A stretch of 64,000 bases of DNA from NCBI GenBank assembly GCA_041300865.1, contig JBFYTF010000172.1, positions 113,754 to 177,753 of the forward strand, given 5' to 3'. How positions within the stretch are numbered: the stretch's first letter is position 1; each line of letters starts with the position of its first letter. Shown piece after piece: positions 1 to 64,000 of the stretch. Both the position numbers and the translations under genes were made by a program. Source of the DNA: Anaerolineae bacterium. Lineage in GTDB: Bacteria; Chloroflexota; Anaerolineae; JAAYZQ01. The notes under the pieces are model-generated. The model saw nothing but the letters and a program-made list of their open reading frames with translations. It was not told the origin of the DNA and did no database searches.

Positions 1-27
1 GGACGACGAGGAGGATATTGGGTTTTG

Positions 28-1686
28 TCATAAAAGCCCCTGGCGGCCCGCGCCCGACAAACGCTCGTGGCCGCGAGACATGGCCCCGGTCTCCGGGGTG
101 TGATCGGCGATGGCACCGCGGCTGCGCACCTCCTTACCGGCGAGGCACTCCAGGTCGTAGACCTGCACGGTGTACTCGTAGCTTGTACGCGCCTCGAACT
201 CCCGCACCAGGCAGCCGGACGCGAACAACTGCTCGTAGAAGAGCAGCTTGTCGGCATAGCGTGCCGGGTCCTTTCTGTACTGTGTCAAATAGTAGTGATG
301 CACCAAGATATACTCGAATCCCTCGTTCCAATACGCGGCCATGGACTTATCGGGTGGGGTTCCTGACTGGACGTGCAGGACAAAGGGGCTCTGGGCGACG
401 CCACGATACATCGGCTCCACGACGAGCCCTGTGCCGTCGGGCAAGTTTTGCAGCGCCCACTCGAAAGCCAGAACCCGGGGGCTGGGGGCCGCCCGCTGCC
501 AGGTGAGGAGTGACACCTGGTAGAGCGGCAAAGCCAGGGCGACAACCGCCAGGGACGCCACGATGGCCTGGCCGGCGGCCGGACGGGCAAACCGCTCGCT
601 GAGCCAGCGGGCCAGGGTGATGAGCCCGAAGGCGGCGAGTATGGCCAGCACGGGCAAGATCGCCAGTAGCCATCTCTCCCAATGCAGGGAAAAGAGGCTG
701 ATGGCGGCCAGGTACAGGACCAGGAACGCCAGGAGGAGCCAGCCTTTCTTGCTCTTTTGACGAACGACCAGGCCCGCGCCGAGCGCTGCCAACAGGCCGT
801 GCAGCCAGCTGACGTTTTTTGGTATCGCCGCGGCCAGGTACCATCTCAGGTTGCCCAGCGGCGACAGCCCGTCAAAGCCCAACTGCGCGTCCCTCGACTC
901 GTGGCTCAAGTTCTCGACGGTGGTGCGAAAGTCGAGCAGGGCAAACGGCGTGAAAAGGGCCAGGGCGGTCAGGGTCGCGCCCACCGACAGGGCGAGCTGA
1001 CCGAGAAGTGCCTTCCGGGCGGCAGCCGGACTTCCCTCTCTTCTTTGGAGCAGGTCGGCGAGGATCAGAATGGGCAGCAAGGAGAGAAGAAAGTAGCGGC
1101 TCGCCCCGGCCAGGCTAATGGCCGTGGCGGCCAGAAGCTTGCTGCCCACCGACGGCCGGTCGTAGTAGTTCAGGCAGGCCCACAGGCTGAGGATGCAGAA
1201 AAAGGTGCCGCTAGCGTCGGTGCGCACAAACTGGCTCCAGAAGATGGGCCAGGGATACGCGGCAAAGAATAGGACGGCCAGCAGCCCCACGCCGGCGCCA
1301 AAGGCCCTCTTGCCGCTGAGGTAGACCACGGGCAGGCTCAGCAGGGCATAGAGCACCGACAGGCTGCGGCCTGCAAGGTAAAACACAGGCCAGTGGTTCT
1401 GGAAGTTCAGCTGGAGGTTCGGATCGGACTGGAACAGCATGCCCCGATAGCGCACGAAGTTGAGGACGTGGAACATGGCGGCGAGAGGATAGATCGTTGT
1501 CGAGCCCGGGTTGCCAAACCATCGCGGATTCAGGTCGCCCTCCGCTGCCATGCGCACCGCCGGCACAACAAAGAGCTGCTCGTCGCCGGCGGGCATGTAG
1601 GGCAGCTCCTTGGAGATGCCCACCAGGCAGAGAACCAGGTACAGGAGGGTGATGGCCAGGAGGACGGCGGCCGTTTTCCTAGTCAC
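28..1686 (-). CDS. Polytopic membrane glycosyltransferase, GT-C fold (GT39/PMT_2/ArnT-like)
   Basis: 552-aa ORF that is hydrophobic throughout, with many TM segments. It has an acidic motif 'AGDEQLF' in the first predicted outer loop, as in ArnT/PMT-type enzymes. The GTG start overlaps the stop of the upstream GT4 gene (GTGACTAG). It is the last gene of a minus-strand operon. Confidence 0.65.
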   Translation of the reverse strand: MTRKTAAVLLAITLLYLVLCLVGISKELPYMPAGDEQLFVVPAVRMAAEGDLNPRWFGNPGSTTIYPLAAMFHVLNFVRYRGMLFQSDPNLQLNFQNHWPVFYLAGRSLSVLYALLSLPVVYLSGKRAFGAGVGLLAVLFFAAYPWPIFWSQFVRTDASGTFFCILSLWACLNYYDRPSVGSKLLAATAISLAGASRYFLLSLLPILILADLLQRREGSPAAARKALLGQLALSVGATLTALALFTPFALLDFRTTVENLSHESRDAQLGFDGLSPLGNLRWYLAAAIPKNVSWLHGLLAALGAGLVVRQKSKKGWLLLAFLVLYLAAISLFSLHWERWLLAILPVLAILAAFGLITLARWLSERFARPAAGQAIVASLAVVALALPLYQVSLLTWQRAAPSPRVLAFEWALQNLPDGTGLVVEPMYRGVAQSPFVLHVQSGTPPDKSMAAYWNEGFEYILVHHYYLTQYRKDPARYADKLLFYEQLFASGCLVREFEARTSYEYTVQVYDLECLAGKEVRSRGAIADHTPETGAMSRGHERLSGAGRQGLL

Positions 1687-2911
1687 GGCGGCGCTTCCCC
1701 TTGATGCCGGGCGCGGTCTCGTACAGGCGGATAATCTCCGGGGCCAGTGAGGTCCAATAGTATGCCTCTCGTTGCCGGCCGGCTCCCGCGGACAGGCTCG
1801 CCGCCAAGTCCGGGTCGGCCAGCAACCGGTCGAGGCCTTCGGCTAGGGCCGAGGCGTTGCCGGGCGCCACGAGCACGCCTGCCTGCCCGCCGGCCAGGGT
1901 CTCGCGGCGGTCACCCACGTCGCCCGTGACGACAGGGATGCCCATGGCCAGGCTCTCTACGATCTTCAGCGGCGCGCGAGCCCGCGAGACGAGGTCGTCG
2001 CGCACCGGATCGACGGTACACGTTGCCAGCGAGATCGCCGCCGGGACCACGCTCGCGGGCACCCAGCCGGCAAAACGCACTGCGTCCTCCAGCCCGAGCG
2101 CCGCTGCCTGGCCCTGGAGCCGCGCCCTGTCCTCACCCCCGCCGGCAATGAGGAGCACAGCCCGGCGGTGACGGGGCAGCAGCTGGGCAAAGGCCTCCAG
2201 CAAGAGGTCGATGGCGTGCCCGGTCAGGCTGAGGCTGCCAACGTAGGCCACGACCGGCCGGCCCTCCAGGCCCCAACGGTGGCGCAGCGCCTCCACCTCG
2301 TCCGGCCGAGGTGGAGCGAAACGGTCCCGGTCGATGCCGTTGGGCACGAAGGCCATCCTCTCGGGGGCGACACCCTGGCGCAAGTAGCGCTCCGCGGTGA
2401 ATCGTGTGTTCACCGTCAGTCCTGTGGCAAAGCGGGGCAGGCCATCTTCGAAGAGGACGACGGCGCGACGCAGCCAGGCATGGGCAAAGCGGTTGCTCTC
2501 GGCCTCGTAGTCGTCGCAGTCGAGGTAGAGATCCCGGCCGCGCAGCAGGCGCCCGCCGGCCAACGCGGCCAGCCCGTTAACCGGCTGTGGCTTGCCGACG
2601 TGGACCAGATCGCACGGCAGCCTGGCCGCCTCAACCAACATCCGCACTGTGGCGGCCAGTGTGACCCGCAACAGAGCAGGCGTGGAGAAATAGAACTTTT
2701 CACTGCCCACTTTCCGCACGTTCATCTGGCCCACATAACGGACCTGGACTCCGTCCCGTTCGAACCGGCGCGGAGTCCTGCGCTGCAGGTCGTGGTGCAG
2801 CGCCAACAGCGTGACCTGGTGCCCGCAGCCCACAAGGGCTTTCGCCATGGGCAGGTAACGCAGCCCGGCCGGGCTCTCCAGGCTGGCAGTGGTCATCAAG
2901 ACGATGTTCAT
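1679..2911 (-). CDS. Glycosyltransferase family 4 (GT-B, retaining)
   Basis: 410-aa ORF with ATG at 2911. The N-terminus MNIVLMTT...GLRYLPMAKAL and the C-terminal 'ESLAMGIPVV' EX7E-type region are typical of GT4. Its start overlaps the stop of the upstream gene. Confidence 0.85.
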   Translation of the reverse strand: MNIVLMTTASLESPAGLRYLPMAKALVGCGHQVTLLALHHDLQRRTPRRFERDGVQVRYVGQMNVRKVGSEKFYFSTPALLRVTLAATVRMLVEAARLPCDLVHVGKPQPVNGLAALAGGRLLRGRDLYLDCDDYEAESNRFAHAWLRRAVVLFEDGLPRFATGLTVNTRFTAERYLRQGVAPERMAFVPNGIDRDRFAPPRPDEVEALRHRWGLEGRPVVAYVGSLSLTGHAIDLLLEAFAQLLPRHRRAVLLIAGGGEDRARLQGQAAALGLEDAVRFAGWVPASVVPAAISLATCTVDPVRDDLVSRARAPLKIVESLAMGIPVVTGDVGDRRETLAGGQAGVLVAPGNASALAEGLDRLLADPDLAASLSAGAGRQREAYYWTSLAPEIIRLYETAPGIKGKRRRD

Positions 2912-4065
2912 GTCCGGGCCAGCTCCTCGATGGTGGCTTCCATCCGCTCCCAGGAAAAGCGCTCCCGCCTTGATTGGATGTTGGCCCGCATGCCGGGGCC
3001 CAGGTCCCGCCGGTAAAAGTCCAGGATACCGGCCGCTAGCTCCTCGCTGCTGCAGGGCGCCGTCAGCAGGCCGGTCAAGCCATCTTCCACCACCTCGGGC
3101 AACCCGCCGACTCTCGTGGTCAAGACTGGGAGCCCGTGACCAAAGGCGAGGGGCACGATGGCGCTTTGCGTTGCGTCGACGTAGGGCAGAACCATAAGGT
3201 CTGCCGCAGCCAGGTAGGGCTCCAGCTCCTCATCGGGCACGTAGCGGTTGGCTATTGTCACCCGCTCTCGCAAGCCCAACCGCTCGATCTGTTGCAGGTA
3301 GGGCGCCGGGTCGTCCCAGAACTCGCCGGCGACCACCAAGTGGACATCCAGGTCGCCGAGGACGCGGGGCAGAGCGTCGATCAGATAGGTAAGGCCCTTG
3401 TACTGGCGCACAAAGCCGAAAAACAGGAGGACACGTGCACCCTCGTCCAAGCCCAGCGTGGCTCGCGCCTGACCCGGCGACAGCCCCCTGCCCGCCAGCT
3501 TCTCGTAGCTCGGCAGCACCGTACGACGAACTCTCGCGCCGGGCAGCAGCCGCTCCAGATCCAGGCGGTCTCGCTCCGAGTGGACGACAAACGCGTCGCC
3601 TTGCCCGAGCACCCAACGCGCCAGGCGCCCGCTGCTCCATGTTGCCTCGTGAGGCAGCACGTTATGGCAGACAAACAGCACCCGTGCATTGGACCAGCGC
3701 CGGGCATAGTGGGCGATCGTCCAGAGCGTGGGGGCCCAAAACGGATGCCACCATTGGATCACGAGGACGTCGGGGGCCAGGGACTGGATCCGCCGGGCAG
3801 CCGTGAACCACGTCCGGGGCGACAGGGGGTCGATGATCCGCTCGGCGGCCACGGTCTGAGGCTGCTTGCTGGGGTCCCGGTCCGTGTGCCCGGGGAAGAG
3901 CCAGGCCGGGTACTGCCGCCGGAAGGTAAGGAGGTGCACCTGGTGCCGTTCGGTGAGCTGCTGGCCGAGCAGGGTGGTGTAGTGGGCGATGCCGCCGCGA
4001 AAGGGATAGGTGGGACCTATGAGCACGCAGTTCATCGCTTGCTTGCCGCTTTGCGGGCGGCTCAT
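2908..4065 (-). CDS. Glycosyltransferase family 4
   Basis: The GT4-like part starts at [20 protein letters not shown] (ATG 4035). An ATG at 4065 forms an ATGA overlap with the stop of the upstream GT2 gene. The ORF-track extension to 4608 runs antisense-overlapped through the GT2 gene, is Arg/Pro-rich, and is rejected. The C-terminal '[15 protein letters not shown]' motif is typical of GT4. Confidence 0.8.
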
Positions 4066-5024
4066 TCCTTCCTGTCCCGCTCGCGGTCGAGTTCCATGCG
4101 GCGGAGTCGATAGAGCGTCTCCTCCAGGATCCTGCGATTGAAACGGATGAGATCGGCCATGAGGCCGATGAGACACACCTGGAAGCCGACGATGGACAGA
4201 ATTGCGGCCAGGATCAGCGACTGCAGATTGCCCGTTGCCCCTCCCCGGGTCACAAACAAATAGAGAAAGCGCAGGCCAAGAAACACCCCGGCGGCGATCA
4301 TCACCGTTCCAACACCCAGGAAGACGCGCAGGGGGCGGTAGAGGCCGTACGTGCGCAGGATGATCAGGCTCGACTGGGTCAGGTACTCGGGCAGGCTGCG
4401 GATGAGGCGCGAGGGCCGGGTCTGCGGATTGGTGCGCACCGGCACGTAGGCGATGGCCATCTCGCAGGCGCCCGCCTGGATGAGTGACTCTAGCGTGTAA
4501 GAGTACTTGCTCAGGATCAGGGTGCGCAGGGCGGCTTCGCGGGTGAGTGCCCGGAAGCCGCTGGTGGCGTCGGGGACGTCGATGCCGGCTGCCTGCTGCA
4601 CTACCCAACTCCCAAAGCGCTGCAGGCCTCTCTTGATTGGGGTAAAGTGGGCGATGGTGGCTACCCCCCGGTCTCCGACGACGATGTCAGCCTGGCCGGC
4701 CATGACGGGCGCCACCAGGCGCTCTACGTCTTCACCCCGGTACTGGTTGTCGCCGTCGGTGTTGACGATGATGTCGGCATCGAAGCCCAGGGCGCTTTCG
4801 AGTCCAGTCAGAAAGGCTTTGGTCAGGCCCCGGTTGCGGTGAAGGCGCACCACGTGATCGACGCCGAGCGCTTCCGCCAACTCGGCCGTCCCATCCGTGC
4901 TCCCATCGTCCACGACCAACACCTCGATGCGGTCGATCCCCGGCAGCGTGCGCGGCAGGTCCTGGAGGGTTCGAGGCAAGGTGTCTGCTTCGTTAAAGCA
5001 CGGAATCTGGATTACGAGTTTCAT
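4062..5024 (-). CDS. GT2 glycosyltransferase, polyprenyl-phosphate sugar synthase-like (DPM1/GtrB/ArnC-like) with C-terminal TM helices
   Basis: [16 protein letters not shown]...[10 protein letters not shown]...TDGDNQY are the GT-A DXD-type motifs. Two hydrophobic helices lie near the C-terminus ([37 protein letters not shown]). The RBS is AGAGGGA, located before the ATG at 5024. Confidence 0.8.
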
Positions 5025-5457
5025 ACCGTTGTCCCTCTTGGCCTCCCGCGGTTCTCGCCGCACGCTATCCTACCACGACCCGTGCCCGATGCCAAATCCT
5101 TGCGCGGGCCGTACTGGACTAGCCGTTGTCGGGCGCGTCGACGCGGTAGAGCTCTTCCCGTTCCCGGACATGCTGGGCCAGGTTGGCACAGCGGTCCGCC
5201 AGGGGCGCGCCGCGGCACGCTGCGGATCTGCTCCAGCGGCACGCCGTTCTCGAGTACCACGAAACGTTCGGCGGGGAATCCGCCGCGGCGGGGCAGCGCA
5301 CGGAAAAGTCGGGGGGCGAGGGGTAGTCCTCGTTGGTCACCAGCAGCGTGACGTCATGTGCCTGGCTCACAGTGCGGGCAAACTCCCAGTAGCGGATGGC
5401 GGGTCCCATCCGCTGCTCATCCAGGGGCAGGGGCGAGATCAGCAGGATGTCAGCCAA
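5021..5457 (-). pseudogene. Probable degraded GT4 glycosyltransferase remnant
   Basis: A TTG at 5457 opens 'ADILLISPLPLDEQRMGPAIRYWEFARTVSQAHDVTLLVTNEDYPSPP', a typical GT4 N-terminus. The frame then becomes non-protein-like. A different frame reads 'GFPAERFVVLENGVPLEQIRSV' (GT4 mid-region 'NGV' motif), and the first frame resumes with 'LAQHVREREELYRVDAPDNG*'. About 140 codons expected between these pieces are absent. Confidence 0.4.
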
Positions 5458-5547
5458 GCCCGTCCCCTGAGCCCTGCCCCTTTGGCCCCGATTCCACGTC
5501 TGTGGAGCACGTGCTGCTCTGTGCCAGAGTTTGTCATCACGGCAGTG

Positions 5548-5576
5548 ATTATAGCATCCCCGGCAGCACTTTCCAA
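5548..5576 (-). promoter_or_regulatory. Sigma70-type promoter, minus strand (cassette copy 1)
   Basis: The minus strand reads TTGGAA-17 nt-TATAAT with TGC immediately 5' of the -10 (extended -10). It points toward the GT remnant and GT operon. Confidence 0.55.
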
Positions 5577-5617
5577 ATGGCCTTCCGAACACGGCACCCA
5601 CCTGTTGCGGCTGCTCC

Positions 5618-5646
5618 TTGGCACTGACTCGCACTTGTGCTATAAT
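5618..5646 (+). promoter_or_regulatory. Sigma70-type promoter, plus strand (cassette copy 1)
   Basis: TTGGCA-17 nt-TATAAT with the extended -10 TGTGCTATAAT. It lies ~85 nt upstream of the ATG at 5731. Confidence 0.6.
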
Positions 5647-5730
5647 GCCGTCTGCGTTCCGGCAGGCAGGCGGAGCGGTGCCACGATTGTCTGCCCAGTG
5701 GATCTGCCTGTTTGCTTGTGCCCTGAGCGG

Positions 5731-7290
5731 ATGTACGGACCAAGGACCTTGGAGGGTGTCTTGCAGAAAACTATGGCCTTGTGCGTGGCCGCCGCATTGC
5801 TGGCCTACGCCGTCCTGGGCTGTACCCCGCGGCTGAGCTCCACGCCGGTGCCTGCTTCTGCCGTGCCGGTCACGATGGCTGCCGCCGCCGCTTCGCCCAC
5901 GGCCACTTCCCCGGCAACTCGCACGGCCCGGCCGCTGCCCACGGCGACGCCTCTTCCGACCCGCACGGCCCGGCCGCTGCCCACGGCGACGCCTCTTCCG
6001 ACCGGCACGGCTCGGCCGCTGGCCACGGCGCTCCCCTCTCCCTCCCCGGTGCCGCCCGCCTCGATCTTTGGCATGCACATGGACAAAGTCTCGGCCGGCA
6101 GCGGGCTCGACCTGGCCGTCGATGCCGGATTGCACTGGGTGCGCTTCCTGACGCTGGAGTGGGACAAGATTGAGCCGGTGCGCACCGATCCACCCACCTA
6201 CCACTGGGAGGCCGTGGACGAGGCCGGCCTCCTCGAGGCTGCCGGGCGGGGGCTAGAAGTCATTGCCCTGGTGCAATTCACCCCGGAATGGGCGCAGGCG
6301 GTCCCTGGCTCGTTCTGTGGTCCCGTCGACACCCAGGCCCTGCCGGATCTGGGCCGCTTTCTGCGGGATGCCGTGGCCCGCTACAGCCCTCCTCCCTACA
6401 ACGTGCGCTATTGGGAACTGGGCAACGAGCCCGATGTGGACCCGAGCCTCGTCCCGGCTCGTTCAGTGTTTGGTTGCTGGGGAAACCTCGCCGACGAGTA
6501 TTACGGCGGGCGCGAGTATGCCGAAATGCTCAAAGTTGCTTATCCTGCCATCAAGGCCCAGGACGAGAGGGCCTTGGTGCTCAACGGCGGCCTGCTCCTG
6601 GACCGGCCCTCGGGGGGCAATGACTCCCACCCTCGTTTCCTGGAGGGCATCCTCGAAGGTGGGGGCGGCGACTATTTCGATATCTTGAGCTTTCACGCCT
6701 ACAGCTACTACCGCGCCGCTACCGGCCAGATTGGCATCCCTGCCTGGCCCGGCTCGCCGACTGTCATGCCGGCCAAAGCGGCCTTCATCCGTGAGCTACT
6801 TGCGCGCTATGGACATGGCGACAAGCCACTCATGAACACCGAGTCTGCCCTGATGTGCGGCGAGGCCAGCCCCGAATGCCTGGAGGCACAGGCTGCCTAT
6901 CCGGCCCGCAGCTATGCGGAAGCCGCGGCCCTCGGGTTAGTGGCCCAGATCCATTACGCCTGGATCAACGAGCACTGGCGGTACACCGGCCTGGTGCTGC
7001 CCGATCTGGAGCCCAAGCCCGCGTACTATGGCTACAAGGTGGCTTCTTCCTTCCTGGCGGGGGCTGCCTACCGCAGCCCGGCGGCGGGGTATCCCGCCGG
7101 AGTCGAGGGCGCGACCTTTGCTGCGCTGGGGGCGCTGGTAGACGTCGTCTGGTCGCAGGACGGACGGCCGCGGGAAGTTGATCTGCCCAAAAACGCGTCC
7201 GTCTTTGACCACTACGGCCGGCCTGTCTCGGCCGATAGCTCCCTCGTCCTCGACGGCGATCCCATCTATATCGTCCGGCAAGACGGGTAA
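5731..7290 (+). CDS. Secreted (lipo)protein, clan GH-A (beta/alpha)8 glycoside-hydrolase-like, paralog group I
   Basis: The N-terminus has a basic n-region, a hydrophobic core and 'AVLGC'. A Pro/Thr repeat linker follows. Motifs 'RYWELGNEPD' (acid/base NEP motif), 'FDILSFHAY' and 'PLMNTESA' (candidate nucleophile Glu) are present. The alternative start is ATG 5773. The ORF-track start at 4897 is rejected. Confidence 0.75.
   Translation: MYGPRTLEGVLQKTMALCVAAALLAYAVLGCTPRLSSTPVPASAVPVTMAAAAASPTATSPATRTARPLPTATPLPTRTARPLPTATPLPTGTARPLATALPSPSPVPPASIFGMHMDKVSAGSGLDLAVDAGLHWVRFLTLEWDKIEPVRTDPPTYHWEAVDEAGLLEAAGRGLEVIALVQFTPEWAQAVPGSFCGPVDTQALPDLGRFLRDAVARYSPPPYNVRYWELGNEPDVDPSLVPARSVFGCWGNLADEYYGGREYAEMLKVAYPAIKAQDERALVLNGGLLLDRPSGGNDSHPRFLEGILEGGGGDYFDILSFHAYSYYRAATGQIGIPAWPGSPTVMPAKAAFIRELLARYGHGDKPLMNTESALMCGEASPECLEAQAAYPARSYAEAAALGLVAQIHYAWINEHWRYTGLVLPDLEPKPAYYGYKVASSFLAGAAYRSPAAGYPAGVEGATFAALGALVDVVWSQDGRPREVDLPKNASVFDHYGRPVSADSSLVLDGDPIYIVRQDG
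5917..6042 (+). repeat. 42-bp tandem repeat x3 encoding TRTARPLPTATPLP units
   Basis: The units are 5917-5958, 5959-6000 (near identical) and 6001-6042 (diverged). All are in frame within the linker of the 5731 gene. Confidence 0.85.
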
Positions 7291-7307
7291 TCTCCGCGGC
7301 GAGGGTC

Positions 7308-8036
7308 CTATTCGTCTTTCGCCGTGAGCCTGCGCGCCACCTGCCAGATCAGAACCAGCAGGAGCACGGTGTAGACGACGGCCAAGCCCACGTAAAAGCC
7401 CTTGGTACCCAGGATGTACGGCCGGCCCTGGGTCAGACGGTTCAGGAGCAGACCGATTTTGTCCCGCGTGCGGAGGGAATAGCGCGTCTGGAAGACCAGG
7501 TTGCCCGTGACCTGCTGGCCGTCGATATAGGCGCCGGCACCGTCCAGTACCGATGCCGGGCCGTAGACGACCCGGACGGCCTCGTCCGGCCGCGACACCG
7601 GCGATTCCAGGAAGAAGTAGAACGTCTGCCCCTCCGAGTCACGCACCGGCTCGAACTCGAAGGCGTACGGTACACCGGCAGTGATCTGACCGGGGTCGAT
7701 CGTCTCCGTCCAGAGGTCAGAGGTGGCATCCACCCCCGCCCGTAGGTGAAAGGTGAGCGGCTCCGCGGCACCCGTCGCCGGGGGCTGGAGTGCTACCTCG
7801 ATACGGTACAGGCCGGGCAGGGGCGCAGTCCAGGCCTGGCCCACTTGCGTGCTGCCCACCAGCTCCGGAGACAGGTCACCGCCCGCCGAGTTGCCCCAAG
7901 GCGGGGCCGTGAGACGATCGAGGCCGGACTTGGCGACGACGAGCAGCGCGACCAGCCACACCGCCAGCAGTGGCGTCACCACTACCGCGGCCAGGCTGGT
8001 CAGGGTCTCTCGTTTCGGCGGTACATCGTCATCCAT
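7308..8036 (-). CDS. Hypothetical bitopic membrane protein with beta-rich ectodomain
   Basis: 242 aa from ATG 8036 (MDDDVPPKRE). There is one TM helix near the N-terminus (LAAVVVTPLLAVWLVALLVV) and one at the C-terminus (FYVGLAVVYTVLLLVLIW). I recognise no family. The gene is divergent from the 1041-aa membrane protein gene. Confidence 0.6.
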   Translation of the reverse strand: MDDDVPPKRETLTSLAAVVVTPLLAVWLVALLVVAKSGLDRLTAPPWGNSAGGDLSPELVGSTQVGQAWTAPLPGLYRIEVALQPPATGAAEPLTFHLRAGVDATSDLWTETIDPGQITAGVPYAFEFEPVRDSEGQTFYFFLESPVSRPDEAVRVVYGPASVLDGAGAYIDGQQVTGNLVFQTRYSLRTRDKIGLLLNRLTQGRPYILGTKGFYVGLAVVYTVLLLVLIWQVARRLTAKDE

Positions 8037-8140
8037 AGTGGCTGCCGGCCTGTCTGAGCCTGGCCCAACTCCTTTCTCCCCGGATGGCAAGAGTCTGCAC
8101 AACGCGTGGTGCCCCCGTGGAGTTTGCCTTCACAGCATAG

Positions 8141-8169
8141 ATTATAGCAGTCGTGGCAACACTTTCCAA
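8141..8169 (-). promoter_or_regulatory. Sigma70-type promoter, minus strand (cassette copy 2)
   Basis: The minus strand reads TTGGAA-17-TATAAT with TGC upstream. It is homologous to 5548-5576. Confidence 0.55.
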
Positions 8170-8211
8170 ATGGCCTGGCGAGCGTGTCGCCCACCAGGCT
8201 GCGGGTGCTCC

Positions 8212-8240
8212 TTGGCACGCGCAGGCACTTGTGCTATAAT
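8212..8240 (+). promoter_or_regulatory. Sigma70-type promoter, plus strand (cassette copy 2)
   Basis: TTGGCA-17-TATAAT with TGTGC upstream. It is homologous to 5618-5646. Confidence 0.6.
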
Positions 8241-8444
8241 GCCGTCTACGTTCCGGCAGGCAGCCGGAGCGGCGGCAGGAGGCGTTTTCCTCCTGCACCA
8301 TGAACTGCGACCTTGAGGGCAAGCTGCAATCGTGAATGGCACTTGGGCCGGCCAGTGTGCCTGCTTGTGGAATAGCGAGGAAATCGGTGCGAGGGTGAAG
8401 CGGAACTCGCACCTGAGCCCGGATATCACCTGCTGCCGCCAGCT

Positions 8445-11400
8445 GTGGATGGTTTATCCCGCCGCACCGTTCTGCCTCGGTGCGCGTTTGCTGAAGGGCT
8501 ACCCTCTGTACGTCGCGCGCTTGGCAGCGGCTGTGCCGGCAAGCCTCGCCGGCTGGCCGCGGTCACGGTAGCGCAAGTCCCCGAGGTCGACGTGCTGCAC
8601 CGTCGCGGCACCGCTGCTTCCTGGGTCCAGGGCCGCGACATCCCCGGACCGTGGCGCCCGCTGGCCTGGGTGGGCAGCCTGGGCCTTGGGCTGGGCTTCT
8701 ACATGCTCGTGGCCCGACGCCTGCACATCCCCTATCACTCGTTCCAGGACGTTGTAGCCACACCGGCCTTTGACAACCACGCCGAGCTACAGGATCTAGC
8801 CCTTTATCTGCTGGCTCTGGTCCTGGTGCCGCTGATAATGGCCGCAGGTTATGTTCTGTGGCTGGGCCTCGTTGCGCTGCTCAGTACCCAGCGCGAGCCT
8901 GTGGCGCGGTGGAGCCCACCGCTGGCGACGCTCGTCCTCCTGCTGTCCTGGCTGGGGGTCCTGGCCTGGGGGCCGCCCGTCCTGGCCTCGGCGCTCTTGC
9001 TGGGGGGCGGCGTGCTGGTGATCGTTGAGGGGCTGGAGATTGCACGGGCTCGTCTCGCGCACAGCCTGCTGCCGGCGGCCGGCCTGCCCAGCCCGGCGCT
9101 GCAGGGGGCGGTGGCGCTTCTCGGTCTGGGCGTGGGGGTCGCACTACTCGTCGGTCCCCGGCCAGTGCTGCCGTTCGCTGTGCCCGCGGTCGGCGTTGGG
9201 GCGTGTGCAATGGGCCTGTGGGCCACCTGGCTGGCTATATCCTATGGCCTGGCCCGCGCCTGGCAAAAGGAATGGCGCACGCTGGGCCAGGCCCTGGCTT
9301 GTGCCTGCCTACCCCTGTCCCTGTTCTTTGTCCGGGGCCTACTGTGGTGGGAAGTCTGGCAGGCCGGGACCCGGGTGGCGAGCCACGGCTCGCCCTGTGG
9401 TCCGGCCCTCCTGGGCACCGTGGCCCTGGTCGGCGTTGGAGTGGTGGCCTGGGTGGCTCTGGCGGCAGTGCGCCGGGGCACAGAAGTCCAGGGACGGGTT
9501 TTCTGGGGCTGGTTCTGGTGGCTGGCTGTGCCCCTGCTGTTGTATGCCCTGCGTTACAGCCCCAACATCCACGGACCGCTGGACCTCTTTCACGAGGGGG
9601 AACGCCTGGCCCCCGCTCACGCGCTGATGAATGGCCGCGTGGCCTATCGTGATATCGTTTTCGTTCACGGTTTTGGCCGGGACCCGGGCGTTGCCCTGGT
9701 GGCCTTTCGCCTCATGGGCGTTACGGTCGAATCGTTGCGCATGATGGAACACTGGCTCCAGCCCCTGGCCTTTGTGGCCACCTACTACCTGGTGCTGGTG
9801 AGCGTGGGCGGCGGTTGGGCGCTTGCCTATGCGTTCTTGGTCTTGACGCGTTTCTTTCCCATCTTTTACGACTGGCGGATCCTGCCCACGATGGCTGCCT
9901 TGGCCTGCCTGGTGCTGGGTCTGCAGCGGCGACATGGGCTGGGTTGGCCCCTGGCGGCAGGGCTGCTCACCTTTCTAGGCATGGCCGTGGCTTTTGACCT
10001 GGGCACCGTGGCTCTGGCTTGCGGCCTGGCCTTGGGCGTCGCCCTCGCATTGTTCCGGTGGCGCCCGTTCGGGCTCCGCCCCCTCCTGGCCTACACCCTG
10101 CCCCTGGCCGCCGGCACCTTGGGTCTCTGGCTGTGGGCCGAGCCAGCCGGTGCCTGGGACGCCTTGCTGGCCTGGCACGCCCAGATTCTGGATGTTTACC
10201 GCGACTGGAACGGAATGCCGTTCCCTACCTCGGCCACGAGCCTGGCAGAGCTCGTGGAACGCTTTCTTTCACCCCTGGCCAGTGTTCTGGCCCTCGTGGT
10301 GTTATTGATGGCCGCCGTCCGCAACAAGTGGCAGCCCTGGACCTGGGCAGTGCTGGTGCTGCTGGTCGCCAACGTGACCCTGTTCAACCGAGGAGTGGTC
10401 GGCGGTTACGAGCAGGGCACGGCTCTGTTCACGGCCTCGCATTTCGGCCCCCTTTTGCTTCTTCAGCTCGGCTCGTTCCCCGCTGCGCGGCGCCGCGTGG
10501 GCACCGCCCTGATTGTCCTGGTGGCCCTCACCCTCGTCGTGTCACCGACCTGGTTCTCCCTGGTTGGGCTCAGCCCTGGACAGTTTCTGGTCAGCCTGCA
10601 CCTGCGGAACCGGCTCGTGGTACCCGACACTTGGGTGCAGTCGGGTGTGGAGAGGATCGGCGCCATCTATCTGCCCCGTGAGCAGGAGGAGTCGCTGGCC
10701 GAGATCACCGCGCTCTTACAGGGGAGCACGTTCTGGGATCAGACCGATCAGGGCGCGCTCTATTTTCTCAGCGACGGCGCCGGACCAAGCCGTTTTTACA
10801 CCACGCACCACGTTATCAACAGCGACAATCAACGCGAGGTGATCCGCGACCTGTCGGAGGCTCCGCCTGAACGGGTCCTCTATTGCTCCGGCACAGGCTG
10901 GGACGCTATCGCGGGCATCGATCGGACGTTGCGCAGCTTCCTTGTGTCCGAGTATCTGCTCCTGAACTACCACCCCACTGCCCAGGTAGGTGGCTTTACC
11001 GTGCTGGAGCCCGGCCCTGTACTGCCCTCCGAACCACCGCTGGAGTTCCCCGTAGACCTGGGGTACGTGCCGCTCCTGTGGGGCCAGGACCGGCTGGGGG
11101 ACCTGGAAGCTCTGGGGCCCGTGAACGAGATTGCCTGGTCCTTCGAGTCAGAATCTGATGTTGAGGACTGGCACGCTAGTGGCAGCGCACTCGTGGCCCT
11201 TGTCGACGAAGAAGGCTGGCACCTCCGCGCGGCTGCGGGTGGTGTCAGCCTCGAAAACAGCTCCCTTGTCGTCGATCCACCGCATGTTACCTATCTGGCC
11301 CTGGGCCTGCAGGTGGACGCGTCGTGCCCCGGGTCTGGAGTGGCCCGGCTCTATTGGAGGGCGCCTTCTGGCGACTGGGCTGAGGCACGCAGCGTCGTGT

Positions 11401-11570
11401 TTCGGCTGCAGGGAGATGGGCAAGAGCACGTCTACCTGGTGCGCCTGGCCTCCTTCCCTGCCTGGACGTGGAGCAAGCCCATCCAGGGCCTACGGCTCGA
11501 CCTTTCCGGCTGCCCGGCCCTGGATACCACCCTGCATTCTGTTGAGCTGTTCCACGTCCAGGAATGGTAG
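8445..11570 (+). CDS. Large polytopic membrane protein with ~400-aa C-terminal extracytoplasmic domain (possible novel GT-C-like enzyme)
   Basis: 1041-aa ORF. Roughly the first 650 aa are a series of hydrophobic helices. The C-terminal third is soluble-like and beta-rich. The true start is uncertain: the first in-frame ATG is at ~8700, and several GTG codons lie between 8445 and 8700. Confidence 0.6.
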   Translation: MDGLSRRTVLPRCAFAEGLPSVRRALGSGCAGKPRRLAAVTVAQVPEVDVLHRRGTAASWVQGRDIPGPWRPLAWVGSLGLGLGFYMLVARRLHIPYHSFQDVVATPAFDNHAELQDLALYLLALVLVPLIMAAGYVLWLGLVALLSTQREPVARWSPPLATLVLLLSWLGVLAWGPPVLASALLLGGGVLVIVEGLEIARARLAHSLLPAAGLPSPALQGAVALLGLGVGVALLVGPRPVLPFAVPAVGVGACAMGLWATWLAISYGLARAWQKEWRTLGQALACACLPLSLFFVRGLLWWEVWQAGTRVASHGSPCGPALLGTVALVGVGVVAWVALAAVRRGTEVQGRVFWGWFWWLAVPLLLYALRYSPNIHGPLDLFHEGERLAPAHALMNGRVAYRDIVFVHGFGRDPGVALVAFRLMGVTVESLRMMEHWLQPLAFVATYYLVLVSVGGGWALAYAFLVLTRFFPIFYDWRILPTMAALACLVLGLQRRHGLGWPLAAGLLTFLGMAVAFDLGTVALACGLALGVALALFRWRPFGLRPLLAYTLPLAAGTLGLWLWAEPAGAWDALLAWHAQILDVYRDWNGMPFPTSATSLAELVERFLSPLASVLALVVLLMAAVRNKWQPWTWAVLVLLVANVTLFNRGVVGGYEQGTALFTASHFGPLLLLQLGSFPAARRRVGTALIVLVALTLVVSPTWFSLVGLSPGQFLVSLHLRNRLVVPDTWVQSGVERIGAIYLPREQEESLAEITALLQGSTFWDQTDQGALYFLSDGAGPSRFYTTHHVINSDNQREVIRDLSEAPPERVLYCSGTGWDAIAGIDRTLRSFLVSEYLLLNYHPTAQVGGFTVLEPGPVLPSEPPLEFPVDLGYVPLLWGQDRLGDLEALGPVNEIAWSFESESDVEDWHASGSALVALVDEEGWHLRAAAGGVSLENSSLVVDPPHVTYLALGLQVDASCPGSGVARLYWRAPSGDWAEARSVVFRLQGDGQEHVYLVRLASFPAWTWSKPIQGLRLDLSGCPALDTTLHSVELFHVQEW

Positions 11571-11645
11571 CGTCTTTTTCGCCGTAAGTGCCCCAGCTGG
11601 ACGAGGAGAGCAACCGCCAAAAAGGGGAGTGGGCGATGAGGTTGG

Positions 11646-13139
11646 TCAGGGCTCAGGGTAAAGATACACTGGGCTGGATCCCACACTCACAGTGGTTTCT
11701 CCGTCCGTTCGCCCGTCTGTGCCGTCGTACACCCAGCTCTCGACCCCATACTTGTCGACCACAAGCACGAGCTTTGCCGGCAGGGCGAGCGGATAGATCT
11801 GCCCGTCGCTGGTCCAGGCCACGGTGAATCGTTTCTGCCTGTCGGGTGCGAGAAACAGGTAGGCTTCCATGGCATCCGTGCCCTTCTCTTCGGTCGACAG
11901 CGCTCCAAGGTACCTGGTATTGCCCAACCGCGCGGCGGTGGTCTGGTAGGCGTAGAAGGCCAGTTTGCGGGTCAGGTCGGCCTCCAACAGGCCCGTCTTC
12001 CAGGGTCCCGTTTCCTCGTCGACGAGCATGAACCAGGATAGGCCTACGAGGTCAGCAGCCATCGCCTGAGCGTAGACGATGAGCACGTAGCGGCTCTGGA
12101 TTTCGTCTGTGCCCGTGTTGACGTTTTCCACACCCGCCTCGGTGCACATCACCGGCTTGTTCAGGCCATACGAGGCCAGCTTGTTGCGAAGATAGACGGT
12201 CTTGCCGATGAGGCCAGGCCCAAAGGGCGCCCACTTTTCGGCAAAGGCCGTGGGGTAGTAGTGAAAGTTGAGCACGTCAAAGTAAGCGCTTCCACCGTGC
12301 TCTAGCACGCGATCTAGGAACTCGGGCACAAACGGTCCGCCCTCTGCTTCCCAGATTTCGTAGGGCGTCGCCCAGAAATCGAATGCAAGACCACCCAGGA
12401 GCACTTGGACCTCGGGGTCTACCTGCTTGATGGGTTGGTAGACCGCCGCCAACATCTCGGCGTAGGCCTCCGCGTGGTAGCCCCAGTAGCCTAGAGCCGC
12501 GGCCCAGAGGTGATCTCCATTGTCCGGCTCGTTGTAAAACTCCCATAGCTTGACGTCGTAGGGCGGGGCGCTGTACCGGTCGACGGCGGCGACTACAAAT
12601 TCGACGAACTCGCTGAGGGGCACCTTGTCGATGGGGCCACCGGGGTACGTGGCCGCCCAGCCCGGATTGCCCTCGATCGTGAGAATCAAATCCATGCTGC
12701 TGGCCCTCATTTGCGCCAGCGCCTGCTCGTAGACAGGGGACCACTGAAATTCGCTTGGGCCGGTGTTTACGGGCTCCACCGATGCCCATTTCAATGGAAT
12801 GCGGACCCGCGCCACTCCCGCCTCGGCTGCTTCGGCGACCTCGGTATCGGTGCCGGCGTACATCTGGATCCCGAAACGGGAATCCGCGTAGGCGCGGTAG
12901 GAATGCTGCACAAGCGGGAGAAAGATCGACTGCGTCGGTGTCTGCGCCGGCTCAACCTCGACGGGGAGCGAAACGGAGAAGAGAGAGCGTGCCTGCGAGG
13001 CAGGAAGCAGCCCGGCTAGGAGCAGGGCCACTGCCAGCGACCAGAATCGCCGGCTCGGGCTCCCTCGCCTGGAAGGCAAAGCCCCGTGCTTCTTGCGCGG
13101 GCAAGCTGCATATTTCACCCTGGTTTCTGTGGTCTCCAT
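11646..13139 (-). CDS. Secreted clan GH-A glycoside-hydrolase-like protein, paralog group I (divergent)
   Basis: It has a signal-like N-terminus (FWSLAVALLLAGLLPASQA). Motifs 'LWEFYNEPD', 'FDVLNFHYY' and 'PVMCTEAG' are colinear with the 5731 and 16338 proteins. Confidence 0.75.
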   Translation of the reverse strand: METTETRVKYAACPRKKHGALPSRRGSPSRRFWSLAVALLLAGLLPASQARSLFSVSLPVEVEPAQTPTQSIFLPLVQHSYRAYADSRFGIQMYAGTDTEVAEAAEAGVARVRIPLKWASVEPVNTGPSEFQWSPVYEQALAQMRASSMDLILTIEGNPGWAATYPGGPIDKVPLSEFVEFVVAAVDRYSAPPYDVKLWEFYNEPDNGDHLWAAALGYWGYHAEAYAEMLAAVYQPIKQVDPEVQVLLGGLAFDFWATPYEIWEAEGGPFVPEFLDRVLEHGGSAYFDVLNFHYYPTAFAEKWAPFGPGLIGKTVYLRNKLASYGLNKPVMCTEAGVENVNTGTDEIQSRYVLIVYAQAMAADLVGLSWFMLVDEETGPWKTGLLEADLTRKLAFYAYQTTAARLGNTRYLGALSTEEKGTDAMEAYLFLAPDRQKRFTVAWTSDGQIYPLALPAKLVLVVDKYGVESWVYDGTDGRTDGETTVSVGSSPVYLYPEP

Positions 13140-13177
13140 TGTTCTTAAACGAGCATCCGGATTGTTGCGAGGGAGCC

Positions 13178-13206
13178 ATTATAGCAGTCATGCAGGCAAC
13201 CGGCAA
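13178..13206 (-). promoter_or_regulatory. Sigma70-type promoter, minus strand (half-copy of the cassette)
   Basis: The minus strand reads TTGCCG-17-TATAAT with TGC upstream. 'attatagcagtc' is shared with 8141-8152. It lies ~40 nt upstream of the ATG at 13139. Confidence 0.55.
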
Positions 13207-13209
13207 ATG

Positions 13210-16200
13210 CTAAGGATCACTAATCGGAGACGCAGAAGAAACTAGAGGCAGCCAAGTCGCCTGGCAGGCGCAGGTAACCGAGATGTCATGGTGGCCACCT
13301 GGAATGCCAGAGATCAGCAGGCCGTCGACGGTCATTTCCACAGCGGGCTGCGCCAGCCGCCCCCCATCCCAGATGGGGATGCCGTCCATGATCACTTGGG
13401 CATCGAGGCGATGAACGGGCAGCAGGACATCACCCGCCGTGTCCTGTGGGCTCCACACACGCAAATCCAGTTGCCCGCAGCCTGGAAGCTGCCACTCGAT
13501 GGCGAGGAGGCCGTTGTCCATGGGCACAGAGCCGTGAGCGTGTCGGAGCCCGCCGGGATGCGGCGCGACTCGCCACGTAGCGGGATCCAGGACCAGGCCC
13601 CCCAGGACGTGGCTGGACAAAAACCAGCTCGGCGAAGCGCCCCAGGCATGGGATAGGCTGTGGCCCCGGGTCTGTCTCGGCGTGTACAGCTCCCACCAGG
13701 TCGTGGCTCCCTGGGCCAGCATCTCGCCGTATCGCCCGCGAATCAGGGCCAGGGCAGTTGGGGTGGCGCCGCCCACCGCTAGGCCCTCAAGGACCGAGGA
13801 CAGCCCAAGTGGTTCGGTGGCGGACACGCCCTCCGGGCTGAAAAAGGGCACGAGTTTCCGGCTAAGGGCGGCAACCGTCGAGGCACGGCGCTCGGCTGGC
13901 ACCACCCCGTAGCGCAGAGCCCACGCCTGGGCATGCAGCGTGGGGCCTACCACTACCCCGTCCAGGCGGCTGGTGGCATAGCAACCGTCTTCGGGCAAAA
14001 AGAGCAGATCGTTGATGCGCTGCCGGACGGTGGCGCTCTTGTCCCGGTAGTACTGTGCCCGGGTATCATCTCCCATCGCCAGGGCCATCTCTCCCAATTG
14101 CCACAGGACGGAGGAATACTGGGCGTTCAAAGCCGTCGACTCGCCGCTCCTGCTGCTCGCCGCCGACCAGTCGACGAGAGCCGACTGGGACCAATGCGCC
14201 GGGGGCACGTTCATGAGCCCCGAAGCATCCTCGTAGCTGGCCAGGAAGCTGGCGAGCCTTTCGGCGGCCGGATACAGTTCGAGGACTGGCCCAAGGTCCT
14301 GGCTCTGCGTCCAGTAGAGGTAAAGTCCCTCCATCCAGAGCATCCCGAAATCCAACATGAACCCGCCAGGCCAATTCGGCGCCATTCCGGGCGGTCTGCC
14401 GTCCTCGTCGATGGCGTCTGCCATCTGGCGCAGACCGCGGCGCAGCAGGGCCAGGTCGCCAAAAGCAGCGCGGTTGGCATAGTAGGCGATCATGGCGTCG
14501 CCCCACCACTGGCCCCGCTCTCGCCAGGGAGTGTCCGTGTAGGCATCGGCCATGTTGACCCGCACGGTGTCGACTCCGGTCTGCCAGATGGTGTCGAGGA
14601 GGGGATCGGAAGAAGCAAACGTGCCAAGCTGCTCCACCGGGTAGAGCTCTTCCCGGATGTGGACCTGTTGCAGCCGGACCGGGCCGGGGCCCCACACCTG
14701 GAGGAGCAGGTAGCGTCCTGCCCGGGCATCCAGAGTAGTGAGCCAACGCGGTGTGCCATCGAGGATCCACGAGTCGACCTGGCTCCAGAGATTCGAGCTC
14801 AGGGAACCGGGGTCGGGCAGCGGCCGGCCCTCCGTCAGGCGCTCGTCCAACCCGGCGTCGATCATCGTGCCTGCCGGCCCCTCCACTTCCAGGCTGATCC
14901 GGCCATGCAGGGTGCGCCCAAAGTCGAGGACCACGTAACGAGGCACGCTGGCCGTGGGCAAAACCACGTTGGCCCCGCCCTCTTCCAGGCTGACCTGCGC
15001 AGCCTCGTCCCCACCGGGCACGGGGTTCGCGAGCAAGGTCCGACGTCCTGGATCATGGCTGGGCGGCAGGCCAGAAAGCGCCGAGATTTGCAGATCCTGT
15101 TGCGCTATGGCTAGGACCCGCCCTCCAACCGGCGTGCAGATCGCCGGGGCGAATGCATCGCCTGTGCCGTTCGCCTGGGGCTCGCTCCGGTGTGTTACGC
15201 AGGTACCATCGCCGGGCACATCGATCGCTAGGCTGTGCTCTCCTGCTGCGACCCAGGCTGATGCCAGCAGGACGTCGGGGCGCCGCGGATCGCTGAGGGC
15301 GGTCCAGGTCACGGGTGGGCCGGCATCAACGGACACCGCGCCAACTTCTAACGCTTCGAGGCGCAGCCAGGTAGGCCGGGTAGCAGTCACCGCCAGGCTG
15401 TAGGTAGCGGTCGCCGTCCCTTCGGGCGCATTGAGCTCGACGAGCTGCCAGCCTGGCGACAGCAGCCCACTCTCCACGAGGGCGATGGGCAAGCGGGCTA
15501 CCTCGTCCAGTGCGGGAATCGTTCGGGGGCCGAGGGCCGGAAAAGGAGTTGGCAGGATTTCCAGCGCAAGGGACCAGCTAGCGTCGTCAAAGGCCGGCTG
15601 CGCCCAACCGGCCGGCAGCAGCCGCAGGTCCAGGATCTCCATGGGACCGATGAGCTGCAGCTCTGAGACCGGCGCTGCTTGGCTGTCCCAGGCCGGGGAA
15701 ACGGTGGCCTTCCAACCGGGCCCTGTGGCAGTTACCGTCTGCCACCCGGTGCCGTTCCAACCTTGTACTCTTGCCTGCAGGGCGGGGCGCAGCGATTCGG
15801 AGCGGCGGACATTGGGCGCGTACTGGACGAGAACTGCCAGGAGGTGTGAGCCGGGGGACAGGTCGCCGAGCGCCAGGCTATCGAACTCTTGCCGCACCCG
15901 CGAAAACCTCGCTGGTCCACGGCCCAGCCACTGGCCGTCCAGCCACACTTCATAGCGCGTATCGGCAATGATCGAAAGGTGCAGATCGACCAATCCCGCG
16001 GGCAGGTCAAAGGGGCTGCGGAAGAGCGCCACGGCTCCCGGGTTTGTATCGCCCGGGGGCCAGACAGGGCTGCCGCCGAGGACGGCCTGGGCGCTGTCGC
16101 GCGGGGCAGCCGCGGCCGGCTTGGCCAGGCCGGCGAGGGGTGGCAGGGCCCCGTCGGCAAGCAGCGCTACCACGACTGCCAGGGCGAGAGAAGCAGGGAG

Positions 16201-16317
16201 CCGGCCGTGCGTCCGGCGGACGCGCGCCGAAACTGATGTCGTCCTGGTCCGGCGGGGGGGAGTTGCTGATTCGACCATTTGACAGACCTCAGCACTGTGT
16301 GCTAGAATGTCCGGCAT
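13210..16317 (-). CDS. GH78-like (alpha-L-rhamnosidase family) six-hairpin glycosidase
   Basis: 1035-aa ORF. The C-terminal half carries rhamnosidase-type motifs: 'GATTWWELY' (compare TLWE.W) and 'SLSHAWGASPSWFL' (compare SLNH...GS...W). The N-terminal hydrophobic segment is LALAVVVALLA. The start is ATG 16317 or 16278. Confidence 0.65.
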   Translation of the reverse strand: MPDILAHSAEVCQMVESATPPRRTRTTSVSARVRRTHGRLPASLALAVVVALLADGALPPLAGLAKPAAAAPRDSAQAVLGGSPVWPPGDTNPGAVALFRSPFDLPAGLVDLHLSIIADTRYEVWLDGQWLGRGPARFSRVRQEFDSLALGDLSPGSHLLAVLVQYAPNVRRSESLRPALQARVQGWNGTGWQTVTATGPGWKATVSPAWDSQAAPVSELQLIGPMEILDLRLLPAGWAQPAFDDASWSLALEILPTPFPALGPRTIPALDEVARLPIALVESGLLSPGWQLVELNAPEGTATATYSLAVTATRPTWLRLEALEVGAVSVDAGPPVTWTALSDPRRPDVLLASAWVAAGEHSLAIDVPGDGTCVTHRSEPQANGTGDAFAPAICTPVGGRVLAIAQQDLQISALSGLPPSHDPGRRTLLANPVPGGDEAAQVSLEEGGANVVLPTASVPRYVVLDFGRTLHGRISLEVEGPAGTMIDAGLDERLTEGRPLPDPGSLSSNLWSQVDSWILDGTPRWLTTLDARAGRYLLLQVWGPGPVRLQQVHIREELYPVEQLGTFASSDPLLDTIWQTGVDTVRVNMADAYTDTPWRERGQWWGDAMIAYYANRAAFGDLALLRRGLRQMADAIDEDGRPPGMAPNWPGGFMLDFGMLWMEGLYLYWTQSQDLGPVLELYPAAERLASFLASYEDASGLMNVPPAHWSQSALVDWSAASSRSGESTALNAQYSSVLWQLGEMALAMGDDTRAQYYRDKSATVRQRINDLLFLPEDGCYATSRLDGVVVGPTLHAQAWALRYGVVPAERRASTVAALSRKLVPFFSPEGVSATEPLGLSSVLEGLAVGGATPTALALIRGRYGEMLAQGATTWWELYTPRQTRGHSLSHAWGASPSWFLSSHVLGGLVLDPATWRVAPHPGGLRHAHGSVPMDNGLLAIEWQLPGCGQLDLRVWSPQDTAGDVLLPVHRLDAQVIMDGIPIWDGGRLAQPAVEMTVDGLLISGIPGGHHDISVTCACQATWLPLVSSASPISDP
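16279..16308 (+). promoter_or_regulatory. Sigma70-type promoter
   Basis: TTGACA-18-TAGAAT with TGTGC upstream (extended -10). The downstream SD is AAGGAGG and the ATG is at 16338. It overlaps the 5' end of the divergent GH78-like ORF. Confidence 0.6.
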
Positions 16318-16337
16318 GCTCCAAGGAGGTGCCTGAC

Positions 16338-17792
16338 ATGAAGCCTAACCGCCACCGCCTGTCGTGGTCCGTCTGGCTGCTGTTGATCCTGACCATCCTG
16401 CTGTCCTCGTTTTTGCTGCCGGGACCGTTGCCCGGTAAAGCAGCTGCACCTGTGCAGATGCACCTGTCCTATCTACCATCCGTCGTCTTTGACACCGGCT
16501 ACCCACGGCCCTTTGGCACCGAATGGATGCAGTCGTCTACGTTAGTATCGAGCTATACTCAGCATGCCCAAGACCTCGGCTTGAGCTCGATCCGGCTGTA
16601 CCGCGTGAGTTGGCGGGCCGTCCAGCCCGTTGAAAGTGGCCCTTATGACTGGTCCGTCCTGCGCACGCTCGAGGCCGAACTCGTGGCAGCGCGGCAAGCC
16701 GGCCTCGTGCCAATGGTCGTCGTCCATCATAGTCCTACGTGGGCGACGATCAACGAACCTTTCGTGACCGACTGCGGCGCCATCCGCACAGACAAGTTCC
16801 AGGCCTTTGCGAATTTCATGTCTGCCCTCGTCACGCGCTACAAGCAGCCGCAGTTCGACGTCCACTATTGGGAGCTGGGCAACGAGCCCGACGTCGATCC
16901 GACCCTCGTGCCCCCCGACCAGGTCTTCGGCTGCTGGGGTGACATCGACGACCCTTACTATGGCGGACGCCACTATGGCGAGATGCTGAAGGTGGTTACG
17001 CCCTCCATCAAGGCGGCGGATCCCAAGGCCAAGGTCATCATCGGCGGCCTATTGCTCGACGCGCCGGTTCCCCTGCCCGGAGAGGGTAATCCTCAACGCT
17101 TTTTTGAGGGCATCCTCGTGACCGGCGCGGCTCCGTACCTGGACATCGTGGCCTATCATTCATATCCTTCTTACACGGGCCGGCTCCATGACTATGACCT
17201 CGCGAACCAGGAGTGGTTAGCGTGGGGCGGCTGGACGCTCGGTAAGGCGCGGTTCCTGCGTGCAGCCATGGCTTCCTTCGGTGTTTCGAAACCCGTCATG
17301 CTGAACGAAACGGCCCTGGGCTGCAACTCCGACTGGTATGCCTGCGACCCTCCTCCTATCGAGTTTTTTCAAGCACAGGCCAATTATCTGGTCCGCGTCT
17401 TTACCCGCGCCCGCAGCGAGGATATTCAGGGTCTTTCCTGGTACACTCTGAATGGACCGGGTTGGCGAAGCACCGGCCTTCTGGACGAGAACGGAGTCCC
17501 GCGGCCGGCCTATTGGGCCTACCAACAGCTTGCATCGCAGCTCAATCGCAGCCTGTACGAGGGCACCGTCACTTACGGCTCGGACGTCGAGGCCTACAGC
17601 TTTGTACGGGCCAAGGAGCGCGTGCATGTCGCCTGGTCCCTCGATTATACTGCCGATACCATAAGCGTATCCCAATCCTCATTCCTGGCGGCCTATGACC
17701 GCGACGGCACGGCTCTGTCGCCCGTGGCCTCGGGCACATCCTACCAGTTCAGCGTGGGCTTCAGTCCCATCTACCTGGTCCTGAAAAAGTGA
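16338..17792 (+). CDS. Secreted clan GH-A glycoside-hydrolase-like protein, paralog group I
   Basis: It starts MKPNRHRLSWSVWLLLILTILLSSFLL, a signal peptide. 'HYWELGNEPDVDPTLVP..VFGCWG' is nearly identical to the 5731 protein, and 'PVMLNETA' is also shared. The ORF-track start at 16044 is rejected. Confidence 0.8.
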   Translation: MKPNRHRLSWSVWLLLILTILLSSFLLPGPLPGKAAAPVQMHLSYLPSVVFDTGYPRPFGTEWMQSSTLVSSYTQHAQDLGLSSIRLYRVSWRAVQPVESGPYDWSVLRTLEAELVAARQAGLVPMVVVHHSPTWATINEPFVTDCGAIRTDKFQAFANFMSALVTRYKQPQFDVHYWELGNEPDVDPTLVPPDQVFGCWGDIDDPYYGGRHYGEMLKVVTPSIKAADPKAKVIIGGLLLDAPVPLPGEGNPQRFFEGILVTGAAPYLDIVAYHSYPSYTGRLHDYDLANQEWLAWGGWTLGKARFLRAAMASFGVSKPVMLNETALGCNSDWYACDPPPIEFFQAQANYLVRVFTRARSEDIQGLSWYTLNGPGWRSTGLLDENGVPRPAYWAYQQLASQLNRSLYEGTVTYGSDVEAYSFVRAKERVHVAWSLDYTADTISVSQSSFLAAYDRDGTALSPVASGTSYQFSVGFSPIYLVLKK

Positions 17793-17808
17793 CGGGGCGC
17801 GTCTCGCC

Positions 17809-19212
17809 TCAGTAGGCACCGCGGCCCTTGACCACGGCTCCCAGCGTCTTCCATAGGATGCGGATGTCGAGGAGAAAAGTATAGTTCTGGATGTAGAAAA
17901 TGTCCTCCTCGGTGTGGAGGTGCATCGGCTTGTCGCTGCGGCCGTTCACCTGCCACCAGCCCGTGAGTCCCTGGGGTACGACCAACCTCTGGCGCTGCCA
18001 GGCCTCGTACTGCTCCACGATCCATGGCAGCTCCGGCCGAGGTCCAACCAGGCTCATGTCGCCCTTGAGGACGTTCCATAGTTGCGGCAGCTCGTCCATG
18101 CTGGTGCGACGCAAGAGCCTGCCGACGCGTGTGACGCGCGCATCTCCGGGATGTTTATATACCGGGTCTCCCTCCTCGGAGAATGTGACCGGTTCCCTCT
18201 CTGATTCCTCCGCTCCATGGATCATGGACCGGAACTTGACCATGTGAAAGAGCCTGCCGTTCTCGCCAACCCGTGCCTGCCGGTAGAGCACCGAACCGGG
18301 CGAGTCGAGGCGCACCGCGACGGCAATGAGAGCCAACAGAGGTGCGATCAGGGGCATGAAGATGATCGACAGGACCAGGTCAAAAGCGCGTTTCACGCGC
18401 CGCTCCAAGTGTGTCAGGCCGGCCTTCTGCAGCGTGATCACCGGGACGCTGGCAAACTCCTCGAGCTTGGTCCGGAACAGGAAAGACTTGAGGTGGTCGG
18501 GCACGATGCGCACTCTGGCCGGGAGATCCTGGAGGCTGCTCAGCAGGTCAAAGAAGGCATCGTAAGACTCCAGGGGCAACGCGAGAACGACCTCCTGGAT
18601 ACGCAGGCTGCGCACCTGGTCCTCTAGCTCGCGCACCTGCCCCAGGACGGGATACCCCGCCGCCGCTGCGCCCCGTGGCAGATCGTCGTCCAAGAAGCCA
18701 ACTAGCTCCAGACCCGTCCAGCGGTGTCGCTCGAGCATCTGCACCATGTCGCGGCCGATCTCGCCCGCGCCCAGGATCAGGACGCGGCGCCGTGCGTAAC
18801 GCGGGACATCGAGGATCCTCAGCACCAGGCGGACGGCCAGACGCGTGCCGGTGAGCAACAGCAGCTGCAGACCGTAAAAGAACAGCATCGACAATCGTGA
18901 TACATCGGGGAAAAGATAAAAGACCGCCGCGGTGAGGATGACGGTCGCTACGGTCGTAGTCACGAGGATGGCCTGCACGTCGTCCACGGCCCGCTGGTCG
19001 TGCGACTCGTACAGCGACAGCAACAGGGCTGTAACGATCCACGTGCCGGCTGCCAGCAAATAGAGCAGGCCCGGTAGACCGTGCGCGGGAGGCAGCTGCG
19101 GCGGTGTCACGGCCGAGCTCAGAACACCGGCCAGGAACAACGCCACGAAGGTTAGAGTGGCGTCCAGGATGAGGCGTAGAAACGCTGTGTTTTTCCGAAT
19201 TCCGTTCCTCAA
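17809..19212 (-). CDS. Polyprenyl-phosphate hexose-1-phosphate transferase, large WbaP/CpsE/WcaJ type
   Basis: It has N-terminal TM helices and a central Rossmann-like 'RVLILGAGEIG' segment. The C-terminal bacterial sugar transferase domain reads KRAFDLVLS..., 'MDELPQLWNVLKGDMSLVGPRP'. The TTG start at 19212 is preceded by GGGAGAAGGA. The alternative GTG at 19317 would place the promoter inside the ORF. Confidence 0.85.
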   Translation of the reverse strand: MRNGIRKNTAFLRLILDATLTFVALFLAGVLSSAVTPPQLPPAHGLPGLLYLLAAGTWIVTALLLSLYESHDQRAVDDVQAILVTTTVATVILTAAVFYLFPDVSRLSMLFFYGLQLLLLTGTRLAVRLVLRILDVPRYARRRVLILGAGEIGRDMVQMLERHRWTGLELVGFLDDDLPRGAAAAGYPVLGQVRELEDQVRSLRIQEVVLALPLESYDAFFDLLSSLQDLPARVRIVPDHLKSFLFRTKLEEFASVPVITLQKAGLTHLERRVKRAFDLVLSIIFMPLIAPLLALIAVAVRLDSPGSVLYRQARVGENGRLFHMVKFRSMIHGAEESEREPVTFSEEGDPVYKHPGDARVTRVGRLLRRTSMDELPQLWNVLKGDMSLVGPRPELPWIVEQYEAWQRQRLVVPQGLTGWWQVNGRSDKPMHLHTEEDIFYIQNYTFLLDIRILWKTLGAVVKGRGAY

Positions 19213-19254
19213 CGTCCTTCTCCCAGCGTCAGCGCCCGCGGCTTGGCATGAGGA

Positions 19255-19284
19255 TATTGTACCGCATGCGGGCAGGGAGTGCAA
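19255..19284 (-). promoter_or_regulatory. Sigma70-type promoter for the WbaP-type PGT gene
   Basis: The minus strand reads TTGCAC-18-TACAAT, just downstream of the leuS stop. Confidence 0.45.
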
Positions 19285-19335
19285 CAGCCGGACGGTGAGA
19301 ATCCGGCGAACCGCCACCGCCCTTGGCTGCTGGTT

Positions 19336-22134
19336 CTATTTTACGACAATATTGATCAGGCGACCCGGGACCACCACCACCTGGGCAATGGTCTTGCCCT
19401 CGAGATGCCTCTGCGCCCCTTCGCTCTGCAGCGCCAGGCTGCGCATCGTTTCCTTGTCCACGCCGGCCGGCACCTGGATCCGGTCTCGTACCCTGCCGTT
19501 GATCTGGACCGGGATGGTGATCGTGTCCTCGGCGGCGATGGTCTCGTCCCACTGCGGCCAGGCCTGGGCGTGAATCGAATAGGCGCGCCCAGTGCGGGTC
19601 CATAGCTCCTCGGCGATGTGCGGGCAGGCGGGTGCCAGCATCAACAGTAGGGCTTCCGTGGCCTCGCTCCAGGCCTCGGTGTGGTACAGCCCTGCTTCTT
19701 TGGCCTTGAGCATGGCGTTGTTCAGTTCCATGAGGTTGGCGATGTAGGTGTTAAAGCCAAAGGCCTGCATGTCCTCGGTGCCCCGCCGAATCGCCTGGTG
19801 CACCTTGCGGCGAAGAGCACGTACCTGGTCGTCGCCCGGCGGGGTTTGGCGGCTCGGTCCCGGCTCCAGCACGTTCTCCCATACCCGGTGCAAAAAGCGC
19901 ACGACACCCTCTATGCCCTGCGAGTCCCACGGCCCGCCCTGGTCCCAACGCCAGCCGAACATCAGATAGGCACGCACCGTGTCGGCGCCGTACCGGCTGA
20001 CCAACGAGTCGGGCGCGATGACATTGCCCCGGCTCTTGGACATTTTTTCACCGTCCTCGCCGAGGATGATACCCTGGTTGCGCAGCCTGGTCATCGGTTC
20101 TTCGAGGTTGACAATCCCCATGTCGCGCATCACCTTCGTGAAGAAGCGGGTGTAGATCAGGTGCATCGTAGCGTGCTCGATCCCGCCGGTGTACAAGTCC
20201 ACGGGCAACCAATAGGCGGCCTCTTGCGGGTCAAAGGGCATGGAATCGGCGTGAGCCGGTTCACCTTCCCGGGAGTAAGGGCTCAGGTAGGCATACTGGT
20301 ACCAGGACGAGCACATAAAGGTGTCCATGGTATCCGTCTCGCGCGTTGCCGGCCCTCCGCAGCGCGGGCACGTGGTGCGCAGAAATCCTTCATGGAACTT
20401 GAGCGCGTTTTCGCCCGAGGGCGGGATGACAGCGTCTTCGGGCAGCAGGACTGGGAGCTCCTCGTAGGGCACCGGCACGGTGCCGCACTCCTGGCAGTAG
20501 ACGATGGGAATGGGTGCTCCCCAGTAACGCTGGCGGCTAATGAGCCAGTCGTGCAGCCGGTAGTTGACCCGGAAGTGGCCGCGTCCCGTTTCCTCTAGCC
20601 ATTCCGTGACGCGCTCCTTGGTTACCTCGCCCGGCGTGCCGCTGAATTCTTGCGAGTGGATCATGGTCCCATATTCGGCGTGAAAGAGCACGTCGCGGTA
20701 GAAGGGCTTGCTCCAGAGCAGCTCCATGGCCGTCTGGTAGCCCTGCGCCCCCGGATCGAGGGTGTGGCAGCGGGCCAGGATCGTCCGGTCGGCCTCGACC
20801 GAGTCGAGCTCGATCACCCCGTCGGCAAAGACAAACAGCCAACGCCCGCCGGCCAGCTCGCCCCATGCCCCCGGCCGGAGGTGCTGCCCGAGCAGCGCCG
20901 CATAGCGCTCGGCATCCTCGGCACGCATGGACACGCGGTATTCCCCACCCTGCTCCTCAAAACAGAAACCGGCCTGGGCCAGGGCGCTGGGCCAGCCCTC
21001 GTCTACGGAGCCGGCCGGCACGGCGCTTCGCGTGGCGCCGTCGGGACGGTCAATCACCGGGATGATGGGCAGCCCAAACTTGAGAGCGAACTCGAAGTCA
21101 CGCTCGTCGTGGGCCGGCACGGCCATGATGGCTCCCGTGCCGTACGTCATCATCACATAGTCGGCGATCCAGATGGGGATGCGCCGGCCGTTGACAGGGT
21201 TGATGGCATAGGCGCCAATGAAGACGCCCGTCTTTTCTTTTTCTGTGCTCAGGCGCTCGATCTCGGTCTGGCGGCCGGCTTGCTGCGTGTAGGCTGCTAC
21301 CTCCGCCTGGCGTTCCGGCACCGTCAAGCGGGCCACCAGCGGATGCTCTGGCGCGAGAACCATGAACGTCGCGCCCCACAGCGTATCCGGCCGCGTGGTG
21401 AAAACGACGATGTCGTCGCCCGCCTCCGAGCGGAAGGTGACGTCCGCGCCCTCGCTGCGTCCGATCCAGTTCGACTGCATAGCCACCACGCGCTCAGGCC
21501 AGTCGATCTTCTGAAAGTCCAGTAGCTCGTCGGCATACTGCGTGATGCGGAAGAACCACTGATCCAGGTCTTTGACAATGACCGGCGTGCCGCACCGCTC
21601 GCAGTGGCGGTCCTCACCCCACACCTGTTCTCGGGCCAGGGTGGTGTTGCAGTTGGGGCAAAAGTCCACCGGCGCAAAGGATTTGTAGGCAATCCCGGCG
21701 TCGTAGAACTTCAGGAAGAACCACTGCGTCCAGCGGTAGTAGCCGGGCAGGCAGGAGACGGCTTCCCGCTCCCAGTCAAACATAGTGCCCATGCTGCGTA
21801 GCTGCTGCCGCATGCGCTCGATGTTGGCCATGGTCCAGGTATAGGGATGCACGTCGTGGTTGATGGCCGCGTTTTCGGCGGGCAGGCCAAAGGCGTCAAA
21901 GCCAATAGGGAACAACACGTTGTAGCCCTGCATGCGCACGAAACGCGCCCGGGCATCCGACGGCGCCATTGCATACCAGTGGCCGATGTGGAGATCGCCG
22001 CTGGGGTAAGGCAGCATCGTCAGGGCATAGAATTTCGGCCTGTCAGAGTCGGCGACCGAACGATACAGGCCATCCTCCTCCCATCGGGCCTGCCAGCGGG
22101 GCTCGATCTCCTGGGGAATATACTTTTCAGCCAC
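19336..22134 (-). CDS. leuS: Leucine--tRNA ligase
   Basis: Motifs seen: 'PYPSGDLHIGH' (HIGH), 'KMSKSRGN' (KMSKS) and 'YRLHDWLISRQRYWG'. The GTG start at 22134 is preceded by GAGGAG. The promoter lies inside the ORF-track extension. Confidence 0.95.
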   Translation of the reverse strand: MAEKYIPQEIEPRWQARWEEDGLYRSVADSDRPKFYALTMLPYPSGDLHIGHWYAMAPSDARARFVRMQGYNVLFPIGFDAFGLPAENAAINHDVHPYTWTMANIERMRQQLRSMGTMFDWEREAVSCLPGYYRWTQWFFLKFYDAGIAYKSFAPVDFCPNCNTTLAREQVWGEDRHCERCGTPVIVKDLDQWFFRITQYADELLDFQKIDWPERVVAMQSNWIGRSEGADVTFRSEAGDDIVVFTTRPDTLWGATFMVLAPEHPLVARLTVPERQAEVAAYTQQAGRQTEIERLSTEKEKTGVFIGAYAINPVNGRRIPIWIADYVMMTYGTGAIMAVPAHDERDFEFALKFGLPIIPVIDRPDGATRSAVPAGSVDEGWPSALAQAGFCFEEQGGEYRVSMRAEDAERYAALLGQHLRPGAWGELAGGRWLFVFADGVIELDSVEADRTILARCHTLDPGAQGYQTAMELLWSKPFYRDVLFHAEYGTMIHSQEFSGTPGEVTKERVTEWLEETGRGHFRVNYRLHDWLISRQRYWGAPIPIVYCQECGTVPVPYEELPVLLPEDAVIPPSGENALKFHEGFLRTTCPRCGGPATRETDTMDTFMCSSWYQYAYLSPYSREGEPAHADSMPFDPQEAAYWLPVDLYTGGIEHATMHLIYTRFFTKVMRDMGIVNLEEPMTRLRNQGIILGEDGEKMSKSRGNVIAPDSLVSRYGADTVRAYLMFGWRWDQGGPWDSQGIEGVVRFLHRVWENVLEPGPSRQTPPGDDQVRALRRKVHQAIRRGTEDMQAFGFNTYIANLMELNNAMLKAKEAGLYHTEAWSEATEALLLMLAPACPHIAEELWTRTGRAYSIHAQAWPQWDETIAAEDTITIPVQINGRVRDRIQVPAGVDKETMRSLALQSEGAQRHLEGKTIAQVVVVPGRLINIVVK

Positions 22135-22182
22135 GATATTCTTCTCCTCGTCTATAAGGCGACTGCCTGTGGGGCCGCGGGC

Positions 22183-22211
22183 ATTATACATCGCAACGAT
22201 GGATGAGTCAA
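22183..22211 (-). promoter_or_regulatory. Sigma70-type promoter for leuS
   Basis: The minus strand reads TTGACT-17-TATAAT (TG directly 5' of the -10). It lies ~45 nt upstream of the GTG at 22134. Confidence 0.6.
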
Positions 22212-22635
22212 TTCCCCCGCATTCCCTCATGCAAAATGCTCCCTGGCGGCGGGTCCCCAGAGCAACTGCATCTCAACGTGACCACTGGGCGGTGCTTTCA
22301 CCGCTAGAGGCGATTGCCCACTAGGACCCCCTCCATATAGCCCTAAAACAACACAATCATACAAACCTGCGCTCCCATTCGATTATCCGTTGGCCGAAGG
22401 CGTTCGATGACGCCCTTCACATCGACCTCTCGCTCGCGGCGGCGACCAACGAGGACCGTAAGGGCGACCCTAAGGGAGTGGCGATCCCGCCGGAACGGGC
22501 TTCCACGTGTGCTACCCTTGCATCCTGCGCAAAATCTGGGCGACAGGTCCGACTCCCGGCGGCGCCTTGACCGCTAGCTGCGGTTGCCCCGGGCGGATCC
22601 CCAGTGGGCGGCGCACGCCAGATCGTGGACCGGGC

Positions 22636-23253
22636 TCACGTGGAACGGAGAAACTCGAGCAGGATGCCGTTGAACTCCTGCGGCTTGAAGCGCATGGGGT
22701 GATGCCCGCCCCACTCAGGCACGCCCTCCTGGTCGGTCACACCGGCAATCACCTCCACTCGGCTGCCGGCAATGGCGGCTCCGAACCAGGCGGCGTTGGA
22801 CAGGGGCAGGACGGTGTCGTCCTCGCCCCAGACGACGAGTGCCGGGCAGGCGATGCCCTCCAACTGCTCCTCGGAAAAATGGCCCACCCCGGCGCTGTCC
22901 ACCAGGACAAGGCGGGCCACGCTTGCCGGGGCCAAAAGCGCTGTTTCGAGGACGACCATACCGCCCCACGAGACGCCGCCGAGCGTAGCCGGTGCCAAAC
23001 CCTCGGCTTCCACGAGATCCAGCGTGGCCTCGGCCTGCTGTCTCTGGCCGAGCCGCTCCCCTCCCGACTGACCGTAACCCACGAGGTCGAGGGCATAGGC
23101 ACGGAAACCGGCCTCGGCGAGGGCGGCCAGATTGTTCTCCCACACGCGCCACGTGCTGTCGGGATGGTAGCCGTGGGCCAGTACCACTGCCGGCCCGTCG
23201 CCCTCAATGCGAGCGTGGATCCGGCCATGGCGCGTCTCGATCATTTTGTCCAT
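22636..23253 (-). CDS. Alpha/beta-fold hydrolase
   Basis: 205 aa from ATG 23253, with RBS GGGAAGGAAAAG. 'VVLAHGY' and 'GVSWGG' (GXSXG nucleophile elbow) are present. The ORF-track extension into the tRNA gene is rejected. Confidence 0.8.
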   Translation of the reverse strand: MDKMIETRHGRIHARIEGDGPAVVLAHGYHPDSTWRVWENNLAALAEAGFRAYALDLVGYGQSGGERLGQRQQAEATLDLVEAEGLAPATLGGVSWGGMVVLETALLAPASVARLVLVDSAGVGHFSEEQLEGIACPALVVWGEDDTVLPLSNAAWFGAAIAGSRVEVIAGVTDQEGVPEWGGHHPMRFKPQEFNGILLEFLRST

Positions 23254-23271
23254 CTTTTCCTTCCCTCTGTA

Positions 23272-23306
23272 GGAAAAAACCCCCTTCGCCAGAAGCAAAG
23301 GGGGTT
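23272..23306 (-). terminator. Rho-independent terminator after the tRNA-Ala pair
   Basis: On the minus strand the stem is CCCCCTT/AAGGGGG (7 bp) with an 11-nt loop, followed by TTTTTT. Confidence 0.7.
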
Positions 23307-23319
23307 CCACGTGACCGCC

Positions 23320-23395
23320 TGGTGGAGCTGAGGGGACTCGAACCCCTGACCTTCTCAATGCCATTGAGACGCGCTCCCAGCTGCGCTACAGCCCC
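23320..23395 (-). tRNA. tRNA-Ala (anticodon GGC)
   Basis: I folded a 76-nt cloverleaf by hand: GGGGCTG acceptor, G3:U70 Ala identity pair, anticodon loop ATGGCAT, T-loop TTCGAGT, encoded CCA. Confidence 0.9.
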
Positions 23396-23430
23396 ACGTA
23401 AGCTCTCTATTCGCCTGGAAAGAAACCGGC

Positions 23431-23506
23431 TGGTGGAGCTGAGGGGATTCGAACCCCTGGCCTCTACAGTGCGATTGTAGCGCTCTCCCAGCTGAGCTAC
23501 AGCCCC
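23431..23506 (-). tRNA. tRNA-Ala (anticodon CGC)
   Basis: 76-nt cloverleaf with the same acceptor stem and G3:U70, anticodon loop ATCGCAC, T-loop TTCGAAT, encoded CCA. Confidence 0.9.
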
Positions 23507-23526
23507 CCGTGCCATTGGCGAGGCAT

Positions 23527-23555
23527 AGTATAGCCCAGAATAGGTGCCTTGTCAA
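23527..23555 (-). promoter_or_regulatory. Sigma70-type promoter for the tRNA-Ala genes
   Basis: The minus strand reads TTGACA-17-TATACT, ~20 nt upstream of the tRNA 5' end. Confidence 0.65.
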
Positions 23556-23602
23556 ACAAGCTGCCACGCACGGCCAGACCAGCCGCTATCGCCACCGCCA
23601 AT

Positions 23603-23631
23603 TTGATGTTTCGCCCCGTCTATGGTATGCT
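23603..23631 (+). promoter_or_regulatory. Candidate promoter for the MBL-hydrolase/kinase/mazG unit
   Basis: TTGATG-17-TATGCT, ~30 nt upstream of the ATG at 23664. Confidence 0.4.
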
Positions 23632-23663
23632 ACAGGCAGCCAACTGCGCGCAACGAGGGTAGC

Positions 23664-24278
23664 ATGAAGCTAGAAATAGAGCGCTTGGAATTGGGTCCTT
23701 GGCCCATGAACTGCTACCTGATCCGCTGCCCGGCCACTGGCCAGGTTGCGGTCGTAGACCCTGGAGCAGACCCAGAGACGATCCTGGACGCCGTCGAGGC
23801 CGGCTCGGTGGCCTGCATCCTTTTGACCCACGGTCACCCCGACCACGTGGGTGCCCTCGAGGCTGTCCGGCAGGCCACGGGCGTCCCGGTTGGCATCCAC
23901 CCAGCGGATGCCGAGGAGTGGGCGGTGCCGGCGGACTTTCCGCTTGTGCACGGTAGCGAGGTAGAGGTGGGACGGGGGCAGGTATCGGTCGTGCATGTCC
24001 CCGGGCACACGCCGGGCAGCGTCTGCCTGCGGCTCGGCGACAGGGTCATCGCCGGCGACGCCATCTTTCCCGGCGGCCCCGGCCACACCACCTCACCCGC
24101 AGCCCTGGTTCAGAGCCTGGAGTCGTTGGCCCGCCATGTCTTTCGCTGGCCCGATGCCACCGAGCTCTATCCCGGGCACGGCGGCTCAACCACAGTGGGC
24201 GCCGAGAGGGACGCCTTTGTAGCATTTCTGGCCGCTGATCATCCGGCCAACCTGCACGGTGATGTAACCTGGCGCTGA
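23664..24278 (+). CDS. MBL-fold metallo-hydrolase (glyoxalase II-like)
   Basis: It contains the 'LLTHGHPDHVGA' HxHxDH metal motif. It is ~204 aa from ATG 23664. Confidence 0.85.
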   Translation: MKLEIERLELGPWPMNCYLIRCPATGQVAVVDPGADPETILDAVEAGSVACILLTHGHPDHVGALEAVRQATGVPVGIHPADAEEWAVPADFPLVHGSEVEVGRGQVSVVHVPGHTPGSVCLRLGDRVIAGDAIFPGGPGHTTSPAALVQSLESLARHVFRWPDATELYPGHGGSTTVGAERDAFVAFLAADHPANLHGDVTWR

Positions 24279-24304
24279 TGCCAGGGTCTGCGATTGGAGG
24301 GCGC

Positions 24305-26458
24305 ATGCTCGGCCGGGTCATCAAGAACAAGTACAAGATCTATGACGAGATCGGTTCGGGTGGCTTTGCCACAGTCTACCTCGGCCGCAACGTGGACACG
24401 AACGAGATCGTCGCCGTCAAGGTTTTGAGCGAGCAGTTTACTCGTGAGCCCCGCTACGTCGAGCGCTTTCGCCGTGAAGCCGGCCTGGCCGAGCGCCTGG
24501 CCCACGAGAACGTGGTGCGCATCCTCGACCACGGCGTCGAGGGCGGCACACACTTCCTGGTCATGGAGTTCGTCGAGGGCCTGACCCTTGACGCGATGCT
24601 CGAACGCCGGGGAGGGCTGCCCATCCACGAGGCCGTGTCCTACCTGAAGCAGACCTGCCAGGGCTTGCAGGCGGCCCACGAAGCGGGGATCGTGCACCGC
24701 GACATCAAGCCCGCCAACCTCATGATCACCCCGGGCGGCAAGATCAAGATCATGGACTTTGGCATTGCCCGCATGGAGGCCATGGCCGGCTTGACCCAGA
24801 GCGGCATGTTCATGGGCACGCCGCGCTACATTTCGCCCGAAATGGCCCGCGGTGCAGGGGCCGACATCCGCTCGGACCTCTACGCCCTGGGACTGCTGAC
24901 CTACGAGATGCTCACCGGCAAGCCGCCTTTTGACGCCGACAACCCCTGGGCTGTGCTGCGCCTGCAGCTCGAGGAGAACCCGGTCCCGCTGCGTGAGGTC
25001 CGCCCCGAGGTTCCCTCCTGGCTGGAAGACATCATCAACCGGGCCGTGGCCAAAGAACCTGCTCGCCGCTTCCAGGATCCGGCCGAGATGCTGGCGGCCG
25101 TGGAGCAGCAGACGGCAGCTCCCCGGGGCATGACCGCGGTCGCGCCCCGGTCCGCTGTCCCCACCCTCCCGCCCACGCGCCTGCCACGCCGTCGCTCTTC
25201 GCGCGGCCTGGTCTTCGGGCTTGGCGGGGCTGCGGCCGTTGTCGCCCTGGGGCTGGTTGCGCTGCTTCTGCTCCGCCCTTGGGGCGGGGGCACGCCGACG
25301 GCGACGGTGTCGCCCACGGATGCCGGTGTGGTACCGGTGGCGGCTGTGAGCCACACGCCGCAGGCCAGCGATACGCCCGTGGTCGTCGTGGTCACCAGCA
25401 CACCCGAGCCTACGCTGCCGCCCACCGAGACGCCTGCGCCTTCCGAGACGCCATCACCCGAGCCCACAGCTACCGCCACGGTGCCACCGCCGAGCGATAC
25501 ACCGGCACCGACGGCCGCCCCGCCCACCGCCGCGCCAACCCAGGCACCGCGCTCCTCGCCGACGCCCGACCAACCGACCGCAGCCCCGGCGCCCACGAGC
25601 CCGCCGCCCCCGACCGTCACCGGCCGCATCGCCTACAGCGCCGGTGGCAGGCTGCACATCGTCACTGCCGCCTCCGGGGCTGACACGGTGCCGCCGGTCT
25701 CTGACGCCCGCCAACCCGATTTTCGGCGCGATGGCAATGAGGTCGTTGTCGATGGCCTGGGCAGCCCCTCGGCCTCGATCTTTAGCGTCAATGCCAACAC
25801 CGGCGCGTTTGTGCGAAACCAGACGGCCTACACCGATGACTATCACCCCTCCTGGTCGCCGGACGGCTCGCGCTTTGCCTACGACTCGACCCACTACGGC
25901 GCCAACCTCGGACTCTTGCTCTACACGCAGGGCCATACCAACGGCAATCCCCAGTCGCCAGTTCCCGTCGGCTACGATGGGCAGCAGATCCGTGGTCACT
26001 CGCCCGTCTGGACAGATGGAGACTGGCTAGCCTATACCGGGTGTGATTTCTGGGTACCAAAGGACCAGGGCGGCTGGTCCAAGTGCGGTATCTACGGCAT
26101 CCCCAGTTGGGGCGAAACACGGCCCGCGATGTTGCACCCGGGAAGCACCGACATGCGCGCCACCGACAACTATGGCGACCAGCTTCTCTTTATGAGCCAG
26201 GAGAGCGGCAACTGGGAGGTATATATCATGCCCGCGGGGGGCGGCGCGGCACGCAGCCTGTCGGACAGCCCGGGTTCCCAGGATGGCCTCGGCACGTTTT
26301 CGCCCAACGGTAGGCTGGTGGCCTTTGCCTCCAACCGGGGGGGCAGCTGGGCCGTCTGGGCCGTGGCAACCGATGGCAGCGGCCTGACCAAGCTCTTCAA
26401 TTTGCCGGGCACCCCAGGCTCGCCCTGGACCGACGACAACATGTCGTGGGGGCCGTGA
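24305..26458 (+). CDS. Ser/Thr protein kinase with TM helix, Pro/Thr linker and TolB-like (PD40) beta-propeller ectodomain
   Basis: Hanks kinase motifs are present: GSGGFATVY, VAVK, HRDIKPANL, DFG, SPE. The TM segment is LVFGLGGAAAVVALGLVALLLL. A PT-rich stretch follows. The repeats 'SWSPDGSRFAY' and 'FSPNGRLVAFASNRGG' mark the propeller. Confidence 0.9.
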   Translation: MLGRVIKNKYKIYDEIGSGGFATVYLGRNVDTNEIVAVKVLSEQFTREPRYVERFRREAGLAERLAHENVVRILDHGVEGGTHFLVMEFVEGLTLDAMLERRGGLPIHEAVSYLKQTCQGLQAAHEAGIVHRDIKPANLMITPGGKIKIMDFGIARMEAMAGLTQSGMFMGTPRYISPEMARGAGADIRSDLYALGLLTYEMLTGKPPFDADNPWAVLRLQLEENPVPLREVRPEVPSWLEDIINRAVAKEPARRFQDPAEMLAAVEQQTAAPRGMTAVAPRSAVPTLPPTRLPRRRSSRGLVFGLGGAAAVVALGLVALLLLRPWGGGTPTATVSPTDAGVVPVAAVSHTPQASDTPVVVVVTSTPEPTLPPTETPAPSETPSPEPTATATVPPPSDTPAPTAAPPTAAPTQAPRSSPTPDQPTAAPAPTSPPPPTVTGRIAYSAGGRLHIVTAASGADTVPPVSDARQPDFRRDGNEVVVDGLGSPSASIFSVNANTGAFVRNQTAYTDDYHPSWSPDGSRFAYDSTHYGANLGLLLYTQGHTNGNPQSPVPVGYDGQQIRGHSPVWTDGDWLAYTGCDFWVPKDQGGWSKCGIYGIPSWGETRPAMLHPGSTDMRATDNYGDQLLFMSQESGNWEVYIMPAGGGAARSLSDSPGSQDGLGTFSPNGRLVAFASNRGGSWAVWAVATDGSGLTKLFNLPGTPGSPWTDDNMSWGP

Positions 26459-27925
26459 ATGGGGATTACCATCGTTGGGCTGGGCCCTGGCGACCCCGCC
26501 CTGTTGACCCTTCAGGCCTGGGATTTGCTCTCTAAGGCGGGCGAGGTCTATTTGCGGACGCGGCGGCACCCGACGGTTGTCGGCCTGCCGCCCGGCGTTG
26601 TGCTCCACAGTTTTGACGACCTCTACGATCAAGCGCCCGACTTCAGAACGGTCTATGACGCCATCGCCGGGCAGATCCTGACCCTGGGGCGTCGGCCCGA
26701 AGGCGTGGTCTATGCCGTGCCGGGCCATCCCCTCGTGGGCGAGGCCTCGGTGCAACGCATCTTGCAGGCGGCGGCCGCCGAAGGGCTGCCGGTGCGCCTG
26801 GTCGACGGTCTGAGCTTTGTCGAGCCGGTGCTCGATCTGCTGGGCCTCGACGCGCTGGCGGGCCTGCAATTGGCGGATGCGACCAACCTGGCCGCTGCGC
26901 ACCATCCTCCCCTCGACCCTGACCGGCCCGCTCTCATCGGGCAGCTGTATTCTCGCCGCCTAGCGAGCGAGGTCAAGCTGACCCTCCTCAACGCCTACTC
27001 CGAGGAACACCCGGTTACCCTGCTGCGGGCTGCAGGCAGCGGCGAGGCAAGCCGGGTCACCGTGCCCCTCTACGAGCTGGATCGCCGTGACGAGGTGGAC
27101 CACCTCACGGCGCTCTATGTGCCGCCCGTGCCAGGGGATCGTGGCGCGGGGCTGGCCACCCTGCAAGAGACGGTCGCCCGCCTGCGGGCGCCGGACGGCT
27201 GCCCTTGGGACCGGGAGCAGACCCACCGCTCGCTGCGCTCCACCCTTCTTGAGGAAGCCTACGAAGTGCTGGCGGCCCTCGACGCCGAGGACGACGAGAA
27301 ACTGGCCGAGGAGCTGGGCGATCTACTGATGCAAGTCGCAATGCACGTCCAGATCGCAACGGAGGAGGGCGCCTTTCGCTTTGCCGACGTAGTTGGCCGC
27401 ATCGACGCCAAGCTCAAGCGCCGCCACCCCCATGTTTTCGGCGACGTGCAGGTGACGGACGCGGATGAGGTGCTGCGCAACTGGGAAGCTATCAAGGTCG
27501 AGGAGCGACTGGCTGGCGCCGGTGCCGGCCAGGGGCCCTCACCGCTGGGCGGCGTGCCGCCCATTCTACCTGCCCTCGCCCGCGCCCAAGCCCTGGGCGA
27601 GCGGGCCGCGCGGGCCGGATTCGACTGGCCCAGTCTCGAGGGGGTCGTGGCCAAAGTGGCAGAGGAGGCGGGTGAGCTGGCCCTGGCGGGCGATGAAAAG
27701 GAGCGCGAGGAGGAGTTCGGTGACCTGCTCTTTTCCCTGGCGAACCTGGCGCGCTGGCACAAGGTTGATGCCGAGATGGCACTGCGGGAGGCCGCCGACC
27801 GCTTCACCCGCCGTTATACCCGCTTGACCGAGCTCCTGGCCGTCCGCGGCAGCGACCTGCAGCAGCTGACCTCGTCCGAGCGCAAGGCGTTGTGGCAAGA
27901 GGCCAAGCCGGCGGAAGAGGCATAG
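26459..27925 (+). CDS. MazG-family NTP pyrophosphohydrolase fused to N-terminal tetrapyrrole-methylase-like domain (YabN-like)
   Basis: The N-terminus is 'ITIVGLGPGDP' (TP_methylase). There are two MazG repeats ('CPWDREQTH.SL...EE.YE', 'EEFGDLLFSL'). Confidence 0.85.
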   Translation: MGITIVGLGPGDPALLTLQAWDLLSKAGEVYLRTRRHPTVVGLPPGVVLHSFDDLYDQAPDFRTVYDAIAGQILTLGRRPEGVVYAVPGHPLVGEASVQRILQAAAAEGLPVRLVDGLSFVEPVLDLLGLDALAGLQLADATNLAAAHHPPLDPDRPALIGQLYSRRLASEVKLTLLNAYSEEHPVTLLRAAGSGEASRVTVPLYELDRRDEVDHLTALYVPPVPGDRGAGLATLQETVARLRAPDGCPWDREQTHRSLRSTLLEEAYEVLAALDAEDDEKLAEELGDLLMQVAMHVQIATEEGAFRFADVVGRIDAKLKRRHPHVFGDVQVTDADEVLRNWEAIKVEERLAGAGAGQGPSPLGGVPPILPALARAQALGERAARAGFDWPSLEGVVAKVAEEAGELALAGDEKEREEEFGDLLFSLANLARWHKVDAEMALREAADRFTRRYTRLTELLAVRGSDLQQLTSSERKALWQEAKPAEEA

Positions 27926-27980
27926 ATCCGGGGACAACCGGCAACGATCGTTTTCACAGCCCGCCCGTGCCACGTAGGAC

Positions 27981-28009
27981 TTGACAACGGCGTTCGAACC
28001 GAGTAAAAT
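27981..28009 (+). promoter_or_regulatory. Consensus sigma70-type promoter of the large glycan operon
   Basis: TTGACA-17 nt-TAAAAT, ~135 nt upstream of the NusG-paralog start. Confidence 0.7.
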
Positions 28010-28144
28010 GCAGTGCGTGCGTGATAGACCGATCCCCATTCTCATAAGGCGTCTCGTCGCAGCAAGTATCGCAGGCCCAGCAGAAAGGATGCCCTCGGGG
28101 CAGCCTCTCCGCTTATGGGCAAGGGGAAAAGGGAAAACGACTCG

Positions 28145-28633
28145 ATGATGCACTGGTATGCGCTCTATACTCAGCCGCGCAAAGAACGACAGGTGCACGG
28201 CCTGTTGGAGGAGCGCGGCTTCGAGACCTATCTGCCCACGGCACGGCGCAAGGTCCGACGGCGTGACCGCCCAGACATCATCGTCTATTTCCCCTGTTAT
28301 CTCTTTGCCCGCTTGGACTTTGATATCACGCCACAGTCGTCCATTGCTTGGATGCCCGGCATCCGGCGCATCGTCAGCTTTGGCGACCAAGCCGCGGTCG
28401 TACCTGAGGCGCTCGTGGATTTGATCCGCGAGCGCCTACGCGACGTGGATGATGTGGGTTACCGGCGTCTAAAACAGGGAGACCGTGTCCGGTTTAGCAC
28501 TGGGCCGCTCCGCGACCTGGAGGCCATCTTCGATCGGCCCCTGTCATCCACCGATCGCGTTCGCGTGCTCTTGAACGTCATGGGCCGCATGACGGCCGTT
28601 GACACCGATTATAGCGCCATCGCGCCCCTCTAG
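28145..28633 (+). CDS. Specialised NusG paralog (RfaH/UpxY/LoaP-like transcription antiterminator)
   Basis: 'MMHWYALYTQPRKERQVHGLLEERGFETYLP' is an NGN-type N-terminus. 'KQGDRVRFSTGPLRDLEAIFD' is a KOW-like motif. It is ~162 aa, with no secE/rplK neighbours, and it is the first gene of a polysaccharide operon. The alternative start is 28115. Confidence 0.8.
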   Translation: MMHWYALYTQPRKERQVHGLLEERGFETYLPTARRKVRRRDRPDIIVYFPCYLFARLDFDITPQSSIAWMPGIRRIVSFGDQAAVVPEALVDLIRERLRDVDDVGYRRLKQGDRVRFSTGPLRDLEAIFDRPLSSTDRVRVLLNVMGRMTAVDTDYSAIAPL

Positions 28634-28821
28634 ATCCTGGCGCCGCGCAACGCGGTGCTGTACAGGGCGTCTGGCCCTTTGGTAAAGACGGCACACCGCT
28701 GGCCGTCCCTATATGTTGTCCTGAGTCTGGCACAGCGATGTGCCAGATCGGCGGAGCCTGCCCAGAGAAGGCGTGAGGCCCGGCCGGCTGCCGCGAATTG
28801 ATCCGCGAGGTGAAGAGGCTT

Positions 28822-29841
28822 ATGAAGGCACTGATCACGGGGGGAGCAGGCTTTATCGGCAGCAACCTGGCCCAGCGGCTGATAGAGCAAGGCCACCAGG
28901 TGACCGTCTACGATAACCTGTCGCGCCGGGGTGCAGCCCGGAACGTCGACTGGCTGCGGGCAAGCTATGGGGCGCGCTGGGTGCTGCTGAAAGCCGATGT
29001 CCGCGACATGGATGCGCTGCGCTCCGCCGTGGCGGATGCCGAGCTGGTCTATCACCTGGCCTCCCAGGTGGCCGTCACCACCTCCGTTGAGGATCCTCGC
29101 CACGACTTCGAAGCCAATGCCCTGGGCACATTTAACGTCCTGGAGGCCGCGCGGCTCTCACCCACGCCACCCATTGTCCTCTACGCCTCGACAAACAAGG
29201 TCTATGGTGGCATGGAAGACGTGGTCGTCGTGGAGCGCGAGCACGACTATGCCTACCGCGACTTTCCCCAGGGCATCCCGGAGACGCACCCCCTTGACTT
29301 TCACTCGCCTTATGGTTGCAGCAAAGGCGCCGGGGATCAGTACGTCCGCGATTACGCCCGCATCTATGGTCTGCGTACGGTCGTCTTTCGCCAGAGCTGC
29401 ATCTATGGCACACGCCAGTTCGGCGTCGAGGACCAGGGTTGGGTGGCCTGGTTCCTCATCGCCGCCGTGACCGGCCGGCCCATCACCATTTATGGTGACG
29501 GCAAGCAGGTGCGGGATGTGCTCTGGATCGACGACCTTCTCGACCTGTACCAGGCGGCCGTGGACGGCATTGAAGCTGCCGCCGGCCAGGTCTATAACGT
29601 CGGCGGCGGCCCGGAGAACACTCTGGCCGTCTGGACCGAGCTGGGGCCCATGCTCCGGGACCTTCTAGAAGGCGACGTGCCCGTCGCCCGGGCTGGCTGG
29701 CGACCCGGCGACCAGCGCATTTTTGTGGCCGACATCCGGAAGGCAGAGCGCGAGCTGGGCTGGCGGCCGCGTGTCGGCAAAGAGGAAGGCGTGCGCCGCC
29801 TATACCGGTGGGTTGTTGCGCACAAGGATTTATTCGACTGA
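28822..29841 (+). CDS. Extended SDR, CDP-paratose/tyvelose 2-epimerase-like (RfbE family)
   Basis: GGAGFIGSNL, 'STNKVYG', 'DFHSPYGCSKGAGDQY' and 'GDGKQVRDVL' are colinear with the tyvelose epimerase sequence as I recall it. The ATG at 28822 follows GAAGAGG. Confidence 0.75.
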   Translation: MKALITGGAGFIGSNLAQRLIEQGHQVTVYDNLSRRGAARNVDWLRASYGARWVLLKADVRDMDALRSAVADAELVYHLASQVAVTTSVEDPRHDFEANALGTFNVLEAARLSPTPPIVLYASTNKVYGGMEDVVVVEREHDYAYRDFPQGIPETHPLDFHSPYGCSKGAGDQYVRDYARIYGLRTVVFRQSCIYGTRQFGVEDQGWVAWFLIAAVTGRPITIYGDGKQVRDVLWIDDLLDLYQAAVDGIEAAAGQVYNVGGGPENTLAVWTELGPMLRDLLEGDVPVARAGWRPGDQRIFVADIRKAERELGWRPRVGKEEGVRRLYRWVVAHKDLFD

Positions 29842-29852
29842 GGTCACTGGGC

Positions 29853-30830
29853 ATGAACATTCTCGTGACGGGTGCAGCCGGTTTCATTGGCAGCCAGGTC
29901 GCTGCCCTCCTCCTTGACGGAGGCCACGCCGTTACCGGTGTCGACAACCTGAACGACGCCTACGACGTCCGCCTGAAAGATTGGCGCCTGGCGCGCCTCC
30001 AGAACCGGCCCAACTTTCGCTTTCAACGGCTCGACGTTGCTGACCGCCAGGCCCTGCACCCGTGCTTTTTGAAGCAGCGTTATGACGCAGTGGTGAACCT
30101 CGCCGCCCGGGCCGGCGTCCGCCCCTCGGTGCCCAACCCGTGGGTCTATGTCGAAGCCAATCTGACTGGCACGCTCAACCTGCTGGACATGTGCCGCGAG
30201 TTCAAGGTGGGCAAATTCATCTTGGCCTCCACCTCCAGCCTGTACGGCGCCAACAACCCGCTGCCCTTTCGCGAAGACGCCGACACCGACCGGCCCCTTT
30301 CGCCCTACGCCGCCTCCAAGAAGGCGGCCGAGGTGATGTGCTACACCTACCACGCGCTCCACGGACTGGACGTGACCGTCTTTCGCTACTTCACGGTCTA
30401 TGGCCCCGCGGGGCGGCCCGACATGAGCCCCTTTCGCTTCGTGCAGTGGATCTACGAGGGACGGCCGGTGACCGTCTACGGCGACGGGCGCCAGTCCCGG
30501 GATTTCACCTACGTGGACGATATCGCCCGGGGCACCGTGGCCGGACTCCGGCCCCTGGGCTACCAGGTCATCAACCTCGGCTCCGACCAGCCGGTGGTCC
30601 TGATGGACCTGATACGCCTGGTGGAGGATCTAGCCGGCCGCCAGGCCCACCTGCAGTTTCGCGCCGCCCACCCGGCCGACGTGCCGGCTACCTGGGCGGA
30701 CATCGGCCGCGCGGAGCAGTTCCTCGGCTGGCGACCGCAGGTGACCTTTCGCCAGGGAGTGGAGCACCTGGTGCAGTGGTACCGCGACAACCGCGACTGG
30801 GCGCGCGAGATCGACACCAACGGCGGATAG
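29853..30830 (+). CDS. Extended SDR, UDP-glucuronate 4-epimerase-like
   Basis: 'VTGAAGFIGS', 'DNLNDAYDVRLK', 'YAASKKAAE' (YxxxK) and 'RYFTVYGPAGRPDM' are hallmarks of the Cap1J/WbnF/LpsL group. Confidence 0.8.
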   Translation: MNILVTGAAGFIGSQVAALLLDGGHAVTGVDNLNDAYDVRLKDWRLARLQNRPNFRFQRLDVADRQALHPCFLKQRYDAVVNLAARAGVRPSVPNPWVYVEANLTGTLNLLDMCREFKVGKFILASTSSLYGANNPLPFREDADTDRPLSPYAASKKAAEVMCYTYHALHGLDVTVFRYFTVYGPAGRPDMSPFRFVQWIYEGRPVTVYGDGRQSRDFTYVDDIARGTVAGLRPLGYQVINLGSDQPVVLMDLIRLVEDLAGRQAHLQFRAAHPADVPATWADIGRAEQFLGWRPQVTFRQGVEHLVQWYRDNRDWAREIDTNGG

Positions 30831-30896
30831 AGAAAACGACGATAGTGATCCCGTGCGGCGAATGACTTGAGCGAGGCGTGTACAAGTGGCCGTAAA

Positions 30897-31862
30897 ATGG
30901 AAACCGTTCACTCCCTGACAGCTTCCTTGCAGCCTCTAAAACCCTGGGGTGCCCTGGTCCTGCGCCTCATCCAGCCCATTGCTATCCGCACAACACCTCG
31001 GGGCCTGCCGCGATTACTGTGGCTGACGCGTCATACGCTTTTTGGTGACGGCCCGCGCATAGCCTGGTATCGGAGACGCTTTCGTTGTGCTTACGATTTT
31101 GGTTCATACTACGGCATCATGACGGCCTGTGGCTTTATCCATCGAGCTGTAGACCGTCTGCTAGAAAGACTGATCGCGGCCCAGGACGGCGACGTCTGTT
31201 TTGTCGACGCTGGAGCCAATACAGGCCTTGTCTCTTTTCTTGCCTGTAGCAGCGTCAACGACCACTGCCGTGTTCATGCCCATTGTTTCGAGCCGGATCC
31301 GCGCTCTTTTCAGTGGCTCGCGCTAAATGCTTCACTGAACTCCTATCAGCTCAGTCTCAACAACAATGCCCTGGGTGCCGCTCCGGGGTCGGCTATGCTG
31401 AGCCTGGCTTCTGAATCATGTCGATCCACGCTGTTGCCGCAACCCGAAGGCGGATTTTCTTTCACGTCGACGGAGGGCGAGGAGCGAGTAGATGTCACGA
31501 CGCTTGATATCTACTGCGGGCGGAGAGGCTTGGTGCCGCACATCATCAAAGTCGACATCGAAGGTTATGAATCCATGGCGCTGGAAGGTGGTGCTCATAC
31601 TCTTCGCTGCGCCCGGCCCTACCTCATTTTGGAGATCAATCCGGCTACTTTAGCTGCGGCCGGCAGCTCTCCTTCCGCGCTCCTGGCAAAACTCCGTGCG
31701 CTTGACTATACCATCCTCCACATCGATGCCTCCCAGGTTGGCCTAACGGAACGGGAGATCCGTGACAGGCCCCAATGGCTGGAATATCCTTATGTGAGCA
31801 GTCGCGTTGAGTCATCTGGTTGTTTGTTCGACGTCCTGGCGATTCCTTCCGAAAAGGCATAG
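30897..31862 (+). CDS. FkbM-family SAM-dependent methyltransferase
   Basis: 'FVDAGANTGLVS', 'CFEPDPRSF' and 'IIKVDIEGYESMALEG' match the FkbM family. The gene is visibly lower in G+C than its neighbours. Confidence 0.75.
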   Translation: METVHSLTASLQPLKPWGALVLRLIQPIAIRTTPRGLPRLLWLTRHTLFGDGPRIAWYRRRFRCAYDFGSYYGIMTACGFIHRAVDRLLERLIAAQDGDVCFVDAGANTGLVSFLACSSVNDHCRVHAHCFEPDPRSFQWLALNASLNSYQLSLNNNALGAAPGSAMLSLASESCRSTLLPQPEGGFSFTSTEGEERVDVTTLDIYCGRRGLVPHIIKVDIEGYESMALEGGAHTLRCARPYLILEINPATLAAAGSSPSALLAKLRALDYTILHIDASQVGLTEREIRDRPQWLEYPYVSSRVESSGCLFDVLAIPSEKA

Positions 31863-31882
31863 TACCAGCTGCAAGGTCCTGA

Positions 31883-33211
31883 ATGATCCCGCAGGTCGTG
31901 CGACCGGAAAAGTCCTTTCTTCATCAGACGCTCCAGACGGCCGGTACCAACGCCATCGTGATGGGCTTTGGCATTGTGACTGGCATGCTCTCCGCTCGCC
32001 TGTTGGGACCGACTGGCCGCGGCGAGTTGGCTGCCATTCAGGTTTTTCCGACGCTGGTCTCAGTCATCGGCGTCCTGGGTGTTGCCGACGCTCTAGTCTA
32101 CCTTGTTGCCAGAGAGCCGCGGGAGGGTGGGAGGTGGCTGGCTTCCGGAATGGCCCTCACGACCCTGGCCTGCATTCCCTTTGCCTTGGGGGCTTACCTG
32201 GTGATGCCCGTGGTGCTCAGGGCACAATCGCCGGCAGTGGTCGAAGCGGCGCGGTTTTATCTGCTCCTGGTCTTGCTCAATGCGACGGTGGGGTTGCTCA
32301 CCCATCCCATGCAGGGGCTCGGCAAGCTCACGCAGTGGAACATCATGCGCCTCTTGCCCGCCTTGGTCTGGTTGGTCTTGCTGCTTCTGGCCTGGGTTCA
32401 GGGTGAGGCCGGCGCTGCAGGGCTGACCAGGAGCTATGTCCTCGGCTATGCAACCCTGGCGCTGCCGTTTGCCCTGATCGCACTGCCCAGGCTTGCGCGT
32501 CCCTTCAGAATAGAGCCTCGGCGATGGCAGCCGCTCCTGCGCTACGGCCTGCCCTCAGTGCTGGCCTATGTCCCCGGCATGCTAAACGTGCGCCTGGACC
32601 AGATGCTGATGGCCGCGTTTCTGACCGCCGAGTCGTTGGGCCTGTATGCGGTCGCCGTCGCCTGGAGCGGTGCTTTGCTCCCCTTGCTCTTGCAGGCCAT
32701 TGGGAGCGTTCTCGTGCCCAGGATCGCCTCCACGCAGCTAGATCCGGAGCAGCAGAGTACCAGGCTAGGCAAAGGGGCACGCCTGGGGGCGGCCGCTATT
32801 CTGCCTGCTCTCCTAATCCTGGCGCTGATCACTCCTCTTCTCCTGCCTCTCCTCTTCGGCGCCGCCTTTTCCCGGGCGGTTCCCGCGGCCCTTGTCCTAC
32901 TCGTCGCCGCTGCCTTCAACGCTATGAACGAAGTGCTGCGGGCCGGGTTGCGAGGCTTGGGCTTTCCAGGAGACGTTCTGTGGGGTGAGCTGCTGGGGCT
33001 CGTCGTTACGGCTGTCTGCCTGGCGCTCCTGCTGAGGCCCCTGGATCTCATGGGTGCCGCGATTGCTTCTCTGGCAAGCTACTTTGTGGTCATGATCGTG
33101 CTTTCTCAGCGTGTGGTCCGCCGCACGTCCCTGCGCTTCAGCGACCTGCTACCCCGATCCTCGGAGGTTTGGGACTCGTTGTCGCGTGCATGGGCGGGAC
33201 ATTTCCGGTAG
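31883..33211 (+). CDS. wzx: Wzx-type oligosaccharide flippase (MOP superfamily)
   Basis: 442 aa with ~12 hydrophobic helices. The N-terminus 'LQTAGTNAIVMGFGIVTGMLSARLLGPTGRGELA' is typical of polysaccharide biosynthesis/flippase proteins. Confidence 0.75.
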   Translation: MIPQVVRPEKSFLHQTLQTAGTNAIVMGFGIVTGMLSARLLGPTGRGELAAIQVFPTLVSVIGVLGVADALVYLVAREPREGGRWLASGMALTTLACIPFALGAYLVMPVVLRAQSPAVVEAARFYLLLVLLNATVGLLTHPMQGLGKLTQWNIMRLLPALVWLVLLLLAWVQGEAGAAGLTRSYVLGYATLALPFALIALPRLARPFRIEPRRWQPLLRYGLPSVLAYVPGMLNVRLDQMLMAAFLTAESLGLYAVAVAWSGALLPLLLQAIGSVLVPRIASTQLDPEQQSTRLGKGARLGAAAILPALLILALITPLLLPLLFGAAFSRAVPAALVLLVAAAFNAMNEVLRAGLRGLGFPGDVLWGELLGLVVTAVCLALLLRPLDLMGAAIASLASYFVVMIVLSQRVVRRTSLRFSDLLPRSSEVWDSLSRAWAGHFR

Positions 33212-33222
33212 GGATTGCTCCG

Positions 33223-34725
33223 ATGCGAAATGCCGCTGCGCTCTTTCTTTGCTTGCTCCTGGCAGCCGCCCTGCTGTTTTCGGGCGACCTCCTCGTCGCT
33301 GCGCTTGATCGCAACCTGGGCCACCTCCTTCTCCTCGGCAGGCCCGGCCCCTGCGGCGACGGGTTCTCCTCGCCGGCCGTGGGGCATCTTGAACAGGCAG
33401 CGCGCCTGCAGGCCGCCGGCCCGTCCGCCTGGCGCACCCTGTTGAGAGTGAAGGGGTGGAGCGACCGGCAGTGGATCCGCACTGCATTGGGACCGTCGCC
33501 GCAGGAATGGGTTGATCGCGGCGCTTTGCTCCAGGCGGCCGAGACCCTGCGACCTTCCTCATGGGCCATGGAGCAGTCCTGGACGGAGGAGCGTTGCCGA
33601 GCGGCCTGGGATGCATGGACCGTTGGCCTGGTGTGGGCCCTCGACGGCCGCTGGGCCCAGTCTGTGGCCGCCTACCAGGCCGGCATCGCTCTGGCACCCG
33701 GGCGCGTGCCGGCCGAGGTCCTCAGTGAGTACTATCTCGCCCTGGCGCGGCACGTTTTATCGGCCTCGGACCTGTCTGCGCCAGAATCCCTGGCGGCAGC
33801 CAAATACCTAGCCCTGGCTGGCGAACGGGCCGAAGCCGCGGAGCGATTCGAGGCTCTGCTGAATAGCACCGACCTTGACTCCGAGCAGGCCTGCCAGGTG
33901 GAGGGCTGGCTCCGCTGGGAAGGAGACAGCAGCCTGCTGCCCGGTCCGGGTGTCTGCGGATCGCATGGCAGTGACGCGACATGGGCGCCTGGCTGGGACC
34001 TGTCGGCGGAGAGCACTACTGCCCGCGAGGCTCCTGCCTCGGGAGGCGGGGCCGCCCGAGGCCGACTCTGGAGCCTGGATCTGGACGCAGAAGTCCTGGA
34101 AGCCGGCGCCGAGGTGTTGGGCACCCTCTACTGGCGGACATCCGATGGGGAGATGTCCCTTCAACATTTCCGGCAGCCCAACCTCTGGCCCAACAGCGGT
34201 GCCTCGTGGCTTCCCCTGGAAGGCTTTACCACGTGTCTGCCCGGCTACATGGAACCGGGCTGGGTACTTACCTGCGCAGGCAGCCAGGCCGACTCGCACG
34301 ACGTATCCAATGCAGCCGGAGCGGGCTCCCCGGTAGGTAGGGTACACGTGCCCGCCGACGAGGGTCCCGACACCTTTATTTCGACAGCGAGTGTCCTCGT
34401 CCCAATGGGTCGGGCGATGATTTACGGTGGTCGCTGGCGGCTGAGGGGCGATCTTCCCGGCGCCAGGATGGCGCGCTATGGCGGCGACAGCCAAGACCCA
34501 AGGGCCTATTACGAGGTCCTCCTCGAGCTGGGGACCTTGCCTCGTTCGGGTGAGTTCACTAGTCAGGCCCGCCTGATTCCGGAGCTTCCTTGGAGCCAGG
34601 AGTTCGTGGGCTGGATGCATCCACGCCACCAGGTGGGCAAGGGAGACCTCGAGTTCGACGACGTCTTTGCCTTCGTGCTCCCGGCAGCAGGGACCGCTTC
34701 TCCAGAGGAAGGAGAGCCTGATTGA
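33223..34725 (+). CDS. Hypothetical exported/anchored protein, no family recognised
   Basis: 500 aa. The N-terminal signal/anchor is MRNAAALFLCLLLAAALLF. It has a Trp-rich helical N-half with a TPR-like stretch and a beta-rich C-half. It is tightly packed between wzx and a GT2 gene. Confidence 0.6.
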   Translation: MRNAAALFLCLLLAAALLFSGDLLVAALDRNLGHLLLLGRPGPCGDGFSSPAVGHLEQAARLQAAGPSAWRTLLRVKGWSDRQWIRTALGPSPQEWVDRGALLQAAETLRPSSWAMEQSWTEERCRAAWDAWTVGLVWALDGRWAQSVAAYQAGIALAPGRVPAEVLSEYYLALARHVLSASDLSAPESLAAAKYLALAGERAEAAERFEALLNSTDLDSEQACQVEGWLRWEGDSSLLPGPGVCGSHGSDATWAPGWDLSAESTTAREAPASGGGAARGRLWSLDLDAEVLEAGAEVLGTLYWRTSDGEMSLQHFRQPNLWPNSGASWLPLEGFTTCLPGYMEPGWVLTCAGSQADSHDVSNAAGAGSPVGRVHVPADEGPDTFISTASVLVPMGRAMIYGGRWRLRGDLPGARMARYGGDSQDPRAYYEVLLELGTLPRSGEFTSQARLIPELPWSQEFVGWMHPRHQVGKGDLEFDDVFAFVLPAAGTASPEEGEPD

Positions 34726-35681
34726 GTGGCACGACGGGCAGGGTCGAAGGCCTCGACCCTGATCATCCCCTGTTCAGCATCATCATCCCGGCGCGCAACG
34801 AGGCCGCAGACATTGCCGCTACCCTGGATGCCTGCCTGGCCATGGACTGGGACCCCAAAGAGATCATCGTGGTCGATGATTCCGTAGACGAAACACCGCT
34901 CATCGTCGCCGGCTACGCGGACCGGGGCGTGAAGTTGATCCATCGCGAGTTGAACCGCAACGGCTGCTGCGGTGCCCGAACGCTGGGGATGCAGCGTGCA
35001 CAGGGCGAGATCGTCGTCGTCTTGAACGCGGACGACCGCCCACGTCCCGACTTTCTGCAGCGGCTCTACCCTCACTACCAGTCAGGAGCCGACTATGTTG
35101 TCGTGCGCTCCACCGTCCTCAACCAGGACGTTCTGTGGGGCAAGTTCGCGGCGGCAACGGGTGCTCTCGCCGAGAGCACGACCGCTGATCCAGAGTGGAG
35201 TGAGGGCTTTTCCTGCCGCCGGAGTGCAGCCGCCCAGGTGGGTTACTTCCCCGGCGATTTTCCGGTCCCGTTCTGCCGTGACTACTTGCTCGGCGTGGCT
35301 CTGAACCTGGCCGGGTTCAAGAAGGTCGTCGACGCCAGCATTTCGGTCGAACACGTCGTCCCGTCGACTCTGGCGAGCTATTGGCGAAACCAGGTCTGGC
35401 GTGGAGGCATCACTGCCCCGTTTCTGCACTATATTCGCCGGCTGCCCTGGTCGACTGTTGCGCTGCGCGAGTGTCTGAAAGCCGGGCGCCGCGTGGCCTC
35501 GTACCTGCTCGTGGTGCCCGCAGCGTGGCGGGCGGTGCGTCTTGCAAGCTACGGGCCGGGCGGCCGGCGAGACTTTCCCAGGATGCTCGTCGCGAGCCTG
35601 GTCCAGGATATGGCGCTCATTGTCGGTGGCTTCAAGGGACTAGGGCGCGTGCGAGGGGCGATGCGGACGGGGCAGCGATGA
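34722..35681 (+). CDS. Glycosyltransferase family 2
   Basis: 'FSIIIPARNEA', 'VVDDSVDET' and 'VLNADD' are GT-A motifs. The TTG start overlaps the upstream stop (TTGA) and follows GGAAGGAG. Confidence 0.8.
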   Translation: MSGTTGRVEGLDPDHPLFSIIIPARNEAADIAATLDACLAMDWDPKEIIVVDDSVDETPLIVAGYADRGVKLIHRELNRNGCCGARTLGMQRAQGEIVVVLNADDRPRPDFLQRLYPHYQSGADYVVVRSTVLNQDVLWGKFAAATGALAESTTADPEWSEGFSCRRSAAAQVGYFPGDFPVPFCRDYLLGVALNLAGFKKVVDASISVEHVVPSTLASYWRNQVWRGGITAPFLHYIRRLPWSTVALRECLKAGRRVASYLLVVPAAWRAVRLASYGPGGRRDFPRMLVASLVQDMALIVGGFKGLGRVRGAMRTGQR

Positions 35682-35799
35682 GCAGTGCAAACCTCCTCGC
35701 GTGTTGGCCCTTGGCCCGAACACCGCTGGACCCCACGGCCGGCATGCCCCCAGAGCCCCGGGGCCAGGGCAGCCTGATCCGCCCCATGGGCAGCTTTCG

Positions 35800-36960
35800 A
35801 TGAGGCACCTGCTCCTCCTGGCAACCCATGCGATCCAATATCAGACCCCAGTCTTCCGCTGCCTGCAGGAACAGCTCCAGGTGGACCTGCTTGTTGTGTT
35901 CCTTCGGGAACCGGCGTTCGACAGGCCCGATTGGGACCCGGAATTTGGCCGCTACGTGCAGTGGGATATTCCTCTTTCGCAAGGCTTTCGCTGGTCCACC
36001 GTGCCCCCGGGCAGTCTGCTTAGCCGGCTCAGGGTCCTGGCGCGCCTGCACCGCCAGGCGGGGCGGCCACCGATTATGCTGACCGGTTGGAGCACGCCTC
36101 TTCACTGGCTGATCTGGACCTGTGCGATACTGGCTCGGATTCCGGTTTTGCAGTGCGCCGAGACGAACCGGTTGTCTTACAGCCTTCGTTCTCGGCCCCT
36201 GTGGCGACACCTTTGGCTTCGTTTTCTGATCCGGCGTACGTCTGCTCTGCTGTGCATCGGCCAGCGCAATCGCGAGTTTTACGAATGGATGCGGGCCTCC
36301 GCTGCCCGGTTTTTCTCCTACCCCTATGGCGTCGACAACGAGCGTTTCCAGCAAAGCTACCGCCAGCATTGCACAGAGCGGGCAGGGCGGTTGGCCGAGC
36401 TGGGCCTGGATCCAGTCCTGCCGGTCCTGCTTTTCTGTGGCAAGCTCATTCGCAAGAAGCGGCCCGACCTGTTGCTTCAGGCCGTCGCGGCGGCCGGGCT
36501 GGCGCAGCGCGTTAACGTCCTCTTTGTCGGAGAGGGAGAGCTACGGCCCCAACTGGAAGCGCAAGTGGCTGAGCTTGGCCTTAGCCGGGTTGCCTTCCTC
36601 GGTTTTCTGAACCAATCCCAGATGCCCCTGGCCTATGCCCTCGGCGAGCTGCTCTGCCTGCTTTCCGATAGTCCGTCCGAGACCTGGGGCCTGGTGGTGA
36701 ACGAAGCGCTGGCCTGCGGCCGCCCGGTGCTCGTCAGTGAAAGCTGTGGCTGCGTGCCGGACCTCGTGGCTGGCAGGGGGACTGGCTGGATCGTGCCTCC
36801 TGGCGACCTGGCGTCCACAGCACAGGCACTGACAGACGCCCTGGAGCAGAGGGCCGTGTGGCCCGCCATGGGAGAGCGTGGGCAGGCGGTTGTGGCGAAC
36901 CACGCCCCGGCCGCCATGGCCCGCGGTGTGGTTTCGGCTCTGCAGGCAATGAGCGAATAG
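35800..36960 (+). CDS. Glycosyltransferase family 4
   Basis: It starts MRHLLLLATHAIQYQTPVF. The C-terminal 'ETWGLVVNEALACGRPVLVS' is an EX7E motif. The ORF-track start at 35701 gives a low-complexity extension and is rejected. Confidence 0.8.
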   Translation: MRHLLLLATHAIQYQTPVFRCLQEQLQVDLLVVFLREPAFDRPDWDPEFGRYVQWDIPLSQGFRWSTVPPGSLLSRLRVLARLHRQAGRPPIMLTGWSTPLHWLIWTCAILARIPVLQCAETNRLSYSLRSRPLWRHLWLRFLIRRTSALLCIGQRNREFYEWMRASAARFFSYPYGVDNERFQQSYRQHCTERAGRLAELGLDPVLPVLLFCGKLIRKKRPDLLLQAVAAAGLAQRVNVLFVGEGELRPQLEAQVAELGLSRVAFLGFLNQSQMPLAYALGELLCLLSDSPSETWGLVVNEALACGRPVLVSESCGCVPDLVAGRGTGWIVPPGDLASTAQALTDALEQRAVWPAMGERGQAVVANHAPAAMARGVVSALQAMSE

Positions 36961-36966
36961 GGAGAA

Positions 36967-38562
36967 ATGACCAGACTGCGCCAGACCGGGATCCGTCGCT
37001 CAGGGTTTCTGTTGGCCGCCTTCATCCTCATGGTGGCAGCCATGTCGATCGTTGTTCTGAGCACGGACGCCAGCCCCTTCCGCCTGGGCACCCATCGCCT
37101 TGGTGGCGCCTTCGAGCTGGCAGCCGCCGGGCTGGGGGCCGTGGTGGCGGGCACGATCTATTGGTGGGCTCGCCGCCGAGGTCGTTTTGATCCCTTCGAG
37201 ATGCCTGTCTGGTTCAGCTTGAATGCTTACGGACAGGTTGTGTTCAACGTCTGGATCCTTCAACGGGAGCAGGGTTTCAGCCGCTTTGTGTCCAACATGG
37301 CCACGCCGTCCACGCCTGCGCTGGCCGTCTTGCTCATGGCAGTCGGCTTGTCAGCTCTTTGGGCAGGCTACGTGGCCACCACTCGCTTGCTGCGTTCCCG
37401 GCCTCGTCCCACGCCGAACCTGCCCGGCAAGCCGAGGTGGCGCCTCATCGTCGGCATTTGGGCCGTCTGTAAGCTGCTGGAGGTCATGTCTGTTGTCAGC
37501 GGAGCGAATGCCTATCTGCCCCTCCGGAGTTCGGTATGGACCAACTACGTCGCCTTTGCGGGTCACCTGGGGGACCTTACTGCTTTTCTGCTGCTGCTTT
37601 ATCATTTTCGCCATCCCCGGACAATCAGTTGGCTGTGGCTGGTCGGCATGGCGGCGACGAACATTCTCCTGGGTCTCGTCGTTGGCACCAAGACCGCCGT
37701 TTACGTCCTGATTTACGCGGTGATGGCCATCTTCTATGCGCGCAACAGGCTGTCGGTGCGCTGGCTTGCCACAGGCTTCCTGGCTCTGCTGATGATCGTG
37801 CCCACGGTCAATACGTTCAGGACGAATCTCTACCGCGCAGGATTCAGTCGAAGCCTGGGCGCGGGTTTTGCGGAACGGGTGCCCATTCTGTTCTCGACCC
37901 TGGGTGATACCCTGTCGAACCCCCTATCGGGACTCGCCGACGAGACACGGGACACCTTCGAACGGAGGCAGGGAATCCTCCTGGAGGTAACGGTGGCCAT
38001 GATGGCTGTCCATCCCAGGCTCCAGCCTTTCGTGGGCCTGGATATGTTTACCGCCTTCGCCGAGCAGGCCGTCCCCCGCTTCCTCTGGCCCGGCAAACCC
38101 GCGGGAATGCTTGATCTGTATCTCATCCTGCCCACCTACCTGGGACTTCCGAACCACTCGTTGGCCACGCCAGGACAGTTTGGCGATGCCTACCGCGCCG
38201 GTGGGTGGCTCTTTGTCGTCGCCTGGTTTTCGCTGCTCGGAGCTTTGTCGGCCTGGCTCTATGCCCGTGGTCCGGGTTCTGGCGATCTGGGCGGTACCGC
38301 CTTTTACCTGCTCATGCTAACCAGTTTCATCACCTACGAAGACCACCTGGTGAGCACCTCCATGGAGATCCTGAAGTTCGGGATTCCTCTCTGGTTGGCA
38401 AACAGGTATCTGCTGTTCGGGGTGGGCGACCGCGATCGCGGTCTTGGTTCCGAGCGGGCAGTGCCTACGGGCGTTGGCTTTCAGGGGGCTTGGAGGCCAA
38501 AGGCTCAGCTTGAAGTAGACCCGAAAGCCAGCGCCTCACCCGAGCCTCGGCCCAGACCGTGA
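36967..38562 (+). CDS. Polytopic membrane protein, candidate Wzy-type repeat-unit polymerase
   Basis: 531 aa with >=10 hydrophobic helices and one larger loop. It sits between GT genes and has reduced G+C. The assignment rests on context and topology only. Confidence 0.5.
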   Translation: MTRLRQTGIRRSGFLLAAFILMVAAMSIVVLSTDASPFRLGTHRLGGAFELAAAGLGAVVAGTIYWWARRRGRFDPFEMPVWFSLNAYGQVVFNVWILQREQGFSRFVSNMATPSTPALAVLLMAVGLSALWAGYVATTRLLRSRPRPTPNLPGKPRWRLIVGIWAVCKLLEVMSVVSGANAYLPLRSSVWTNYVAFAGHLGDLTAFLLLLYHFRHPRTISWLWLVGMAATNILLGLVVGTKTAVYVLIYAVMAIFYARNRLSVRWLATGFLALLMIVPTVNTFRTNLYRAGFSRSLGAGFAERVPILFSTLGDTLSNPLSGLADETRDTFERRQGILLEVTVAMMAVHPRLQPFVGLDMFTAFAEQAVPRFLWPGKPAGMLDLYLILPTYLGLPNHSLATPGQFGDAYRAGGWLFVVAWFSLLGALSAWLYARGPGSGDLGGTAFYLLMLTSFITYEDHLVSTSMEILKFGIPLWLANRYLLFGVGDRDRGLGSERAVPTGVGFQGAWRPKAQLEVDPKASASPEPRPRP

Positions 38563-40166
38563 ACGCTCGAGCCACCCATCTCCGCACAGGGGCTGCTTTG
38601 GTGGGGCGTCTCCTTCCAGCCTTTGTTGCCCTCCTGGCGGCACTGTATCTGCTCCAGGCACGGTCCCCACTCCGGATCAATACAGACTCCTATCGTCTGC
38701 TCGCCATGGCCGTTTCTGCGTACGAGGGACACGGATACGTGGTGAATGGCAATCCCGACCAATTTCCCGTGGGGTATCCCCTGGTGGTGAGGACGATGCT
38801 GCAGGCAGGTCTGGCTTCCTCCATGACCTTGGTTCTGCTAAACCTGCTGGGCCTCGCAGTTGGACTGTGGGCCTTTTACCGGTGGTCTGCGGCGCAGGCC
38901 GTGTCCTCTTCCGCCGCATTGCCCCTAGCCTTTGTCCTTTCTTCTTGGGTCATGGTCAAACATGTGACGCTCCCGCTCACAGAACTGCTGTATTTTGGCC
39001 TATCGTCGTTATCCCTCTTTTGCGACTGGCTCTTTCGCCGGGAGACAGGACGTAGAAAGTGGTGGTTCTTCTCTGCCGCGGTTGTCCTCGCATATGGCGC
39101 GCTTCAGTGCCGATCCGTTGGACTGACTCTTTTCCCCGTGCTTGCCATCACTGCTCTCGTGCACAAAGACCATTATCAATTCCTGAGAGCGGCTGTCGGG
39201 CACAGGAAGCAAGTTCCTGTGTACCTTGGCGTGGCGGTTTTCCTGTCTCTGGTCGCGTTGGCCCTGACTTCAAAGACAGCATGGTACGAGACGCAGTTTG
39301 GAGGCGACGGAAGCTACTTCCAATCTTTGCTTGGCTCTACCGCCGACGCTGGCATCGTGTCCGGCCTGATCCAGAACACGCGCCACCGAATCCTCGAGTT
39401 TGGTGAGATATTCGCCAACCTGCCACGCGACAAATTCCCGCAGTTGCTTCCCATCTTTGCGTTGGCCGGTCTGGTGGCGTGGATGGCCTTGATGCGCGGC
39501 GCCTGGCTGCTGTTGCGCACGCGTGACTGGCTGCCTATGCCCTTGTATTTTCTGACATACTCTTCCCTGATGCTGGTCTGGCCCTACTACGATTCTCGGT
39601 TTTGGCTTCCTCTCTTGCCCGTCATGGCCATTCTGCTTCTCCACGCGCTCCAAGACCTCGAAGATCGTTGGCCTGCCGCGCGGTTTTTGTCTCGCGCGTA
39701 CTTGACCGGCTTCTTTCTCTTCGGGCTCGTTGCTCTCGCCTTCAGCACTCGAATATCCCTCTCTGGAAGGGAATTCAGCGAGGTTTACGGTGAAGGCACC
39801 ACGAAAATGACGTACCGGTATTCCTTTCAAAACGGCAAACCCGTGGACTGGAATCGCGTAAACGAGGACCATGTCTGGATCTTGCGGATTTTTGAGCCTT
39901 TAGCTAGGCCGGATGAGGCCCAGGGCGGAGGGCGACCAGGCGTTGACGGTGTGAGCCCTGCGACTCCCCACGGTTGTGGGGGCGACGCCGATAGGCATTG
40001 CCAGGCTGTGCGGCGGCGGGCCGTTGGGCGAACGCTGCCATCGCCACAGGTTCAGCGCTCAGCCGGCCTGCTGGGCGCAATGGGGGAGCGAGCTAACCTG
40101 GTCGTCGCCCGGTGCTCCCCGGCCAAGACAGCCACAAGAGCCGTGGCTGCCGGCGGAAGCCCATGA
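38559..40166 (+). CDS. Polytopic membrane protein, GT-C/PMT_2-like
   Basis: 535 aa with N-terminal multi-TM topology and 'INTDSYRLLAMAVSAYEGHGY' in the first loop. G+C is low until ~39900. The last ~90 codons are high-GC and low-complexity. It has a GTGA overlap upstream and an ATGA overlap downstream. Confidence 0.5.
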   Translation: MNARATHLRTGAALVGRLLPAFVALLAALYLLQARSPLRINTDSYRLLAMAVSAYEGHGYVVNGNPDQFPVGYPLVVRTMLQAGLASSMTLVLLNLLGLAVGLWAFYRWSAAQAVSSSAALPLAFVLSSWVMVKHVTLPLTELLYFGLSSLSLFCDWLFRRETGRRKWWFFSAAVVLAYGALQCRSVGLTLFPVLAITALVHKDHYQFLRAAVGHRKQVPVYLGVAVFLSLVALALTSKTAWYETQFGGDGSYFQSLLGSTADAGIVSGLIQNTRHRILEFGEIFANLPRDKFPQLLPIFALAGLVAWMALMRGAWLLLRTRDWLPMPLYFLTYSSLMLVWPYYDSRFWLPLLPVMAILLLHALQDLEDRWPAARFLSRAYLTGFFLFGLVALAFSTRISLSGREFSEVYGEGTTKMTYRYSFQNGKPVDWNRVNEDHVWILRIFEPLARPDEAQGGGRPGVDGVSPATPHGCGGDADRHCQAVRRRAVGRTLPSPQVQRSAGLLGAMGERANLVVARCSPAKTATRAVAAGGSP

Positions 40167-41323
40167 CGGAGCTCCAGGTTGCCCGGCAGCGTAGGGCGTT
40201 GTTGGCCATCACCGGTGCCTTTCAGGCGCCAGGTGGCATTGCCGCCGTGAGCCGGCTGGCCATACGCTGCCTCGCCGATGAGGGCTACCGGCTTGACGTA
40301 TTGTCGCTGGCCGAGGATCGTTCCATCTTTGTGCCCGGCTACGCCGACCCCGCACACCTGCGCTACCAGGCCTTTGGAGGCAACAAGCTGGCGTTTGTTG
40401 CTGCGGCCTGGCGCAGGCTTATGGCAGCCGACTACGACCTGGTCCTGTCCGATCACGTCAACGTCGCGGCTACCCTGGCGCCGGCTGCTTGGGCTCGGCG
40501 GTGTGAGTACCTGGTGTGGCTCTGTGGCGTGGAGGTCTTTCCGCCGCGCCCCGACTGGGAGGGGAGGATGGGGCTGACCTATGCCTCAAGGCGCCTGGCC
40601 ATCTCGTCCTACACCCGCGACAGGGTAGCCAGCCGCTTTCCCGAGCTCCCAGCCCAGGTCTGTGAGCTGGCCCTCGACCCCATCCGCCATGCGTGGGAGC
40701 TGCCGGCCCAGCCGGATCCTTCCCGACCGCAGCTCGCGCTGAAGGCGGCGAACGGCCGGGAGCAGCCCCTGGGCGCCGCTGTACTCCTCATGGTGGGGAG
40801 GATGCTCAGCACGGAGCGCTATAAGGGACACGAATGCCTGCTGCGTGCCTTTCCGGAAGTGGTGCAGGCCTTTCCCCGGGCACAGTTGGTCCTGGTTGGC
40901 CGTGGCGACGACCGCCCCCGGCTACATGCCATGGCTTTCAGCCTCCCCGAGGCGCTGCAGTCGCGCATTTTCATGCCGGACCATGTGGGCGACGATCTCT
41001 TGCGCCAACTCTACCAGGCCTGCTACCTCTTTGCCATGCCCAGCAAAGGCGAGGGCTTTGGCCTCGTCTACCTGGAGGCGATGAGCCATGCCCGGGCCTG
41101 CCTGGGCGGCAAGATCGATGCCACCCCTGGCGTGGTGCGCGATGGCTTGACGGGCGTACTTGTCGATGACCCGCAGTCGCCGCGCCAGGTGGCCGAAGCA
41201 CTCTGTTGGTTGCTGGCACACCCTGAGCGCACGGCGGAGCTGGGCCGGGCAGGGTACGATTTGGTGCGCTCCTACTATCTGTATCCTCACTTCCGAGAGC
41301 GATTCCGGAAGGCGATTGCCTGA
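40163..41323 (+). CDS. Glycosyltransferase family 4
   Basis: 'GEGFGLVYLEAMSHARACL' is an EX7E motif. The ATG at 40163 overlaps the upstream stop. Confidence 0.8.
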   Translation: MTELQVARQRRALLAITGAFQAPGGIAAVSRLAIRCLADEGYRLDVLSLAEDRSIFVPGYADPAHLRYQAFGGNKLAFVAAAWRRLMAADYDLVLSDHVNVAATLAPAAWARRCEYLVWLCGVEVFPPRPDWEGRMGLTYASRRLAISSYTRDRVASRFPELPAQVCELALDPIRHAWELPAQPDPSRPQLALKAANGREQPLGAAVLLMVGRMLSTERYKGHECLLRAFPEVVQAFPRAQLVLVGRGDDRPRLHAMAFSLPEALQSRIFMPDHVGDDLLRQLYQACYLFAMPSKGEGFGLVYLEAMSHARACLGGKIDATPGVVRDGLTGVLVDDPQSPRQVAEALCWLLAHPERTAELGRAGYDLVRSYYLYPHFRERFRKAIA

Positions 41324-41346
41324 AAGCCGAGAGGACCGACCTCGTC

Positions 41347-43236
41347 ATGTGTGGCATCTGCGGTGCCGTGGGCTTTGAAGCAGCTGGGCGTCTCGTGCGG
41401 GCCATGAACGCCCGCCTTGTTCATCGCGGCCCCGACAGCGCGGGCTACCTGGACGCCGGGCAGGTGGCACTTGGCATTCGCCGCCTGCGGATCATTGACC
41501 TGAACACGGGCGATCAGCCCATTTACAGCCACGATCGGCGCCGCGCCATCGTGTTCAACGGCGAGATCTATAACTTTCGTGCTCTGCGCGCCGAGCTGGA
41601 AGCGTTGGGTTATCGTTTTGCGACGCACAGCGACACCGAAGTGGTGCTCCACGCCTACGAGGAATGGGGCCTGGGGTGTTTGCCCCGGCTGCGGGGCATG
41701 TTCGCTTTTGCCCTCTACGAGTCAGCCTCGGGCGATGAACCGGGGGCAGGCTCACTCCTACTTGCCCGGGACCGGTTTGGCATCAAACCCCTTTACCTCT
41801 GGCACGACGGCCGGCGCTTGCTCTTTGCCTCCGAGGTACGGGCGCTATTGAGCAGCGGTGCCATTTCGCTCGAGCTTTCTGCCGCCGGCCTTTATACCTA
41901 TCTCGCCTTTGGCAGCGTGCAAGAGCCGCTGACCATCGTAAACGGGGTGACATCGCTGGCGCCGGGCAGTTGGCTGCAAATGACCCTGGCGGCGGATGGG
42001 CTACAGACCAGGTCGGGGCGGTACTGGCGACCTCCCGTTCTGGACGGGGCAGCACATCCTGAGCCAGGGACCGTATATCACTGGCTGGCGGATGCGGTCA
42101 GGGACCACCTGGTGAGCGACGTGCCTTTGGGCGCGTTTCTCAGCGGAGGGCTTGACTCTGGTACGTTGGTTGCCCTAGGCACCGAAGCCTTGGGCAGCCC
42201 GCTGTCCACCTTTACCCTGGGGTTCGACGGCTGGGCAGACGACGAGCGCAACCAGGCGGCGCTTACCGCTCAACGCTGGAACAGCCGCCGGCAGGTTCGG
42301 GTCCTCGGAGCGGCTGACGTCCTGGCCGACTTGCCCGAGGCCCTGGCTGACCTGGATCAGCCCAGCGTCGACGGGATCAACACCTGGTACGTATCGCGCG
42401 CGGCGCGGCGGGCCGGTTTGACGGTTGCACTGTCGGGCATCGGTGGCGACGAGCTCTTTGCCGGCTATACCTCCTTCCGCCTGGTGCCCCGACTGAAGCG
42501 GGCGCAGAGGTTACTGCCGGACGGGCTGCAGAGAGTCCCCTCTGCGGAGTTGCTCTCGCGCTTGCCGTCCAGCGCCCGGCGCTGGCGCAAGCTGGCCGAC
42601 CTGCTCTCGCGAGATCTGTTCTTCGACCACCCTTATTTCCTCCTGCGCAGCCTGTTCGCACCTCAACAGGTCGCCGGGCTGCTCCAGCCTGCCGTGCTTG
42701 AGTGTCTGTCGGCGGGCGATGCGGCGCTCGGGCAGTGGCGACAGCACGTTGACGATGACATCCGGGTGGCCGAGAACTATGACCAGGTCGGCGAGGTCTC
42801 CTGGCTGGAGCTCAGCCAATACTTGCGCTCCACGTTGCTGCGCGACGCCGATGCCATGAGCATGGCGCATTCGCTCGAGGTGCGCGTGCCATTCCTGGAT
42901 CACGTTCTTGTCGAACAGATCTTGAGCGTGGAGGGCCGGTGCAAGCTGGGCCGGCAGCCAAAACCGCTCCTCGTCGCTGCGGTGGGCGACCGGTTGCCCT
43001 CAGAGATTGTTGCCCGCAAGAAGCGAACGTTCACCTTCCCCTTTGAGAAGTGGCTGCGCGAGGATCTGGCGGTGTTGGTGGGCAAAGCCCTGACCAATCC
43101 ACCGGAACAGCTTTTCCCGTGGCTGGAGCCTGCCGGCACCCATCACGTGTGGACCGAGTTCGAGCAGGCGGGCACGACGTGGTCGCGGCCGTGGGCCCTG
43201 TTTGTCTTGGCCGAATGGGCCCACAGGAACCTCTAG
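41347..43236 (+). CDS. asnB: Asparagine synthase (glutamine-hydrolysing)-family amidotransferase
   Basis: It has an MCGI N-terminal nucleophile Cys. 'FNGEIYNF', 'SDTEV' and 'SGGLDS' (PP-loop) are present. Confidence 0.9.
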   Translation: MCGICGAVGFEAAGRLVRAMNARLVHRGPDSAGYLDAGQVALGIRRLRIIDLNTGDQPIYSHDRRRAIVFNGEIYNFRALRAELEALGYRFATHSDTEVVLHAYEEWGLGCLPRLRGMFAFALYESASGDEPGAGSLLLARDRFGIKPLYLWHDGRRLLFASEVRALLSSGAISLELSAAGLYTYLAFGSVQEPLTIVNGVTSLAPGSWLQMTLAADGLQTRSGRYWRPPVLDGAAHPEPGTVYHWLADAVRDHLVSDVPLGAFLSGGLDSGTLVALGTEALGSPLSTFTLGFDGWADDERNQAALTAQRWNSRRQVRVLGAADVLADLPEALADLDQPSVDGINTWYVSRAARRAGLTVALSGIGGDELFAGYTSFRLVPRLKRAQRLLPDGLQRVPSAELLSRLPSSARRWRKLADLLSRDLFFDHPYFLLRSLFAPQQVAGLLQPAVLECLSAGDAALGQWRQHVDDDIRVAENYDQVGEVSWLELSQYLRSTLLRDADAMSMAHSLEVRVPFLDHVLVEQILSVEGRCKLGRQPKPLLVAAVGDRLPSEIVARKKRTFTFPFEKWLREDLAVLVGKALTNPPEQLFPWLEPAGTHHVWTEFEQAGTTWSRPWALFVLAEWAHRNL

Positions 43237-43252
43237 TGCGCCAGGGCCACAG

Positions 43253-44521
43253 ATGAAGGTCCTCTGGGTTCTGCCCTACTACGAGGGCGCCATCGTCTAT
43301 GGCGGTCCGGCCCGCTCCCTGCCTCTCCTTTGCCAGGCGCTGGCTGGCCAGGGAGTCGAGGTGTCGGTGCTGGCCACCAATGCGAACGGCCGGGACGTCC
43401 TCGACGTGCCCCTGCGCCGGCCCTTATCAAGCGCTGGCGTGGCGGTCACCTACTACCCCCGCCTGACCGCCGCGCGCTTTGCCCTGTCGCCGGAGTTGGC
43501 CCTGGCCTGCGGTCGCCGCTGCACCGAGTTCGACCTGGTGCACACGGCCGGCCTGTTTACCTTTCCCTCGCTGGTCGCGGTGCGCCTGGCAGCGGCCCGG
43601 GGCGTGCCGGCGGTCCTATCACCGAAGGGGGAGCTGATGTCGTGGGCCCTGGGCTACAAGGCGTACAAGAAAAGGGCGTTCATGCGCTTCGTCGGCGCCG
43701 GGCACCTACGCCGGGCGGCTGCCCTGCACTGCACAGACGACCTGGAGCGCCAGGCGGTAGCGGCCCTGGGGCTTACCAACCCGACGCACCTGGTGCCCAA
43801 CGCCCTGGATACCACACGGTTCCGGCACTTGCCGCCCCGGGGTGCGCTGCGCCGCGCCCTGGGCATTCCCGCCGAGGGTGCCGTCGTCCTTTGCCTGGGG
43901 CGCCTCCACCCCGTCAAGCGCCCGGATCTGGCCCTGAAGGCGTTTACCTGCGTCGCCCACCGGTTCCCAGCAGCGCACTTGCTCTTTGTCGGGCCCGATG
44001 AGGCCGGCCTGAAGCGCACCCTGCGGGCCGCCGCCGCAGAAGCGGGCTGCATCGGCCGCGTGCATTTTGCGGGGCTCGTTGACCAGGCGGGCGTTTTCCA
44101 GGCCCTCGCCGATGCCGACCTGTTGCTCATGCCCTCGGAGTCCGAGAACTTTGGAATGGCAGCGGCCGAGGCCATGGCCGCAGGCCTGCCCCAGGTCATC
44201 TCCGACCGGGTTGGCCTGGCGCGTTACGTCGCCAGCTCGGGGGCCGGCCGCGTGACCTCGCTTGACCCGGCTGTGATGGCGGGGCATCTCGCCGAGCTGC
44301 TGGCCGATCCAGCCGCCCTGCCGGCCATGGGCCGTCGAGGCCAGGACACAGCCGCGGACTTGTTTGGGCTGGAGGCCGTCGGCCGGCGGCTGGTGGACGT
44401 CTACCACCAGGTGCTGTCTGCCCGGCGAAGTGGAGAGGGCTTGGTCGTTGACACACCGCAACGCCGGCCACTGCCGCTGGCCAACCAGCCAAGCTCAGGC
44501 CAGGAGGTGGGCGGTGAGTGA
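43253..44521 (+). CDS. Glycosyltransferase family 4
   Basis: It starts MKVLWVLPYYEGAIVYGGP. 'SENFGMAAAEAMAAGLPQV' is an EX7E motif. Confidence 0.85.
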   Translation: MKVLWVLPYYEGAIVYGGPARSLPLLCQALAGQGVEVSVLATNANGRDVLDVPLRRPLSSAGVAVTYYPRLTAARFALSPELALACGRRCTEFDLVHTAGLFTFPSLVAVRLAAARGVPAVLSPKGELMSWALGYKAYKKRAFMRFVGAGHLRRAAALHCTDDLERQAVAALGLTNPTHLVPNALDTTRFRHLPPRGALRRALGIPAEGAVVLCLGRLHPVKRPDLALKAFTCVAHRFPAAHLLFVGPDEAGLKRTLRAAAAEAGCIGRVHFAGLVDQAGVFQALADADLLLMPSESENFGMAAAEAMAAGLPQVISDRVGLARYVASSGAGRVTSLDPAVMAGHLAELLADPAALPAMGRRGQDTAADLFGLEAVGRRLVDVYHQVLSARRSGEGLVVDTPQRRPLPLANQPSSGQEVGGE

Positions 44522-45194
44522 CTTTGGCGTGTACCTGGCCCACGCCGTTGATTCTCCGTGGAAGGTCGCGAGCGAGTGGCGGCGCGGGTGGGCCTATCCG
44601 CGCGCCAGGCTGCTCTTTGCGCTCAATGGGATCGCGTGGGGCTCCGCCTGGCGCCTTTACGGCGTGCCCATTATCCAGAAGCACCGTGACAGCCAGATGG
44701 CGTTCGGCTCCGGCCTGAATCTGCGCTCGACCACACGCTCGAATCCCCTGGGGCCCAACCGGCCCGTCATGCTTGTAACGTGGCAGGCTGGCGCGCTGTT
44801 GGCTGTCGGCCGCGATTTTGGCATGACCGGGGGGTCAATCTGTGCCGCACGCGAGATCGTGATCGGCGATGGAGTAACCGTAGGCGCGAATTCCATCCTT
44901 ATTGACACCGACTTCCACGCGCTGGATCCGGAATGCAGGCTTAGGGGCCAGGATCAGGCGGCGACGGCTCCGGTCCGGATCGAGGACGAGGTCTTTATCG
45001 GGATGAGCTGCCTGGTTCTCAAAGGGGTAACCATCGGGCGGGGCTGCGTCGTGGGTGCAGGCAGCGTCGTGACGAACGATCTGCCGTCCGGCTGGGTCTG
45101 CGCCGGCAATCCGGCCCGGCCCATTCGCCCTCTTGAGCCCCGGCCTCGAGCCAGGCCGCCCAGCTTGCCCACAGCGCAGGCGGAGGCCCGTTGA
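44514..45194 (+). CDS. Left-handed beta-helix (hexapeptide) acetyltransferase
   Basis: The hexapeptide repeats are 'IGDGVTVGANSIL', 'IEDEVFIGMSCLVLKGVTIGRGCVVGAGSVV'. The GTG at 44514 follows AGGAGG with 6-nt spacing and overlaps the upstream stop. Confidence 0.75.
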   Translation: MSDFGVYLAHAVDSPWKVASEWRRGWAYPRARLLFALNGIAWGSAWRLYGVPIIQKHRDSQMAFGSGLNLRSTTRSNPLGPNRPVMLVTWQAGALLAVGRDFGMTGGSICAAREIVIGDGVTVGANSILIDTDFHALDPECRLRGQDQAATAPVRIEDEVFIGMSCLVLKGVTIGRGCVVGAGSVVTNDLPSGWVCAGNPARPIRPLEPRPRARPPSLPTAQAEAR

Positions 45195-45195
45195 G

Positions 45196-47058
45196 ATGCG
45201 CATTCTGGTAGTTACTCCCTATTACCTTCCCGATGCGGGGCCCAGCGCCTGGTTGTACGCCCTGCTTTGCGAGCAGTTGGTCCGCCGCGGAAACGAAGTC
45301 ACGGTCGTGGCGGCCGTGCCTCATTATCCTTCTGGCCGAGTTCCACCGTCATACCGCGCCCGTGGCCTCGAGCGCGAGATGCGGAACGGAGTCCAGGTCC
45401 TACGGGTGCCGGTTCCCTCCCTGGATCGCTCCCAGTTGGCGCTTCGTATGCTCCAGTTTCTGTCCTTTCAACTGGGGGCAGCGTGGGTCGGGCGGAGATG
45501 CGAGTACGACGCACTCCTGGTCACCAACCCGGCCCTACACGCCGGCCTTGCCTTCGCTGCCCTTGGACCCTGGCGCCGCAAACCGGCAGTCTTTGCCGTA
45601 GCCGATGTCTACCCCGACGCCGGCATCGATCTTGGTATCTTCAGACACAGGGCGGTGATCGCCGCCGTCGCGGCGCTGGAGCGCTTCTGCCTGGCGCGCG
45701 CGACCTCTGTCCGCATCATATCCGAGTCCTTTTCCGCACCCCTGGAGAGGCTAGGTGTGCCGCGCTCCAGGTTGGTCCTCATCTATGACTGGGTAGACAG
45801 CGACCTGATCCGTCCCTTGCCGCGCCACAACGCCTTCTCGCAGGAACATGGCCTCGACGGCAAGTTTGTTGTGCTCTATGCCGGCAATATTGGACTCTCC
45901 CAGGGCCTGGAGCACGTGCTCGAGGCTGCCCGGCTGTTGTTAAAAGAGGACGATATCCAGTTCGTGATGGTCGGAGATGGGGCCAGCCTGCAGCAGGTGC
46001 GCTCTCGGGCCGAGCAGGCCGGGCTGCCGAACGTCACCTTTTTGCCCTTTCAACCCCGGGAGCGACTGCCCGAGGTGCTCGCCAGCGCCGATGTCTCGCT
46101 CGTGTCCTTGCAGCGGGGTGCGGCGGTGCGCTCGCTGCCGTCCAAGACCTTCTCGATTCTCGCCAGTGGCCGGCCGCTAGTTGCGAGCCTCGACGAAGGG
46201 ACGGATAGCTGGAATCTGATCCAACGCGCTCAGGCAGGGGTTTGTGTCCCGCCTGAATGCCCGGCACTGCTGGTCGATGCGATTCTGGCCCTGAAGCGCG
46301 ATCTGCCCCTGGCCAACAGGATGGGGCGAAACGGGCGAGAGTATGCCCTGCGGCACCACTCCCCCGAAGCGGCAGCGATCCAGTTTGATGAGCTGTTCCA
46401 TGCCATCGTGTCCTCGCCGCCACCCAAGAAGCGGAATGTGAGAAGGGTTACTCTGGCTGTCAAGCGCGCGTTCGACGTGCTTTTCGCCCTCACCCTGCTC
46501 GTGGTGCTGGCCCCTCTGCTGCTCCTGGTGGCGCTGGCCATCCGCCTGACTTCCCCCGGGCCGGTCCTCTTTCGCCATGAGCGGCTCGGCCGGCGCGGGG
46601 TGCCTTTTGCCTGTCTCAAGTTCCGCAGCATGGTCCGGGGCGCCGGCGCGCTCACAGCCCGAGACGCCCACGGGGCGACGGTCGTCGGCGCTGGCGACCC
46701 GCGAGTGACGCCCTTGGGCCGGATCCTGCGACAGTGGAGCGTGGACGAGCTGCCCCAGCTGTGGAACATTCTACGGGGTGAGATGAGCCTCGTCGGCCCT
46801 CGCCCCGACGAGGTGCTGGCCCTCGAGCTCTATAGCGAGCGCGAGCGGCTCAAGCTGGAGATGCGGCCGGGCCTAACCGGGCTTGCCACGGTGAACGGCC
46901 GCAACAGCATCCCCTGGCCTGAGCGCCTGGAGTGGGATGCCAGGTACGTGGAGGACTTTACCCTAAAACTGGATCTGATCATCCTTTGGCGCACGGCGGG
47001 GGTAGTCCTGCGGCGGGAGGGGATCTATACCTCTGAAGCTCGCAGTGGCGGAGGATGA
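45196..47058 (+). CDS. Fusion protein: N-terminal GT4 (WcaI/WbuB-like) + C-terminal small monotopic phosphoglycosyl transferase (PglC-like)
   Basis: aa 1-~400 carry 'MRILVVTPYYLPDAGPS...HYPSGRV' and 'LPSKTFSILASGRPLV'. aa ~420-620 carry 'KRAFDVLFALTLLVVLAPLLLLVALAIRL', 'VDELPQLWNILRGEMSLVGPRP'. It is a single uninterrupted ORF. Confidence 0.85.
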   Translation: MRILVVTPYYLPDAGPSAWLYALLCEQLVRRGNEVTVVAAVPHYPSGRVPPSYRARGLEREMRNGVQVLRVPVPSLDRSQLALRMLQFLSFQLGAAWVGRRCEYDALLVTNPALHAGLAFAALGPWRRKPAVFAVADVYPDAGIDLGIFRHRAVIAAVAALERFCLARATSVRIISESFSAPLERLGVPRSRLVLIYDWVDSDLIRPLPRHNAFSQEHGLDGKFVVLYAGNIGLSQGLEHVLEAARLLLKEDDIQFVMVGDGASLQQVRSRAEQAGLPNVTFLPFQPRERLPEVLASADVSLVSLQRGAAVRSLPSKTFSILASGRPLVASLDEGTDSWNLIQRAQAGVCVPPECPALLVDAILALKRDLPLANRMGRNGREYALRHHSPEAAAIQFDELFHAIVSSPPPKKRNVRRVTLAVKRAFDVLFALTLLVVLAPLLLLVALAIRLTSPGPVLFRHERLGRRGVPFACLKFRSMVRGAGALTARDAHGATVVGAGDPRVTPLGRILRQWSVDELPQLWNILRGEMSLVGPRPDEVLALELYSERERLKLEMRPGLTGLATVNGRNSIPWPERLEWDARYVEDFTLKLDLIILWRTAGVVLRREGIYTSEARSGGG

Positions 47059-47074
47059 CGAGGGGGAGGCGGGC

Positions 47075-47926
47075 ATGTACGAGATCCTGGCAGAAGAGGT
47101 GACCATCGGCCGCGGCTCCGTCATCGAGGACGGGGTCAAGATTCAGGGGCGCTCCAACAAGCTGGCCAGGCGGGTGGAGATTGGCGACAATGCGTTCATT
47201 GGCTACAATACACGGGCGTTTGTCGACGAGCTCGTCATTGGCGACTATACCATGCTGCACAATAACGCCTTTGTCGCCGGCGACCTGCCCTGCCGCATCG
47301 GGCACTGCTGCTGGATCGGGCAGCACACCATTCTGAACTCGACGGGCGGGCTGACCCTGGGCAACGGCGTCGGCGTGGGAGCCTATAGCCAGCTCTGGTC
47401 CCACATCCGCCACGGCGACACGCTCCAGGGCTGCCGCTGGAACAGCAGCCGGCCTCTGATCGTCGAGGACGACGTCTGGTTTGTTGGTCATTGCATTGTG
47501 TCTCCCGTCCACGCCTATGCCCGGAGCATGGCCTTGGTGGGCTCGGTGATCACCAGGGATATGGAGCCGAACCACGTCTACGCCGGAGTGCCGGCTCGCG
47601 ACATCACCGACAAGGTGGGCCCGCAATTTCAGGAGGTCTCCCTTGAGGAAAAGGTTGCGGTGATGCGGGCCAAGCTGGACGAGTTCTATGCCCTCCATCC
47701 CGGGGAACCGGCCAGCATCGTCGTCGTCCGTTCCCGCGAAGAAGCGGCCCACCTGCCCCCTCAGGAGTACACCATCTTTGACGTCTCGACGCGCAGCTAC
47801 AACCGGCGCCGGACCGAGGAAGAGTTTCGCTTCATGAAACATCTATTGCAGCTGATTAAATTCTTCCCTCGCGACGACTCCGCGCCGGACCCCCCCAGGT
47901 CGTCCGCTAAAAGGAGGGGTGGCTGA
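47075..47926 (+). CDS. LbH acyl/acetyltransferase with ~90-aa C-terminal extension (candidate amino-sugar N-acetyltransferase)
   Basis: Hexapeptide repeats are present (IGDNAFIG, IGHCCWIG, LGNGVGVG). The ATG at 47075 follows GGGGGAGG. It lies between the PGT fusion and the DegT aminotransferase. Confidence 0.7.
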   Translation: MYEILAEEVTIGRGSVIEDGVKIQGRSNKLARRVEIGDNAFIGYNTRAFVDELVIGDYTMLHNNAFVAGDLPCRIGHCCWIGQHTILNSTGGLTLGNGVGVGAYSQLWSHIRHGDTLQGCRWNSSRPLIVEDDVWFVGHCIVSPVHAYARSMALVGSVITRDMEPNHVYAGVPARDITDKVGPQFQEVSLEEKVAVMRAKLDEFYALHPGEPASIVVVRSREEAAHLPPQEYTIFDVSTRSYNRRRTEEEFRFMKHLLQLIKFFPRDDSAPDPPRSSAKRRGG

Positions 47927-47944
47927 ATAGGCACCCAGCACACG

Positions 47945-49135
47945 ATGCGTACAGACTTCTTACCCTATGCCCTGCCGTCCATCGGCGAGGAAGAGATCGC
48001 CGAGGTCGTCGACTCGCTCCGGTCGGGCTGGCTGACCACCGGTCCCAAGGTCCAGCGACTGGAGCGTGACCTGGCCGCTTACCTGGGCGCCCGCCACACC
48101 CTGGCGGTCAGCTCCTGCACCGCGGCCCTGCACATCGCCCTCACCGCCCTGGGCATCGGCCCTGGGGACGAAGTGATCGTGCCGACCATGACCTTTTGCT
48201 CCACGGCCAACGTTGTCGTCCACTTGGGCGCCCGGCCCATCCTGGTGGATGTCGGCCCGGACTTTAACGTGACGGCTGGGGCCATCGAGGCGGCTCTGAC
48301 GCCTCGCACGCGGGCCATCGTGCCGGTGCACTATGGCGGCCAGCCCTGTGACCTGGATGCCATCTACAGGCTCGCCACCCGCCACCGCCTGCCCGTCGTC
48401 CAGGACGCCGCACATGCCGTCGGCGCGCACTACCAAGGCGCAAAGATCGGCTCGGATGCCCTTGCGGCGCCCCGATCTGTTGTCTGTTTTTCCTTCTACG
48501 CCATCAAGAACATGACCACCGGCGAGGGCGGCGCCATTGCCACCGCCGAGGACAAGCTGGCCGAAAAGATGCGCCTGCTCACGCTCCACGGCATGAGCCG
48601 TGACGCCTGGAAACGCTACACCGGCGCCGGCTCCTGGTACTACGAGGTCGTGCTGCCCGGCTACAAGGACAACATGACCGACATCCAGGCGGCCTTGGGC
48701 ATCCACCAGCTGCGCAAGCTGGACGGCTTTATCGAGGTGCGCCGGCGCTACGCCCGGCTCTACGACGACGCCTTTGCCGCCCTGCCGGAGGTCGAGACGC
48801 CCCCCGTCCGGCCCGGCCGGTCTCACGTCTATCACCTCTACCCCATCCGCCTAGCTTTGGATCGGCTAACCATCGACCGCTCGCAGTTTATCGAGGAGCT
48901 CCGGGCGCGCGGCATCGGCAGCAGCGTGCACTTTGTCCCGGTCCACCTCCACCCCTTCTACGCCAGTGAGTTTGGCTATTGTCCGGGTGATCTGCCCTGC
49001 GCCGAGGATCTTTACCGGCGCATCATCTCCTTGCCCCTTTATCCGGCCATGACAGAAGACGACGTTGCCGACGTGATCCAGGCCGTGTTCGATGTGGTGC
49101 AGCGCTTTCGGAAGACAAAGGAGGGGGTGTCTTGA
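47945..49135 (+). CDS. DegT/DnrJ/EryC1/StrS-family PLP sugar aminotransferase (PglE/WecE-like)
   Basis: 'LPSIGEEE', 'SCTAALHIAL', 'DAAHAVGA' and 'FSFYAIKNMTTGEGG' (PLP Lys) match the family. Confidence 0.9.
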   Translation: MRTDFLPYALPSIGEEEIAEVVDSLRSGWLTTGPKVQRLERDLAAYLGARHTLAVSSCTAALHIALTALGIGPGDEVIVPTMTFCSTANVVVHLGARPILVDVGPDFNVTAGAIEAALTPRTRAIVPVHYGGQPCDLDAIYRLATRHRLPVVQDAAHAVGAHYQGAKIGSDALAAPRSVVCFSFYAIKNMTTGEGGAIATAEDKLAEKMRLLTLHGMSRDAWKRYTGAGSWYYEVVLPGYKDNMTDIQAALGIHQLRKLDGFIEVRRRYARLYDDAFAALPEVETPPVRPGRSHVYHLYPIRLALDRLTIDRSQFIEELRARGIGSSVHFVPVHLHPFYASEFGYCPGDLPCAEDLYRRIISLPLYPAMTEDDVADVIQAVFDVVQRFRKTKEGVS

Positions 49136-50703
49136 ACCTGCGACGCTATCTGACGTTGGAAACCCTTGCCCGCGTGGTAGTCGACGCGGCGATCGTCGCC
49201 GTCAGCTACCTCGTCGCCCTCGTCCTCCGCCTGTTGTGGCGCATCGCCGCCATGCCCGACTTTACCGCTCGCCAGGGATTGCGCGATGTGGCCCAGACCT
49301 ATGCCCTCACCGCCTGGCTGCTGATCCTGATCTGCGTCGTGGTTTATGGCCTGAGCGGGTTCTACTCGCGAGGCCGCTTCTACGCCAGCCGTTTCAAGGC
49401 CATCGCCATCCTGCAGGCCGTCAGCATTTCCTACCTTCTCTTCGGCCTAGCCATGTACGTGTACGTCACCCGCCGCGGGCCGGGCGAGACTCCTGGCGTG
49501 GCACTCGTGGTCGCCTGGGCCCTGACCCTCGGCCTCACCGAGGGCGCACGCCTGTGGTCCGTATTGTGGCGGCAAGTCATCAAGCGCGAGGCACCGGCGC
49601 TCCGCCGGCTAGAGCAGGATGGGCGGGTCGACCACGTCCTCGTCGTCGGCGGGGCCGGCTACATCGGCTCGGTCCTTTGCCGCCAGCTCTTGCAACAGGG
49701 CTACTCGGTCCGGGTCCTGGACGCCCTGCTCTACGGCCGGGAACCGGTCGCCGACCTTCTGGGACATCACCGCTTCGAGCTGATCAAGGGCGACTCGCGC
49801 GACATTGGCGATGTCTTTCGCGCGATGCTGGACATGGATGCGGTGATCCACCTGGGCGAGCTGGTCGGCGACCCGGCCTGCGCCCTGGACGAGAAACTGA
49901 CCCTGGAGATCAATCTCGCTGCCACACGCATGCTCGCCGAGGCAGCCCGCGGGTACGGCATCAAGCGTTTTGTCTATGCCTCCTCCTGCAGCGTCTACGG
50001 GGCGGGCAGCGAGCTGCTCGACGAGCGCTCGGCCCTTAATCCCATTTCCCTTTATGCTCGAGCCAAGATCGGCTCGGAGCAGGCGCTTGCCGAGCTGGCC
50101 GGGCCCGACTTTCACCCGGTCATCCTCCGTCTGGCCACTGTCTATGGCTTGTCTCCCCGCCCGCGTTTCGACCTGGTGGTCAATTTGCTAACGGCGAAGG
50201 CTGCTAGTGAGGGCGAGATCACCGTCCTTGGCGGGCGCCAGTGGCGGCCCTTCGTCCATGTTGCCGACGTGGCGCGGGCCATCATCCTCTGCCTCGAGGC
50301 ACCGCTCGCCCTGGTGGGGGGCCAGACCTTTAACGTCGGCTCCGACGAGCAGAACCTGACCATCGCTGAGGTGGGCGATCTGGTCCAGAGCCTTATCCCC
50401 GGTGCTCGCCTGTTGTGTCGTCAACAGGACGGCGACCAGCGCGACTATCACGTCTCCTTTGCCCGTATCCGGCGCGAGCTGGGCTTTGTACCCGTGCACA
50501 CCGTGCATGACGGGGTGAGGGAGATCGAAGCTGCGCTTCGCTCCGGCCGGGTTGGGGACTATCGCGACAAGCGCTACAGCAACTACCAGTTTCTGAGCGA
50601 TCCGAGCGAGCGTTCTCTCATAGCGGCCCGCCACATCAACGGCCTGTATGCGGCGCCCGGAGTGGGCACCCCGGCGCGCGGCCTGCAGACGGCGGAGGCC
50701 TGA
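49132..50703 (+). CDS. Membrane-anchored extended SDR (NDP-sugar dehydratase/epimerase; PglF/WbpM-like topology)
   Basis: About 4 N-terminal TM helices are followed by 'VLVVGGAGYIGS', 'YARAK' (YxxxK). The TTG start overlaps the upstream stop and follows AAAGGAGGGGG. Confidence 0.8.
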   Translation: MNLRRYLTLETLARVVVDAAIVAVSYLVALVLRLLWRIAAMPDFTARQGLRDVAQTYALTAWLLILICVVVYGLSGFYSRGRFYASRFKAIAILQAVSISYLLFGLAMYVYVTRRGPGETPGVALVVAWALTLGLTEGARLWSVLWRQVIKREAPALRRLEQDGRVDHVLVVGGAGYIGSVLCRQLLQQGYSVRVLDALLYGREPVADLLGHHRFELIKGDSRDIGDVFRAMLDMDAVIHLGELVGDPACALDEKLTLEINLAATRMLAEAARGYGIKRFVYASSCSVYGAGSELLDERSALNPISLYARAKIGSEQALAELAGPDFHPVILRLATVYGLSPRPRFDLVVNLLTAKAASEGEITVLGGRQWRPFVHVADVARAIILCLEAPLALVGGQTFNVGSDEQNLTIAEVGDLVQSLIPGARLLCRQQDGDQRDYHVSFARIRRELGFVPVHTVHDGVREIEAALRSGRVGDYRDKRYSNYQFLSDPSERSLIAARHINGLYAAPGVGTPARGLQTAEA

Positions 50704-50717
50704 AGGTTCCGGCAGCG

Positions 50718-52010
50718 ATGGACGGTGACGTGATGCCAGCCGCCGAGACAGGGGGCGCCGCGTCCGGCGGCGTGGCGGCCCTTGGCTGCCTCCTGGCCGG
50801 TCGGCCCTGCCCGGCGGATCCGGGGTGGGATTCGGTCGTTTCCCTGGCGCGTGACCACGACCTGTCTCCCCTCCTCTACTGGCGGGCCACGCACCCGCCG
50901 GCCGGGTCGGTGCTGCCGGCCGAGCTCTTACAGGAGCTCAAGAACGATTTCTACCTGGCCCTACGGCGAACGATGCTGGCCGAGCGGCAGCTCGCCGAGC
51001 TGCTGGCAGCTCTGGGCCAGGCAGGAGTGCCCACCCTCGTCCTGAAGGGTTCCGCCGCCGGGGCCTTCTATCCGGACCCGGCCCTGCGTGTGTACGGCGA
51101 CCTAGACTTTCTGGTGCCGAAATCACAAGTCCTTGAGGCAGAGCAGGTGCTCCGGGCTCTCGGTTATCGCTCGCCTCTGTCACGATCGTGGTGGCAGGAG
51201 CACTTCCAGCACCTGCCGCCGATGACCCGAAATCACGGCGAGCTGTGCGTCGAGGTACACTGGAGCCTTGCCCTTCCCGATGCCCACGCCGGCGGCCTGC
51301 CTGCCGAGGATGTCTGGGAGCGGAGCGTGGCGTGGACTCTCGGGCCCGGAGCCGGCCAACCCGCCCTGCGCCTGGACGACGTCGACACGGTCCTGCATCT
51401 CTGCTACCACGCTGCCGTGCAGCACCGGCTGTACCTGGGGCTGCGGCCCCTGGCGGATCTGGCTCAAGTCATAAGCAGCTGGGATCGGGACAAATGGCAG
51501 GCTCTGCTGGGCCGGGCACGTGCCTACGAGTTGGCGAGGCCCGTCGAGCTGGTCGTGGCCCTGGCCGGCAGGTGGCTGTCCCTTGAGCTCCCCCTGGAGG
51601 TTACCAGGACCCTTGAGCCCCTGCTTCCCGTCCTGGACGACTGGCTGGTCCGCCTGGCCTTTCCGAAAGCCGGAGGACCTGCGGCACTTGTCGTGGCCGG
51701 TAGCGCGCCGGGTCTCGGCGCGGGCCTGCGCCATCTCCTCTGGCACCTCTTTCTGCCGCGCGAGGGAATGGCAGTTACCTACGGCATCCCGGCCCGGTCG
51801 CCTTTCATCTGGCTGGCGTACGCGTGGCGGCCCTTTGACCTCCTCCGCAAACATGGCGGCCGGATGTGGCGCGTGTTGCAGGATGATAGGTCGGCTCGCT
51901 CAGCCTGGACTGCTGAGGTCTGGCTCGAGCGTTGGCTGCGTGGTCGGGACGGAGCGCCGCTTGCCAGCAGGGCCGGGCTGGGGCTGGACAAGGAGCCGAT
52001 AAGCGAGTAA
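50718..52010 (+). CDS. Uncharacterised nucleotidyltransferase family protein (NTP_transf_5-like)
   Basis: 'VLKGSAAGAFYPDPALRVYGDLDFLVP' and 'VEVHWSL' are the family signature as I recall it. Confidence 0.65.
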   Translation: MDGDVMPAAETGGAASGGVAALGCLLAGRPCPADPGWDSVVSLARDHDLSPLLYWRATHPPAGSVLPAELLQELKNDFYLALRRTMLAERQLAELLAALGQAGVPTLVLKGSAAGAFYPDPALRVYGDLDFLVPKSQVLEAEQVLRALGYRSPLSRSWWQEHFQHLPPMTRNHGELCVEVHWSLALPDAHAGGLPAEDVWERSVAWTLGPGAGQPALRLDDVDTVLHLCYHAAVQHRLYLGLRPLADLAQVISSWDRDKWQALLGRARAYELARPVELVVALAGRWLSLELPLEVTRTLEPLLPVLDDWLVRLAFPKAGGPAALVVAGSAPGLGAGLRHLLWHLFLPREGMAVTYGIPARSPFIWLAYAWRPFDLLRKHGGRMWRVLQDDRSARSAWTAEVWLERWLRGRDGAPLASRAGLGLDKEPISE

Positions 52011-52104
52011 AATGCGGTTACTCTGGACCTCTGGTAGCGTAACAGCGCGAACGCCGCCCTGGTGCCTTTCGGCCCCGGCCGGAGATCGCTCGATGGAGAG
52101 CTAG

Positions 52105-53802
52105 ATGGAAATCAGGCAGTATTGGAATGTCTTCAAGAAGTGGCTTTGGCTGCTCGCCCTAGGTGCCCTCCTCGCGGGCGGCATCGCCTACGCGGTCAAC
52201 CGCAACACGACGCCAGTCTACCTGGCCGGTACAACACTCATGGTTACGCCCGGCTCTGCCCCGTCCCTGGACAATTACAACGCCCTCTATGCTGCCGAGC
52301 GCCTGGGCCGCACCTACGCCGAGCTGCTGTCCAGCGGGCCGGTCATGGAAGAGACGGAGCGCCGCCTGGCGCAGATGGCCAGCACGGATCCTACCCTCGG
52401 CGACCAGGGGTCGGGCTTTGCCGCGTCGGCGCAGCCCGTGAGCGAAACGCAGCTCCTCAGCCTGCAGGTGACAGGCACCGACCCGCAGCTCATCGCGGCC
52501 GCGGCCGATCTCCTCGTAGAAGTCTTTGGCGAGTGGCTGCTCAACATCCAGCAGTCGCGCTACGGCGAGTCCAAGGCCAGCCTGCAGGCCGAGATGGGCC
52601 GCGTCCAGACCAGCATCCAGGAGCTCGAGGCGGCCATCCGTGATTTGCAGGCGCGACAGCAGGAGGCGGATGCCAACGAGCTGGCGCGCCTCCAGGATCA
52701 GCTTACGCAGTACCGCAGCAGTTACTCCACTCTGCTCAACAGCTACTCGAATATCGCCCTGGCTGAAGCTAGCACAGGCGACACGGTAACCGTCGTCTCC
52801 AGGGCGGAGGTGCCCAGGGTCCCTATCCGGCCGCAAGTAATGCGCAATAGCCTGTTGGCGGCTGTGGCGGGTGTTCTGTTTGCAGCGGGCATCGCCTTCC
52901 TCATAGAATTCCTGGACGACACGGTGAAGACGCCCAGTGATGCGCAGCAGGCTGGGCTGAACGTGCTGGCCACCGTGCAGCGCGCGGGCAGCAACGGCAA
53001 GAAGCGGCCCCAGGAGCTCTTTGCCTTGAGCGAAGCCCGCTCGCCGGTGGGCGAAGCCTACCGTACTCTGCGCACCAACCTCCAGTTCTCTTCTCTCGAC
53101 CGGCCCTTGCGCTGCCTGGTAGTCACCAGTGCCCTGGCGACTGAGGGCAAGACTACGACGGTCGCGAATCTGGCCGTGGTCATGGCCCAGGGTGGCAAGC
53201 GCGTGGTGCTCGTCGATGCCGACCTGCGCCGGCCGTCGGTCCATCGCGTCTTTGGGCTGCCCAACCGGGGCGGGCTGACCGATGCCCTGGTGCAAGAGCT
53301 GGCGGCACTCAACGGCTTCTTGCAGGACACTGGCGTGGAGAACCTGCGGGTTCTGACCTCGGGCCCTATCCCACCCAATCCGCAGGAGCTTCTCGCTTCG
53401 CAGCGCATGGAGGAGCTGCTGCACCGGCTACAGAGCGAGGCCGACATCGTTCTCATCGACACGCCGCCCTCCCTGGTGGTGGCGGACGCCAACGTCCTGG
53501 CCGCCCGCACCGACGGCGTCGTGCTGGTGGTGAACGCCGACCGGACGCGTCGCGTCGCCGTGCAGCAGGCGACCGAGGACCTGCGCCAGGTGGGTGCCAA
53601 TCTGCTGGGCGGTGTGCTGAACATGGTTGACATCCGCCGGGGGCGGGGTGCCGGCTATTACTCCTACCATGGCTACTACTATTCTCAGTATTATGGCGAG
53701 CAGGAAGCCGGTCGCCGGCGCGGGCTGCGGGGCTGGTGGCGCCGCCTGAGACGCAAGAAAAAGGTAGGCGCGCACCGGGGCCCGGTGAGCCCGGCGCCCT
53801 AG
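52105..53802 (+). CDS. Polysaccharide co-polymerase (Wzz domain) fused to BY-type tyrosine autokinase
   Basis: It has an N-terminal TM helix, a coiled-coil periplasmic region and a second TM helix. Kinase motifs are Walker A 'ATEGKTT', A' 'VVLVDADLRRP' and B 'IVLIDTPP'. The C-terminal Tyr cluster is 'GYYSYHGYYYSQYYG'. Confidence 0.85.
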   Translation: MEIRQYWNVFKKWLWLLALGALLAGGIAYAVNRNTTPVYLAGTTLMVTPGSAPSLDNYNALYAAERLGRTYAELLSSGPVMEETERRLAQMASTDPTLGDQGSGFAASAQPVSETQLLSLQVTGTDPQLIAAAADLLVEVFGEWLLNIQQSRYGESKASLQAEMGRVQTSIQELEAAIRDLQARQQEADANELARLQDQLTQYRSSYSTLLNSYSNIALAEASTGDTVTVVSRAEVPRVPIRPQVMRNSLLAAVAGVLFAAGIAFLIEFLDDTVKTPSDAQQAGLNVLATVQRAGSNGKKRPQELFALSEARSPVGEAYRTLRTNLQFSSLDRPLRCLVVTSALATEGKTTTVANLAVVMAQGGKRVVLVDADLRRPSVHRVFGLPNRGGLTDALVQELAALNGFLQDTGVENLRVLTSGPIPPNPQELLASQRMEELLHRLQSEADIVLIDTPPSLVVADANVLAARTDGVVLVVNADRTRRVAVQQATEDLRQVGANLLGGVLNMVDIRRGRGAGYYSYHGYYYSQYYGEQEAGRRRGLRGWWRRLRRKKKVGAHRGPVSPAP

Positions 53803-53829
53803 CGGCAAGCCTGATACGCTCTAGTTGGC

Positions 53830-55125
53830 ATGATGCCCCGACTGAAAGGCTGGTCGCAGACCCTCACGAGCTGGCAGACTGTGGCACTTGGGCCGATCGT
53901 CGTGCCCCTCCTCTTCCCCGACCTGGTGCCCCAACTACTGGTGGTCCTCGCCCTGCTGGGACTCCCTGCACTGTGGCTCCTGTCACGGTGGGGATGTGGT
54001 GTCTTTGTGCCGGCCACTCCCCTGGATCTGCCCTGGCTAGTGGTGCTGCTCGTCTCCCTTGGCACCCTCCTGGCGGCGACTGCGCCTGCGCTGGCTTTGC
54101 CCCAGGTCTTCAAGGTCCTCATTGCCCTGGCCCTGTATTATGGGCTGGTGAACACCCTGCGCAGTGAGACACGTCTCGCCTGGGCAGGGATCGGCCTGCT
54201 GCTGGCGAGCGCAGCTATCGCCGCCGTGGGCCTCGCCGGTATGGGGCCTGGGGGCGCAAGCCCCGCCTCCGTGGCAGGCGGCTCAACAGACCGCCTCTTT
54301 GGCTTGATCACCCCCTTCTGGAACCGCGCGGGGTTCAACCCCAACATCGTCGGGGGGACGCTGGCCGTGATGTTGCCCCTCACCCTGGCGTATGCCTGGG
54401 GCACCGCGGGCTGGCGCCGGCTGCCGTTCATCGCGGCCCTGCTGGCCGAGGGCGCGGCGCTCCTCCTCACGCAATCCCGCGGCGCGATTCTCGGGTTTGC
54501 CGCCGGCGCCGCCGCCGTCGCCCTGGCCCGCGACCGGCGTTGGGGCCTGGTGATCCTTGGCGCCTGCTCCGCCGGTGGGGCTGCCGTCCTGCTCTATCCC
54601 GGGCCGGTCCTGGACATGCTCACGGCGGGGGGCGGGGGGATCATGGACAGTGCTCAGGGGCGGCTGGAGCTTTGGGTGCGGGCGGTGGCCATGGCGACCG
54701 ATTTTCCTTTTACCGGGGTGGGCATGGGCAGCTTTGCCCGGGCCCTGTGGCTGCTCTACCCTCTCGCTTCCGTCGGCCCGGCCACTGTTCTCGACCACGC
54801 CCACAACCTCTTCCTGCAGGCCGCCACGGACTACGGATTGCCTGGCCTGGTCGCCTGGCTGGCGCAGATGTTGCTGCTGCTCTGGATGGCAGTCGGCGCC
54901 GTGCGCGCTGTTCGCGGCGGCAGCCTGTGGCCTCTGGCCGCAGGCCTGCTCGGCGGGTTGGTTGCCTACCTGGTCCACGGCTTGACGGACAGCTTTACCT
55001 ACTATGCCAAGGGCCATACCGTGGTGTGGGGCTGCCTATCGGTGATCGCCGCGCTTTGGCTGGTCCTGCAGGACGGCAGACTGCGCGGGCCCCGGGGGGG
55101 CGCCGGCCCGGTGGGCGCGGAATAG
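53830..55125 (+). CDS. O-antigen ligase / Wzy_C-family membrane protein
   Basis: 'LLLTQSRGAILGF' and 'DHAHNLFLQAATDYGLPGL' are Wzy_C signatures. It has ~11 TM helices. Confidence 0.8.
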   Translation: MMPRLKGWSQTLTSWQTVALGPIVVPLLFPDLVPQLLVVLALLGLPALWLLSRWGCGVFVPATPLDLPWLVVLLVSLGTLLAATAPALALPQVFKVLIALALYYGLVNTLRSETRLAWAGIGLLLASAAIAAVGLAGMGPGGASPASVAGGSTDRLFGLITPFWNRAGFNPNIVGGTLAVMLPLTLAYAWGTAGWRRLPFIAALLAEGAALLLTQSRGAILGFAAGAAAVALARDRRWGLVILGACSAGGAAVLLYPGPVLDMLTAGGGGIMDSAQGRLELWVRAVAMATDFPFTGVGMGSFARALWLLYPLASVGPATVLDHAHNLFLQAATDYGLPGLVAWLAQMLLLLWMAVGAVRAVRGGSLWPLAAGLLGGLVAYLVHGLTDSFTYYAKGHTVVWGCLSVIAALWLVLQDGRLRGPRGGAGPVGAE

Positions 55126-55126
55126 C

Positions 55127-56476
55127 GTGCGCGCCGTCCTGGCTTGGCTCGGCCGGCCACTGCCCATCGTCCTCACGGCGCTGCTGCTGCGCCTGGCCGC
55201 GGCCTGGCTGTTACCGCCGCCGGCCGATTTCGCCTCACGCACCGATAGCGGGCTGACGGCCCTCAACGTGGTGTCGGGGGCGGGATACACCCACGATTTC
55301 TATGGCTGGCGCCCGGGCGCGCCGCTGCAGGCCTACATGCCGCCGCTGCACGTTGCCTGGCTATCCCTGAGCCTGCTTCTGCCCGATCCCCGCCTGGCGC
55401 TCAGCGTCCAGCAGGCCGCCGCGGGCACGTTGGCCGTGTGGCTGGTGTACCGGCTGGCAGCGGCGTTGGCCGGCCCGTTGACCGGCGCACTGGCGGGCTG
55501 GGCCATGGCGCTCTACCCAACGTATATCATCACGACCACGATACCCGAGTCGGTGGCCCTCCTGGTCGCCTGCCTGGCGGCGCTGCTGTTCCTGGCCTGG
55601 CGGCTCTGGGAAAGACCAGGCTTGGGCCGCGCCGCGGCCGCGGGGTTGGCCCTTGGACTCCTGGCCCTGGGCCGGCCTCACGCCCTGCTGCTGGCGCCGG
55701 CGCTGCTCGCCTGGCTGGCCTTCAGGCGCCCCCGGCCCTCAGGGCTGCCGCGGCTGGCCGCGGTCTTATTCCTGGCGGTGGGGCTCGTCGTGGGTCCCTG
55801 GATCTTGCGCAACTCTGTAGTCTTGAAGGAGCCGGCCTTTATCTCGACCAACGGCGGCCGCACCAGCTGGCTCGGCAACAACCCCTTCACCACCGGCTCC
55901 GGCGGCGACGTCTATGCTCGTCGGTTGGCAGCCTACAAGGGCATCGAGCCCGATCTTTCGTCGCCGGAAATAGTAGAGTTTCCCGCTGATTACCCCTTGC
56001 CCCACGGGCTGGAGGCCCAGGTAGCGGTGCTCACGGAGCAGGCCCTGGAACGCGCTTTATATCGGGCAGCCCTGGACTATGCCCGGGCCGAGCCGGCGGA
56101 GTGGCTGGGGCTGGAAGCCCGCAAACTTCTGAGCTTATGGTGGTTCCGGCCCAACCTGGGCGCCAATCCCCAGTACCAGGGAGAGTGGACAGCAGTGTAC
56201 CGCGTCGTGTACAGCGGAGTTGTGGCCGTGGCTTTGGCCGGCTTGGTCCTTTCCCTGCGGCAGGGTGGGTGGCGGCGCTGGGGGCTTCTCTACGCGGTCC
56301 TCGCCGTCCAGTCCGTCGTCTACCTTGGGTTTCACGTCCTCACCCGCTTTCGTTGGGAGATAGAGTTTATCCTGCTCATCCTGGCCTCCTTTGCCGTCGC
56401 CTGGGCCTACGAGAGGGCCGCCATGAAATCCGCCGAGGCCGCGGTCGGGCTCGCTTTTCACGAAGGAGTGCAATGA
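55127..56476 (+). CDS. Polytopic membrane glycosyltransferase, GT-C fold (PMT_2/ArnT-like)
   Basis: It is multi-TM. The first loop is 'RTDSGLTALNVVSGAGYTHDF'. The GTG start is 1 nt after the upstream stop. Confidence 0.6.
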   Translation: MRAVLAWLGRPLPIVLTALLLRLAAAWLLPPPADFASRTDSGLTALNVVSGAGYTHDFYGWRPGAPLQAYMPPLHVAWLSLSLLLPDPRLALSVQQAAAGTLAVWLVYRLAAALAGPLTGALAGWAMALYPTYIITTTIPESVALLVACLAALLFLAWRLWERPGLGRAAAAGLALGLLALGRPHALLLAPALLAWLAFRRPRPSGLPRLAAVLFLAVGLVVGPWILRNSVVLKEPAFISTNGGRTSWLGNNPFTTGSGGDVYARRLAAYKGIEPDLSSPEIVEFPADYPLPHGLEAQVAVLTEQALERALYRAALDYARAEPAEWLGLEARKLLSLWWFRPNLGANPQYQGEWTAVYRVVYSGVVAVALAGLVLSLRQGGWRRWGLLYAVLAVQSVVYLGFHVLTRFRWEIEFILLILASFAVAWAYERAAMKSAEAAVGLAFHEGVQ

Positions 56477-59013
56477 GGCCATTTCTGCTGTCCGTGGCGC
56501 TGTGGCTGACCTTGCTGTCGGGGCTGGCTGCGGCCGGCGACGGGCCGGTAGCTCCCCAGGCGCGAGCCCTCGCCGCCGGCGCAGCCTGCCGGCCCGCGCT
56601 GTTCGAGCGCCAGCGCTACGGGTTCGTGGCCACGCAAGGCTCGTGGCCGCAGACCTTTGATGTGGCGCGCCTGCATGCCGGCTGGGCTGCGGACCACGCC
56701 CTGGGCGCGCCTCCCTCCGGTATGGACCGTGCCCTCGTGCTGCGCACGCCTTACGGCTACCAGGTGGACCCAGCGCTGTTGGGCCCCATCGTAGACGCCA
56801 ATCCCGGCGCGACCTGGCTCATCAGCAACGAGCCCGATTCCATCTGGCAGGACGATCTGCCCCCGGCCGAGTATGCCCGCATTTACCACGACGCCTACGT
56901 CTTCCTGAAGGCGCGTGACGCCAGCGCCCGCGTGGCGGCCGGTGGCATTGTCCAGCCCACACCGCTGCGCCTCCAATACCTCGACCTCGTCCTCGACGCG
57001 TATCGAGCTCGCTACGGCCGCGCCCTGCCTGCCGATCTGTGGCACATCCACAACGCGATCCTCAACGAGGTCAGCTGCAGCTATGATCCGGCGAACTGCT
57101 GGGGTGCCCAGATCCCGACCGGCGTCGACGCTGACTTCGGCGTCCTCAGGGATATCGACGACAACGACAACCTGGACATGTTCAAAGCCCAGATCTGGGC
57201 TTTTCGCCAATGGCTGGCCAGCCGCGGCTACGCCGGGCTGCCTGTTATAGTCTCCGAGTTTGGTGTCCTCATGCCCGAGTCGTACGGCTTTGACCCGGCC
57301 CGCGTGACTGCGTTCATGACCGCCACCTTTGACTTTCTGGCCACGGCCTCCGACCCGCTTCTGGGCGATCCCCTTGACGGGGGCCGCCTGGTGCAGCGCT
57401 GGGCGTGGTTCAGCCTCGATGTGCCGGCCTACGATCCGGAAACGGCGCTGACAGGCTTTAACGGCAACCTTTTTGACCCCAAAACGGCGGATATCACGGC
57501 CTACGGCCTCCACTACGAGGGGCTCACCGCGAGCCTGCCCGCCCTGGACTATGCCGAGCTGGCGCTCATGCGCTGGCAAGTGCCGCCGGTAGGACGGGCC
57601 CTGACGCTGTCGGAGACTGTCACCCTGCCTGTGACGGTGCGCCTGGGCAACAGCGGCACCACGCCCGCCGCGGCCTTTGCTGTGCGCCTGCAGTACAATG
57701 GTGCACGTCACGGCGCTGCGGAGCAGGTTGTGACCGGCCTGCCGTCGTTGGGTTCCGTAGAGCTGACCTTCATCTTGTCCGACCTACTGCCCGGCGTCTA
57801 TGATCTCGACCTGGCCATTGACGCCCTCGACCAGGTGGACGAGCCGGCAGAGTGCGACAACCACCATGTCCGCCGCCTCATCGTGCCCACGCACGTCGTC
57901 TACTTGCCCCTGGTCGTGAACCGCGCCGGCCCGGCCTCCGCCCGGTTGCCCGCAAGTTCCATTTCTCCCCCTTCCTTCGCCGTGGACGAGAGCGGAGTGC
58001 CCGAGTCTTCTCCGCCTTCCCTGGTAGGGAAAGGGGCCGGGGGGGCGGGTTCCCCTGCCCTTCGGGAGTTCCCCTTGCCCCAGCCGGGCAGCTATCCGGG
58101 GCAGCTTGCCCTTGACACTGCCACCGGGGCGGTATGGGTTACCGAGCGTGACGGCAACCGGCTGGCCCGTCTCGATCCTACCGTCGGTGCCTGGGCCGAG
58201 TTCGTCATTCCTACCGGTGCCAGTGAGCCCTGGGGCCTCGCCCTGGATGGAGACGGAAGCCTGTGGTTTGCCGAGACGGCGGGCAACAAGATCGGCCGCC
58301 TGGATCTCGACGGCGGGACCATCGAGGAGTACGGCGGTCTCACGGCGGACAGCGAGCCGTGGGGTGTGGCGGTTGCCGATGGTTACGTGTGGTTCACCGA
58401 GCGGGCGGGCAACAACATCGGCCGCCTCGATTCCACCACCGGCACCCTTGTTGAGTACCCACTCAACGTGGCCGGCTCGCGCCCCTCCGGCCTTTCGGCC
58501 TCGTCCGTCTCGTTTAGCGGGGTCACGCTCTGGTATCTGTGGTTCGCGGAGCCGGGGTCCAACCTGCTGGGCCGCATGCGCTTGGGCGACCCTAAGGTTT
58601 ACGACCTAGCGCCACGCACCGCATACAGCGCTCCCCAGGACGTGGTGTGGGAGGGCGGCACGCCATGGATCACCGAGCTGGCGGCCAACAAGATCGCCAC
58701 GTTCGGTTTCGGCACAACCTCCCTCTGGACAGAGGTGGCCGTGACCACGCCTGACAGCGAGCCGTACGGCATCACCCTCCAGGGCAGCGATCTGGTGTGG
58801 TTTACCGAGCGGGCGGGCAACCGCCTGGGGCGCTACCGGGTCTCCACCGGAGCCCTGGTGGAGTACTCGCTGCCTACGCCGGGAAGCCAGCCGACCGACA
58901 TCGCCGTCGACAGTGCCGGCTGTGCCTGGTACGCCGCCCCAGGAGCCAACCGCATCGGGCGTCTGTGCCCCACGTCCCTTGCGCCCATCTACCTGCCGGT
59001 GGTCATACACTAG
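56473..59013 (+). CDS. Secreted multidomain protein: GH-A 'Glyco_hydro_cc'-like catalytic core + CARDB-like domain + Vgb (streptogramin-lyase)-like beta-propeller
   Basis: The signal peptide is MRPFLLSVALWLTLLSGLAAA. GH motifs are 'WLISNEPD' and 'VIVSEFG'. The CARDB-like stretch includes 'VTLPVTVRLGNSGT'. There are about six repeats of 'EPWG[LV]A...G..WF[AT]E.AGN.IGRLD'. The ATG has an ATGA overlap after GAAGGAG. Confidence 0.75.
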   Translation: MRPFLLSVALWLTLLSGLAAAGDGPVAPQARALAAGAACRPALFERQRYGFVATQGSWPQTFDVARLHAGWAADHALGAPPSGMDRALVLRTPYGYQVDPALLGPIVDANPGATWLISNEPDSIWQDDLPPAEYARIYHDAYVFLKARDASARVAAGGIVQPTPLRLQYLDLVLDAYRARYGRALPADLWHIHNAILNEVSCSYDPANCWGAQIPTGVDADFGVLRDIDDNDNLDMFKAQIWAFRQWLASRGYAGLPVIVSEFGVLMPESYGFDPARVTAFMTATFDFLATASDPLLGDPLDGGRLVQRWAWFSLDVPAYDPETALTGFNGNLFDPKTADITAYGLHYEGLTASLPALDYAELALMRWQVPPVGRALTLSETVTLPVTVRLGNSGTTPAAAFAVRLQYNGARHGAAEQVVTGLPSLGSVELTFILSDLLPGVYDLDLAIDALDQVDEPAECDNHHVRRLIVPTHVVYLPLVVNRAGPASARLPASSISPPSFAVDESGVPESSPPSLVGKGAGGAGSPALREFPLPQPGSYPGQLALDTATGAVWVTERDGNRLARLDPTVGAWAEFVIPTGASEPWGLALDGDGSLWFAETAGNKIGRLDLDGGTIEEYGGLTADSEPWGVAVADGYVWFTERAGNNIGRLDSTTGTLVEYPLNVAGSRPSGLSASSVSFSGVTLWYLWFAEPGSNLLGRMRLGDPKVYDLAPRTAYSAPQDVVWEGGTPWITELAANKIATFGFGTTSLWTEVAVTTPDSEPYGITLQGSDLVWFTERAGNRLGRYRVSTGALVEYSLPTPGSQPTDIAVDSAGCAWYAAPGANRIGRLCPTSLAPIYLPVVIH

Positions 59014-61419
59014 GTGCCGATCGTGATCGATTGGTGGGGTGTCTTTGCCAATGCCCTCTGGCTCGTGGGCCTCGCCGTGGCGCTGGCCGCCCTGAGCATG
59101 GCCACCTTCCGCGCCGGTCAGGCCGGGCACACTCTGAGGGCGGAGTTGGCGCCTCCGGCCTTCCAGGTCCCTCTGCTGGCCGGCCTCCTCCTCTTCTGCC
59201 TGGGCTTGCTCCTGGCAAGCCAATCATGGGCGGAAAGGCTTGTCTGGGCGGCCCTGGCCCTCCTCTGTGGCTTCGTCTCGATTCGTGGCGGGCTGGCGCT
59301 GGCCAGGGCCGGGCGCCAGGCTTCACCCGAGGCCGTCCCATCGCCGGCATCGGCGGCCGGCACCGCGCCGGATGGCTCACTGCCCGTGACCCGCAACGGC
59401 CGCGCGCGGCCCGCTGTCTCTCGCAGCCGGGCGGGCTGCCTGTTGCTTGCTGCCGGCCTGCTGCTCGTGGCCGGCTGGGCGGCCGTCACCGCGGCGCAGC
59501 TCTACGGCCATGGACGTTCGCTGCTGGACCACCTGCAAGCCCTGGAAGGCCTCGCCGCCGGCGACTTGGCCTCGATGGACGTGGCCGGCCTGGCAGGTGC
59601 TGGGGAGCACCTGGGCGGCATGCGCCGCGACCTGGAGGCCATCGCCACCCGGCTGGGCCCGCTGCCCCAGGCCGGCCGGCTGTTGGCCTGGGTGCCGGGC
59701 TACGGCGGAGATCTGGCCGCCGCGCCGGACCTTCTCGACCTGGCGCTGGATGTGTCCGCCGCGGGGGATGGCACCTTCCAGGCCCTTTCCCCGGCACTGG
59801 ACTTGCTGGCCGGCGGTTCAGAGGGGAGCCTCGCCCTTCTCTCTGCCGGCGAGCAGGTTCTGCCCCTCCTGGTCGAGGCCCGGCCCGCCCTCGAGCAGGC
59901 CCGGGCAGACCTGGCTGCTGCGCAACAGGTCCGGGCGGGGATCGAAGCCGGCAGCCTCTCGCCGCGGGTAGCGGGGCTATTGGCGCGCCTGGACGGCACT
60001 CTGCCCCTATTTGCCGCCGCTGTAGACGGGGCGCTGCTGCTGCCCAACCTGTTGGGCGTCGACGGTCCACGCACCTACCTGGTCATGGCCCAGAATAACC
60101 AGGAGCTGCGCGCCACAGGTGGTTTCATCAGCGGCGTCGGAGAGCTGCGGGTGGCCGGCGGGCGGCTGGAGAGCGCAGACACCGGCGGTCAAGGAGGGCT
60201 GGACCTCCGCGACAGCTATGCCGTCGACAACCTGGCGGTGCCCCATGAGGTAGCCCCCGCCGATTTTCAGCAAGTCCTGATGGGTGACCTCATCTTTTTC
60301 CGGGATGCGAATTGGGACCCGGACTTTCCCACTACAGCACGGCGTGCGCTGGAAATCTATGCTCGGGACCAGGGGATCGAGGCTGATGGCGTCGTCGCCC
60401 TGGACCTCACCGCCTTGGAGTTGCTCGTCGCAGCCGCGGGCTCCCTATCTGTGGCCGGCGTTGACGGGCCCGTGGATGCTCGCAACGTGATGCGCGTCAT
60501 CCAGGGGCAGTGGAGCCAGCCGGCAGAGGGCGATGGCAGCGATTGGTGGCTGCACCGCAAAGACTTCATGGGGGACGTAGCCGCCGCCTTGTTCGGGAAG
60601 CTGGCTGAGGCCGAGGGCGTCGAACCGGCGGCCCTGGTCGGCGCCGTCCAGCGCGCCCTGGACGAAAAACACCTCCTGGTCTATCTGCGCGATCCCGCTG
60701 CCGCGGCCTTGCTTCGCGCCCGGAACTGGGACGGCGCGCTGCCGGCCCCCGCCTTCGAGGGCGATTTCCTGATGCTCGTGGACACCAACGCCGGCTTCAA
60801 CAAGGTCGATCCCCGCATCCAGCGCTCGCTCTCTTACCAGGTCGACCTGGCAAGCCGTGAACGTGCTCGCGCACGGGCGACCGCGACCTACCGCCACCGG
60901 GGGCAACAAGCTGTAGGCGATTGTATCCAGGAGGCCCGTTATGGCGAGACGTATGAGGACATGCAGGAGCGCTGTTACTGGGACTATGCCCGCCTGTACG
61001 TGCCGGAGGGCAGCCGGCTGGTGGAGGGGCCAGGCCTGCTAGCTGCACCCCTGGGCAGCCTCATGGCCCGCAGCAGCCTGTCGCTGCCCCTGGAGCCCGC
61101 GCTGGACGCCGGTGATTGGGCCGCCTGGACTGCCTTTTTCTCGCTGGCGCCTACGGAGGAGCGCACCGTCGCCTGGACCTATGACCTGCCCGCGTACGCC
61201 ATCGCCGCCCGGTCCGACGGGCTCCTGGAGTACCGTCTGCGGGTGGCCAAGCAGCCGGGAACGGATGCCATCCCCCTGCGACTCGAGATCCGCCTGCCCA
61301 ACGGCGCCGAGCTGGTGGCGGGCTCCCTTGCGGTGGACACCGATCTGCGCCAAGACCGCGACTTTGTGGTCCTGTACCGGCCGCAGCCCGCCGGGCTGGA
61401 AACGGAAGGGAGGCCGTAA
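59014..61419 (+). CDS. DUF4012-domain membrane-anchored protein
   Basis: It has N-terminal TM helices. 'YLVMAQNNQELRATGGFISGVGEL' is the DUF4012 hallmark as I recall it. The GTG start directly abuts the upstream stop. Confidence 0.7.
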   Translation: MPIVIDWWGVFANALWLVGLAVALAALSMATFRAGQAGHTLRAELAPPAFQVPLLAGLLLFCLGLLLASQSWAERLVWAALALLCGFVSIRGGLALARAGRQASPEAVPSPASAAGTAPDGSLPVTRNGRARPAVSRSRAGCLLLAAGLLLVAGWAAVTAAQLYGHGRSLLDHLQALEGLAAGDLASMDVAGLAGAGEHLGGMRRDLEAIATRLGPLPQAGRLLAWVPGYGGDLAAAPDLLDLALDVSAAGDGTFQALSPALDLLAGGSEGSLALLSAGEQVLPLLVEARPALEQARADLAAAQQVRAGIEAGSLSPRVAGLLARLDGTLPLFAAAVDGALLLPNLLGVDGPRTYLVMAQNNQELRATGGFISGVGELRVAGGRLESADTGGQGGLDLRDSYAVDNLAVPHEVAPADFQQVLMGDLIFFRDANWDPDFPTTARRALEIYARDQGIEADGVVALDLTALELLVAAAGSLSVAGVDGPVDARNVMRVIQGQWSQPAEGDGSDWWLHRKDFMGDVAAALFGKLAEAEGVEPAALVGAVQRALDEKHLLVYLRDPAAAALLRARNWDGALPAPAFEGDFLMLVDTNAGFNKVDPRIQRSLSYQVDLASRERARARATATYRHRGQQAVGDCIQEARYGETYEDMQERCYWDYARLYVPEGSRLVEGPGLLAAPLGSLMARSSLSLPLEPALDAGDWAAWTAFFSLAPTEERTVAWTYDLPAYAIAARSDGLLEYRLRVAKQPGTDAIPLRLEIRLPNGAELVAGSLAVDTDLRQDRDFVVLYRPQPAGLETEGRP

Positions 61420-61443
61420 CGGGGCGATGAGAGGAGAAACGCC

Positions 61444-62118
61444 GTGAACGATAGCGCGCACGACCGCCGCATCTTGGTTCTGGCGCTGCTGGCCGTCCTG
61501 GCCCTGCGGTTGGTGGCTTGGACGGGCGGTGAGGCTGGCCTGGTGCATGCCGGCCAGACGATTCCCACCCGGACGCCCACCGGGCAGCCGGTGACGCCGC
61601 CGCCGGTAGGGCCGAGCCGCACACCGCCGCCGGGTGAGCCTACCCAGCAGCCCTCTCCCACGACGGCCCCGCCGGCGGCGACGTCCCCCGAGCCGGCCGG
61701 CGCCACAGCGTCTGCCACGCCTCTGTCAGGAGGCAGCCCGGCGCCGCCTACTGCCACGCCGGCTGTGGGCACGCCCACGCCCATGTCCGGCACGCCCCCG
61801 TCCACCGCGAGCGCGGTTACCGCGCCTGCCGAGTCACCGCCCGCAGCTGTGGAAAGCATCACAGCCGGTCCCGGCGAGCCCACCTCGGCCGCGCCCGCGG
61901 TCACCCTCACGCCCGAGATGCCAGGCCCGACGGCGGAACCACTCCCCACGCCCCTACTGGTGGGCGGCGAGCCAGAAGGCGCCGCGGTAGGAGGCTCGCA
62001 AAGCGCGACCGGAGGCCTGGCCGCGGTCCTGCTGTCGCCCTGCCTGTGGATCGGGCTGGGGTTGCTCCTCATGGCTGCGGGTGCGGCGATCCTGCTAACC
62101 AGGCGGCGCGCAGCCTGA
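61444..62118 (+). CDS. Pro/Thr/Ala-rich low-complexity surface protein with signal peptide and C-terminal TM anchor plus basic tail
   Basis: 224 aa. The signal peptide is ILVLALLAVLALRLVAW..VHA. About 150 aa of PT/A/S-rich sequence follow. The C-terminus is 'QSATGGLAAVLLSPCLWIGLGLLLMAAGAAILLTRRRAA'. The GTG follows GAGAGGAG. Codon-level support is weak in low-complexity sequence. Confidence 0.55.
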   Translation: MNDSAHDRRILVLALLAVLALRLVAWTGGEAGLVHAGQTIPTRTPTGQPVTPPPVGPSRTPPPGEPTQQPSPTTAPPAATSPEPAGATASATPLSGGSPAPPTATPAVGTPTPMSGTPPSTASAVTAPAESPPAAVESITAGPGEPTSAAPAVTLTPEMPGPTAEPLPTPLLVGGEPEGAAVGGSQSATGGLAAVLLSPCLWIGLGLLLMAAGAAILLTRRRAA

Positions 62119-63440
62119 TGCGACGGACGGTCACTATCACGGCCCTGCTGCTCCTGACCGGTGGACTGGGCCTGGTGGTCGGCGGCATACTCGTCCTGCA
62201 GCAAGGGACCGGATTGGCTGCGCTGTCGGGCACGCCGTCCGCCACGGCGTCGCCGCCACCGACGCTCACCGAGCAGATTCTGCCGCCACCGCCCACGGCG
62301 ACCCCGGCACCGGCCGGCCTGCAACCCTCGGAAGGCGGCGCTGGCACGCCCGTCTCCGCGTCCACGCTCCCACCGGCCGTTGCGCCGCCGTCGCCCGGGG
62401 AGAGCACTGCACCCCCGGCGCAGCCGTCCGCGGCCTCTGCGTCGGTGCTCAGCCCGACGGCGAGCCCGTCGCTATCGCCCACCTCTTCCCCCACCGCGCT
62501 GCCCAACACGCCCACGCCCTTGGCGCTCTACTCTCTGCGAGAACGCGTAGGCGTGGGCAGCGGGCTACGCCGCGTGACGCCCGAGCTTGTCAGCTTGTTG
62601 GGCTTTGGCTGGTACCTTGATTGGACCGTGCGCTCCGAGGGGTTGCGCGCGGCCGAGGTCAGTTACATGCCCATGATCCGCCTGCGCAATGGCCAGATCA
62701 CGCCCTCTGGCGACGCCCTGCTGGCGGCCGTGGATGCCCTGCCTGGAGCGCTGTGGCTCATCGGCAACGAGCCGGACGTGAAGTGGCAGGACGACGTCAC
62801 ACCCGAGGCCTACGCCCAGGCCTATCACGATCTCTATGCCCTCCTCAAGGCGCGAGATCCCACCTGCCAGGTGGCCATCGCCGGGGTCTCGCAGCCTACG
62901 CCTCTCCGCCTGCGCTACCTCGACCGGGTCTTACAGGCCTACCATCAGCGCTATGGTCACGAGATGCCGGTCGACGTCTGGAACGTGCACAATTTCGTGT
63001 TGCGCGAGGAGCGGGGCAGTTGGGGTGTGGACATTCCCCCCGGAATGGACGACGCTGCCGGGCGGCTGTATGACATCGACGACCACGACGACCTCGCCCT
63101 CTTTCGCCAACAGCTCGTCGACTTCCGCCGCTGGCTGAAGGAGCGCGGCCAGCAGGACAAACAGCTGATCGTCACCGAGTACGGCATTCTCATGCCCGGC
63201 GAGTACGGCTTTCCCCCCGAAGCCGTACGCCAGTTCATGCTCGACACCTTCGAGCTGATGCGCACGCTGGCGGACCCGGACCTGGGCCAGCCCGCTGACG
63301 GGGGCCGGCTGGTGCAGCGCTGGTGCTGGTTCAGCCTACAGGACGAGCGCTATCCTACCGGCGACCTTGTCCAGCCGGGCAGCGGGCAGCGCACGCTCCT
63401 CGGAGATGCCTTTGCGGGGTATACAACCTCTGAGCGGTGA
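62118..63440 (+). CDS. Anchored/secreted GH-A 'Glyco_hydro_cc'-like hydrolase, paralog of the N-domain of the 56473 protein
   Basis: It has an N-terminal TM/signal and a ~130-aa PT/S-rich linker. 'WLIGNEPD', 'LIVTEYG' and 'GGRLVQRWCWFSL' are colinear with 56473-57600. The ATG overlaps the upstream stop (TGATG). Confidence 0.75.
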   Translation: MRRTVTITALLLLTGGLGLVVGGILVLQQGTGLAALSGTPSATASPPPTLTEQILPPPPTATPAPAGLQPSEGGAGTPVSASTLPPAVAPPSPGESTAPPAQPSAASASVLSPTASPSLSPTSSPTALPNTPTPLALYSLRERVGVGSGLRRVTPELVSLLGFGWYLDWTVRSEGLRAAEVSYMPMIRLRNGQITPSGDALLAAVDALPGALWLIGNEPDVKWQDDVTPEAYAQAYHDLYALLKARDPTCQVAIAGVSQPTPLRLRYLDRVLQAYHQRYGHEMPVDVWNVHNFVLREERGSWGVDIPPGMDDAAGRLYDIDDHDDLALFRQQLVDFRRWLKERGQQDKQLIVTEYGILMPGEYGFPPEAVRQFMLDTFELMRTLADPDLGQPADGGRLVQRWCWFSLQDERYPTGDLVQPGSGQRTLLGDAFAGYTTSER

Positions 63441-63454
63441 AGGGGCAGACAATA

Positions 63455-63489
63455 GAAAAAAAGCTCCCATATGTGTGGGAGCTTTTTTG
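63455..63489. terminator. Bidirectional rho-independent terminator
   Basis: The sequence is AAAAAAA-GCTCCCA-loop-TGGGAGC-TTTTTT. It lies between the end of the + operon and the 3' end of the minus-strand tRNA-Gln. Confidence 0.85.
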
Positions 63490-63490
63490 T

Positions 63491-63564
63491 TGGCTGGGGG
63501 ACAGGGATTTGAACCCCGGTGCCGTGATCCAGAGTCACGTGTCCTGCCGCTAGACGATCCCCCA
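63491..63564 (-). tRNA. tRNA-Gln (anticodon CUG)
   Basis: I folded a 74-nt cloverleaf by hand: U1:A72, G2:C71, G3:C70, discriminator G73, anticodon loop CTCTGGA, T-loop TTCAAAT, encoded CCA. Confidence 0.85.
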
Positions 63565-63605
63565 CAGACGGCCGGGCGCTGTGACCCGGCTCCGACTGGA
63601 ACGAA

Positions 63606-63634
63606 ATATTAGCACAAAACGGCTCCGGTGACAA
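63606..63634 (-). promoter_or_regulatory. Sigma70-type promoter for tRNA-Gln
   Basis: The minus strand reads TTGTCA-17-TAATAT with TGTGC immediately upstream of the -10. Confidence 0.55.
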
Positions 63635-63693
63635 ATCCGGCCCCTCTTTAGACCGAGTGGCCGCCACCTGGCCGTTGAGGCATTACCCGGACC

Positions 63694-63999
63694 TCACTCG
63701 GCCTGCGCCTCGATCTTGGCCCAGGTATCCTTTAGGGACACCGTCTGATTAAAGACCAGGTGGCCCTCCTCCGAGTCGGGATCAGTGCTGAAATAACCCA
63801 GTCGCAGGAACTGGAAGTGGCTGGCCGGCTCGCTGCCGGCCAGGCTGGGCTCCACCTTGCTGCCAGGCAGGATCACCCGCGAGTTGGGGTTGATGTTCTT
63901 TTTCCAGTCCACCCCCTCCGGCACGTCCATGGGCGCCGGAACCGTGAAAAGCCGGTCGTACAGCCGCACCTCGGCGTCCAGGGCGTGCGCCGCCGACAC
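63694..63999 (-). CDS. glnS: Glutamine--tRNA ligase, C-terminal fragment (gene continues beyond window)
   Basis: 'FQFLRLGYFSTD...LVFNQTVSLKDTWAKI' matches the C-terminus of GlnRS (E. coli: FQFEREGYF...VFNRTVGLRDTWAKV, from memory). Confidence 0.8.
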   Translation of the reverse strand: MSAAHALDAEVRLYDRLFTVPAPMDVPEGVDWKKNINPNSRVILPGSKVEPSLAGSEPASHFQFLRLGYFSTDPDSEEGHLVFNQTVSLKDTWAKIEAQAE

Positions 64000-64000
64000 C

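Follow-up and report, generated by a model that had tools for sequence, protein, structure and literature searches.

Probable ancient duplication of a divergent promoter-like region within a glycan gene cluster of an Anaerolineae bacterium

The window, by which the whole stretch of 64,000 nucleotides analysed here is meant, comes from an Anaerolineae bacterium, and homologues at 52–59% identity carry names pointing to Chloroflexota. It contains a locus that makes and trims a glycan and that is a cell-envelope or exopolysaccharide gene cluster. Two intergenic regions of this locus, referred to as site 1 and site 2, each hold one copy of a cassette with outward-facing promoter-like sequences; the features in and around the two copies are listed in Table 1. 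Leftward of copy 1 are found, in order, a 96/112-aa ORF, a GT2 gene, two GT4 genes and a gene for a GT-C-like (PMT_2) membrane protein. The 96/112-aa ORF has no Pfam match, and a blast comparison with the contigs of relatives recovered no homologue; from its sequence, it is probably an orphan GT4 N-terminal gene fragment. Rightward of copy 1 the order is GH5-like gene, 242-aa gene (convergent with the GH5-like gene), copy 2 and 1041-aa gene, followed farther right by two more GH5-like paralogues (11646–13139 and 16341–17792, both with Pfam Cellulase matches), a rhamnosidase-like protein and an initiating sugar transferase. For the 1041-aa protein, which matches no Pfam or NCBIfam family, the gene caller places the start at 8592, giving 992 aa. 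An all-against-all blastp comparison of the four proteins flanking the copies detected no paralogy among them (nothing below E 0.5). The original prediction had named a GH lipoprotein, the 242-aa protein, the 1041-aa protein and a GT operon as the units driven by the cassette. The assignment of the GT operon to copy 1 has to be amended, since the 96/112-aa ORF intervenes and the GT2 gene has a predicted promoter of its own (5095–5067).

Table 1. Features of the two cassette copies and their surroundings (positions in the window).
Feature	Position	Strand	Basis or remark
Separate GT2-gene promoter, TTGGCA-17-TAGGAT	5067..5095	-	Consensus scan; same in L022 at 72-100
96/112-aa ORF, GT4-N-terminus-like, first leftward of copy 1	5119..5457	-	96-aa call in L003, L005
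Copy 1 (site 1, GT genes to GH5-like gene)	5527..5686	none	Sharp-edged alignment
Copy 1 leftward promoter, TTGGAA-17-TATAAT, TG extension	5548..5576	-	Consensus scan, 10/12
Copy 1 rightward promoter, TTGGCA-17-TATAAT, TG extension; predicted start ~5654	5618..5646	+	Consensus scan, 11/12
Copy 1 predicted hairpin HP1 (GUUCCGG..loop..CGGAGC), from +2 of predicted transcript	5655..5677	+	MFE -13.1 kcal/mol, z -0.5
GH5-like putative lipoprotein, 505 aa	5773..7290	+	Paralogues match Pfam Cellulase
242-aa membrane protein	7308..8036	-	3' of copy 2 leftward promoter
Copy 2 (site 2, 242-aa to 1041-aa membrane-protein genes)	8120..8280	none	Alignment
Copy 2 leftward promoter, TTGGAA-17-TATAAT, preceded by TG	8141..8169	-	Consensus scan
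IS insertion site, sister assemblies	8193..8203	none	11-bp target repeat
Copy 2 rightward promoter, TTGGCA-17-TATAAT, preceded by TG; predicted start ~8248	8212..8240	+	Consensus scan
Copy 2 predicted hairpin HP1, 9 bp, loop AGGCA	8249..8271	+	MFE -19.6 kcal/mol, z -3.0; inverted repeat I4
Predicted hairpin HP2, GCAGGAGG-CGUUUU-CCUCCUGC	8275..8296	+	Inverted repeat I5
11-codon upstream ORF, MNCDLEGKLQS	8300..8335	+	Stop overlaps next start (GTGA); read from sequence
79-aa ORF, methyltransferase N-terminus relic	8332..8571	+	tblastn, 38% over 55 aa
Large multi-pass membrane protein, 1041 aa from GTG 8445	8445..11570	+	3' of copy 2 rightward promoter

The two copies are direct repeats (families D10 and D5) at a distance of 2.6 kb. 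They align colinearly with 130 of 160 positions identical and a single 1-nt indel after 5602, which bears out the colinearity and the one indel described in the original prediction; the estimate given there, that about three quarters of the positions are identical, was too low, the value for 5547–5678 against 8140–8272 being 110/132 (83%). A sub-stretch of the pair reaches 89% over 73 nt. Outside the repeat, identity drops to 13/34 (38%) and 7/34 (21%) in the adjoining 34 nt on the two sides. A blastn search of the entire window with copy 1 returned a single other match, copy 2 (80.7% over 161 columns, E 5.7e-38), and otherwise nothing better than E 0.4. Three sub-motifs, scanned with up to three mismatches allowed, occur exactly twice each, for an expectation of 0 in shuffled sequences, and neither blastn nor these scans found a third cassette copy in the 64-kb window. 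In independent contigs of this organism, which belong to three NCBI metagenome-assembled genomes and to a Logan assembly, the copies recur at 99.8–100% identity (both copies in L005, copy 1 plus the left portion of copy 2 in L003, and copy 2 in L004). The repeat is therefore not an assembly artefact. A DNA scan with the 20-mer CTTGTGCTATAATGCCGTCT gave 0 matches in the genome-contig collection and just two unrelated chance promoters (L001 and L002) in the metagenome-contig collection; both collections evidently lack the source genome.

Each copy contains a pair of back-to-back promoter-like sequences, as the original prediction had claimed, and all four were recovered by a consensus scan. Measured against sigma-70-type hexamers (TTGACA/TATAAT, 16–18 bp apart), all four show 10–11 of 12 matches and 17-bp spacers. 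The two -10 boxes of a cassette are 85 bp apart, and the two -35 boxes are separated by 41 bp in copy 1 and 42 bp in copy 2. The first 20 kb contain 14 consensus-like promoters, compared with 2.0 expected (7-fold); thus, the consensus is meaningful in this organism of 65.6% G+C. Transcription is predicted from the promoter consensus to start at ~5654 and ~8248 on the plus strand and at ~5540 and ~8133 on the minus strand. Both -35 boxes, both extended -10 boxes and the rightward discriminator GCCGTCT are 100% identical between the copies, and 23 of the first 25 predicted transcribed nucleotides agree on the rightward side, compared with 9/14 positions in the promoter spacers and 12/18 in the centre, where the mismatches are concentrated. 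The count of 30 identical positions among the 32 that follow the rightward -10 box was correct (mismatches G/A at 5654 and G/C at 5670). The similarity over 160 bp is not a mere consequence of the consensus, because other strong promoters of the locus (16279–16308, plus strand, and 13206–13178, minus strand) share just a TGcTAnAAT core with the cassette. The idea that the two halves of the cassette are inverted copies of one promoter unit was rejected, as their alignment shares the promoter consensus only.

Syntenic contigs of relatives were reached via protein homologues of the two rightward genes. At site 2, upstream of the homologue of the 1041-aa gene, the full cassette is present in L009 (708–870; protein 77% identical) and in L010/L017–20 (150–332 in L010, 12180–12362 in L017; protein 68% identical), and an nhmmer profile of four sequences scores 170 bits each for the L009 and the L010/L017–20 cassettes. 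The situation at site 1 is more varied. L012 and L013 have the leftward promoter with a spacer that is also copy-1-like (GATTATAACATCCCTGGTACCACTTTCCAAAT); L012, L013 and L021 have a different right promoter, located 109 bp away in L013. Site 1 of L017 has both promoters in the cassette geometry and is otherwise diverged; at site 1 of L022 the left half is missing, and the rightward promoter is followed by the complete leader as far as a methyltransferase ATG. In L011, with a homologue of 50% identity, the upstream gene is codirectional and the cassette is absent. The contig with the closest GH5-like homologue (L023, 80%) begins inside the gene and so does not include the cassette region. No relatives of the 1041-aa protein were found in the genome-contig collection, and the cassette was not found elsewhere in ~200 kb of relatives' loci.

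Comparison of these sequences confirms that the hexamers are not the only conserved part. Both copies, L009 and L022 are also near-invariant in the extended -10 boxes, in the discriminator and over the first ~25 predicted transcribed nucleotides, despite identities of just 74–77% for the flanking proteins of the L009 and L022 lineages. The distance between the -35 boxes is also maintained (40 bp in L009, 42 bp at site 2 and 39 bp at site 1 of L017). Pairwise identities among copy 1, copy 2 and L009 are roughly equal at 75–80%, and the right half of L022 is 74–76% identical. Because neither copy is closer to the other than to L009, the similarity of the two copies does not stem from recent copying.

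The relatives also bear on the origin of the repeat. The 79-aa ORF to the right of copy 2 is 34–38% identical to the first 55 residues of the site-1 methyltransferases of L021, L012 and L022 (E from 4e-7 to 6e-6, with tblastn values of 4e-7 for L021 and 1e-6 for L012, both at 38%; E 7e-5 for the L022 methyltransferase against the window). The membrane protein of L009 begins with a methyltransferase-derived N-terminus that includes the shared motif ERVSHLRQD, and site 2 of L017 retains GGCCGGCCAGGATG from the methyltransferase gene start. A full-length methyltransferase at site 1 and a stub at site 2 indicate that copying went from site 1 to site 2. Judged from these sequence comparisons, the duplicated segment comprised the promoter pair and the leader together with 165 nt or more of methyltransferase coding sequence, and the event predates the split from the L017 lineage. 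The spread by duplication proposed in the original prediction is thereby upheld, in the form of an old segmental copy that runs through the leader to about codon 55 of the methyltransferase gene. Site 1 of the window is without a methyltransferase, and homology to L022 resumes there at 5762, just upstream of the GH5-like start; it is because of this loss that no more than the first ~35 predicted transcribed nucleotides are common to the two copies in the window. Sites 1 and 2 of L017 have a lineage-specific 18-mer in common, GCCAGTTGTGCTATAATG, which hints at some conversion between them. The right promoters of L012, L013 and L021 and the missing left half of L022 complicate the history of exchange between the sites.

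The predicted rightward transcripts could begin with a hairpin (HP1), which is predicted in all five lineage copies and begins 1–2 nt from the predicted RNA 5' end. A 7-nt insertion in the loop of L009 self-pairs, so that the stem becomes longer (-27.2 kcal/mol, z -3.8), a change to be expected of an RNA stem rather than of a dimeric operator. In three of the five copies HP1 is no more stable than shuffled sequences (z -0.5, -0.46 and +0.93), and a check for covariation across the leader lent no support (3 of 23 pairs compensatory in the alignment fold, covariation term +0.84). What remains plausible of the leader element in the original prediction is a 5'-terminal hairpin, for which shuffling statistics and covariation speak weakly. 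Taken together, these results suggest that HP1 probably protects the 5' end of the predicted rightward transcripts.

The best account of the two copies, which is held to be probable though by no means certain, is an ancient duplication, within the locus, of a divergent promoter region that has been kept by selection on its promoters and 5' leader. According to this account, the ancestor would have had strong sigma-70-like promoters back-to-back at site 1, reading into the GT genes on one side and into a methyltransferase/GH5-like unit on the other. One segmental duplication would have placed the region at site 2, 2.6 kb away, where the 242-aa and 1041-aa genes captured its promoters, and the lineage of the window would later have lost the methyltransferase at site 1. 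Selection would have retained the -35 boxes and the bases abutting them, the extended -10 boxes, the discriminator, the ~40-bp spacing and the first ~25 nucleotides, and part of the similarity may be owed to sporadic gene conversion between the sites. Each copy would then act as two independent, largely constitutive promoters, giving similar transcription input to four outward units of one glycan pathway, and the rightward 5' hairpin would most likely shield the mRNAs from decay that depends on the 5' end. Co-regulation of the four transcription units, as originally proposed, may follow from their shared core promoters. The leftward transcripts have a block of their own, GTGAAGACAnACTC, which begins exactly 7 nt after the -10 box in all four site-2-type cassettes. 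No conserved structure is predicted in the leftward leaders or in this block, and variation is not concentrated at third codon positions when the block is read as a small ORF. Under the improbable leader-RNA reading discussed below, the block could represent a corresponding leaderless mini-ORF or a site for a protein. Reuse of a promoter region does not by itself account for this block.

The original prediction had placed a shared regulator-binding site in a conserved spacer of ~40 bp between the promoters. What is conserved there is the spacing, 39–42 bp, together with the bases abutting the -35 boxes; the block CCCACC..TGCGG is common to copy 1, copy 2 and L009 and is missing in the L017/L010 lineage. 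Sister assemblies, moreover, have an IS inserted within the spacer of copy 2, between the two -35 boxes, that leaves both core promoters intact. The inserted IS is ~1.65 kb long and encodes a 436-aa DDE transposase with weak IS1634/IS4 similarity, and its ends are carried by L003 and L007 (GCA_041300615.1). Two Logan contigs from SRR28346254 reads (L006 and L008) end exactly at 8203 and 8193, with no IS sequence on them, and these breakpoints fit the same insertion. The site is empty in the window and in the other assemblies. The divergence of the central spacer in L017 and the insertion of an IS there mark the spacer as the least constrained part of the cassette. Whether the halves of the cassette depend on each other is put to a natural test in the IS-bearing sister strain.

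These observations bear directly on a reading in which one transcription factor binds the conserved blocks, either in the spacer or at the inverted repeat TCCGG-N7-CCGGA at +3 to +24, and co-regulates the four units. Conservation across lineages of the 39–42-bp spacing and of the -35-abutting bases (ATGGCC.. and ..GCTCC), the CCCAC shared by copy 1, copy 2 and L009, and the inverted repeat within the near-invariant initial transcribed region would all be expected of such an operator. However, the central spacer is not conserved in L017/L010 and contains no dyad common to both copies, the IS of the sister strain sits in mid-spacer beside intact core promoters (with the contig breaks of a second data set in agreement), and the half-sites at +3 to +24 are pushed 7 bp apart in L009 by the self-pairing insertion. 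A regulator site in the spacer is therefore weakly supported, and a common operator is considered unlikely.

Downstream of HP1, site 2 has a further predicted hairpin (HP2) and a short upstream ORF. HP2 follows copy 2 and not copy 1; L022 and L017 keep it with changed base pairs, and counterparts of the upstream ORF are found in L022 and L017 and not in L009. These features could be combined with HP1 into an undescribed cis-regulatory leader RNA for glycan-locus genes, which at site 2 and in L022 would respond to a ligand, a protein or translation, with the promoter similarity simply carried along. In line with this, four or five lineages are predicted to form HP1, HP2 and a long-range third stem, the closing pair of HP2 is swapped from G-C in the window to C-G in L022 and L017, three of four lineages have an M-x-C-D ORF of 11–12 codons with a stop that overlaps the following start, and the site-1 leader of L022 resembles the site-2 leader of the window up to the start codon. 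But copy 1 shares only HP1, so that the full leader cannot explain the duplicated 160 bp, and the alignment fold, as described above, is devoid of covariation support. The L009 upstream ORF has no ATG, and HP2 is weak there. A search with the covariance models of Rfam 15 identified only three tRNAs in the window and nothing credible in 5300–8700 even at E<=10. With five sequences from four lineages as its basis, the leader-RNA reading is regarded as quite improbable. If it were true, an undescribed leader would sense something, or set mRNA lifetime and translation, for envelope-glycan genes in this Chloroflexota clade, and the duplication would have spread a regulatory module beyond the promoter.

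Two further possibilities concern the way in which the copies came to be similar. They could be a neutral, recent copy made by gene conversion, with selection on the core hexamers at most. Direct repeats spaced 2.6 kb apart favour conversion, the L017 sites share their lineage-specific 18-mer, and the most similar block is a single contiguous run of 51 nt. This is nevertheless very unlikely, as copy 1 and copy 2 (75–80%) are no closer to each other than either is to L009, in which the flanking protein is 77% identical, the conserved blocks do not vary in L009 and L022 either, and the pattern of mismatches follows function rather than a tract. Two insertions of a Correia- or MITE-like miniature mobile element with outward promoters, a reading that has the sharp repeat edges, the outward promoters at both ends and the activity of an IS in the region of the sister strain in its favour, can be dismissed almost entirely: terminal inverted repeats and target-site duplications are absent at both copies (the sole inverted repeat common to them is the extended -10 pair, and their flanks have no common direct repeat), the 64 kb hold just two copies and the ~200 kb of relatives' loci no additional one, and the right edge at site 2 runs on into methyltransferase-derived sequence, which marks a segmental copy and not the end of an element.

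If an ancient duplication of the divergent promoter region is the correct account, the locus provides a datable case in which transcription was rewired without mobile elements, by copying a whole two-way promoter inside one pathway locus, and in which several lineages have long retained the duplicated promoter, leader and gene stub. The conserved positions would constitute a natural footprint of promoter essentials (hexamers, TG, discriminator, first bases and spacing) in a little-studied phylum, and the cassette, as a compact and putatively strong bidirectional part, is a candidate genetic tool for Chloroflexota.

Several known systems resemble parts of the cassette. Symmetrical bidirectional promoters also transcribe divergently from one short region (Warman et al., bioRxiv 10.1101/2020.01.31.928960); the cassette is not of this type, because those promoters share overlapping elements on opposite strands, whereas here two separate full promoters are present with their -10 boxes well apart. 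The promoter-bearing miniature elements Correia, ERIC and REPIN, as they are cited in PMC3575422, are likewise short, repeated, promoter-carrying intergenic DNA, but the cassette differs from that description in that it lacks inverted ends and target duplications and is not dispersed in many copies over the 64 kb. Stem-loops at the 5' terminus of the ompA type stabilise mRNA (Emory, Bouvet & Belasco 1992, as listed in PMC3997798). From what that listing conveys, the predicted HP1 is similar in being GC-rich, in its position 1–2 nt from the 5' end in all lineages and in its tolerance of a stem-lengthening insertion; it differs in that it is putative and in most copies has a stability not above that of shuffled sequences.

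The closest parallel is found in putative mobile promoters, which PMC3575422 defines as regions in front of non-paralogous genes of a single genome that reach 80% identity or more over 50 nt or more. As in the present case, these are similar upstream regions of unrelated genes with no known mobile element. The two copies exceed the identity threshold both in the 73-nt sub-stretch and over the 161 columns of the blastn match, and the four flanking proteins are non-paralogous by blastp. The placement at -150 to -50 holds for the GH5-like ATG at 5773 and for the start at 8332, and depends otherwise on which start is taken for the 1041-aa gene (8332, 8445 or 8592) and on the starts of the left-hand ORFs. 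In the survey of Matus-Garcia, Nijveen & van Passel (2012, PMC3575422) the mean identity of typical pairs is 92%, and the unit is a single promoter; the cassette, in contrast, is a complete bidirectional pair, its copies lie in one locus 2.6 kb apart, it can be traced to a segmental duplication that included the 5' end of a gene, and it is old, being shared by lineages at 68–77% protein identity. Promoter capture by duplication is exemplified by the Cit+ event of the E. coli long-term experiment, as cited in PMC3575422, where a duplicated promoter and part of its native gene were likewise placed before another gene; the fusion of the captured N-terminus to the membrane protein in L009 adds to this likeness. 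As far as that citation describes it, Cit+ was a recent tandem amplification under laboratory selection, whereas the cassette is ancient and fixed, with both divergent promoters kept. Duplication of promoter regions is thus a known way of rewiring genes, and the cassette represents an instance of it rather than a new class of element.

Copy 2, the duplicated promoter cassette at site 2, is polymorphic for an insertion: in assembly GCA_041300615.1 an insertion sequence (IS) of ~1.65 kb separates its leftward and rightward promoters, lying precisely in the gap between them. The element encodes a 436-aa DDE transposase, ends in about YAGCAATTCTRAWTTT, and is flanked by an 11-bp target duplication, CGCAGCCTGGT. 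The site is empty in the window and in L004 and L005, contigs of the same organism. In the Logan assembly of SRR28346254, contigs end at 8193 and 8203, which are also the two borders of the insertion site. Coordinates of all features are collected in the table.

Coordinates of the cassette-associated features and of other repeats and genes
Feature	Window	Other contigs
IS-bearing allele	8193-8203 (target)	L003 1-1612; L007 14529-14618
GTGAAGACAnACTC block	5527-5540, 8120-8133 (-)	L009 about 711-724; L017 about 12186-12199
M-x-C-D upstream ORF	8300-8335	L022 about 208-246; L017 about 12364-12402
Methyltransferase relic	8332-8571	L009 927-1010
GT4-like ORF	5119-5457 (-)	
GH5-like paralogues	5773-7290, 11646-13139, 16341-17792	
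Repeat among GH5-like genes	6372-6455, 16829-16912	
42-nt tandem repeats	5895-6020	
Tandem tRNA gene pair	23323-23395, 23434-23506 (-)	
Third tRNA	63494-63564	
Direct repeat	57312-57416, 63233-63337	
~126-nt coding repeats	58132-58871	

On the leftward side, the block GTGAAGACAnACTC is kept in all four site-2-type cassettes, with its onset exactly 7 nt past the leftward -10 box. Read as sequence, the block could be a leaderless GTG mini-ORF of 13-35 codons that ends near or over the next start, but its variation lacks a third-position bias. No RNA structure is common to the leftward blocks.

The rightward leader contains an upstream ORF of 11-12 codons starting with M-x-C-D (peptides MNCDLEGKLQS, MSCDRGASCKHE and MCCDGAGEGNRS), whose stop overlaps the following start codon; it is missing from the related contig L009, where the ATG is changed to AGG. 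The 79-aa ORF 3' of copy 2 derives from the N-terminus of a methyltransferase and survives as a relic. Its equivalent in L009 has become part of the large membrane protein, joined in frame to supply about the first 26 residues, with the shared motif ERVSHLRQD. In the window, the relic is out of frame with respect to the 8445/8592 ORF, and the true start of the 1041-aa membrane-protein gene is therefore uncertain.

Gene order at site 2 varies by lineage, with L012, L013, L021 and L023 differing from the window and L017. In these four contigs, the 230-aa gene is preceded by a same-direction gene (498 aa in L013, without a Pfam match; 451 aa in L012; incomplete in L021 and L023, where the contig stops within it), and this place holds neither the cassette nor the 1041-aa gene. 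Judging by its sequence, the gene to the left of the cassette in L009 appears to be ABC-transporter ATPase-like.

Left of copy 1, a minus-strand ORF of 96/112 aa is similar to the N-terminus of a GT4 glycosyltransferase. It has no Pfam match and no counterpart in any of the relatives' loci, and is therefore probably a gene fragment. Compared with the related contig L022, this ORF and the left half of copy 1 are extra sequence in the window.

The locus holds three GH5-like paralogues, the first and third of which share a repeat at the DNA level (76%). Three tandem 42-nt repeats in the first gene encode a Pro/Thr/Ala-rich linker. Elsewhere, the window contains three tRNAs, two of them a tandem pair with 84% mutual identity, and a direct repeat of 105 nt whose two copies, separated by 5.9 kb, are 75% identical. 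A ~126-nt coding repeat occurs four times, with VWFTE..GN.IGRLD-like units that suggest a protein of the repeat-domain type, propeller-like.

Follow-up and report, generated by a model that had tools for sequence, protein, structure and literature searches.

A specialised NusG paralog at the head of an Anaerolineae glycan gene cluster and a candidate recruitment site downstream of its gene

Organization of the gene cluster

The window analysed here, a stretch of 64 kb from an Anaerolineae (Chloroflexota) bacterium, contains a 35-kb sugar-polymer gene cluster, the first gene of which is the cluster's own specialised copy of NusG. The cluster is made up of the following features.

27981-28009, + strand: promoter P1, TTGACA-17-TAAAAT, 11/12 match
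28010-28144, + strand: 5' leader of the paralog gene, ~128 nt as RNA
28145-28633, + strand: specialised NusG paralog, 162 aa, with NGN domain, basic hairpin and predicted KOW β-barrel
28822-52010, + strand: genes 2-19 (Pfam scans and junction analysis)
51985-52013, + strand: candidate internal promoter P2, TGGACA-17-TAAAAT, a promoter-like match before gene 20
52105-63440, + strand: genes 20-26 (Pfam and NCBIfam scans)
63457-63488, either strand: bidirectional intrinsic terminator, AAAAAAGCTCCCA-loop-TGGGAGCTTTTTT, with a 13-bp stem and flanking A and T runs

The layout given in a preliminary description of this DNA was reproduced: the consensus promoter was found at its place, and 26 co-directional ORFs with polysaccharide-pathway domains run along the + strand and end at 63440. 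Gene 2 is an SDR epimerase, and genes 2-19 encode sugar-nucleotide enzymes, an FkbM methyltransferase, a Wzx-type flippase, GT2 and GT4 transferases, an AsnB-like amidotransferase, acetyltransferases, a GT4 fused to an initiating phosphoglycosyl transferase, a DegT aminotransferase and an NTP_transf_5 protein. Genes 20-26 encode a Wzz/BY-kinase-like protein, a Wzy_C polymerase/ligase, a PMT_2 glycosyltransferase, a large Vgb_lyase/CARDB β-propeller protein, a DUF4012 protein, a small protein with a sorting-signal-like C-terminus and a glycosyl hydrolase. Seven junctions overlap when the likeliest start codon is taken for each gene, as had been counted before (at 34722, 38559, 40163, 44514, 49132, 56473 and 62118), and the remaining gaps are 36 nt or less, except at 52011-52104 (94 nt) and directly 3' of gene 1 (188 nt).

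P1 is the sole 11/12 promoter match within 27.5-46 kb. A promoter of the form TTGACA-N16-18-TAnnnT lies 5' of the paralog gene in 27/83 related loci, and the length of the leader varies across loci from ~25 to ~165 nt. The second promoter-like site, P2, had gone unnoticed; it shares GAGTAAAATGC with P1, its -10 hexamer includes the stop codon of gene 19, and it precedes the 94-nt gap, which is the only long gap in the cluster apart from that behind gene 1. P2 could begin a sub-transcript covering genes 20-26, so that these distal genes may be partly independent of P1. P2 therefore argues against strictly one transcript, and the single operon proposed earlier for all genes is putative.

Terminator-like matches inside the cluster are weak and occur at about the chance rate (15 found against 14.3 expected, and 14 against 8.6). 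The terminator at 63457-63488 is the only strong one found in the scan of the cluster, and it is used as well by a convergent tRNA gene on the - strand (63494-63564). Strong internal terminators that would obviously need antitermination were thus not predicted, by a method that is blind to Rho-dependent termination.

The first gene encodes a specialised NusG paralog

The start of the ORF was set at 28145, since its homologues begin MxHWY; an alternative ATG lies at 28115. The Pfam NGN domain (PF02357) is matched with 58.6 bits (cutoff 22.2), and a PDB search with the last 50 residues of the protein matched KOW chains of NusG, in agreement with the NGN and KOW features first read from the sequence. 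Among the NCBIfam models RfaH scores highest (96.9 bits; curated cutoff 144.5), followed by UpxY (59.3; cutoff 100), LoaP (40.0; cutoff 125) and NusG (37.9; cutoff 135.7), so that the protein lies below every curated cutoff of the four. The same ranking, RfaH above UpxY above LoaP and NusG, is seen in 10 divergent relatives. E. coli RfaH is also the best match in a sequence search of the PDB, covering residues 1-148. The gene is neighboured by mazG upstream and by sugar genes, and neither secE nor rplK is among its neighbours. The family of the paralog numbers hundreds of proteins, in which residues are strongly conserved, among them a near-invariant basic hairpin LPTxRRKVRRRDRP, as is the place of the gene at the head of glycan loci. 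These comparisons support its earlier assignment as a specialised paralog rather than the housekeeping NusG.

In the AF2 model (pLDDT 82.9) the C-terminal domain is a β-barrel. Foldseek aligns the model over its full length to NusG and to the 'fully recruited RfaH' (pdb 8phk), whereas autoinhibited RfaH aligns over the NGN domain only. The prediction is thus of a C-terminal domain that is a β-barrel permanently, and the RfaH type of autoinhibition would be absent. The residues with which RfaH reads ops are mostly not kept: H20, R23 and R73 align to L20, E23 and P71, and the HTT motif aligns to QSS. The paralog family conserves K10, where the window protein has Q, and the family consensus agrees with Q24, where the window protein has R. 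Any DNA read-out by the paralog would therefore need different contacts.

A conserved hairpin and box follow the paralog gene

The recruitment element had been expected either in the leader or in the gap behind the paralog gene (28634-28821), and an ops-like sequence was to emerge from aligned leaders. An alignment of 19 leaders is conserved only at the promoter and the start codon. It is the second interval that holds a candidate, at 28726-28762, made up of two parts.

28726-28747, + strand: conserved hairpin, TCTGGCAC-AGCGAT-GTGCCAGA, 8-bp stem; putative nascent-RNA pause hairpin
28750-28762, + strand: ops-like box, GGCGGAGCCTGCC, one exact copy in the window

The hairpin and box are 2 nt apart. 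A conserved G at 28746, 4 nt before the box, closes the stem, and an extra T-A pair extends it here to 28747. A CM search of the window returned the element as the only significant match (41.6 bits, E 2.8e-10); in particular, no ops-like box was found 3' of P2.

The 8-mer at box positions 1-8, GGCGGAGC, is the top 8-mer 3' of the paralog gene in 54/69 non-redundant related loci. It occurs within 350 nt of the paralog stop codon in 66/81 loci, always on the + (coding) strand, against a background of 0.02-0.03 per 350 nt. The paralogs of loci carrying it are as little as 43% identical; in clades with 43-55% protein identity the 8-mer is kept in 34 of 40 loci, and it is also kept where the downstream genes differ. 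It therefore tracks the paralog and not the cargo. Tandem paralog genes at one locus (L068) have one copy of the element each. The canonical element is missing in 15 of the 81 loci, most of which have the paralog gene directly adjoining that of the epimerase.

As the set of elements was gathered with the 8-mer, the invariance of box positions 1-8 is partly by construction, a bias that the de novo 8-mer count and the CM search lessen and do not remove. Positions outside the 8-mer are nevertheless conserved, with G-4 in 62/62, T10 in 58/62, G11 in 59/62 and C13 in 60/62 elements. The hairpin is found in 62 unique elements, at a fixed position and with stem sequences that vary between clades. In the CM alignment 91.5% of cells pair, compared with 25-53% when the partners are slid; four of five pairs are changed on both sides, and none of 500 shuffles reaches the observed values. 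The hairpin score is 16.7, against 9.4±3.8 at control anchors. There is no U-tract after the hairpin, which rules it out as an intrinsic terminator.

The box agrees with the consensus for pausing by RNA polymerase (G at -10, then pyrimidine and G at -1 and +1). The RNA 3' end of the predicted pause is T28759, with G28760 as +1. As single-stranded DNA, the 11-nt box folds as (((...))) with -1.4 kcal/mol, compared with -0.9 for ops, and its core GCG-G-AGC could form a mini-hairpin in the non-template strand. The Rfam JUMPstart family (RF01707) does not match the element even at E<=10, and no Rfam family or published account describing it was found; the conserved hairpin-plus-GGCGGAGC signal is apparently undescribed. 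In sequence it closely resembles the sites at which RfaH and UpxY board RNA polymerase, and the element at 28726-28762 is a strong candidate for the recruitment site of the paralog.

Proposed mechanism and alternative explanations

The arrangement is probably best explained by an operon-specific NusG paralog (NusG-SP) that loads at the hairpin and box and antiterminates the glycan genes. Transcription from P1 would cross the paralog gene and, ~95 nt past its stop codon, meet the composite signal of ~37 bp. The nascent RNA would form the hairpin, its 3' arm ending 13-14 nt behind the RNA 3' end, and RNA polymerase would pause at GGCGGAGCCT|G. This would expose the non-template GCGGAGC in the bubble, where it could fold as the GCG-N-AGC mini-hairpin. 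The NGN domain would recognise the paused complex, probably via the non-template DNA, and DNA further upstream may in addition be touched by the invariant basic β-hairpin. Once loaded, the paralog would remain bound, and homology and context suggest that the modified polymerase would resist pausing and termination over the 25 downstream glycan genes, up to the terminator at 63457-63488. Part of the specificity may come from loading in cis, near the site of paralog synthesis, because a permanent β-barrel is predicted for the C-terminal domain and the gene lies immediately upstream of its own site. Counting against this reading are the ops-reading residues of RfaH that the paralog mostly does not share, the 15 loci that lack the canonical element, the absence of predicted strong terminators inside the cluster, and P2.

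Recognition could instead resemble that proposed for LoaP, with the nascent RNA (the hairpin and a single-stranded 3' tail, GGCGGAGC) recruiting the paralog and the box serving as an RNA-binding site. RNA elements typically keep their structure while the sequence varies, as the hairpin does; the element occurs strictly on one strand, the ops contacts of RfaH are mostly not conserved, and for LoaP itself binding to a hairpin in the leader RNA has been proposed (PMC11685472). However, the box agrees almost base for base with the cores of ops and opsX, which are read as DNA, and lies exactly at the non-template strand of the consensus-paused bubble. The LoaP model gives one of the lowest of the four scores, and the variable stem disfavours sequence-specific recognition of the hairpin itself. 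Recruitment by RNA is therefore considered rather unlikely.

Judged distinctly unlikely is a group of explanations in which the element is no loading site: it would be a signal for mRNA processing or stability, an attenuator, or the site of some other regulator by which paralog mRNA is balanced against downstream mRNA. The paralog, in this view, might need no specific site, or its action might not concern this operon. Its position is intercistronic, like that of a 3'-UTR, where processing and stability hairpins are common, and the 15 loci noted above do without it. A generic stability hairpin, however, would not be followed by a single-stranded tail of 13 nt that stays invariant while the paralogs range in identity from 43 to 100%, nor would it fit ops, opsX and the pause consensus; the missing U-tract, the tandem copies and the persistence of the element whichever gene comes next also speak against this group. 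Finally, that the ORF is a housekeeping NusG or a decaying duplicate heading an ordinary co-directional cluster, as its NGN and KOW architecture and NusG-like predicted fold would allow, is effectively refuted by a NusG equivalog score far below its cutoff and below those of RfaH and UpxY, by the mazG rather than secE or rplK context, and by the large, conserved family at the head of glycan loci.

Comparison with known systems

Loading at the composite signal would resemble the Bacteroides system in its parts. There, opsX combines an RNA pause hairpin with a non-template hairpin YGCGNAGCR, ~40 bp in total, and among class-1 UpxY proteins a basic hairpin, β2-β3, is conserved (Saba et al., 2024; PMC11685472). 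In both systems a polysaccharide locus opens with a NusG-SP gene, and the site, here a candidate, is composite, with a pause hairpin followed by a GCG-N-AGC mini-hairpin at a consensus pause, the box here holding the GCGNAGC core. The paralog likewise has a basic β-hairpin in its NGN domain, here the near-invariant RRKVRRRDRP, and no α-helical C-terminal domain of the RfaH type is predicted. The position differs: in Bacteroides opsX comes ahead of upxY, in the 5' leader, and the upxY start codon falls at +9 to +111 from the pause. The candidate site described here follows the paralog gene instead, at 57-300 nt from its stop codon, so that the polymerase would be modified only after this gene has been transcribed. 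Bacteroides sites are locus-specific, and the box is essentially invariant across the paralog family. The UpxY score is below its cutoff, the phyla differ, and the second gene is that of the epimerase, with no UpxZ-like gene in this place.

E. coli ops is GGCGGTAGCGTG, with the non-template hairpin GCGGTAGC (PMC11685472). The box, GGCGG-AGCYTG, equals it except that T6 is lost and G10 is replaced by a pyrimidine, and the predicted pause geometry (T|G) and the targets, long glycan operons, are alike. RfaH is also the best match of the paralog both by HMM and, by sequence, among solved structures, although at 96.9 bits the score falls short of the RfaH cutoff of 144.5. Unlike that of the paralog, the gene of RfaH is distant from the operons it serves; the protein works in trans, is autoinhibited by an α-helical C-terminal domain and reads a flipped-out T6, which the box lacks. 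Its contact residues (H20, R23, R73 and HTT) are not conserved in the paralog. The ops pause also requires no RNA hairpin.

Bacillus LoaP shares with the paralog a gene in or beside its long operon and a recruitment region, putative here, that contains a hairpin. Its targets are polyketide operons, and binding to a leader RNA hairpin is proposed for it; the HMM match is weak (40 bits against 125), and no ops-like DNA box has been described for it.

Cis-encoded RfaH-like proteins that are not autoinhibited have been noted beside long operons, and a cis mechanism proposed, in a recent preprint (bioRxiv 2026; PMC13015549, section 8), in the text of which no mention of Chloroflexota was found. It describes these 'monomorphic' proteins as having a predicted permanent β-barrel C-terminal domain and a gene in or beside a long LPS or polysaccharide operon, with recruitment proposed to occur in cis, as is suggested here. 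No conserved site was found in its passages on these proteins, and the Anaerolineae paralog differs in that a specific and widely conserved candidate site can be identified.

Organization of the gene cluster

The window has a G+C content of 65.6%, and its nearest relatives are Anaerolineae/Chloroflexota metagenome-assembled genomes. The preliminary description of the locus, a single-strand run of genes with a consensus promoter and a strong terminator, is accurate, since promoter, ORF run, junctions and terminators are all as it stated. The promoter P1 (TTGACA-17-TAAAAT) is found exactly at 27981–28009, and no other site in the scanned region (27.5–46 kb) agrees with the consensus at 11 of 12 positions. 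The run of 26 + strand ORFs extends up to 63440. Seven junctions overlap when the most plausible start codons are used, and the other gaps are at most 36 nt, apart from one of 188 nt that follows gene 1 and one of 94 nt ahead of gene 20. The sole strong terminator, which is bidirectional, closes the cluster at 63457–63488; inside the cluster terminator-like sites are weak and number about as many as expected by chance. Judged by their domains, the 26 ORFs encode a Wzx/Wzy-type polysaccharide pathway.

Features of the cluster and its surroundings
23323–23395 and 23434–23506, − strand: two tRNA genes
26459–27925: TP_methylase-MazG fusion gene, upstream of P1
cluster, + strand: SDR epimerases/dehydratases, FkbM methyltransferase (these and the following by domain matches)
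cluster, + strand: Polysacc_synt flippase, GT2 and GT4 transferases, AsnB-like amidotransferase
cluster, + strand: hexapeptide acetyltransferases, GT4 fused to a Bac_transf initiating transferase
cluster, + strand: DegT aminotransferase, Wzz/GNVR/P-loop kinase-like protein, Wzy_C, PMT_2
cluster, + strand: large β-propeller protein, DUF4012, glycosyl hydrolase
51985–52013, + strand: P2, promoter-like TGGACA-17-TAAAAT, with leader at 52014–52104
63494–63564, − strand: convergent tRNA gene, also ended by the perfect bidirectional terminator of the cluster

The order of mazG followed by the gene for the NusG-family protein (the paralog, window gene 1) is kept in many related loci; in L011, L036, L038 and L039 the paralog gene comes almost directly after mazG with no visible promoter. 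Two distal products are of a kind not usually seen at a glycan locus, namely a protein of ~850 aa that combines Vgb_lyase/NHL β-propeller domains with CARDB (56473–59013) and a 224-aa protein without a Pfam domain (61444–62118), the C-terminus of which weakly resembles sorting signals (CoaP_CTERM, LAVTG).

P2 shares with P1 an 11-nt extended −10 context, GAGTAAAATGC. Gene 19 ends with a TAA that falls within the −10 hexamer of P2, and the next gene is the Wzz/kinase gene (gene 20). As P2 lies upstream of the sole other long gap, a single transcript for the whole cluster is unproven, and genes 20–26 may also form a sub-operon with its own start. No box follows P2 in a covariance-model search of the 64-kb window. 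Its leader contains GGTAGCGT at 52033–52040, the same as positions 4–11 of E. coli ops, which may be meaningless as ~2 chance 8-mer matches are expected in 64 kb on both strands.

The first gene encodes a specialised NusG paralog

The first gene, described as an ORF of ~162 codons, is best read as 28145–28633 (162 aa, MMHWY...), a start chosen because nearly all homologues are 162 aa long and begin with MxHWY. Over residues 12–104 of the 172-aa form the NGN domain (PF02357) reaches 58.6 bits, the cutoff being 22.2. Residues 109–160 match the isolated NusG KOW chains 1nz9 and 2kvq (E ~1e-3), and the Pfam KOW model gives no match to the paralog at E<0.01. The AlphaFold2 model, calculated from a 120-sequence alignment (pLDDT 82.9), has an NGN domain and a KOW domain folded as a β-barrel, with C-terminal strands at 114–117, 126–132, 138–145 and 148–155. 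The C-terminal domain (CTD) is therefore predicted not to be the α-helical hairpin of the autoinhibited RfaH fold. With Foldseek the model matches NusG and the 'fully recruited' RfaH (8phk) over its full length, and autoinhibited RfaH over the NGN domain only. Among solved structures searched by sequence, E. coli RfaH is the best match (residues 1–148, 39.8 bits), against 34.6 bits for NusG.

Placement with profile HMMs, as the preliminary description had proposed, ranks RfaH ahead of UpxY, LoaP and NusG. Ten relatives with only 43–62% identity give the same order of models, and every NCBI curated-model score of the paralog falls under its cutoff.

Scores against NCBI curated models (bits: paralog; cutoff; ten relatives where given)
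TIGR01955 (RfaH), best-scoring model: 96.9; 144.5; 86–113
NF006534 (RfaH): 67.5; 124
NF033644 (UpxY): 59.3; 100; 56–84
NF033641 (LoaP): 40.0; 125
TIGR00922 (housekeeping NusG): 37.9; 135.7; 37–69

The proposed distinction from housekeeping NusG is borne out both by the low TIGR00922 score and by the neighbourhood: secE-nusG-rplK is absent at the locus, where the flanking genes are the TP_methylase-MazG fusion upstream and an SDR epimerase downstream. The family is represented by no fewer than 376 sequence clusters and 491 confirmed stretches from metagenomes, and JGI machine annotation labels hundreds of its members 'transcriptional antiterminator RfaH'. Taken together, the HMM scores, structure matches and family conservation identify the protein, at the level of sequence and predicted fold, as a specialised NusG paralog (NGN + KOW) within the NusG/Spt5 superfamily. 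RfaH is its nearest relative by sequence, and by the curated models it is a member of neither RfaH, UpxY, LoaP nor housekeeping NusG.

The residues with which RfaH reportedly reads ops, said to have been described by Zuber and colleagues in 2018, are K10, H20, R23, Q24 and R73 together with an HTT motif. In the alignment these correspond to Q10, L20, E23, R24 and P71 of the paralog, and HTT to QSS. K10 and Q24 are the family consensus, yet they are Q and R in the window paralog.

A conserved hairpin and box lie 3' of the paralog gene

The recruitment element for the paralog had been expected in one of two intervals, 28010–28144 or 28634–28821, and 87 related loci (7 genomes, 80 metagenomes) were fetched. 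The first interval, the 5' leader, was rejected as a recruitment site: 19 aligned leaders are conserved in the promoter only, and leader length ranges from ~25 to ~165 nt across related loci. The second interval contains a candidate at 28726–28762.

The candidate element
28726–28747, + strand: hairpin TCTGGCAC-AGCGAT-GTGCCAGA, followed by a TC spacer
28750–28762, + strand: box GGCGGAGCCTGCC

In the window the site is 63 nt ahead of the start codon of gene 2, and across the loci it is found 57–300 nt past the paralog stop. The 8-mer GGCGGAGC occurs within 350 nt 3' of the paralog stop in 66 of the 81 eligible loci, on the coding strand every time. The remaining 324 kb of these loci contain 30 forward and 7 reverse copies, which corresponds to 0.03 per 350 nt. 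An unbiased count of 8-mers 3' of the paralog also finds GGCGGAGC to be the commonest (54/69 non-redundant loci), and it is present in 34 of the 40 loci where the paralog is <56% identical to that of the window. Conservation extends to positions outside the 8-mer searched for, with G at −4 (62/62), A at −3 (58/62), T10 (58/62), G11 (59/62) and C13 (60/62). Further forward copies in the related loci, for example ~340 nt upstream or ~1.1 kb downstream of the paralog, were dismissed as coding coincidences in mazG and the epimerase gene; they have neither the hairpin nor the YTGCC tail.

In the 64-kb window a covariance model trained on 30 elements has a single significant match, at 28727–28765 (41.6 bits, E 2.8e-10). 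Its matches with E below ~0.1 are all on the + strand and nearly all just 3' of a paralog gene. The element is also duplicated in two ways: L068 (538–2034) has two paralog genes in tandem with a separate hairpin-box behind each, and L012 (2615–2694) has two complete tandem elements 42 nt apart.

Fifteen of the 81 loci are without the canonical box, and in eight of these the paralog gene abuts an epimerase gene. They include L002, L011, L013, L014, L024, L036, L038 and L039, as well as L080, L081 and L083, where the paralog gene seems to be an orphan with a terminator-like hairpin behind it. Substitute motifs in box-less loci, a leader sequence CATCGCGGCAGCGAGCT common to L002 and L014 and GGCGGC variants in L013 and L024, were not convincing.

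Pairing in the hairpin

The 3' arm of the hairpin ends in every case with the G four nt ahead of the box. The stem itself varies between clades with pairing kept, as in CTGGCAC/GTGCCAG, CTGAC/GTCAG, CCGACGTTTC/GAAGCGTCGG, CAGTGCTTGC/GCAAGCACTG and CGGCGC/GCGTCG. In the model-based alignment, which was fitted to the structure and is thereby biased towards pairing, 91.5% of cells are paired compared with 25–53% for slid partners; both sides change in four of the five pairs, and the observed values are reached by none of 500 shuffles. In an independent, anchored search the helix score averages 16.7, compared with 9.4±3.8 for random G anchors, and is highest at the −4 anchor. RNAalifold on plain MAFFT alignments missed the hairpin and found only a GGC-GGA-GCC mini-stem, because the 5' arms are out of register between clades; the hairpin was evaluated instead by the anchored search with controls and the covariance model.

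An intrinsic terminator at 28726–28747 was rejected, since no T-tract follows the hairpin. None of the Rfam 15 families, JUMPstart (RF01707) and Chloroflexi-1 included, matches 28700–28800 even at E≤10, and at gathering thresholds Rfam finds three tRNAs and nothing else in the whole window. A second, GC-rich hairpin, GGCGCCGCG-CAA-CGCGGTGCC, is found directly 3' of the paralog stop codon (28636–28666), again without a T-tract, and a different hairpin occupies that place in L001.

Genes downstream of the element

The element tracks the paralog irrespective of the next gene. Next genes are mostly glycan genes (SDR epimerases, GT2/GT4, Wzz-kinase, UDP-glucose dehydrogenase, WecB), and occasionally encode a tyrosine recombinase, an IS transposase, a HepT/MNT pair, a GAF-GGDEF protein or a response regulator. 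Glycan genes lie further downstream in some of the latter loci, e.g. L052 and L006.

A tyrosine recombinase (Phage_integrase) comes first after paralog and box in L062 (3716–4714), L064 (1190–2167), L076 (3715–4719) and L055/L056/L059, loci which belong to several distant clades. PAPS-reductase-like and phosphodiesterase genes come next in L062. The recombinase genes could be a sign of mobile islands, or of segments that invert, at glycan loci.

Possible role of the element

The arrangement is probably best explained by an operon-specific paralog that loads at the hairpin-box and brings about antitermination over the cluster. Polymerase would pause at the element, the paralog would bind there by recognition of either DNA or RNA, and the resulting complex would resist termination. 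Such a role fits recruitment in cis, given the CTD predicted to be non-autoinhibited and the position of the gene just upstream of its own site. It is conceivable, though less likely than not, that a paralog made just upstream of the site boards the very polymerase that transcribed its gene. If so, operon specificity would be achieved without autoinhibition and without an anti-factor. A cis-recruitment idea for 'monomorphic' RfaH-like proteins adjoining long operons is discussed in section 8 of PMC13015549.

The protein belongs to a known kind; what is new is the conserved hairpin-box, which resembles ops and opsX across phyla and is placed behind the paralog gene. A literature search found no paper that links NusG paralogs to Chloroflexi, or NusG to Anaerolineae; matches for RfaH with Chloroflex did not look relevant from their titles. 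For the 8-mer GGCGGAGC there were unrelated matches alone among the matches listed, and no description of the motif was found. To our knowledge, recruitment sites have been established experimentally for only a few NusG paralogs, namely RfaH, UpxY and, in part, LoaP. The locus offers a precise, testable candidate site in a lineage of Chloroflexota that is large and uncultured, and its post-paralog position together with the predicted protein fold make it a natural test case for the cis-recruitment model. The covariance model could also be used to flag the starts of antiterminated glycan operons in Anaerolineae metagenomes.

Comparison with ops, opsX, RfaH and UpxY

The 12-nt ops of E. coli is GGCGGTAGNNTG, also given as GGCGGTAGCGTG, and its non-template strand forms the hairpin GCGGTAGC. 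The window sequence GGCGGAGCCTG (28750–28760) is ops minus T6 and with G10 replaced by a pyrimidine (GGCGG-AGCYTG), and so is not an exact ops. As single-stranded DNA this 11-mer folds into a 3-bp/3-nt hairpin of −1.4 kcal/mol, compared with −0.9 for ops. The elemental pause consensus, reportedly defined by Larson and colleagues in 2014, consists of G at −10 and +1 with a pyrimidine at −1. With the RNA 3' end placed at T10, the element has all three, and the RNA hairpin would end at −13 or −14.

Bacteroides opsX is a composite of ~40 bp in which an RNA pause hairpin reaching −9 to −14 is combined with a non-template YGCGNAGCR hairpin (PMC11685472). The conserved, covarying hairpin at 28726–28747 and GCGGAGC at 28751–28757, which fits GCGNAGC, correspond to these two parts. 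Hairpin, GCG-G-AGC box and pause geometry together point to an opsX-like architecture with an almost-ops box sequence.

That the box is nearly identical to ops and opsX over three phyla bears on whether recognition of a DNA hairpin is ancestral, transferred or convergent. It is conceivable, though doubtful, that a non-template 'GCG-N(1-2)-AGC ... TG' hairpin at a consensus pause is an ancient code of the NusG paralogs of Proteobacteria, Bacteroidota and Chloroflexota, in the last possibly with a cis-loading layout. The shared code would then not be a late acquisition within Proteobacteria. RfaH has been found mostly in Proteobacteria (95%), with matches in 23 of 117 phyla, and its sequence-specific DNA contacts were argued to be the last acquired (Wang et al., 2020; PMC7593976). 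The available part of the supplement text to that study does not mention Chloroflexi.

A basic β2–β3 hairpin is conserved in class-1 UpxY proteins, which read upstream duplex DNA as well (PMC11685472); the paralog family has a near-invariant basic hairpin, LPTVRRKVRRRDRP. As with UpxY, the paralog is the first gene of a polysaccharide locus, and glycan genes follow it in divergent loci too. However, opsX lies in the leader ahead of upxY, whereas the window site lies after the paralog gene. Gene 2 of the Bacteroides loci encodes the cognate inhibitor UpxZ, whereas window gene 2 encodes an SDR epimerase/dehydratase and no UpxZ-like gene is found. UpxY sites are locus-specific, whereas the Chloroflexota box is the same throughout the family. 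Finally, E. coli RfaH acts at ops sites in operons unlinked to rfaH, in contrast to the window site, which is linked to the paralog gene.

Follow-up and report, generated by a model that had tools for sequence, protein, structure and literature searches.

The window analysed here, a stretch of 64,000 nt from an uncultured Anaerolineae-type Chloroflexota bacterium, raises the question whether its glycan-building genes serve a surface polysaccharide, or whether their product is attached to proteins encoded in the same locus. The first-pass annotation had suggested the latter for the block at 53830-63440, which it interpreted as a protein O-glycosylation system with Pro/Thr-rich substrates. We assign a probability of about one half to a different reading, namely, that the genes from 52.1 to 63.4 kb form a module by which a Wzx/Wzy-type surface heteropolysaccharide is assembled on the outer face, attached, and trimmed, the distal enzymes and a small Pro/Thr protein probably acting together from its polymerisation onwards.

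The genetic context is that of a large operon on the plus strand, which from 28.8 to 63.4 kb appears to be primarily a Wzx/Wzy-type polysaccharide operon. According to Pfam and NCBIfam, its proximal part (28819-52010), which would make the lipid-linked glycan, encodes two epimerase/dehydratases, an FkbM methyltransferase (30867), a Wzx flippase of the MOP family (31883-33211; Polysacc_synt_3, E 3e-17), a GT2 and three GT4 enzymes, a membrane protein with 14 helices, on account of weak matches a candidate Wzy polymerase (36967-38562), a multi-TM protein without family match (38601-40166), an AsnB-like amidotransferase, two hexapeptide acetyltransferases, a GT4+Bac_transf priming phosphoglycosyltransferase (45196-47058; Bac_transf domain, TIGR03025 E 7e-76), a sugar 4-aminotransferase (47945-49135), a TM-anchored dehydratase (49132-50703), and an NTP_transf_5 protein (50733-52010). 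The next gene (52105-53802) encodes a fusion of a Wzc/CpsCD-like polysaccharide co-polymerase and a BY tyrosine autokinase, with matches to Wzz, GNVR, AAA_31, and TIGR01007 (200 bits, cut-off 108). It is followed by the genes starting at 53830, 55127, 56473, 59014, 61444, and 62118, with intergenic gaps of 27, 1, -4, 0, 24, and -1 nt. A bidirectional intrinsic terminator hairpin (63457-63488) closes the operon in front of a convergent tRNA-Gln gene (63491-63564, minus strand). The complete inventory of flippase, priming transferase, amino-sugar genes, and tyrosine-autokinase co-polymerase, together with the tight coupling and the terminator, makes it very likely that the block from 52.1 to 63.4 kb is a module for polysaccharide assembly. 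A module of Bac_transf, epimerase, DegT, BY-kinase, and Wzy_C genes recurs across Chloroflexota.

The gene order noted previously, a Wzy_C gene with SRGA and HAHN motifs and a GT-C gene followed by four exported proteins, was found in full. The Wzy_C-family membrane enzyme of the WaaL/Wzy/PglL superfamily (53830-55125, 431 aa; Pfam Wzy_C, E 6e-19) is predicted from its sequence either to polymerise or to ligate an Und-PP-linked glycan. It aligns with CmWaaL (7TPG) over about 190 residues (E 4.5e-11), and R191, R265, H311, and H313 of CmWaaL correspond to R217, R278, H323, and H325, which lie partly in the motifs S216-R217-G218-A219 and H323-A324-H325-N326 and are invariant among 22 homologs. 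The H-[NSQ]-x9-G-x-x-G motif is also retained (H325-N326-x9-G336-x-x-G339). Two of the exported proteins are glycan-processing enzymes. The product of 56473-59013 contains a signal peptide, a Glyco_hydro_cc-like domain with NEPD and SEFG motifs, CARDB, and a Vgb_lyase-type beta-propeller, and its gene type is kept beside the BY-kinase in three related loci (L084, L088, L089). Its Glyco_hydro_cc-like domain is paralogous to the catalytic domain of the membrane-anchored glycoside hydrolase encoded at 62118-63440 (Glyco_hydro_cc, Pfam E 3e-7), the two types of domain being 44-48% identical in L005. This second enzyme consists of an N-terminal TM anchor, a conserved TE(Q/P)ILPPPPT motif, a P/T/S-rich linker that spans 114 residues instead of about 130, and a catalytic domain with NEPD and TEYG. 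The same architecture occurs in L005, L010, L011, L084, L088, and L089.

The third exported protein contains a DUF4012 domain (59014-61419; Pfam E 3e-31). Four TM helices at its N-terminus are followed by a helical stalk, an alpha/beta core (approximately residues 350-560), and a C-terminal beta-sandwich, and its AF2 model has a pLDDT of 82. A Foldseek search with this model retrieved the LCP structures 3pe5, 3tel, and 3nxh (E 5e-3 to 4.5e-2, probability 1.0, TM 0.32-0.49), and also OST chain E, which we take to be ribophorin I. In hhalign, DUF4012 gave a co-linear alignment to 13 LCPs with a score of 32.7 (P 1e-3, probability 22%), compared to scores of 9-19 for 15 controls. The LCP domain PF03816 had no Pfam match in 30 DUF4012 members, and a PDB profile search with DUF4012 yielded no LCP match. 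E364, R366, D400, R430, D431, R515, and K516 are invariant in DUF4012; two hhalign runs placed the first LCP motifs differently, so that the mapping of the catalytic Arg is unreliable. Taken together, the profile-profile comparison and the predicted fold make an LCP-like nature of DUF4012 rather probable, and the 59014 product is a candidate for an LCP-like glycopolymer phosphotransferase that would be the partner of Wzy_C. Such a partnership is suggested by Wzy_C-DUF4012 fusions in at least eight relatives (8 among 120 listed DUF4012 homologs), in one of which (P0156) the Wzy_C portion separates the TM pair of DUF4012 from the ectodomain. On the basis of these fusions we consider it likely that both proteins act as one unit. 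In all three fusion loci examined, the fusion gene is followed by a Pro/Thr-only gene and then by a gene for a Pro/Thr-linker glycoside hydrolase. On the other side, only 11 of 80 DUF4012 loci have a gene of this Wzy_C subfamily within 8 kb. Two further observations speak for the reading favoured here: a strict motif scan of less than 2.5 Mb of collected loci revealed a single canonical LCP gene, and in Bifidobacterium, DUF4012 is encoded in a capsule locus, flanked by the priming transferase and wzz (PMC5412050).

The remaining exported protein is the small Pro/Thr-only surface protein (61444-62118). Its description as essentially a Pro/Thr/Ala/Ser tract between a signal peptide and a C-terminal anchor holds, the tract comprising 140 residues in windows with at least 50% P/T/S, compared to the claimed 150 or so. 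A cleavable signal peptide (VHA|G) precedes the N-terminal tag GQTIPTRTP, and the protein ends with SP[CY]LW, a TM helix, and an RRR tail. Orthologs are present at the equivalent position in eight loci (L005, L011, L029, L075, L084, L088, L089, L090), and in many Chloroflexota a gene of this type is located directly 3' of the DUF4012 gene. Both ends, i.e., the signal peptide with the QT[IV]PTxTP tag and the C-terminal anchor, are conserved along with the position. In the proteins encoded next to DUF4012, whose mature chain begins with the tag region, T-[IV]-P-T is invariant. A search with the tag motif gave 37 matches, versus 0-2 with permuted controls, and linked the motif to DUF4012; under strict criteria, a Pro/Thr-rich, C-terminally anchored ORF immediately downstream of DUF4012 was found in only 18 of 71 loci. 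In Actinomyces oris, the gene of the LCP phosphotransferase LcpA lies next to that of GspA, a surface protein with a C-terminal anchor, which LcpA glycosylates (PMC6381275). By analogy, the 61444-type protein can tentatively be named as the best candidate for an acceptor of the glycan, an assignment that we regard as less likely than not. Its place may instead be taken by peptidoglycan, or there may be no covalent acceptor.

The originally envisaged route to protein attachment was another one: a PglL/PilO-like Wzy_C enzyme would O-glycosylate Ser/Thr in the co-encoded Pro/Thr tracts, together with PMT-like GT-C enzymes whose substrate a polyprenyl-P-sugar synthase would supply. R224, R298, and H349 of PglL have invariant equivalents in the Wzy_C subfamily (R217, R278, and H325), but these Arg/Arg/His residues are common to WaaL and PglL and therefore do not discriminate between them (PMC3643930). 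The PglL_A motif (PF15864), which sets PglL apart from WaaL, is missing in 22 of 22 subfamily members even at E values up to 10; PilO also lacks it, so that the enzyme may still be an O-OTase. Comparison with O-OTase models gave a weak match to TfpM (E 0.023), and the best match, TIGR03097 ("putative O-glycosylation ligase"), was below threshold. An acceptor-like gene is close by, as with many PglL genes (PMC3643930), and the monoderm proteins WsaB and WsfB are precedents (PMC2943079). The GT2 with a C-terminal TM hairpin at 4062-5024 indeed resembles polyprenyl-phosphate sugar synthases (AglJ, PpgS, PgfS, and ArnC, all sub-threshold); however, it is encoded on the minus strand, 50 kb away. 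The GT-C enzyme (55127-56476) belongs to PMT_2 (PF13231; E 7e-8, 33.2 bits, cut-off 26.1), had no match in NCBIfam or the PDB, and lacks the Pfam domains PMT (PF02366) and PMT_4TMC, i.e., it is not a GT39 enzyme. Its gene adjoins Wzy_C in the window and in the close relatives L005 and L006 only, and is missing from the equivalent modules L088-L090; the product is probably a lineage-specific, outer-face modifying transferase. Among the three to four GT-C/PMT_2-like enzymes counted earlier in the window, only two have family-level PMT_2 support, the products of 55127 and of 28-1842 (minus strand); the multi-TM proteins of 38601-40166 and 8376-11570 have no family match.

The Pro/Thr tracts themselves are more than a chance feature, since only 4 of 37 window proteins have them and the 61444 gene is conserved in other genomes. 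They argue against this route insofar as such linkers are generic in this genome. They also occur on an unrelated Ser/Thr kinase (24305; 123 residues, in agreement with the PT linker described for it) and on a distant lipoprotein hydrolase, and thus appear to be general membrane-to-wall spacers. Of the threefold repeat reported for 5731-7290, two copies of TRTARPLPTATPLP are exact, and the third is the degenerate TGTARPLATALPSP. Lastly, 36 of 83 loci have a BY-kinase/PCP homolog no more than 10 kb from the Wzy_C gene, mostly as its immediate upstream neighbour, which fits polymer assembly. All in all, the PglL/PMT route is improbable, and the block is not a dedicated protein-glycosylation locus but the far end of a Wzx/Wzy-type polysaccharide operon whose co-polymerase is a BY-kinase. 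The kinase neighbourhood also supports an ordinary capsule or exopolysaccharide locus without protein acceptor. In such a locus, Wzy_C would simply polymerise the repeat units, DUF4012 would be a scaffold without catalytic activity or would link the polymer to peptidoglycan, and the Pro/Thr-only protein would be an accessory that serves as a spacer or as part of a scaffold, the Pro/Thr tracts being stalks only. In most loci seen, Wzy_C is the sole recognisable Wzy-superfamily gene. For the second polymerase candidate of the operon, 36967, neither a family nor a fold was matched significantly; Wzy models match it weakly (TIGR04370, E 9e-4; NF046084, E 4e-3; PF14296 in 2 of 16 homologs), and either of the two may be the polymerase. 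Hydrolases are common in exopolysaccharide loci, as exemplified by PslG, BcsZ, and PelA, and a polymerase-LCP fusion makes mechanistic sense. Furthermore, if Wzy_C were itself a ligase, a second, LCP-like ligase would be redundant, which counts against the module reading. On the other hand, Wzy polymerases usually vary with the repeat unit, whereas members of this Wzy_C subfamily keep 30-45% identity and invariant WaaL residues even though the transferase sets of their loci differ, and it is 36967 that sits in a variable, lower-GC stretch of the operon. The invariant tag at the mature N-terminus is also left unexplained. An ordinary locus is a real possibility, to which we give less than even odds.

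For the module that we favour, the following sequence of events can be proposed. The GT4+Bac_transf enzyme and the GT2/GT4 set would build repeat units on polyprenyl phosphate, one sugar coming from the 4-amino-sugar branch (dehydratase, aminotransferase, acetyltransferases). The units would cross the membrane via Wzx, and polymerisation would be controlled by the co-polymerase/BY-kinase. Wzy_C would work as a unit with the DUF4012 protein, whose LCP-like ectodomain would move the finished chain from lipid pyrophosphate to a hydroxyl acceptor in the envelope. By the LcpA-GspA analogy, this acceptor would be the tagged, C-terminally anchored protein encoded 3' of DUF4012. The Pro/Thr-stalked hydrolase/lyase-type enzymes would trim or release the polymer. 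In this scheme, the gene content, the synteny, the fusions, and the conservation of residues are shown by the data, and the choice between 36967 and Wzy_C as polymerase, LCP-like catalysis by DUF4012, and the acceptor are inferred. While the PglL/PMT route lacks support, the broader idea that the glycan is attached to a co-encoded protein has circumstantial backing from the tag family beside DUF4012, the fusions, the LCP likeness, and the LcpA-GspA precedent. That a proteoglycan-like system exists in many Chloroflexota, with divergent LCP-type DUF4012 proteins attaching Wzx/Wzy-made polysaccharides to QT[IV]PTxTP-tagged proteins, seems rather unlikely to us. If true, DUF4012 would represent an LCP-type transferase so diverged that it had escaped recognition, which certain lineages combine with a WaaL-like Wzy_C in one polypeptide, and the 61444 product would be a minimal carrier consisting of tag, Pro/Thr rod, and membrane anchor.

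Several known systems share features with this locus. As in actinobacterial GT39 systems, a GT-C enzyme and a polyprenyl-P-sugar-synthase-like GT2 are encoded in the window together with Pro/Thr-rich exported proteins, but the GT-C has a generic PMT_2 match only and is not conserved with the module. Similar to the exopolysaccharide loci of PEP-CTERM/exosortase systems (TIGR03097, XrtA-type amidotransferase, tyrosine kinase), to which several best NCBIfam matches point, all below cut-offs, low-complexity proteins with a C-terminal TM helix and an Arg-rich tail are coupled to exopolysaccharide genes. In contrast to them, the 61444-type C-terminus lacks a PEP motif, its sorting-signal matches are weak (E 0.004-0.05), and no exosortase match was found among the window proteins scanned. 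The Wzy_C enzyme has all four catalytic residues as well as the H-N-x9-G-x-x-G motif in common with WaaL, and 7TPG is the sole solved structure matched by sequence; Chloroflexota are not expected to have the lipid A-core that serves WaaL as acceptor, and no LPS genes were seen within the window. PglL, PilO, TfpO, and TfpM likewise have a Wzy_C domain with Arg/Arg/His, and a possible acceptor gene is near in the same orientation. The Chloroflexota enzyme differs from these proteobacterial ones in the lack of PglL_A, its location in a polysaccharide operon beside a BY-kinase, and a candidate acceptor that is not a pilin. With LcpA-GspA the locus shares two directly adjacent genes, of which one encodes an LCP-like ectodomain and the other a surface protein anchored at its C-terminus, and transfer would likewise be from lipid pyrophosphate. 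Unlike LcpA, DUF4012 is unrecognisable as an LCP by sequence; unlike GspA, the 61444-type candidate acceptor has a TM helix and RRR instead of LPXTG, and consists almost entirely of Pro/Thr low-complexity sequence that follows an N-terminal tag. The closest overall comparison is with the Wzx/Wzy capsule loci of monoderms, e.g., cps of Streptococcus pneumoniae (the LCP CpsA, the CpsB-D kinase system, the priming transferase CpsE, Wzy, and Wzx), which also unite a priming phosphoglycosyltransferase, a MOP flippase, a co-polymerase/BY-kinase, a Wzy-superfamily enzyme, and transferases in one operon, presumably with an LCP-type attachment step here as well. In contrast to cps, DUF4012 takes the place of the canonical LCP gene and is fused to Wzy_C in relatives, and the conserved module adds three to four hydrolase/lyase-type enzymes and the Pro/Thr-only anchored protein.

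The present finding, at 53830-63440, concerns the outer-face module of an operon for a surface polysaccharide. Between about 28.8 and 63.44 kb, every gene is located on the plus strand. The operon starts with genes for two epimerase/dehydratases, an FkbM methyltransferase, and a Wzx flippase, which are followed by GT2 and GT4 transferases, the multi-TM proteins 36967 and 38601, a GT4, an AsnB-like amidotransferase, a further GT4, a hexapeptide acetyltransferase, a GT4+Bac_transf priming enzyme, a second hexapeptide protein, an ArnB/PseC-like sugar 4-aminotransferase, a TM-anchored dehydratase, and NTP_transf_5. The co-polymerase/BY-kinase and the 53830-63440 block form its end, and it is closed by a bidirectional terminator (63457-63488) with a convergent tRNA-Gln gene on the far side. 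The G+C content of the window is 65%, its DNA is also found in the NCBI metagenome-assembled genome GCA_041300705.1, and the nearest relatives of its proteins come from Anaerolineae and Ardenticatenales MAGs. The tRNA genes at 23320-23506 and 63491-63564, all on the minus strand, are two tRNA-Ala (GGC, CGC) and one tRNA-Gln (CTG). ORF 22636-23385 (minus strand, alpha/beta hydrolase, a mechanical call) overlaps the first tRNA-Ala gene, and therefore its true start lies further in.

All features that the first-pass annotation had claimed for 53830-63440 are present. The Wzy_C protein (53830-55125) contains the SRGA and HAHN motifs, the PMT_2 match of the GT-C (55127-56476) exceeds the cut-off, and four exported proteins follow, i.e., a GH/CARDB/propeller protein (56473-59013), a DUF4012 protein (59014-61419), a Pro/Thr-only protein (61444-62118), and a Glyco_hydro_cc enzyme with a Pro/Thr linker (62118-63440). 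The genes are tightly packed, with gaps of 1, -4, 0, 24, and -1 nt. The Pro/Thr/Ser-rich tracts have 140 residues in the 61444 product and 114 in the 62118 product, and such tracts occur in just four of the 37 window proteins. Claims about genes elsewhere in the window held in part. Of the supposed three to four GT-C/PMT_2-like enzymes two have family-level PMT_2 support, but the others do not; the GT2 at 4062 resembles the proposed polyprenyl-phosphate sugar synthases, but stays below curated cut-offs; and the triple repeat of 5731 consists of two exact copies and a degenerate third one.

A second glycan-related gene group occupies 1-19335. Its minus-strand genes encode a PMT_2 GT-C (28-1842), a GT4 (1679-3229), a GtrB/AglJ-like GT2 (4062-5024), a GH5-like cellulase (11646-13178), an alpha-L-rhamnosidase-like protein (13210-16344), and a further Bac_transf priming enzyme that has a CoA_binding_3 domain (17809-19335); an unassigned multi-TM protein of about 1000 aa is encoded at 8376-11570. 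The product of 5731-7290, which matched no Pfam family, is a lipoprotein-type hydrolase with the lipobox VLGC, an NEPD motif, and a Pro/Thr linker containing a 14-aa tandem repeat.

The sole solved relative of the Wzy_C protein is CmWaaL (7TPG; alignment E 4.5e-11). R217, R278, H323, and H325 correspond to R191, R265, H311, and H313 of WaaL and are invariant across 22 homologs with 29-77% identity; the motif H-N-x9-G-x-x-G is also present. WaaL and PglL both have these residues, which thus do not discriminate between them (PMC3643930). The PglL_A motif (PF15864) was designed to tell PglL from WaaL. PglL_A was found in none of the 22 subfamily members, and the same domain search did not find Wzy_C_2. 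The nearest curated families, both sub-threshold, are the exosortase-associated "putative O-glycosylation ligase" and IctB. All homologs found belong to Chloroflexota. In 83 homolog-centered loci the top neighbors are Bac_transf (46), BY-kinase (36), DegT (34), and dehydratase (34), and the BY-kinase gene is mostly situated directly upstream. A PMT_2 gene adjoins the Wzy_C gene only in the two closest relatives. NTP_transf_5 ("uncharacterised nucleotidyltransferase", 50733-52010) occurs near this subfamily in 16 of the 83 loci, where it often adjoins BY-kinase or Wzy_C. Families of the XrtA/PEP-CTERM system (amidotransferase, tyrosine kinase, "O-glycosylation ligase", sugar transferase) were matched below threshold by 41347-43236, 52105-53802, 53830-55125, and 45196-47058, and are the top matches for 41347 and 53830; neither an exosortase nor a PEP-CTERM protein was found in the window.

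A second candidate polymerase, 36967, is encoded in the lower-GC transferase region. Its matches are weak, and every one is to Wzy polymerase models. Its AF2 model (pLDDT 76) had no PDB match at E < 0.08, so that its fold did not identify it as a polymerase, and searching the PDB by sequence with 36967, 38601, and the GT-C yielded nothing useful. Beside a candidate with weak Wzy matches and no fold counterpart, the Wzy_C protein may therefore either polymerize or ligate. The neighboring genes 36967-38562 and 38601-40166 lie in the part of the operon with the lowest GC content (59%), and, apart from the weak Wzy matches of 36967, both multi-TM proteins matched no Pfam, NCBIfam, or PDB entry. 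Only 18 homologs of 36967 were found among 5.8 billion proteins, one of them in a Methanomethyliaceae archaeon MAG. Two distant loci from other genomes, L007 (14216-15997) and L008 (16322-18100), encode a longer second Wzy_C paralog of about 590 aa with TPR repeats, a few kb from the Wzy_C homolog; the window contains no paralog of this type. Since WsfB and PglL were reported to carry TPR motifs (PMC2943079), these paralogs may be the true protein-directed transferases of those genomes.

Among 120 listed homologs of the DUF4012 protein, eight are fusions of DUF4012 and Wzy_C of 1211-1307 aa (P0150, P0156, P0191, P0199, P0208, P0214, P0218, and P0227; loci L088-L090). P0156 carries the Wzy_C part (about residues 200-511) as an insertion that separates the N-terminal TM pair (1-105) of DUF4012 from its ectodomain (582-1214), which argues that the Wzy_C and DUF4012 proteins constitute a single membrane machine. 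The module of the window recurs in loci L088 and L089, in the order amino-sugar genes, NTP_transf_5, BY-kinase, GH/CARDB/propeller protein, fusion, Pro/Thr-only protein (219-235 aa), and Pro/Thr-linker Glyco_hydro_cc enzyme, and L090 retains the fusion together with the genes for the Pro/Thr-only protein and the Pro/Thr-linker GH. The GT-C is absent from all three fusion loci. The genes without Pfam match directly before the fusions (L089, 8361-10004; L090, 288-1652) were considered as GT-C homologs, but encode soluble hydrolases with the NEPD motif of the 5731 type, a kinship judged by eye; therefore, the GT-C lies outside the conserved core. The hydrolase linkers have a conserved motif of their own, TEPILPPPPT. 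The mechanism proposed in the first-pass annotation, a PglL/PilO-type Wzy_C protein with PMT-like GT-Cs, is thus not supported, because PglL_A, the one discriminating sequence test, is absent and the GT-C is not conserved with the module.

The AlphaFold model of the DUF4012 protein (30 sequences, pLDDT 82) has four TM helices, a long helical stalk, an alpha/beta core, and a beta-sandwich. A Foldseek search against the PDB retrieved chain E of the human OST complex, which we take to be ribophorin I, and three LytR-CpsA-Psr (LCP) glycopolymer phosphotransferases (3pe5, 3nxh, and 3tel, the latter being Cps2A with bound polyprenyl pyrophosphate), with a probability of 1.0 at TM-scores of just 0.32-0.49. 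Neither Pfam nor a PDB profile search gave an LCP signal at the sequence level. A DUF4012 core profile (124 sequences) was aligned by hhalign with an LCP alignment (13 sequences from annotated plasmid genes and one locus), and 166 columns were co-linear with a score of 32.7 (P 1e-3, probability 22%), versus 9-19 for reversed, block-shuffled, and unrelated controls. From fold and profile-profile comparison, it is probable but unproven that DUF4012 is a remote LCP relative. This would fit the Bifidobacterium capsule locus, in which DUF4012 is found between the priming transferase and wzz (PMC5412050), and the near absence of canonical LCP genes from the fetched loci, in which a strict motif scan gave one match. 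The DUF4012 profile retrieved 15,087 clusters at 50% identity (E up to 1e-3; 1.84 billion representatives), and the searchable literature contains nothing functional about DUF4012. Should DUF4012 prove to be an LCP-like transferase that acts together with Wzy_C, this large family would gain a functional assignment.

The 61444 gene is real and conserved, with orthologs directly after DUF4012 in eight loci (L005, L084, L011, L075, L029, and L088-L090). Common to them are a signal peptide whose cleavage site is of the AXA type, the sequence x-T-[IV]-P-T-x-T-P 0-10 residues from the predicted mature N-terminus, a Pro/Thr tract that varies, and, at the C-terminus, a TM helix followed by an Arg-rich tail. 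When 2.5 Mb of loci were translated in six frames, the pattern had 37 matches, compared to 0-2 for permuted patterns, mostly just downstream of DUF4012 (window, 61555-61578; L005, L011, L029, L075, L080, L084, L088-L090, L096, L097, L102-L105, L107, L108, L112, L117, L123, L126, L130, L135, L144, L146, L152, L153, and L156). Its other cargo comprises SH3b domains, a beta-rich domain ending in LPPxxLPxTG, or a hydrolase. QT[IV]PTxTP has the appearance of a tag for recognition or attachment that is specific to Chloroflexota. Under strict criteria, a Pro/Thr-rich, C-terminally anchored ORF follows immediately in 18 of 71 DUF4012-centered loci. Reading "NQT" as an N-glycosylation sequon was rejected, since the Asn shows no conservation (GQT, RQT, AT), and for the C-terminus of 61444 PEP-CTERM, LPXTG, and GlyGly-CTERM gave weak matches only.

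The Wzx/Wzy locus, the Wzy_C family, the hydrolases, and the Pro/Thr linkers are of known kinds, while no description of the Wzy_C~DUF4012 fusion, of an LCP-like reading of DUF4012, or of the tag family was found in the searchable literature. The earlier inference that the glycan may be attached to a co-encoded protein was not refuted, and its new basis is a Wzy_C~DUF4012 unit, with an ectodomain that looks LCP-like, beside a tagged, C-terminally anchored Pro/Thr protein. That this protein is the glycan acceptor is a tentative reading by analogy, with a probability of about 0.3; attachment of the polymer to peptidoglycan, and a purely structural role of the Pro/Thr protein, are equally compatible with the data. 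The locus bears on how the monoderm-like Chloroflexota, which abound in activated sludge, sediments, and hot springs and are mostly uncultured, build and anchor surface glycans and sheaths. If the tagged proteins are not acceptors, the locus is still a well-defined operon for an exopolysaccharide, and its conserved module is useful as a marker. If they are acceptors, LCP-type glycosylation of proteins would have a second and independent example, and the sequence tag would make substrates predictable from genomes. In Actinomyces oris, the LCP enzyme LcpA glycosylates the anchored protein GspA (PMC6381275). The arrangement described here resembles lcpA-gspA, in that the gene for a putatively LCP-like Wzy_C~DUF4012 unit is located beside a gene for a C-terminally anchored protein.
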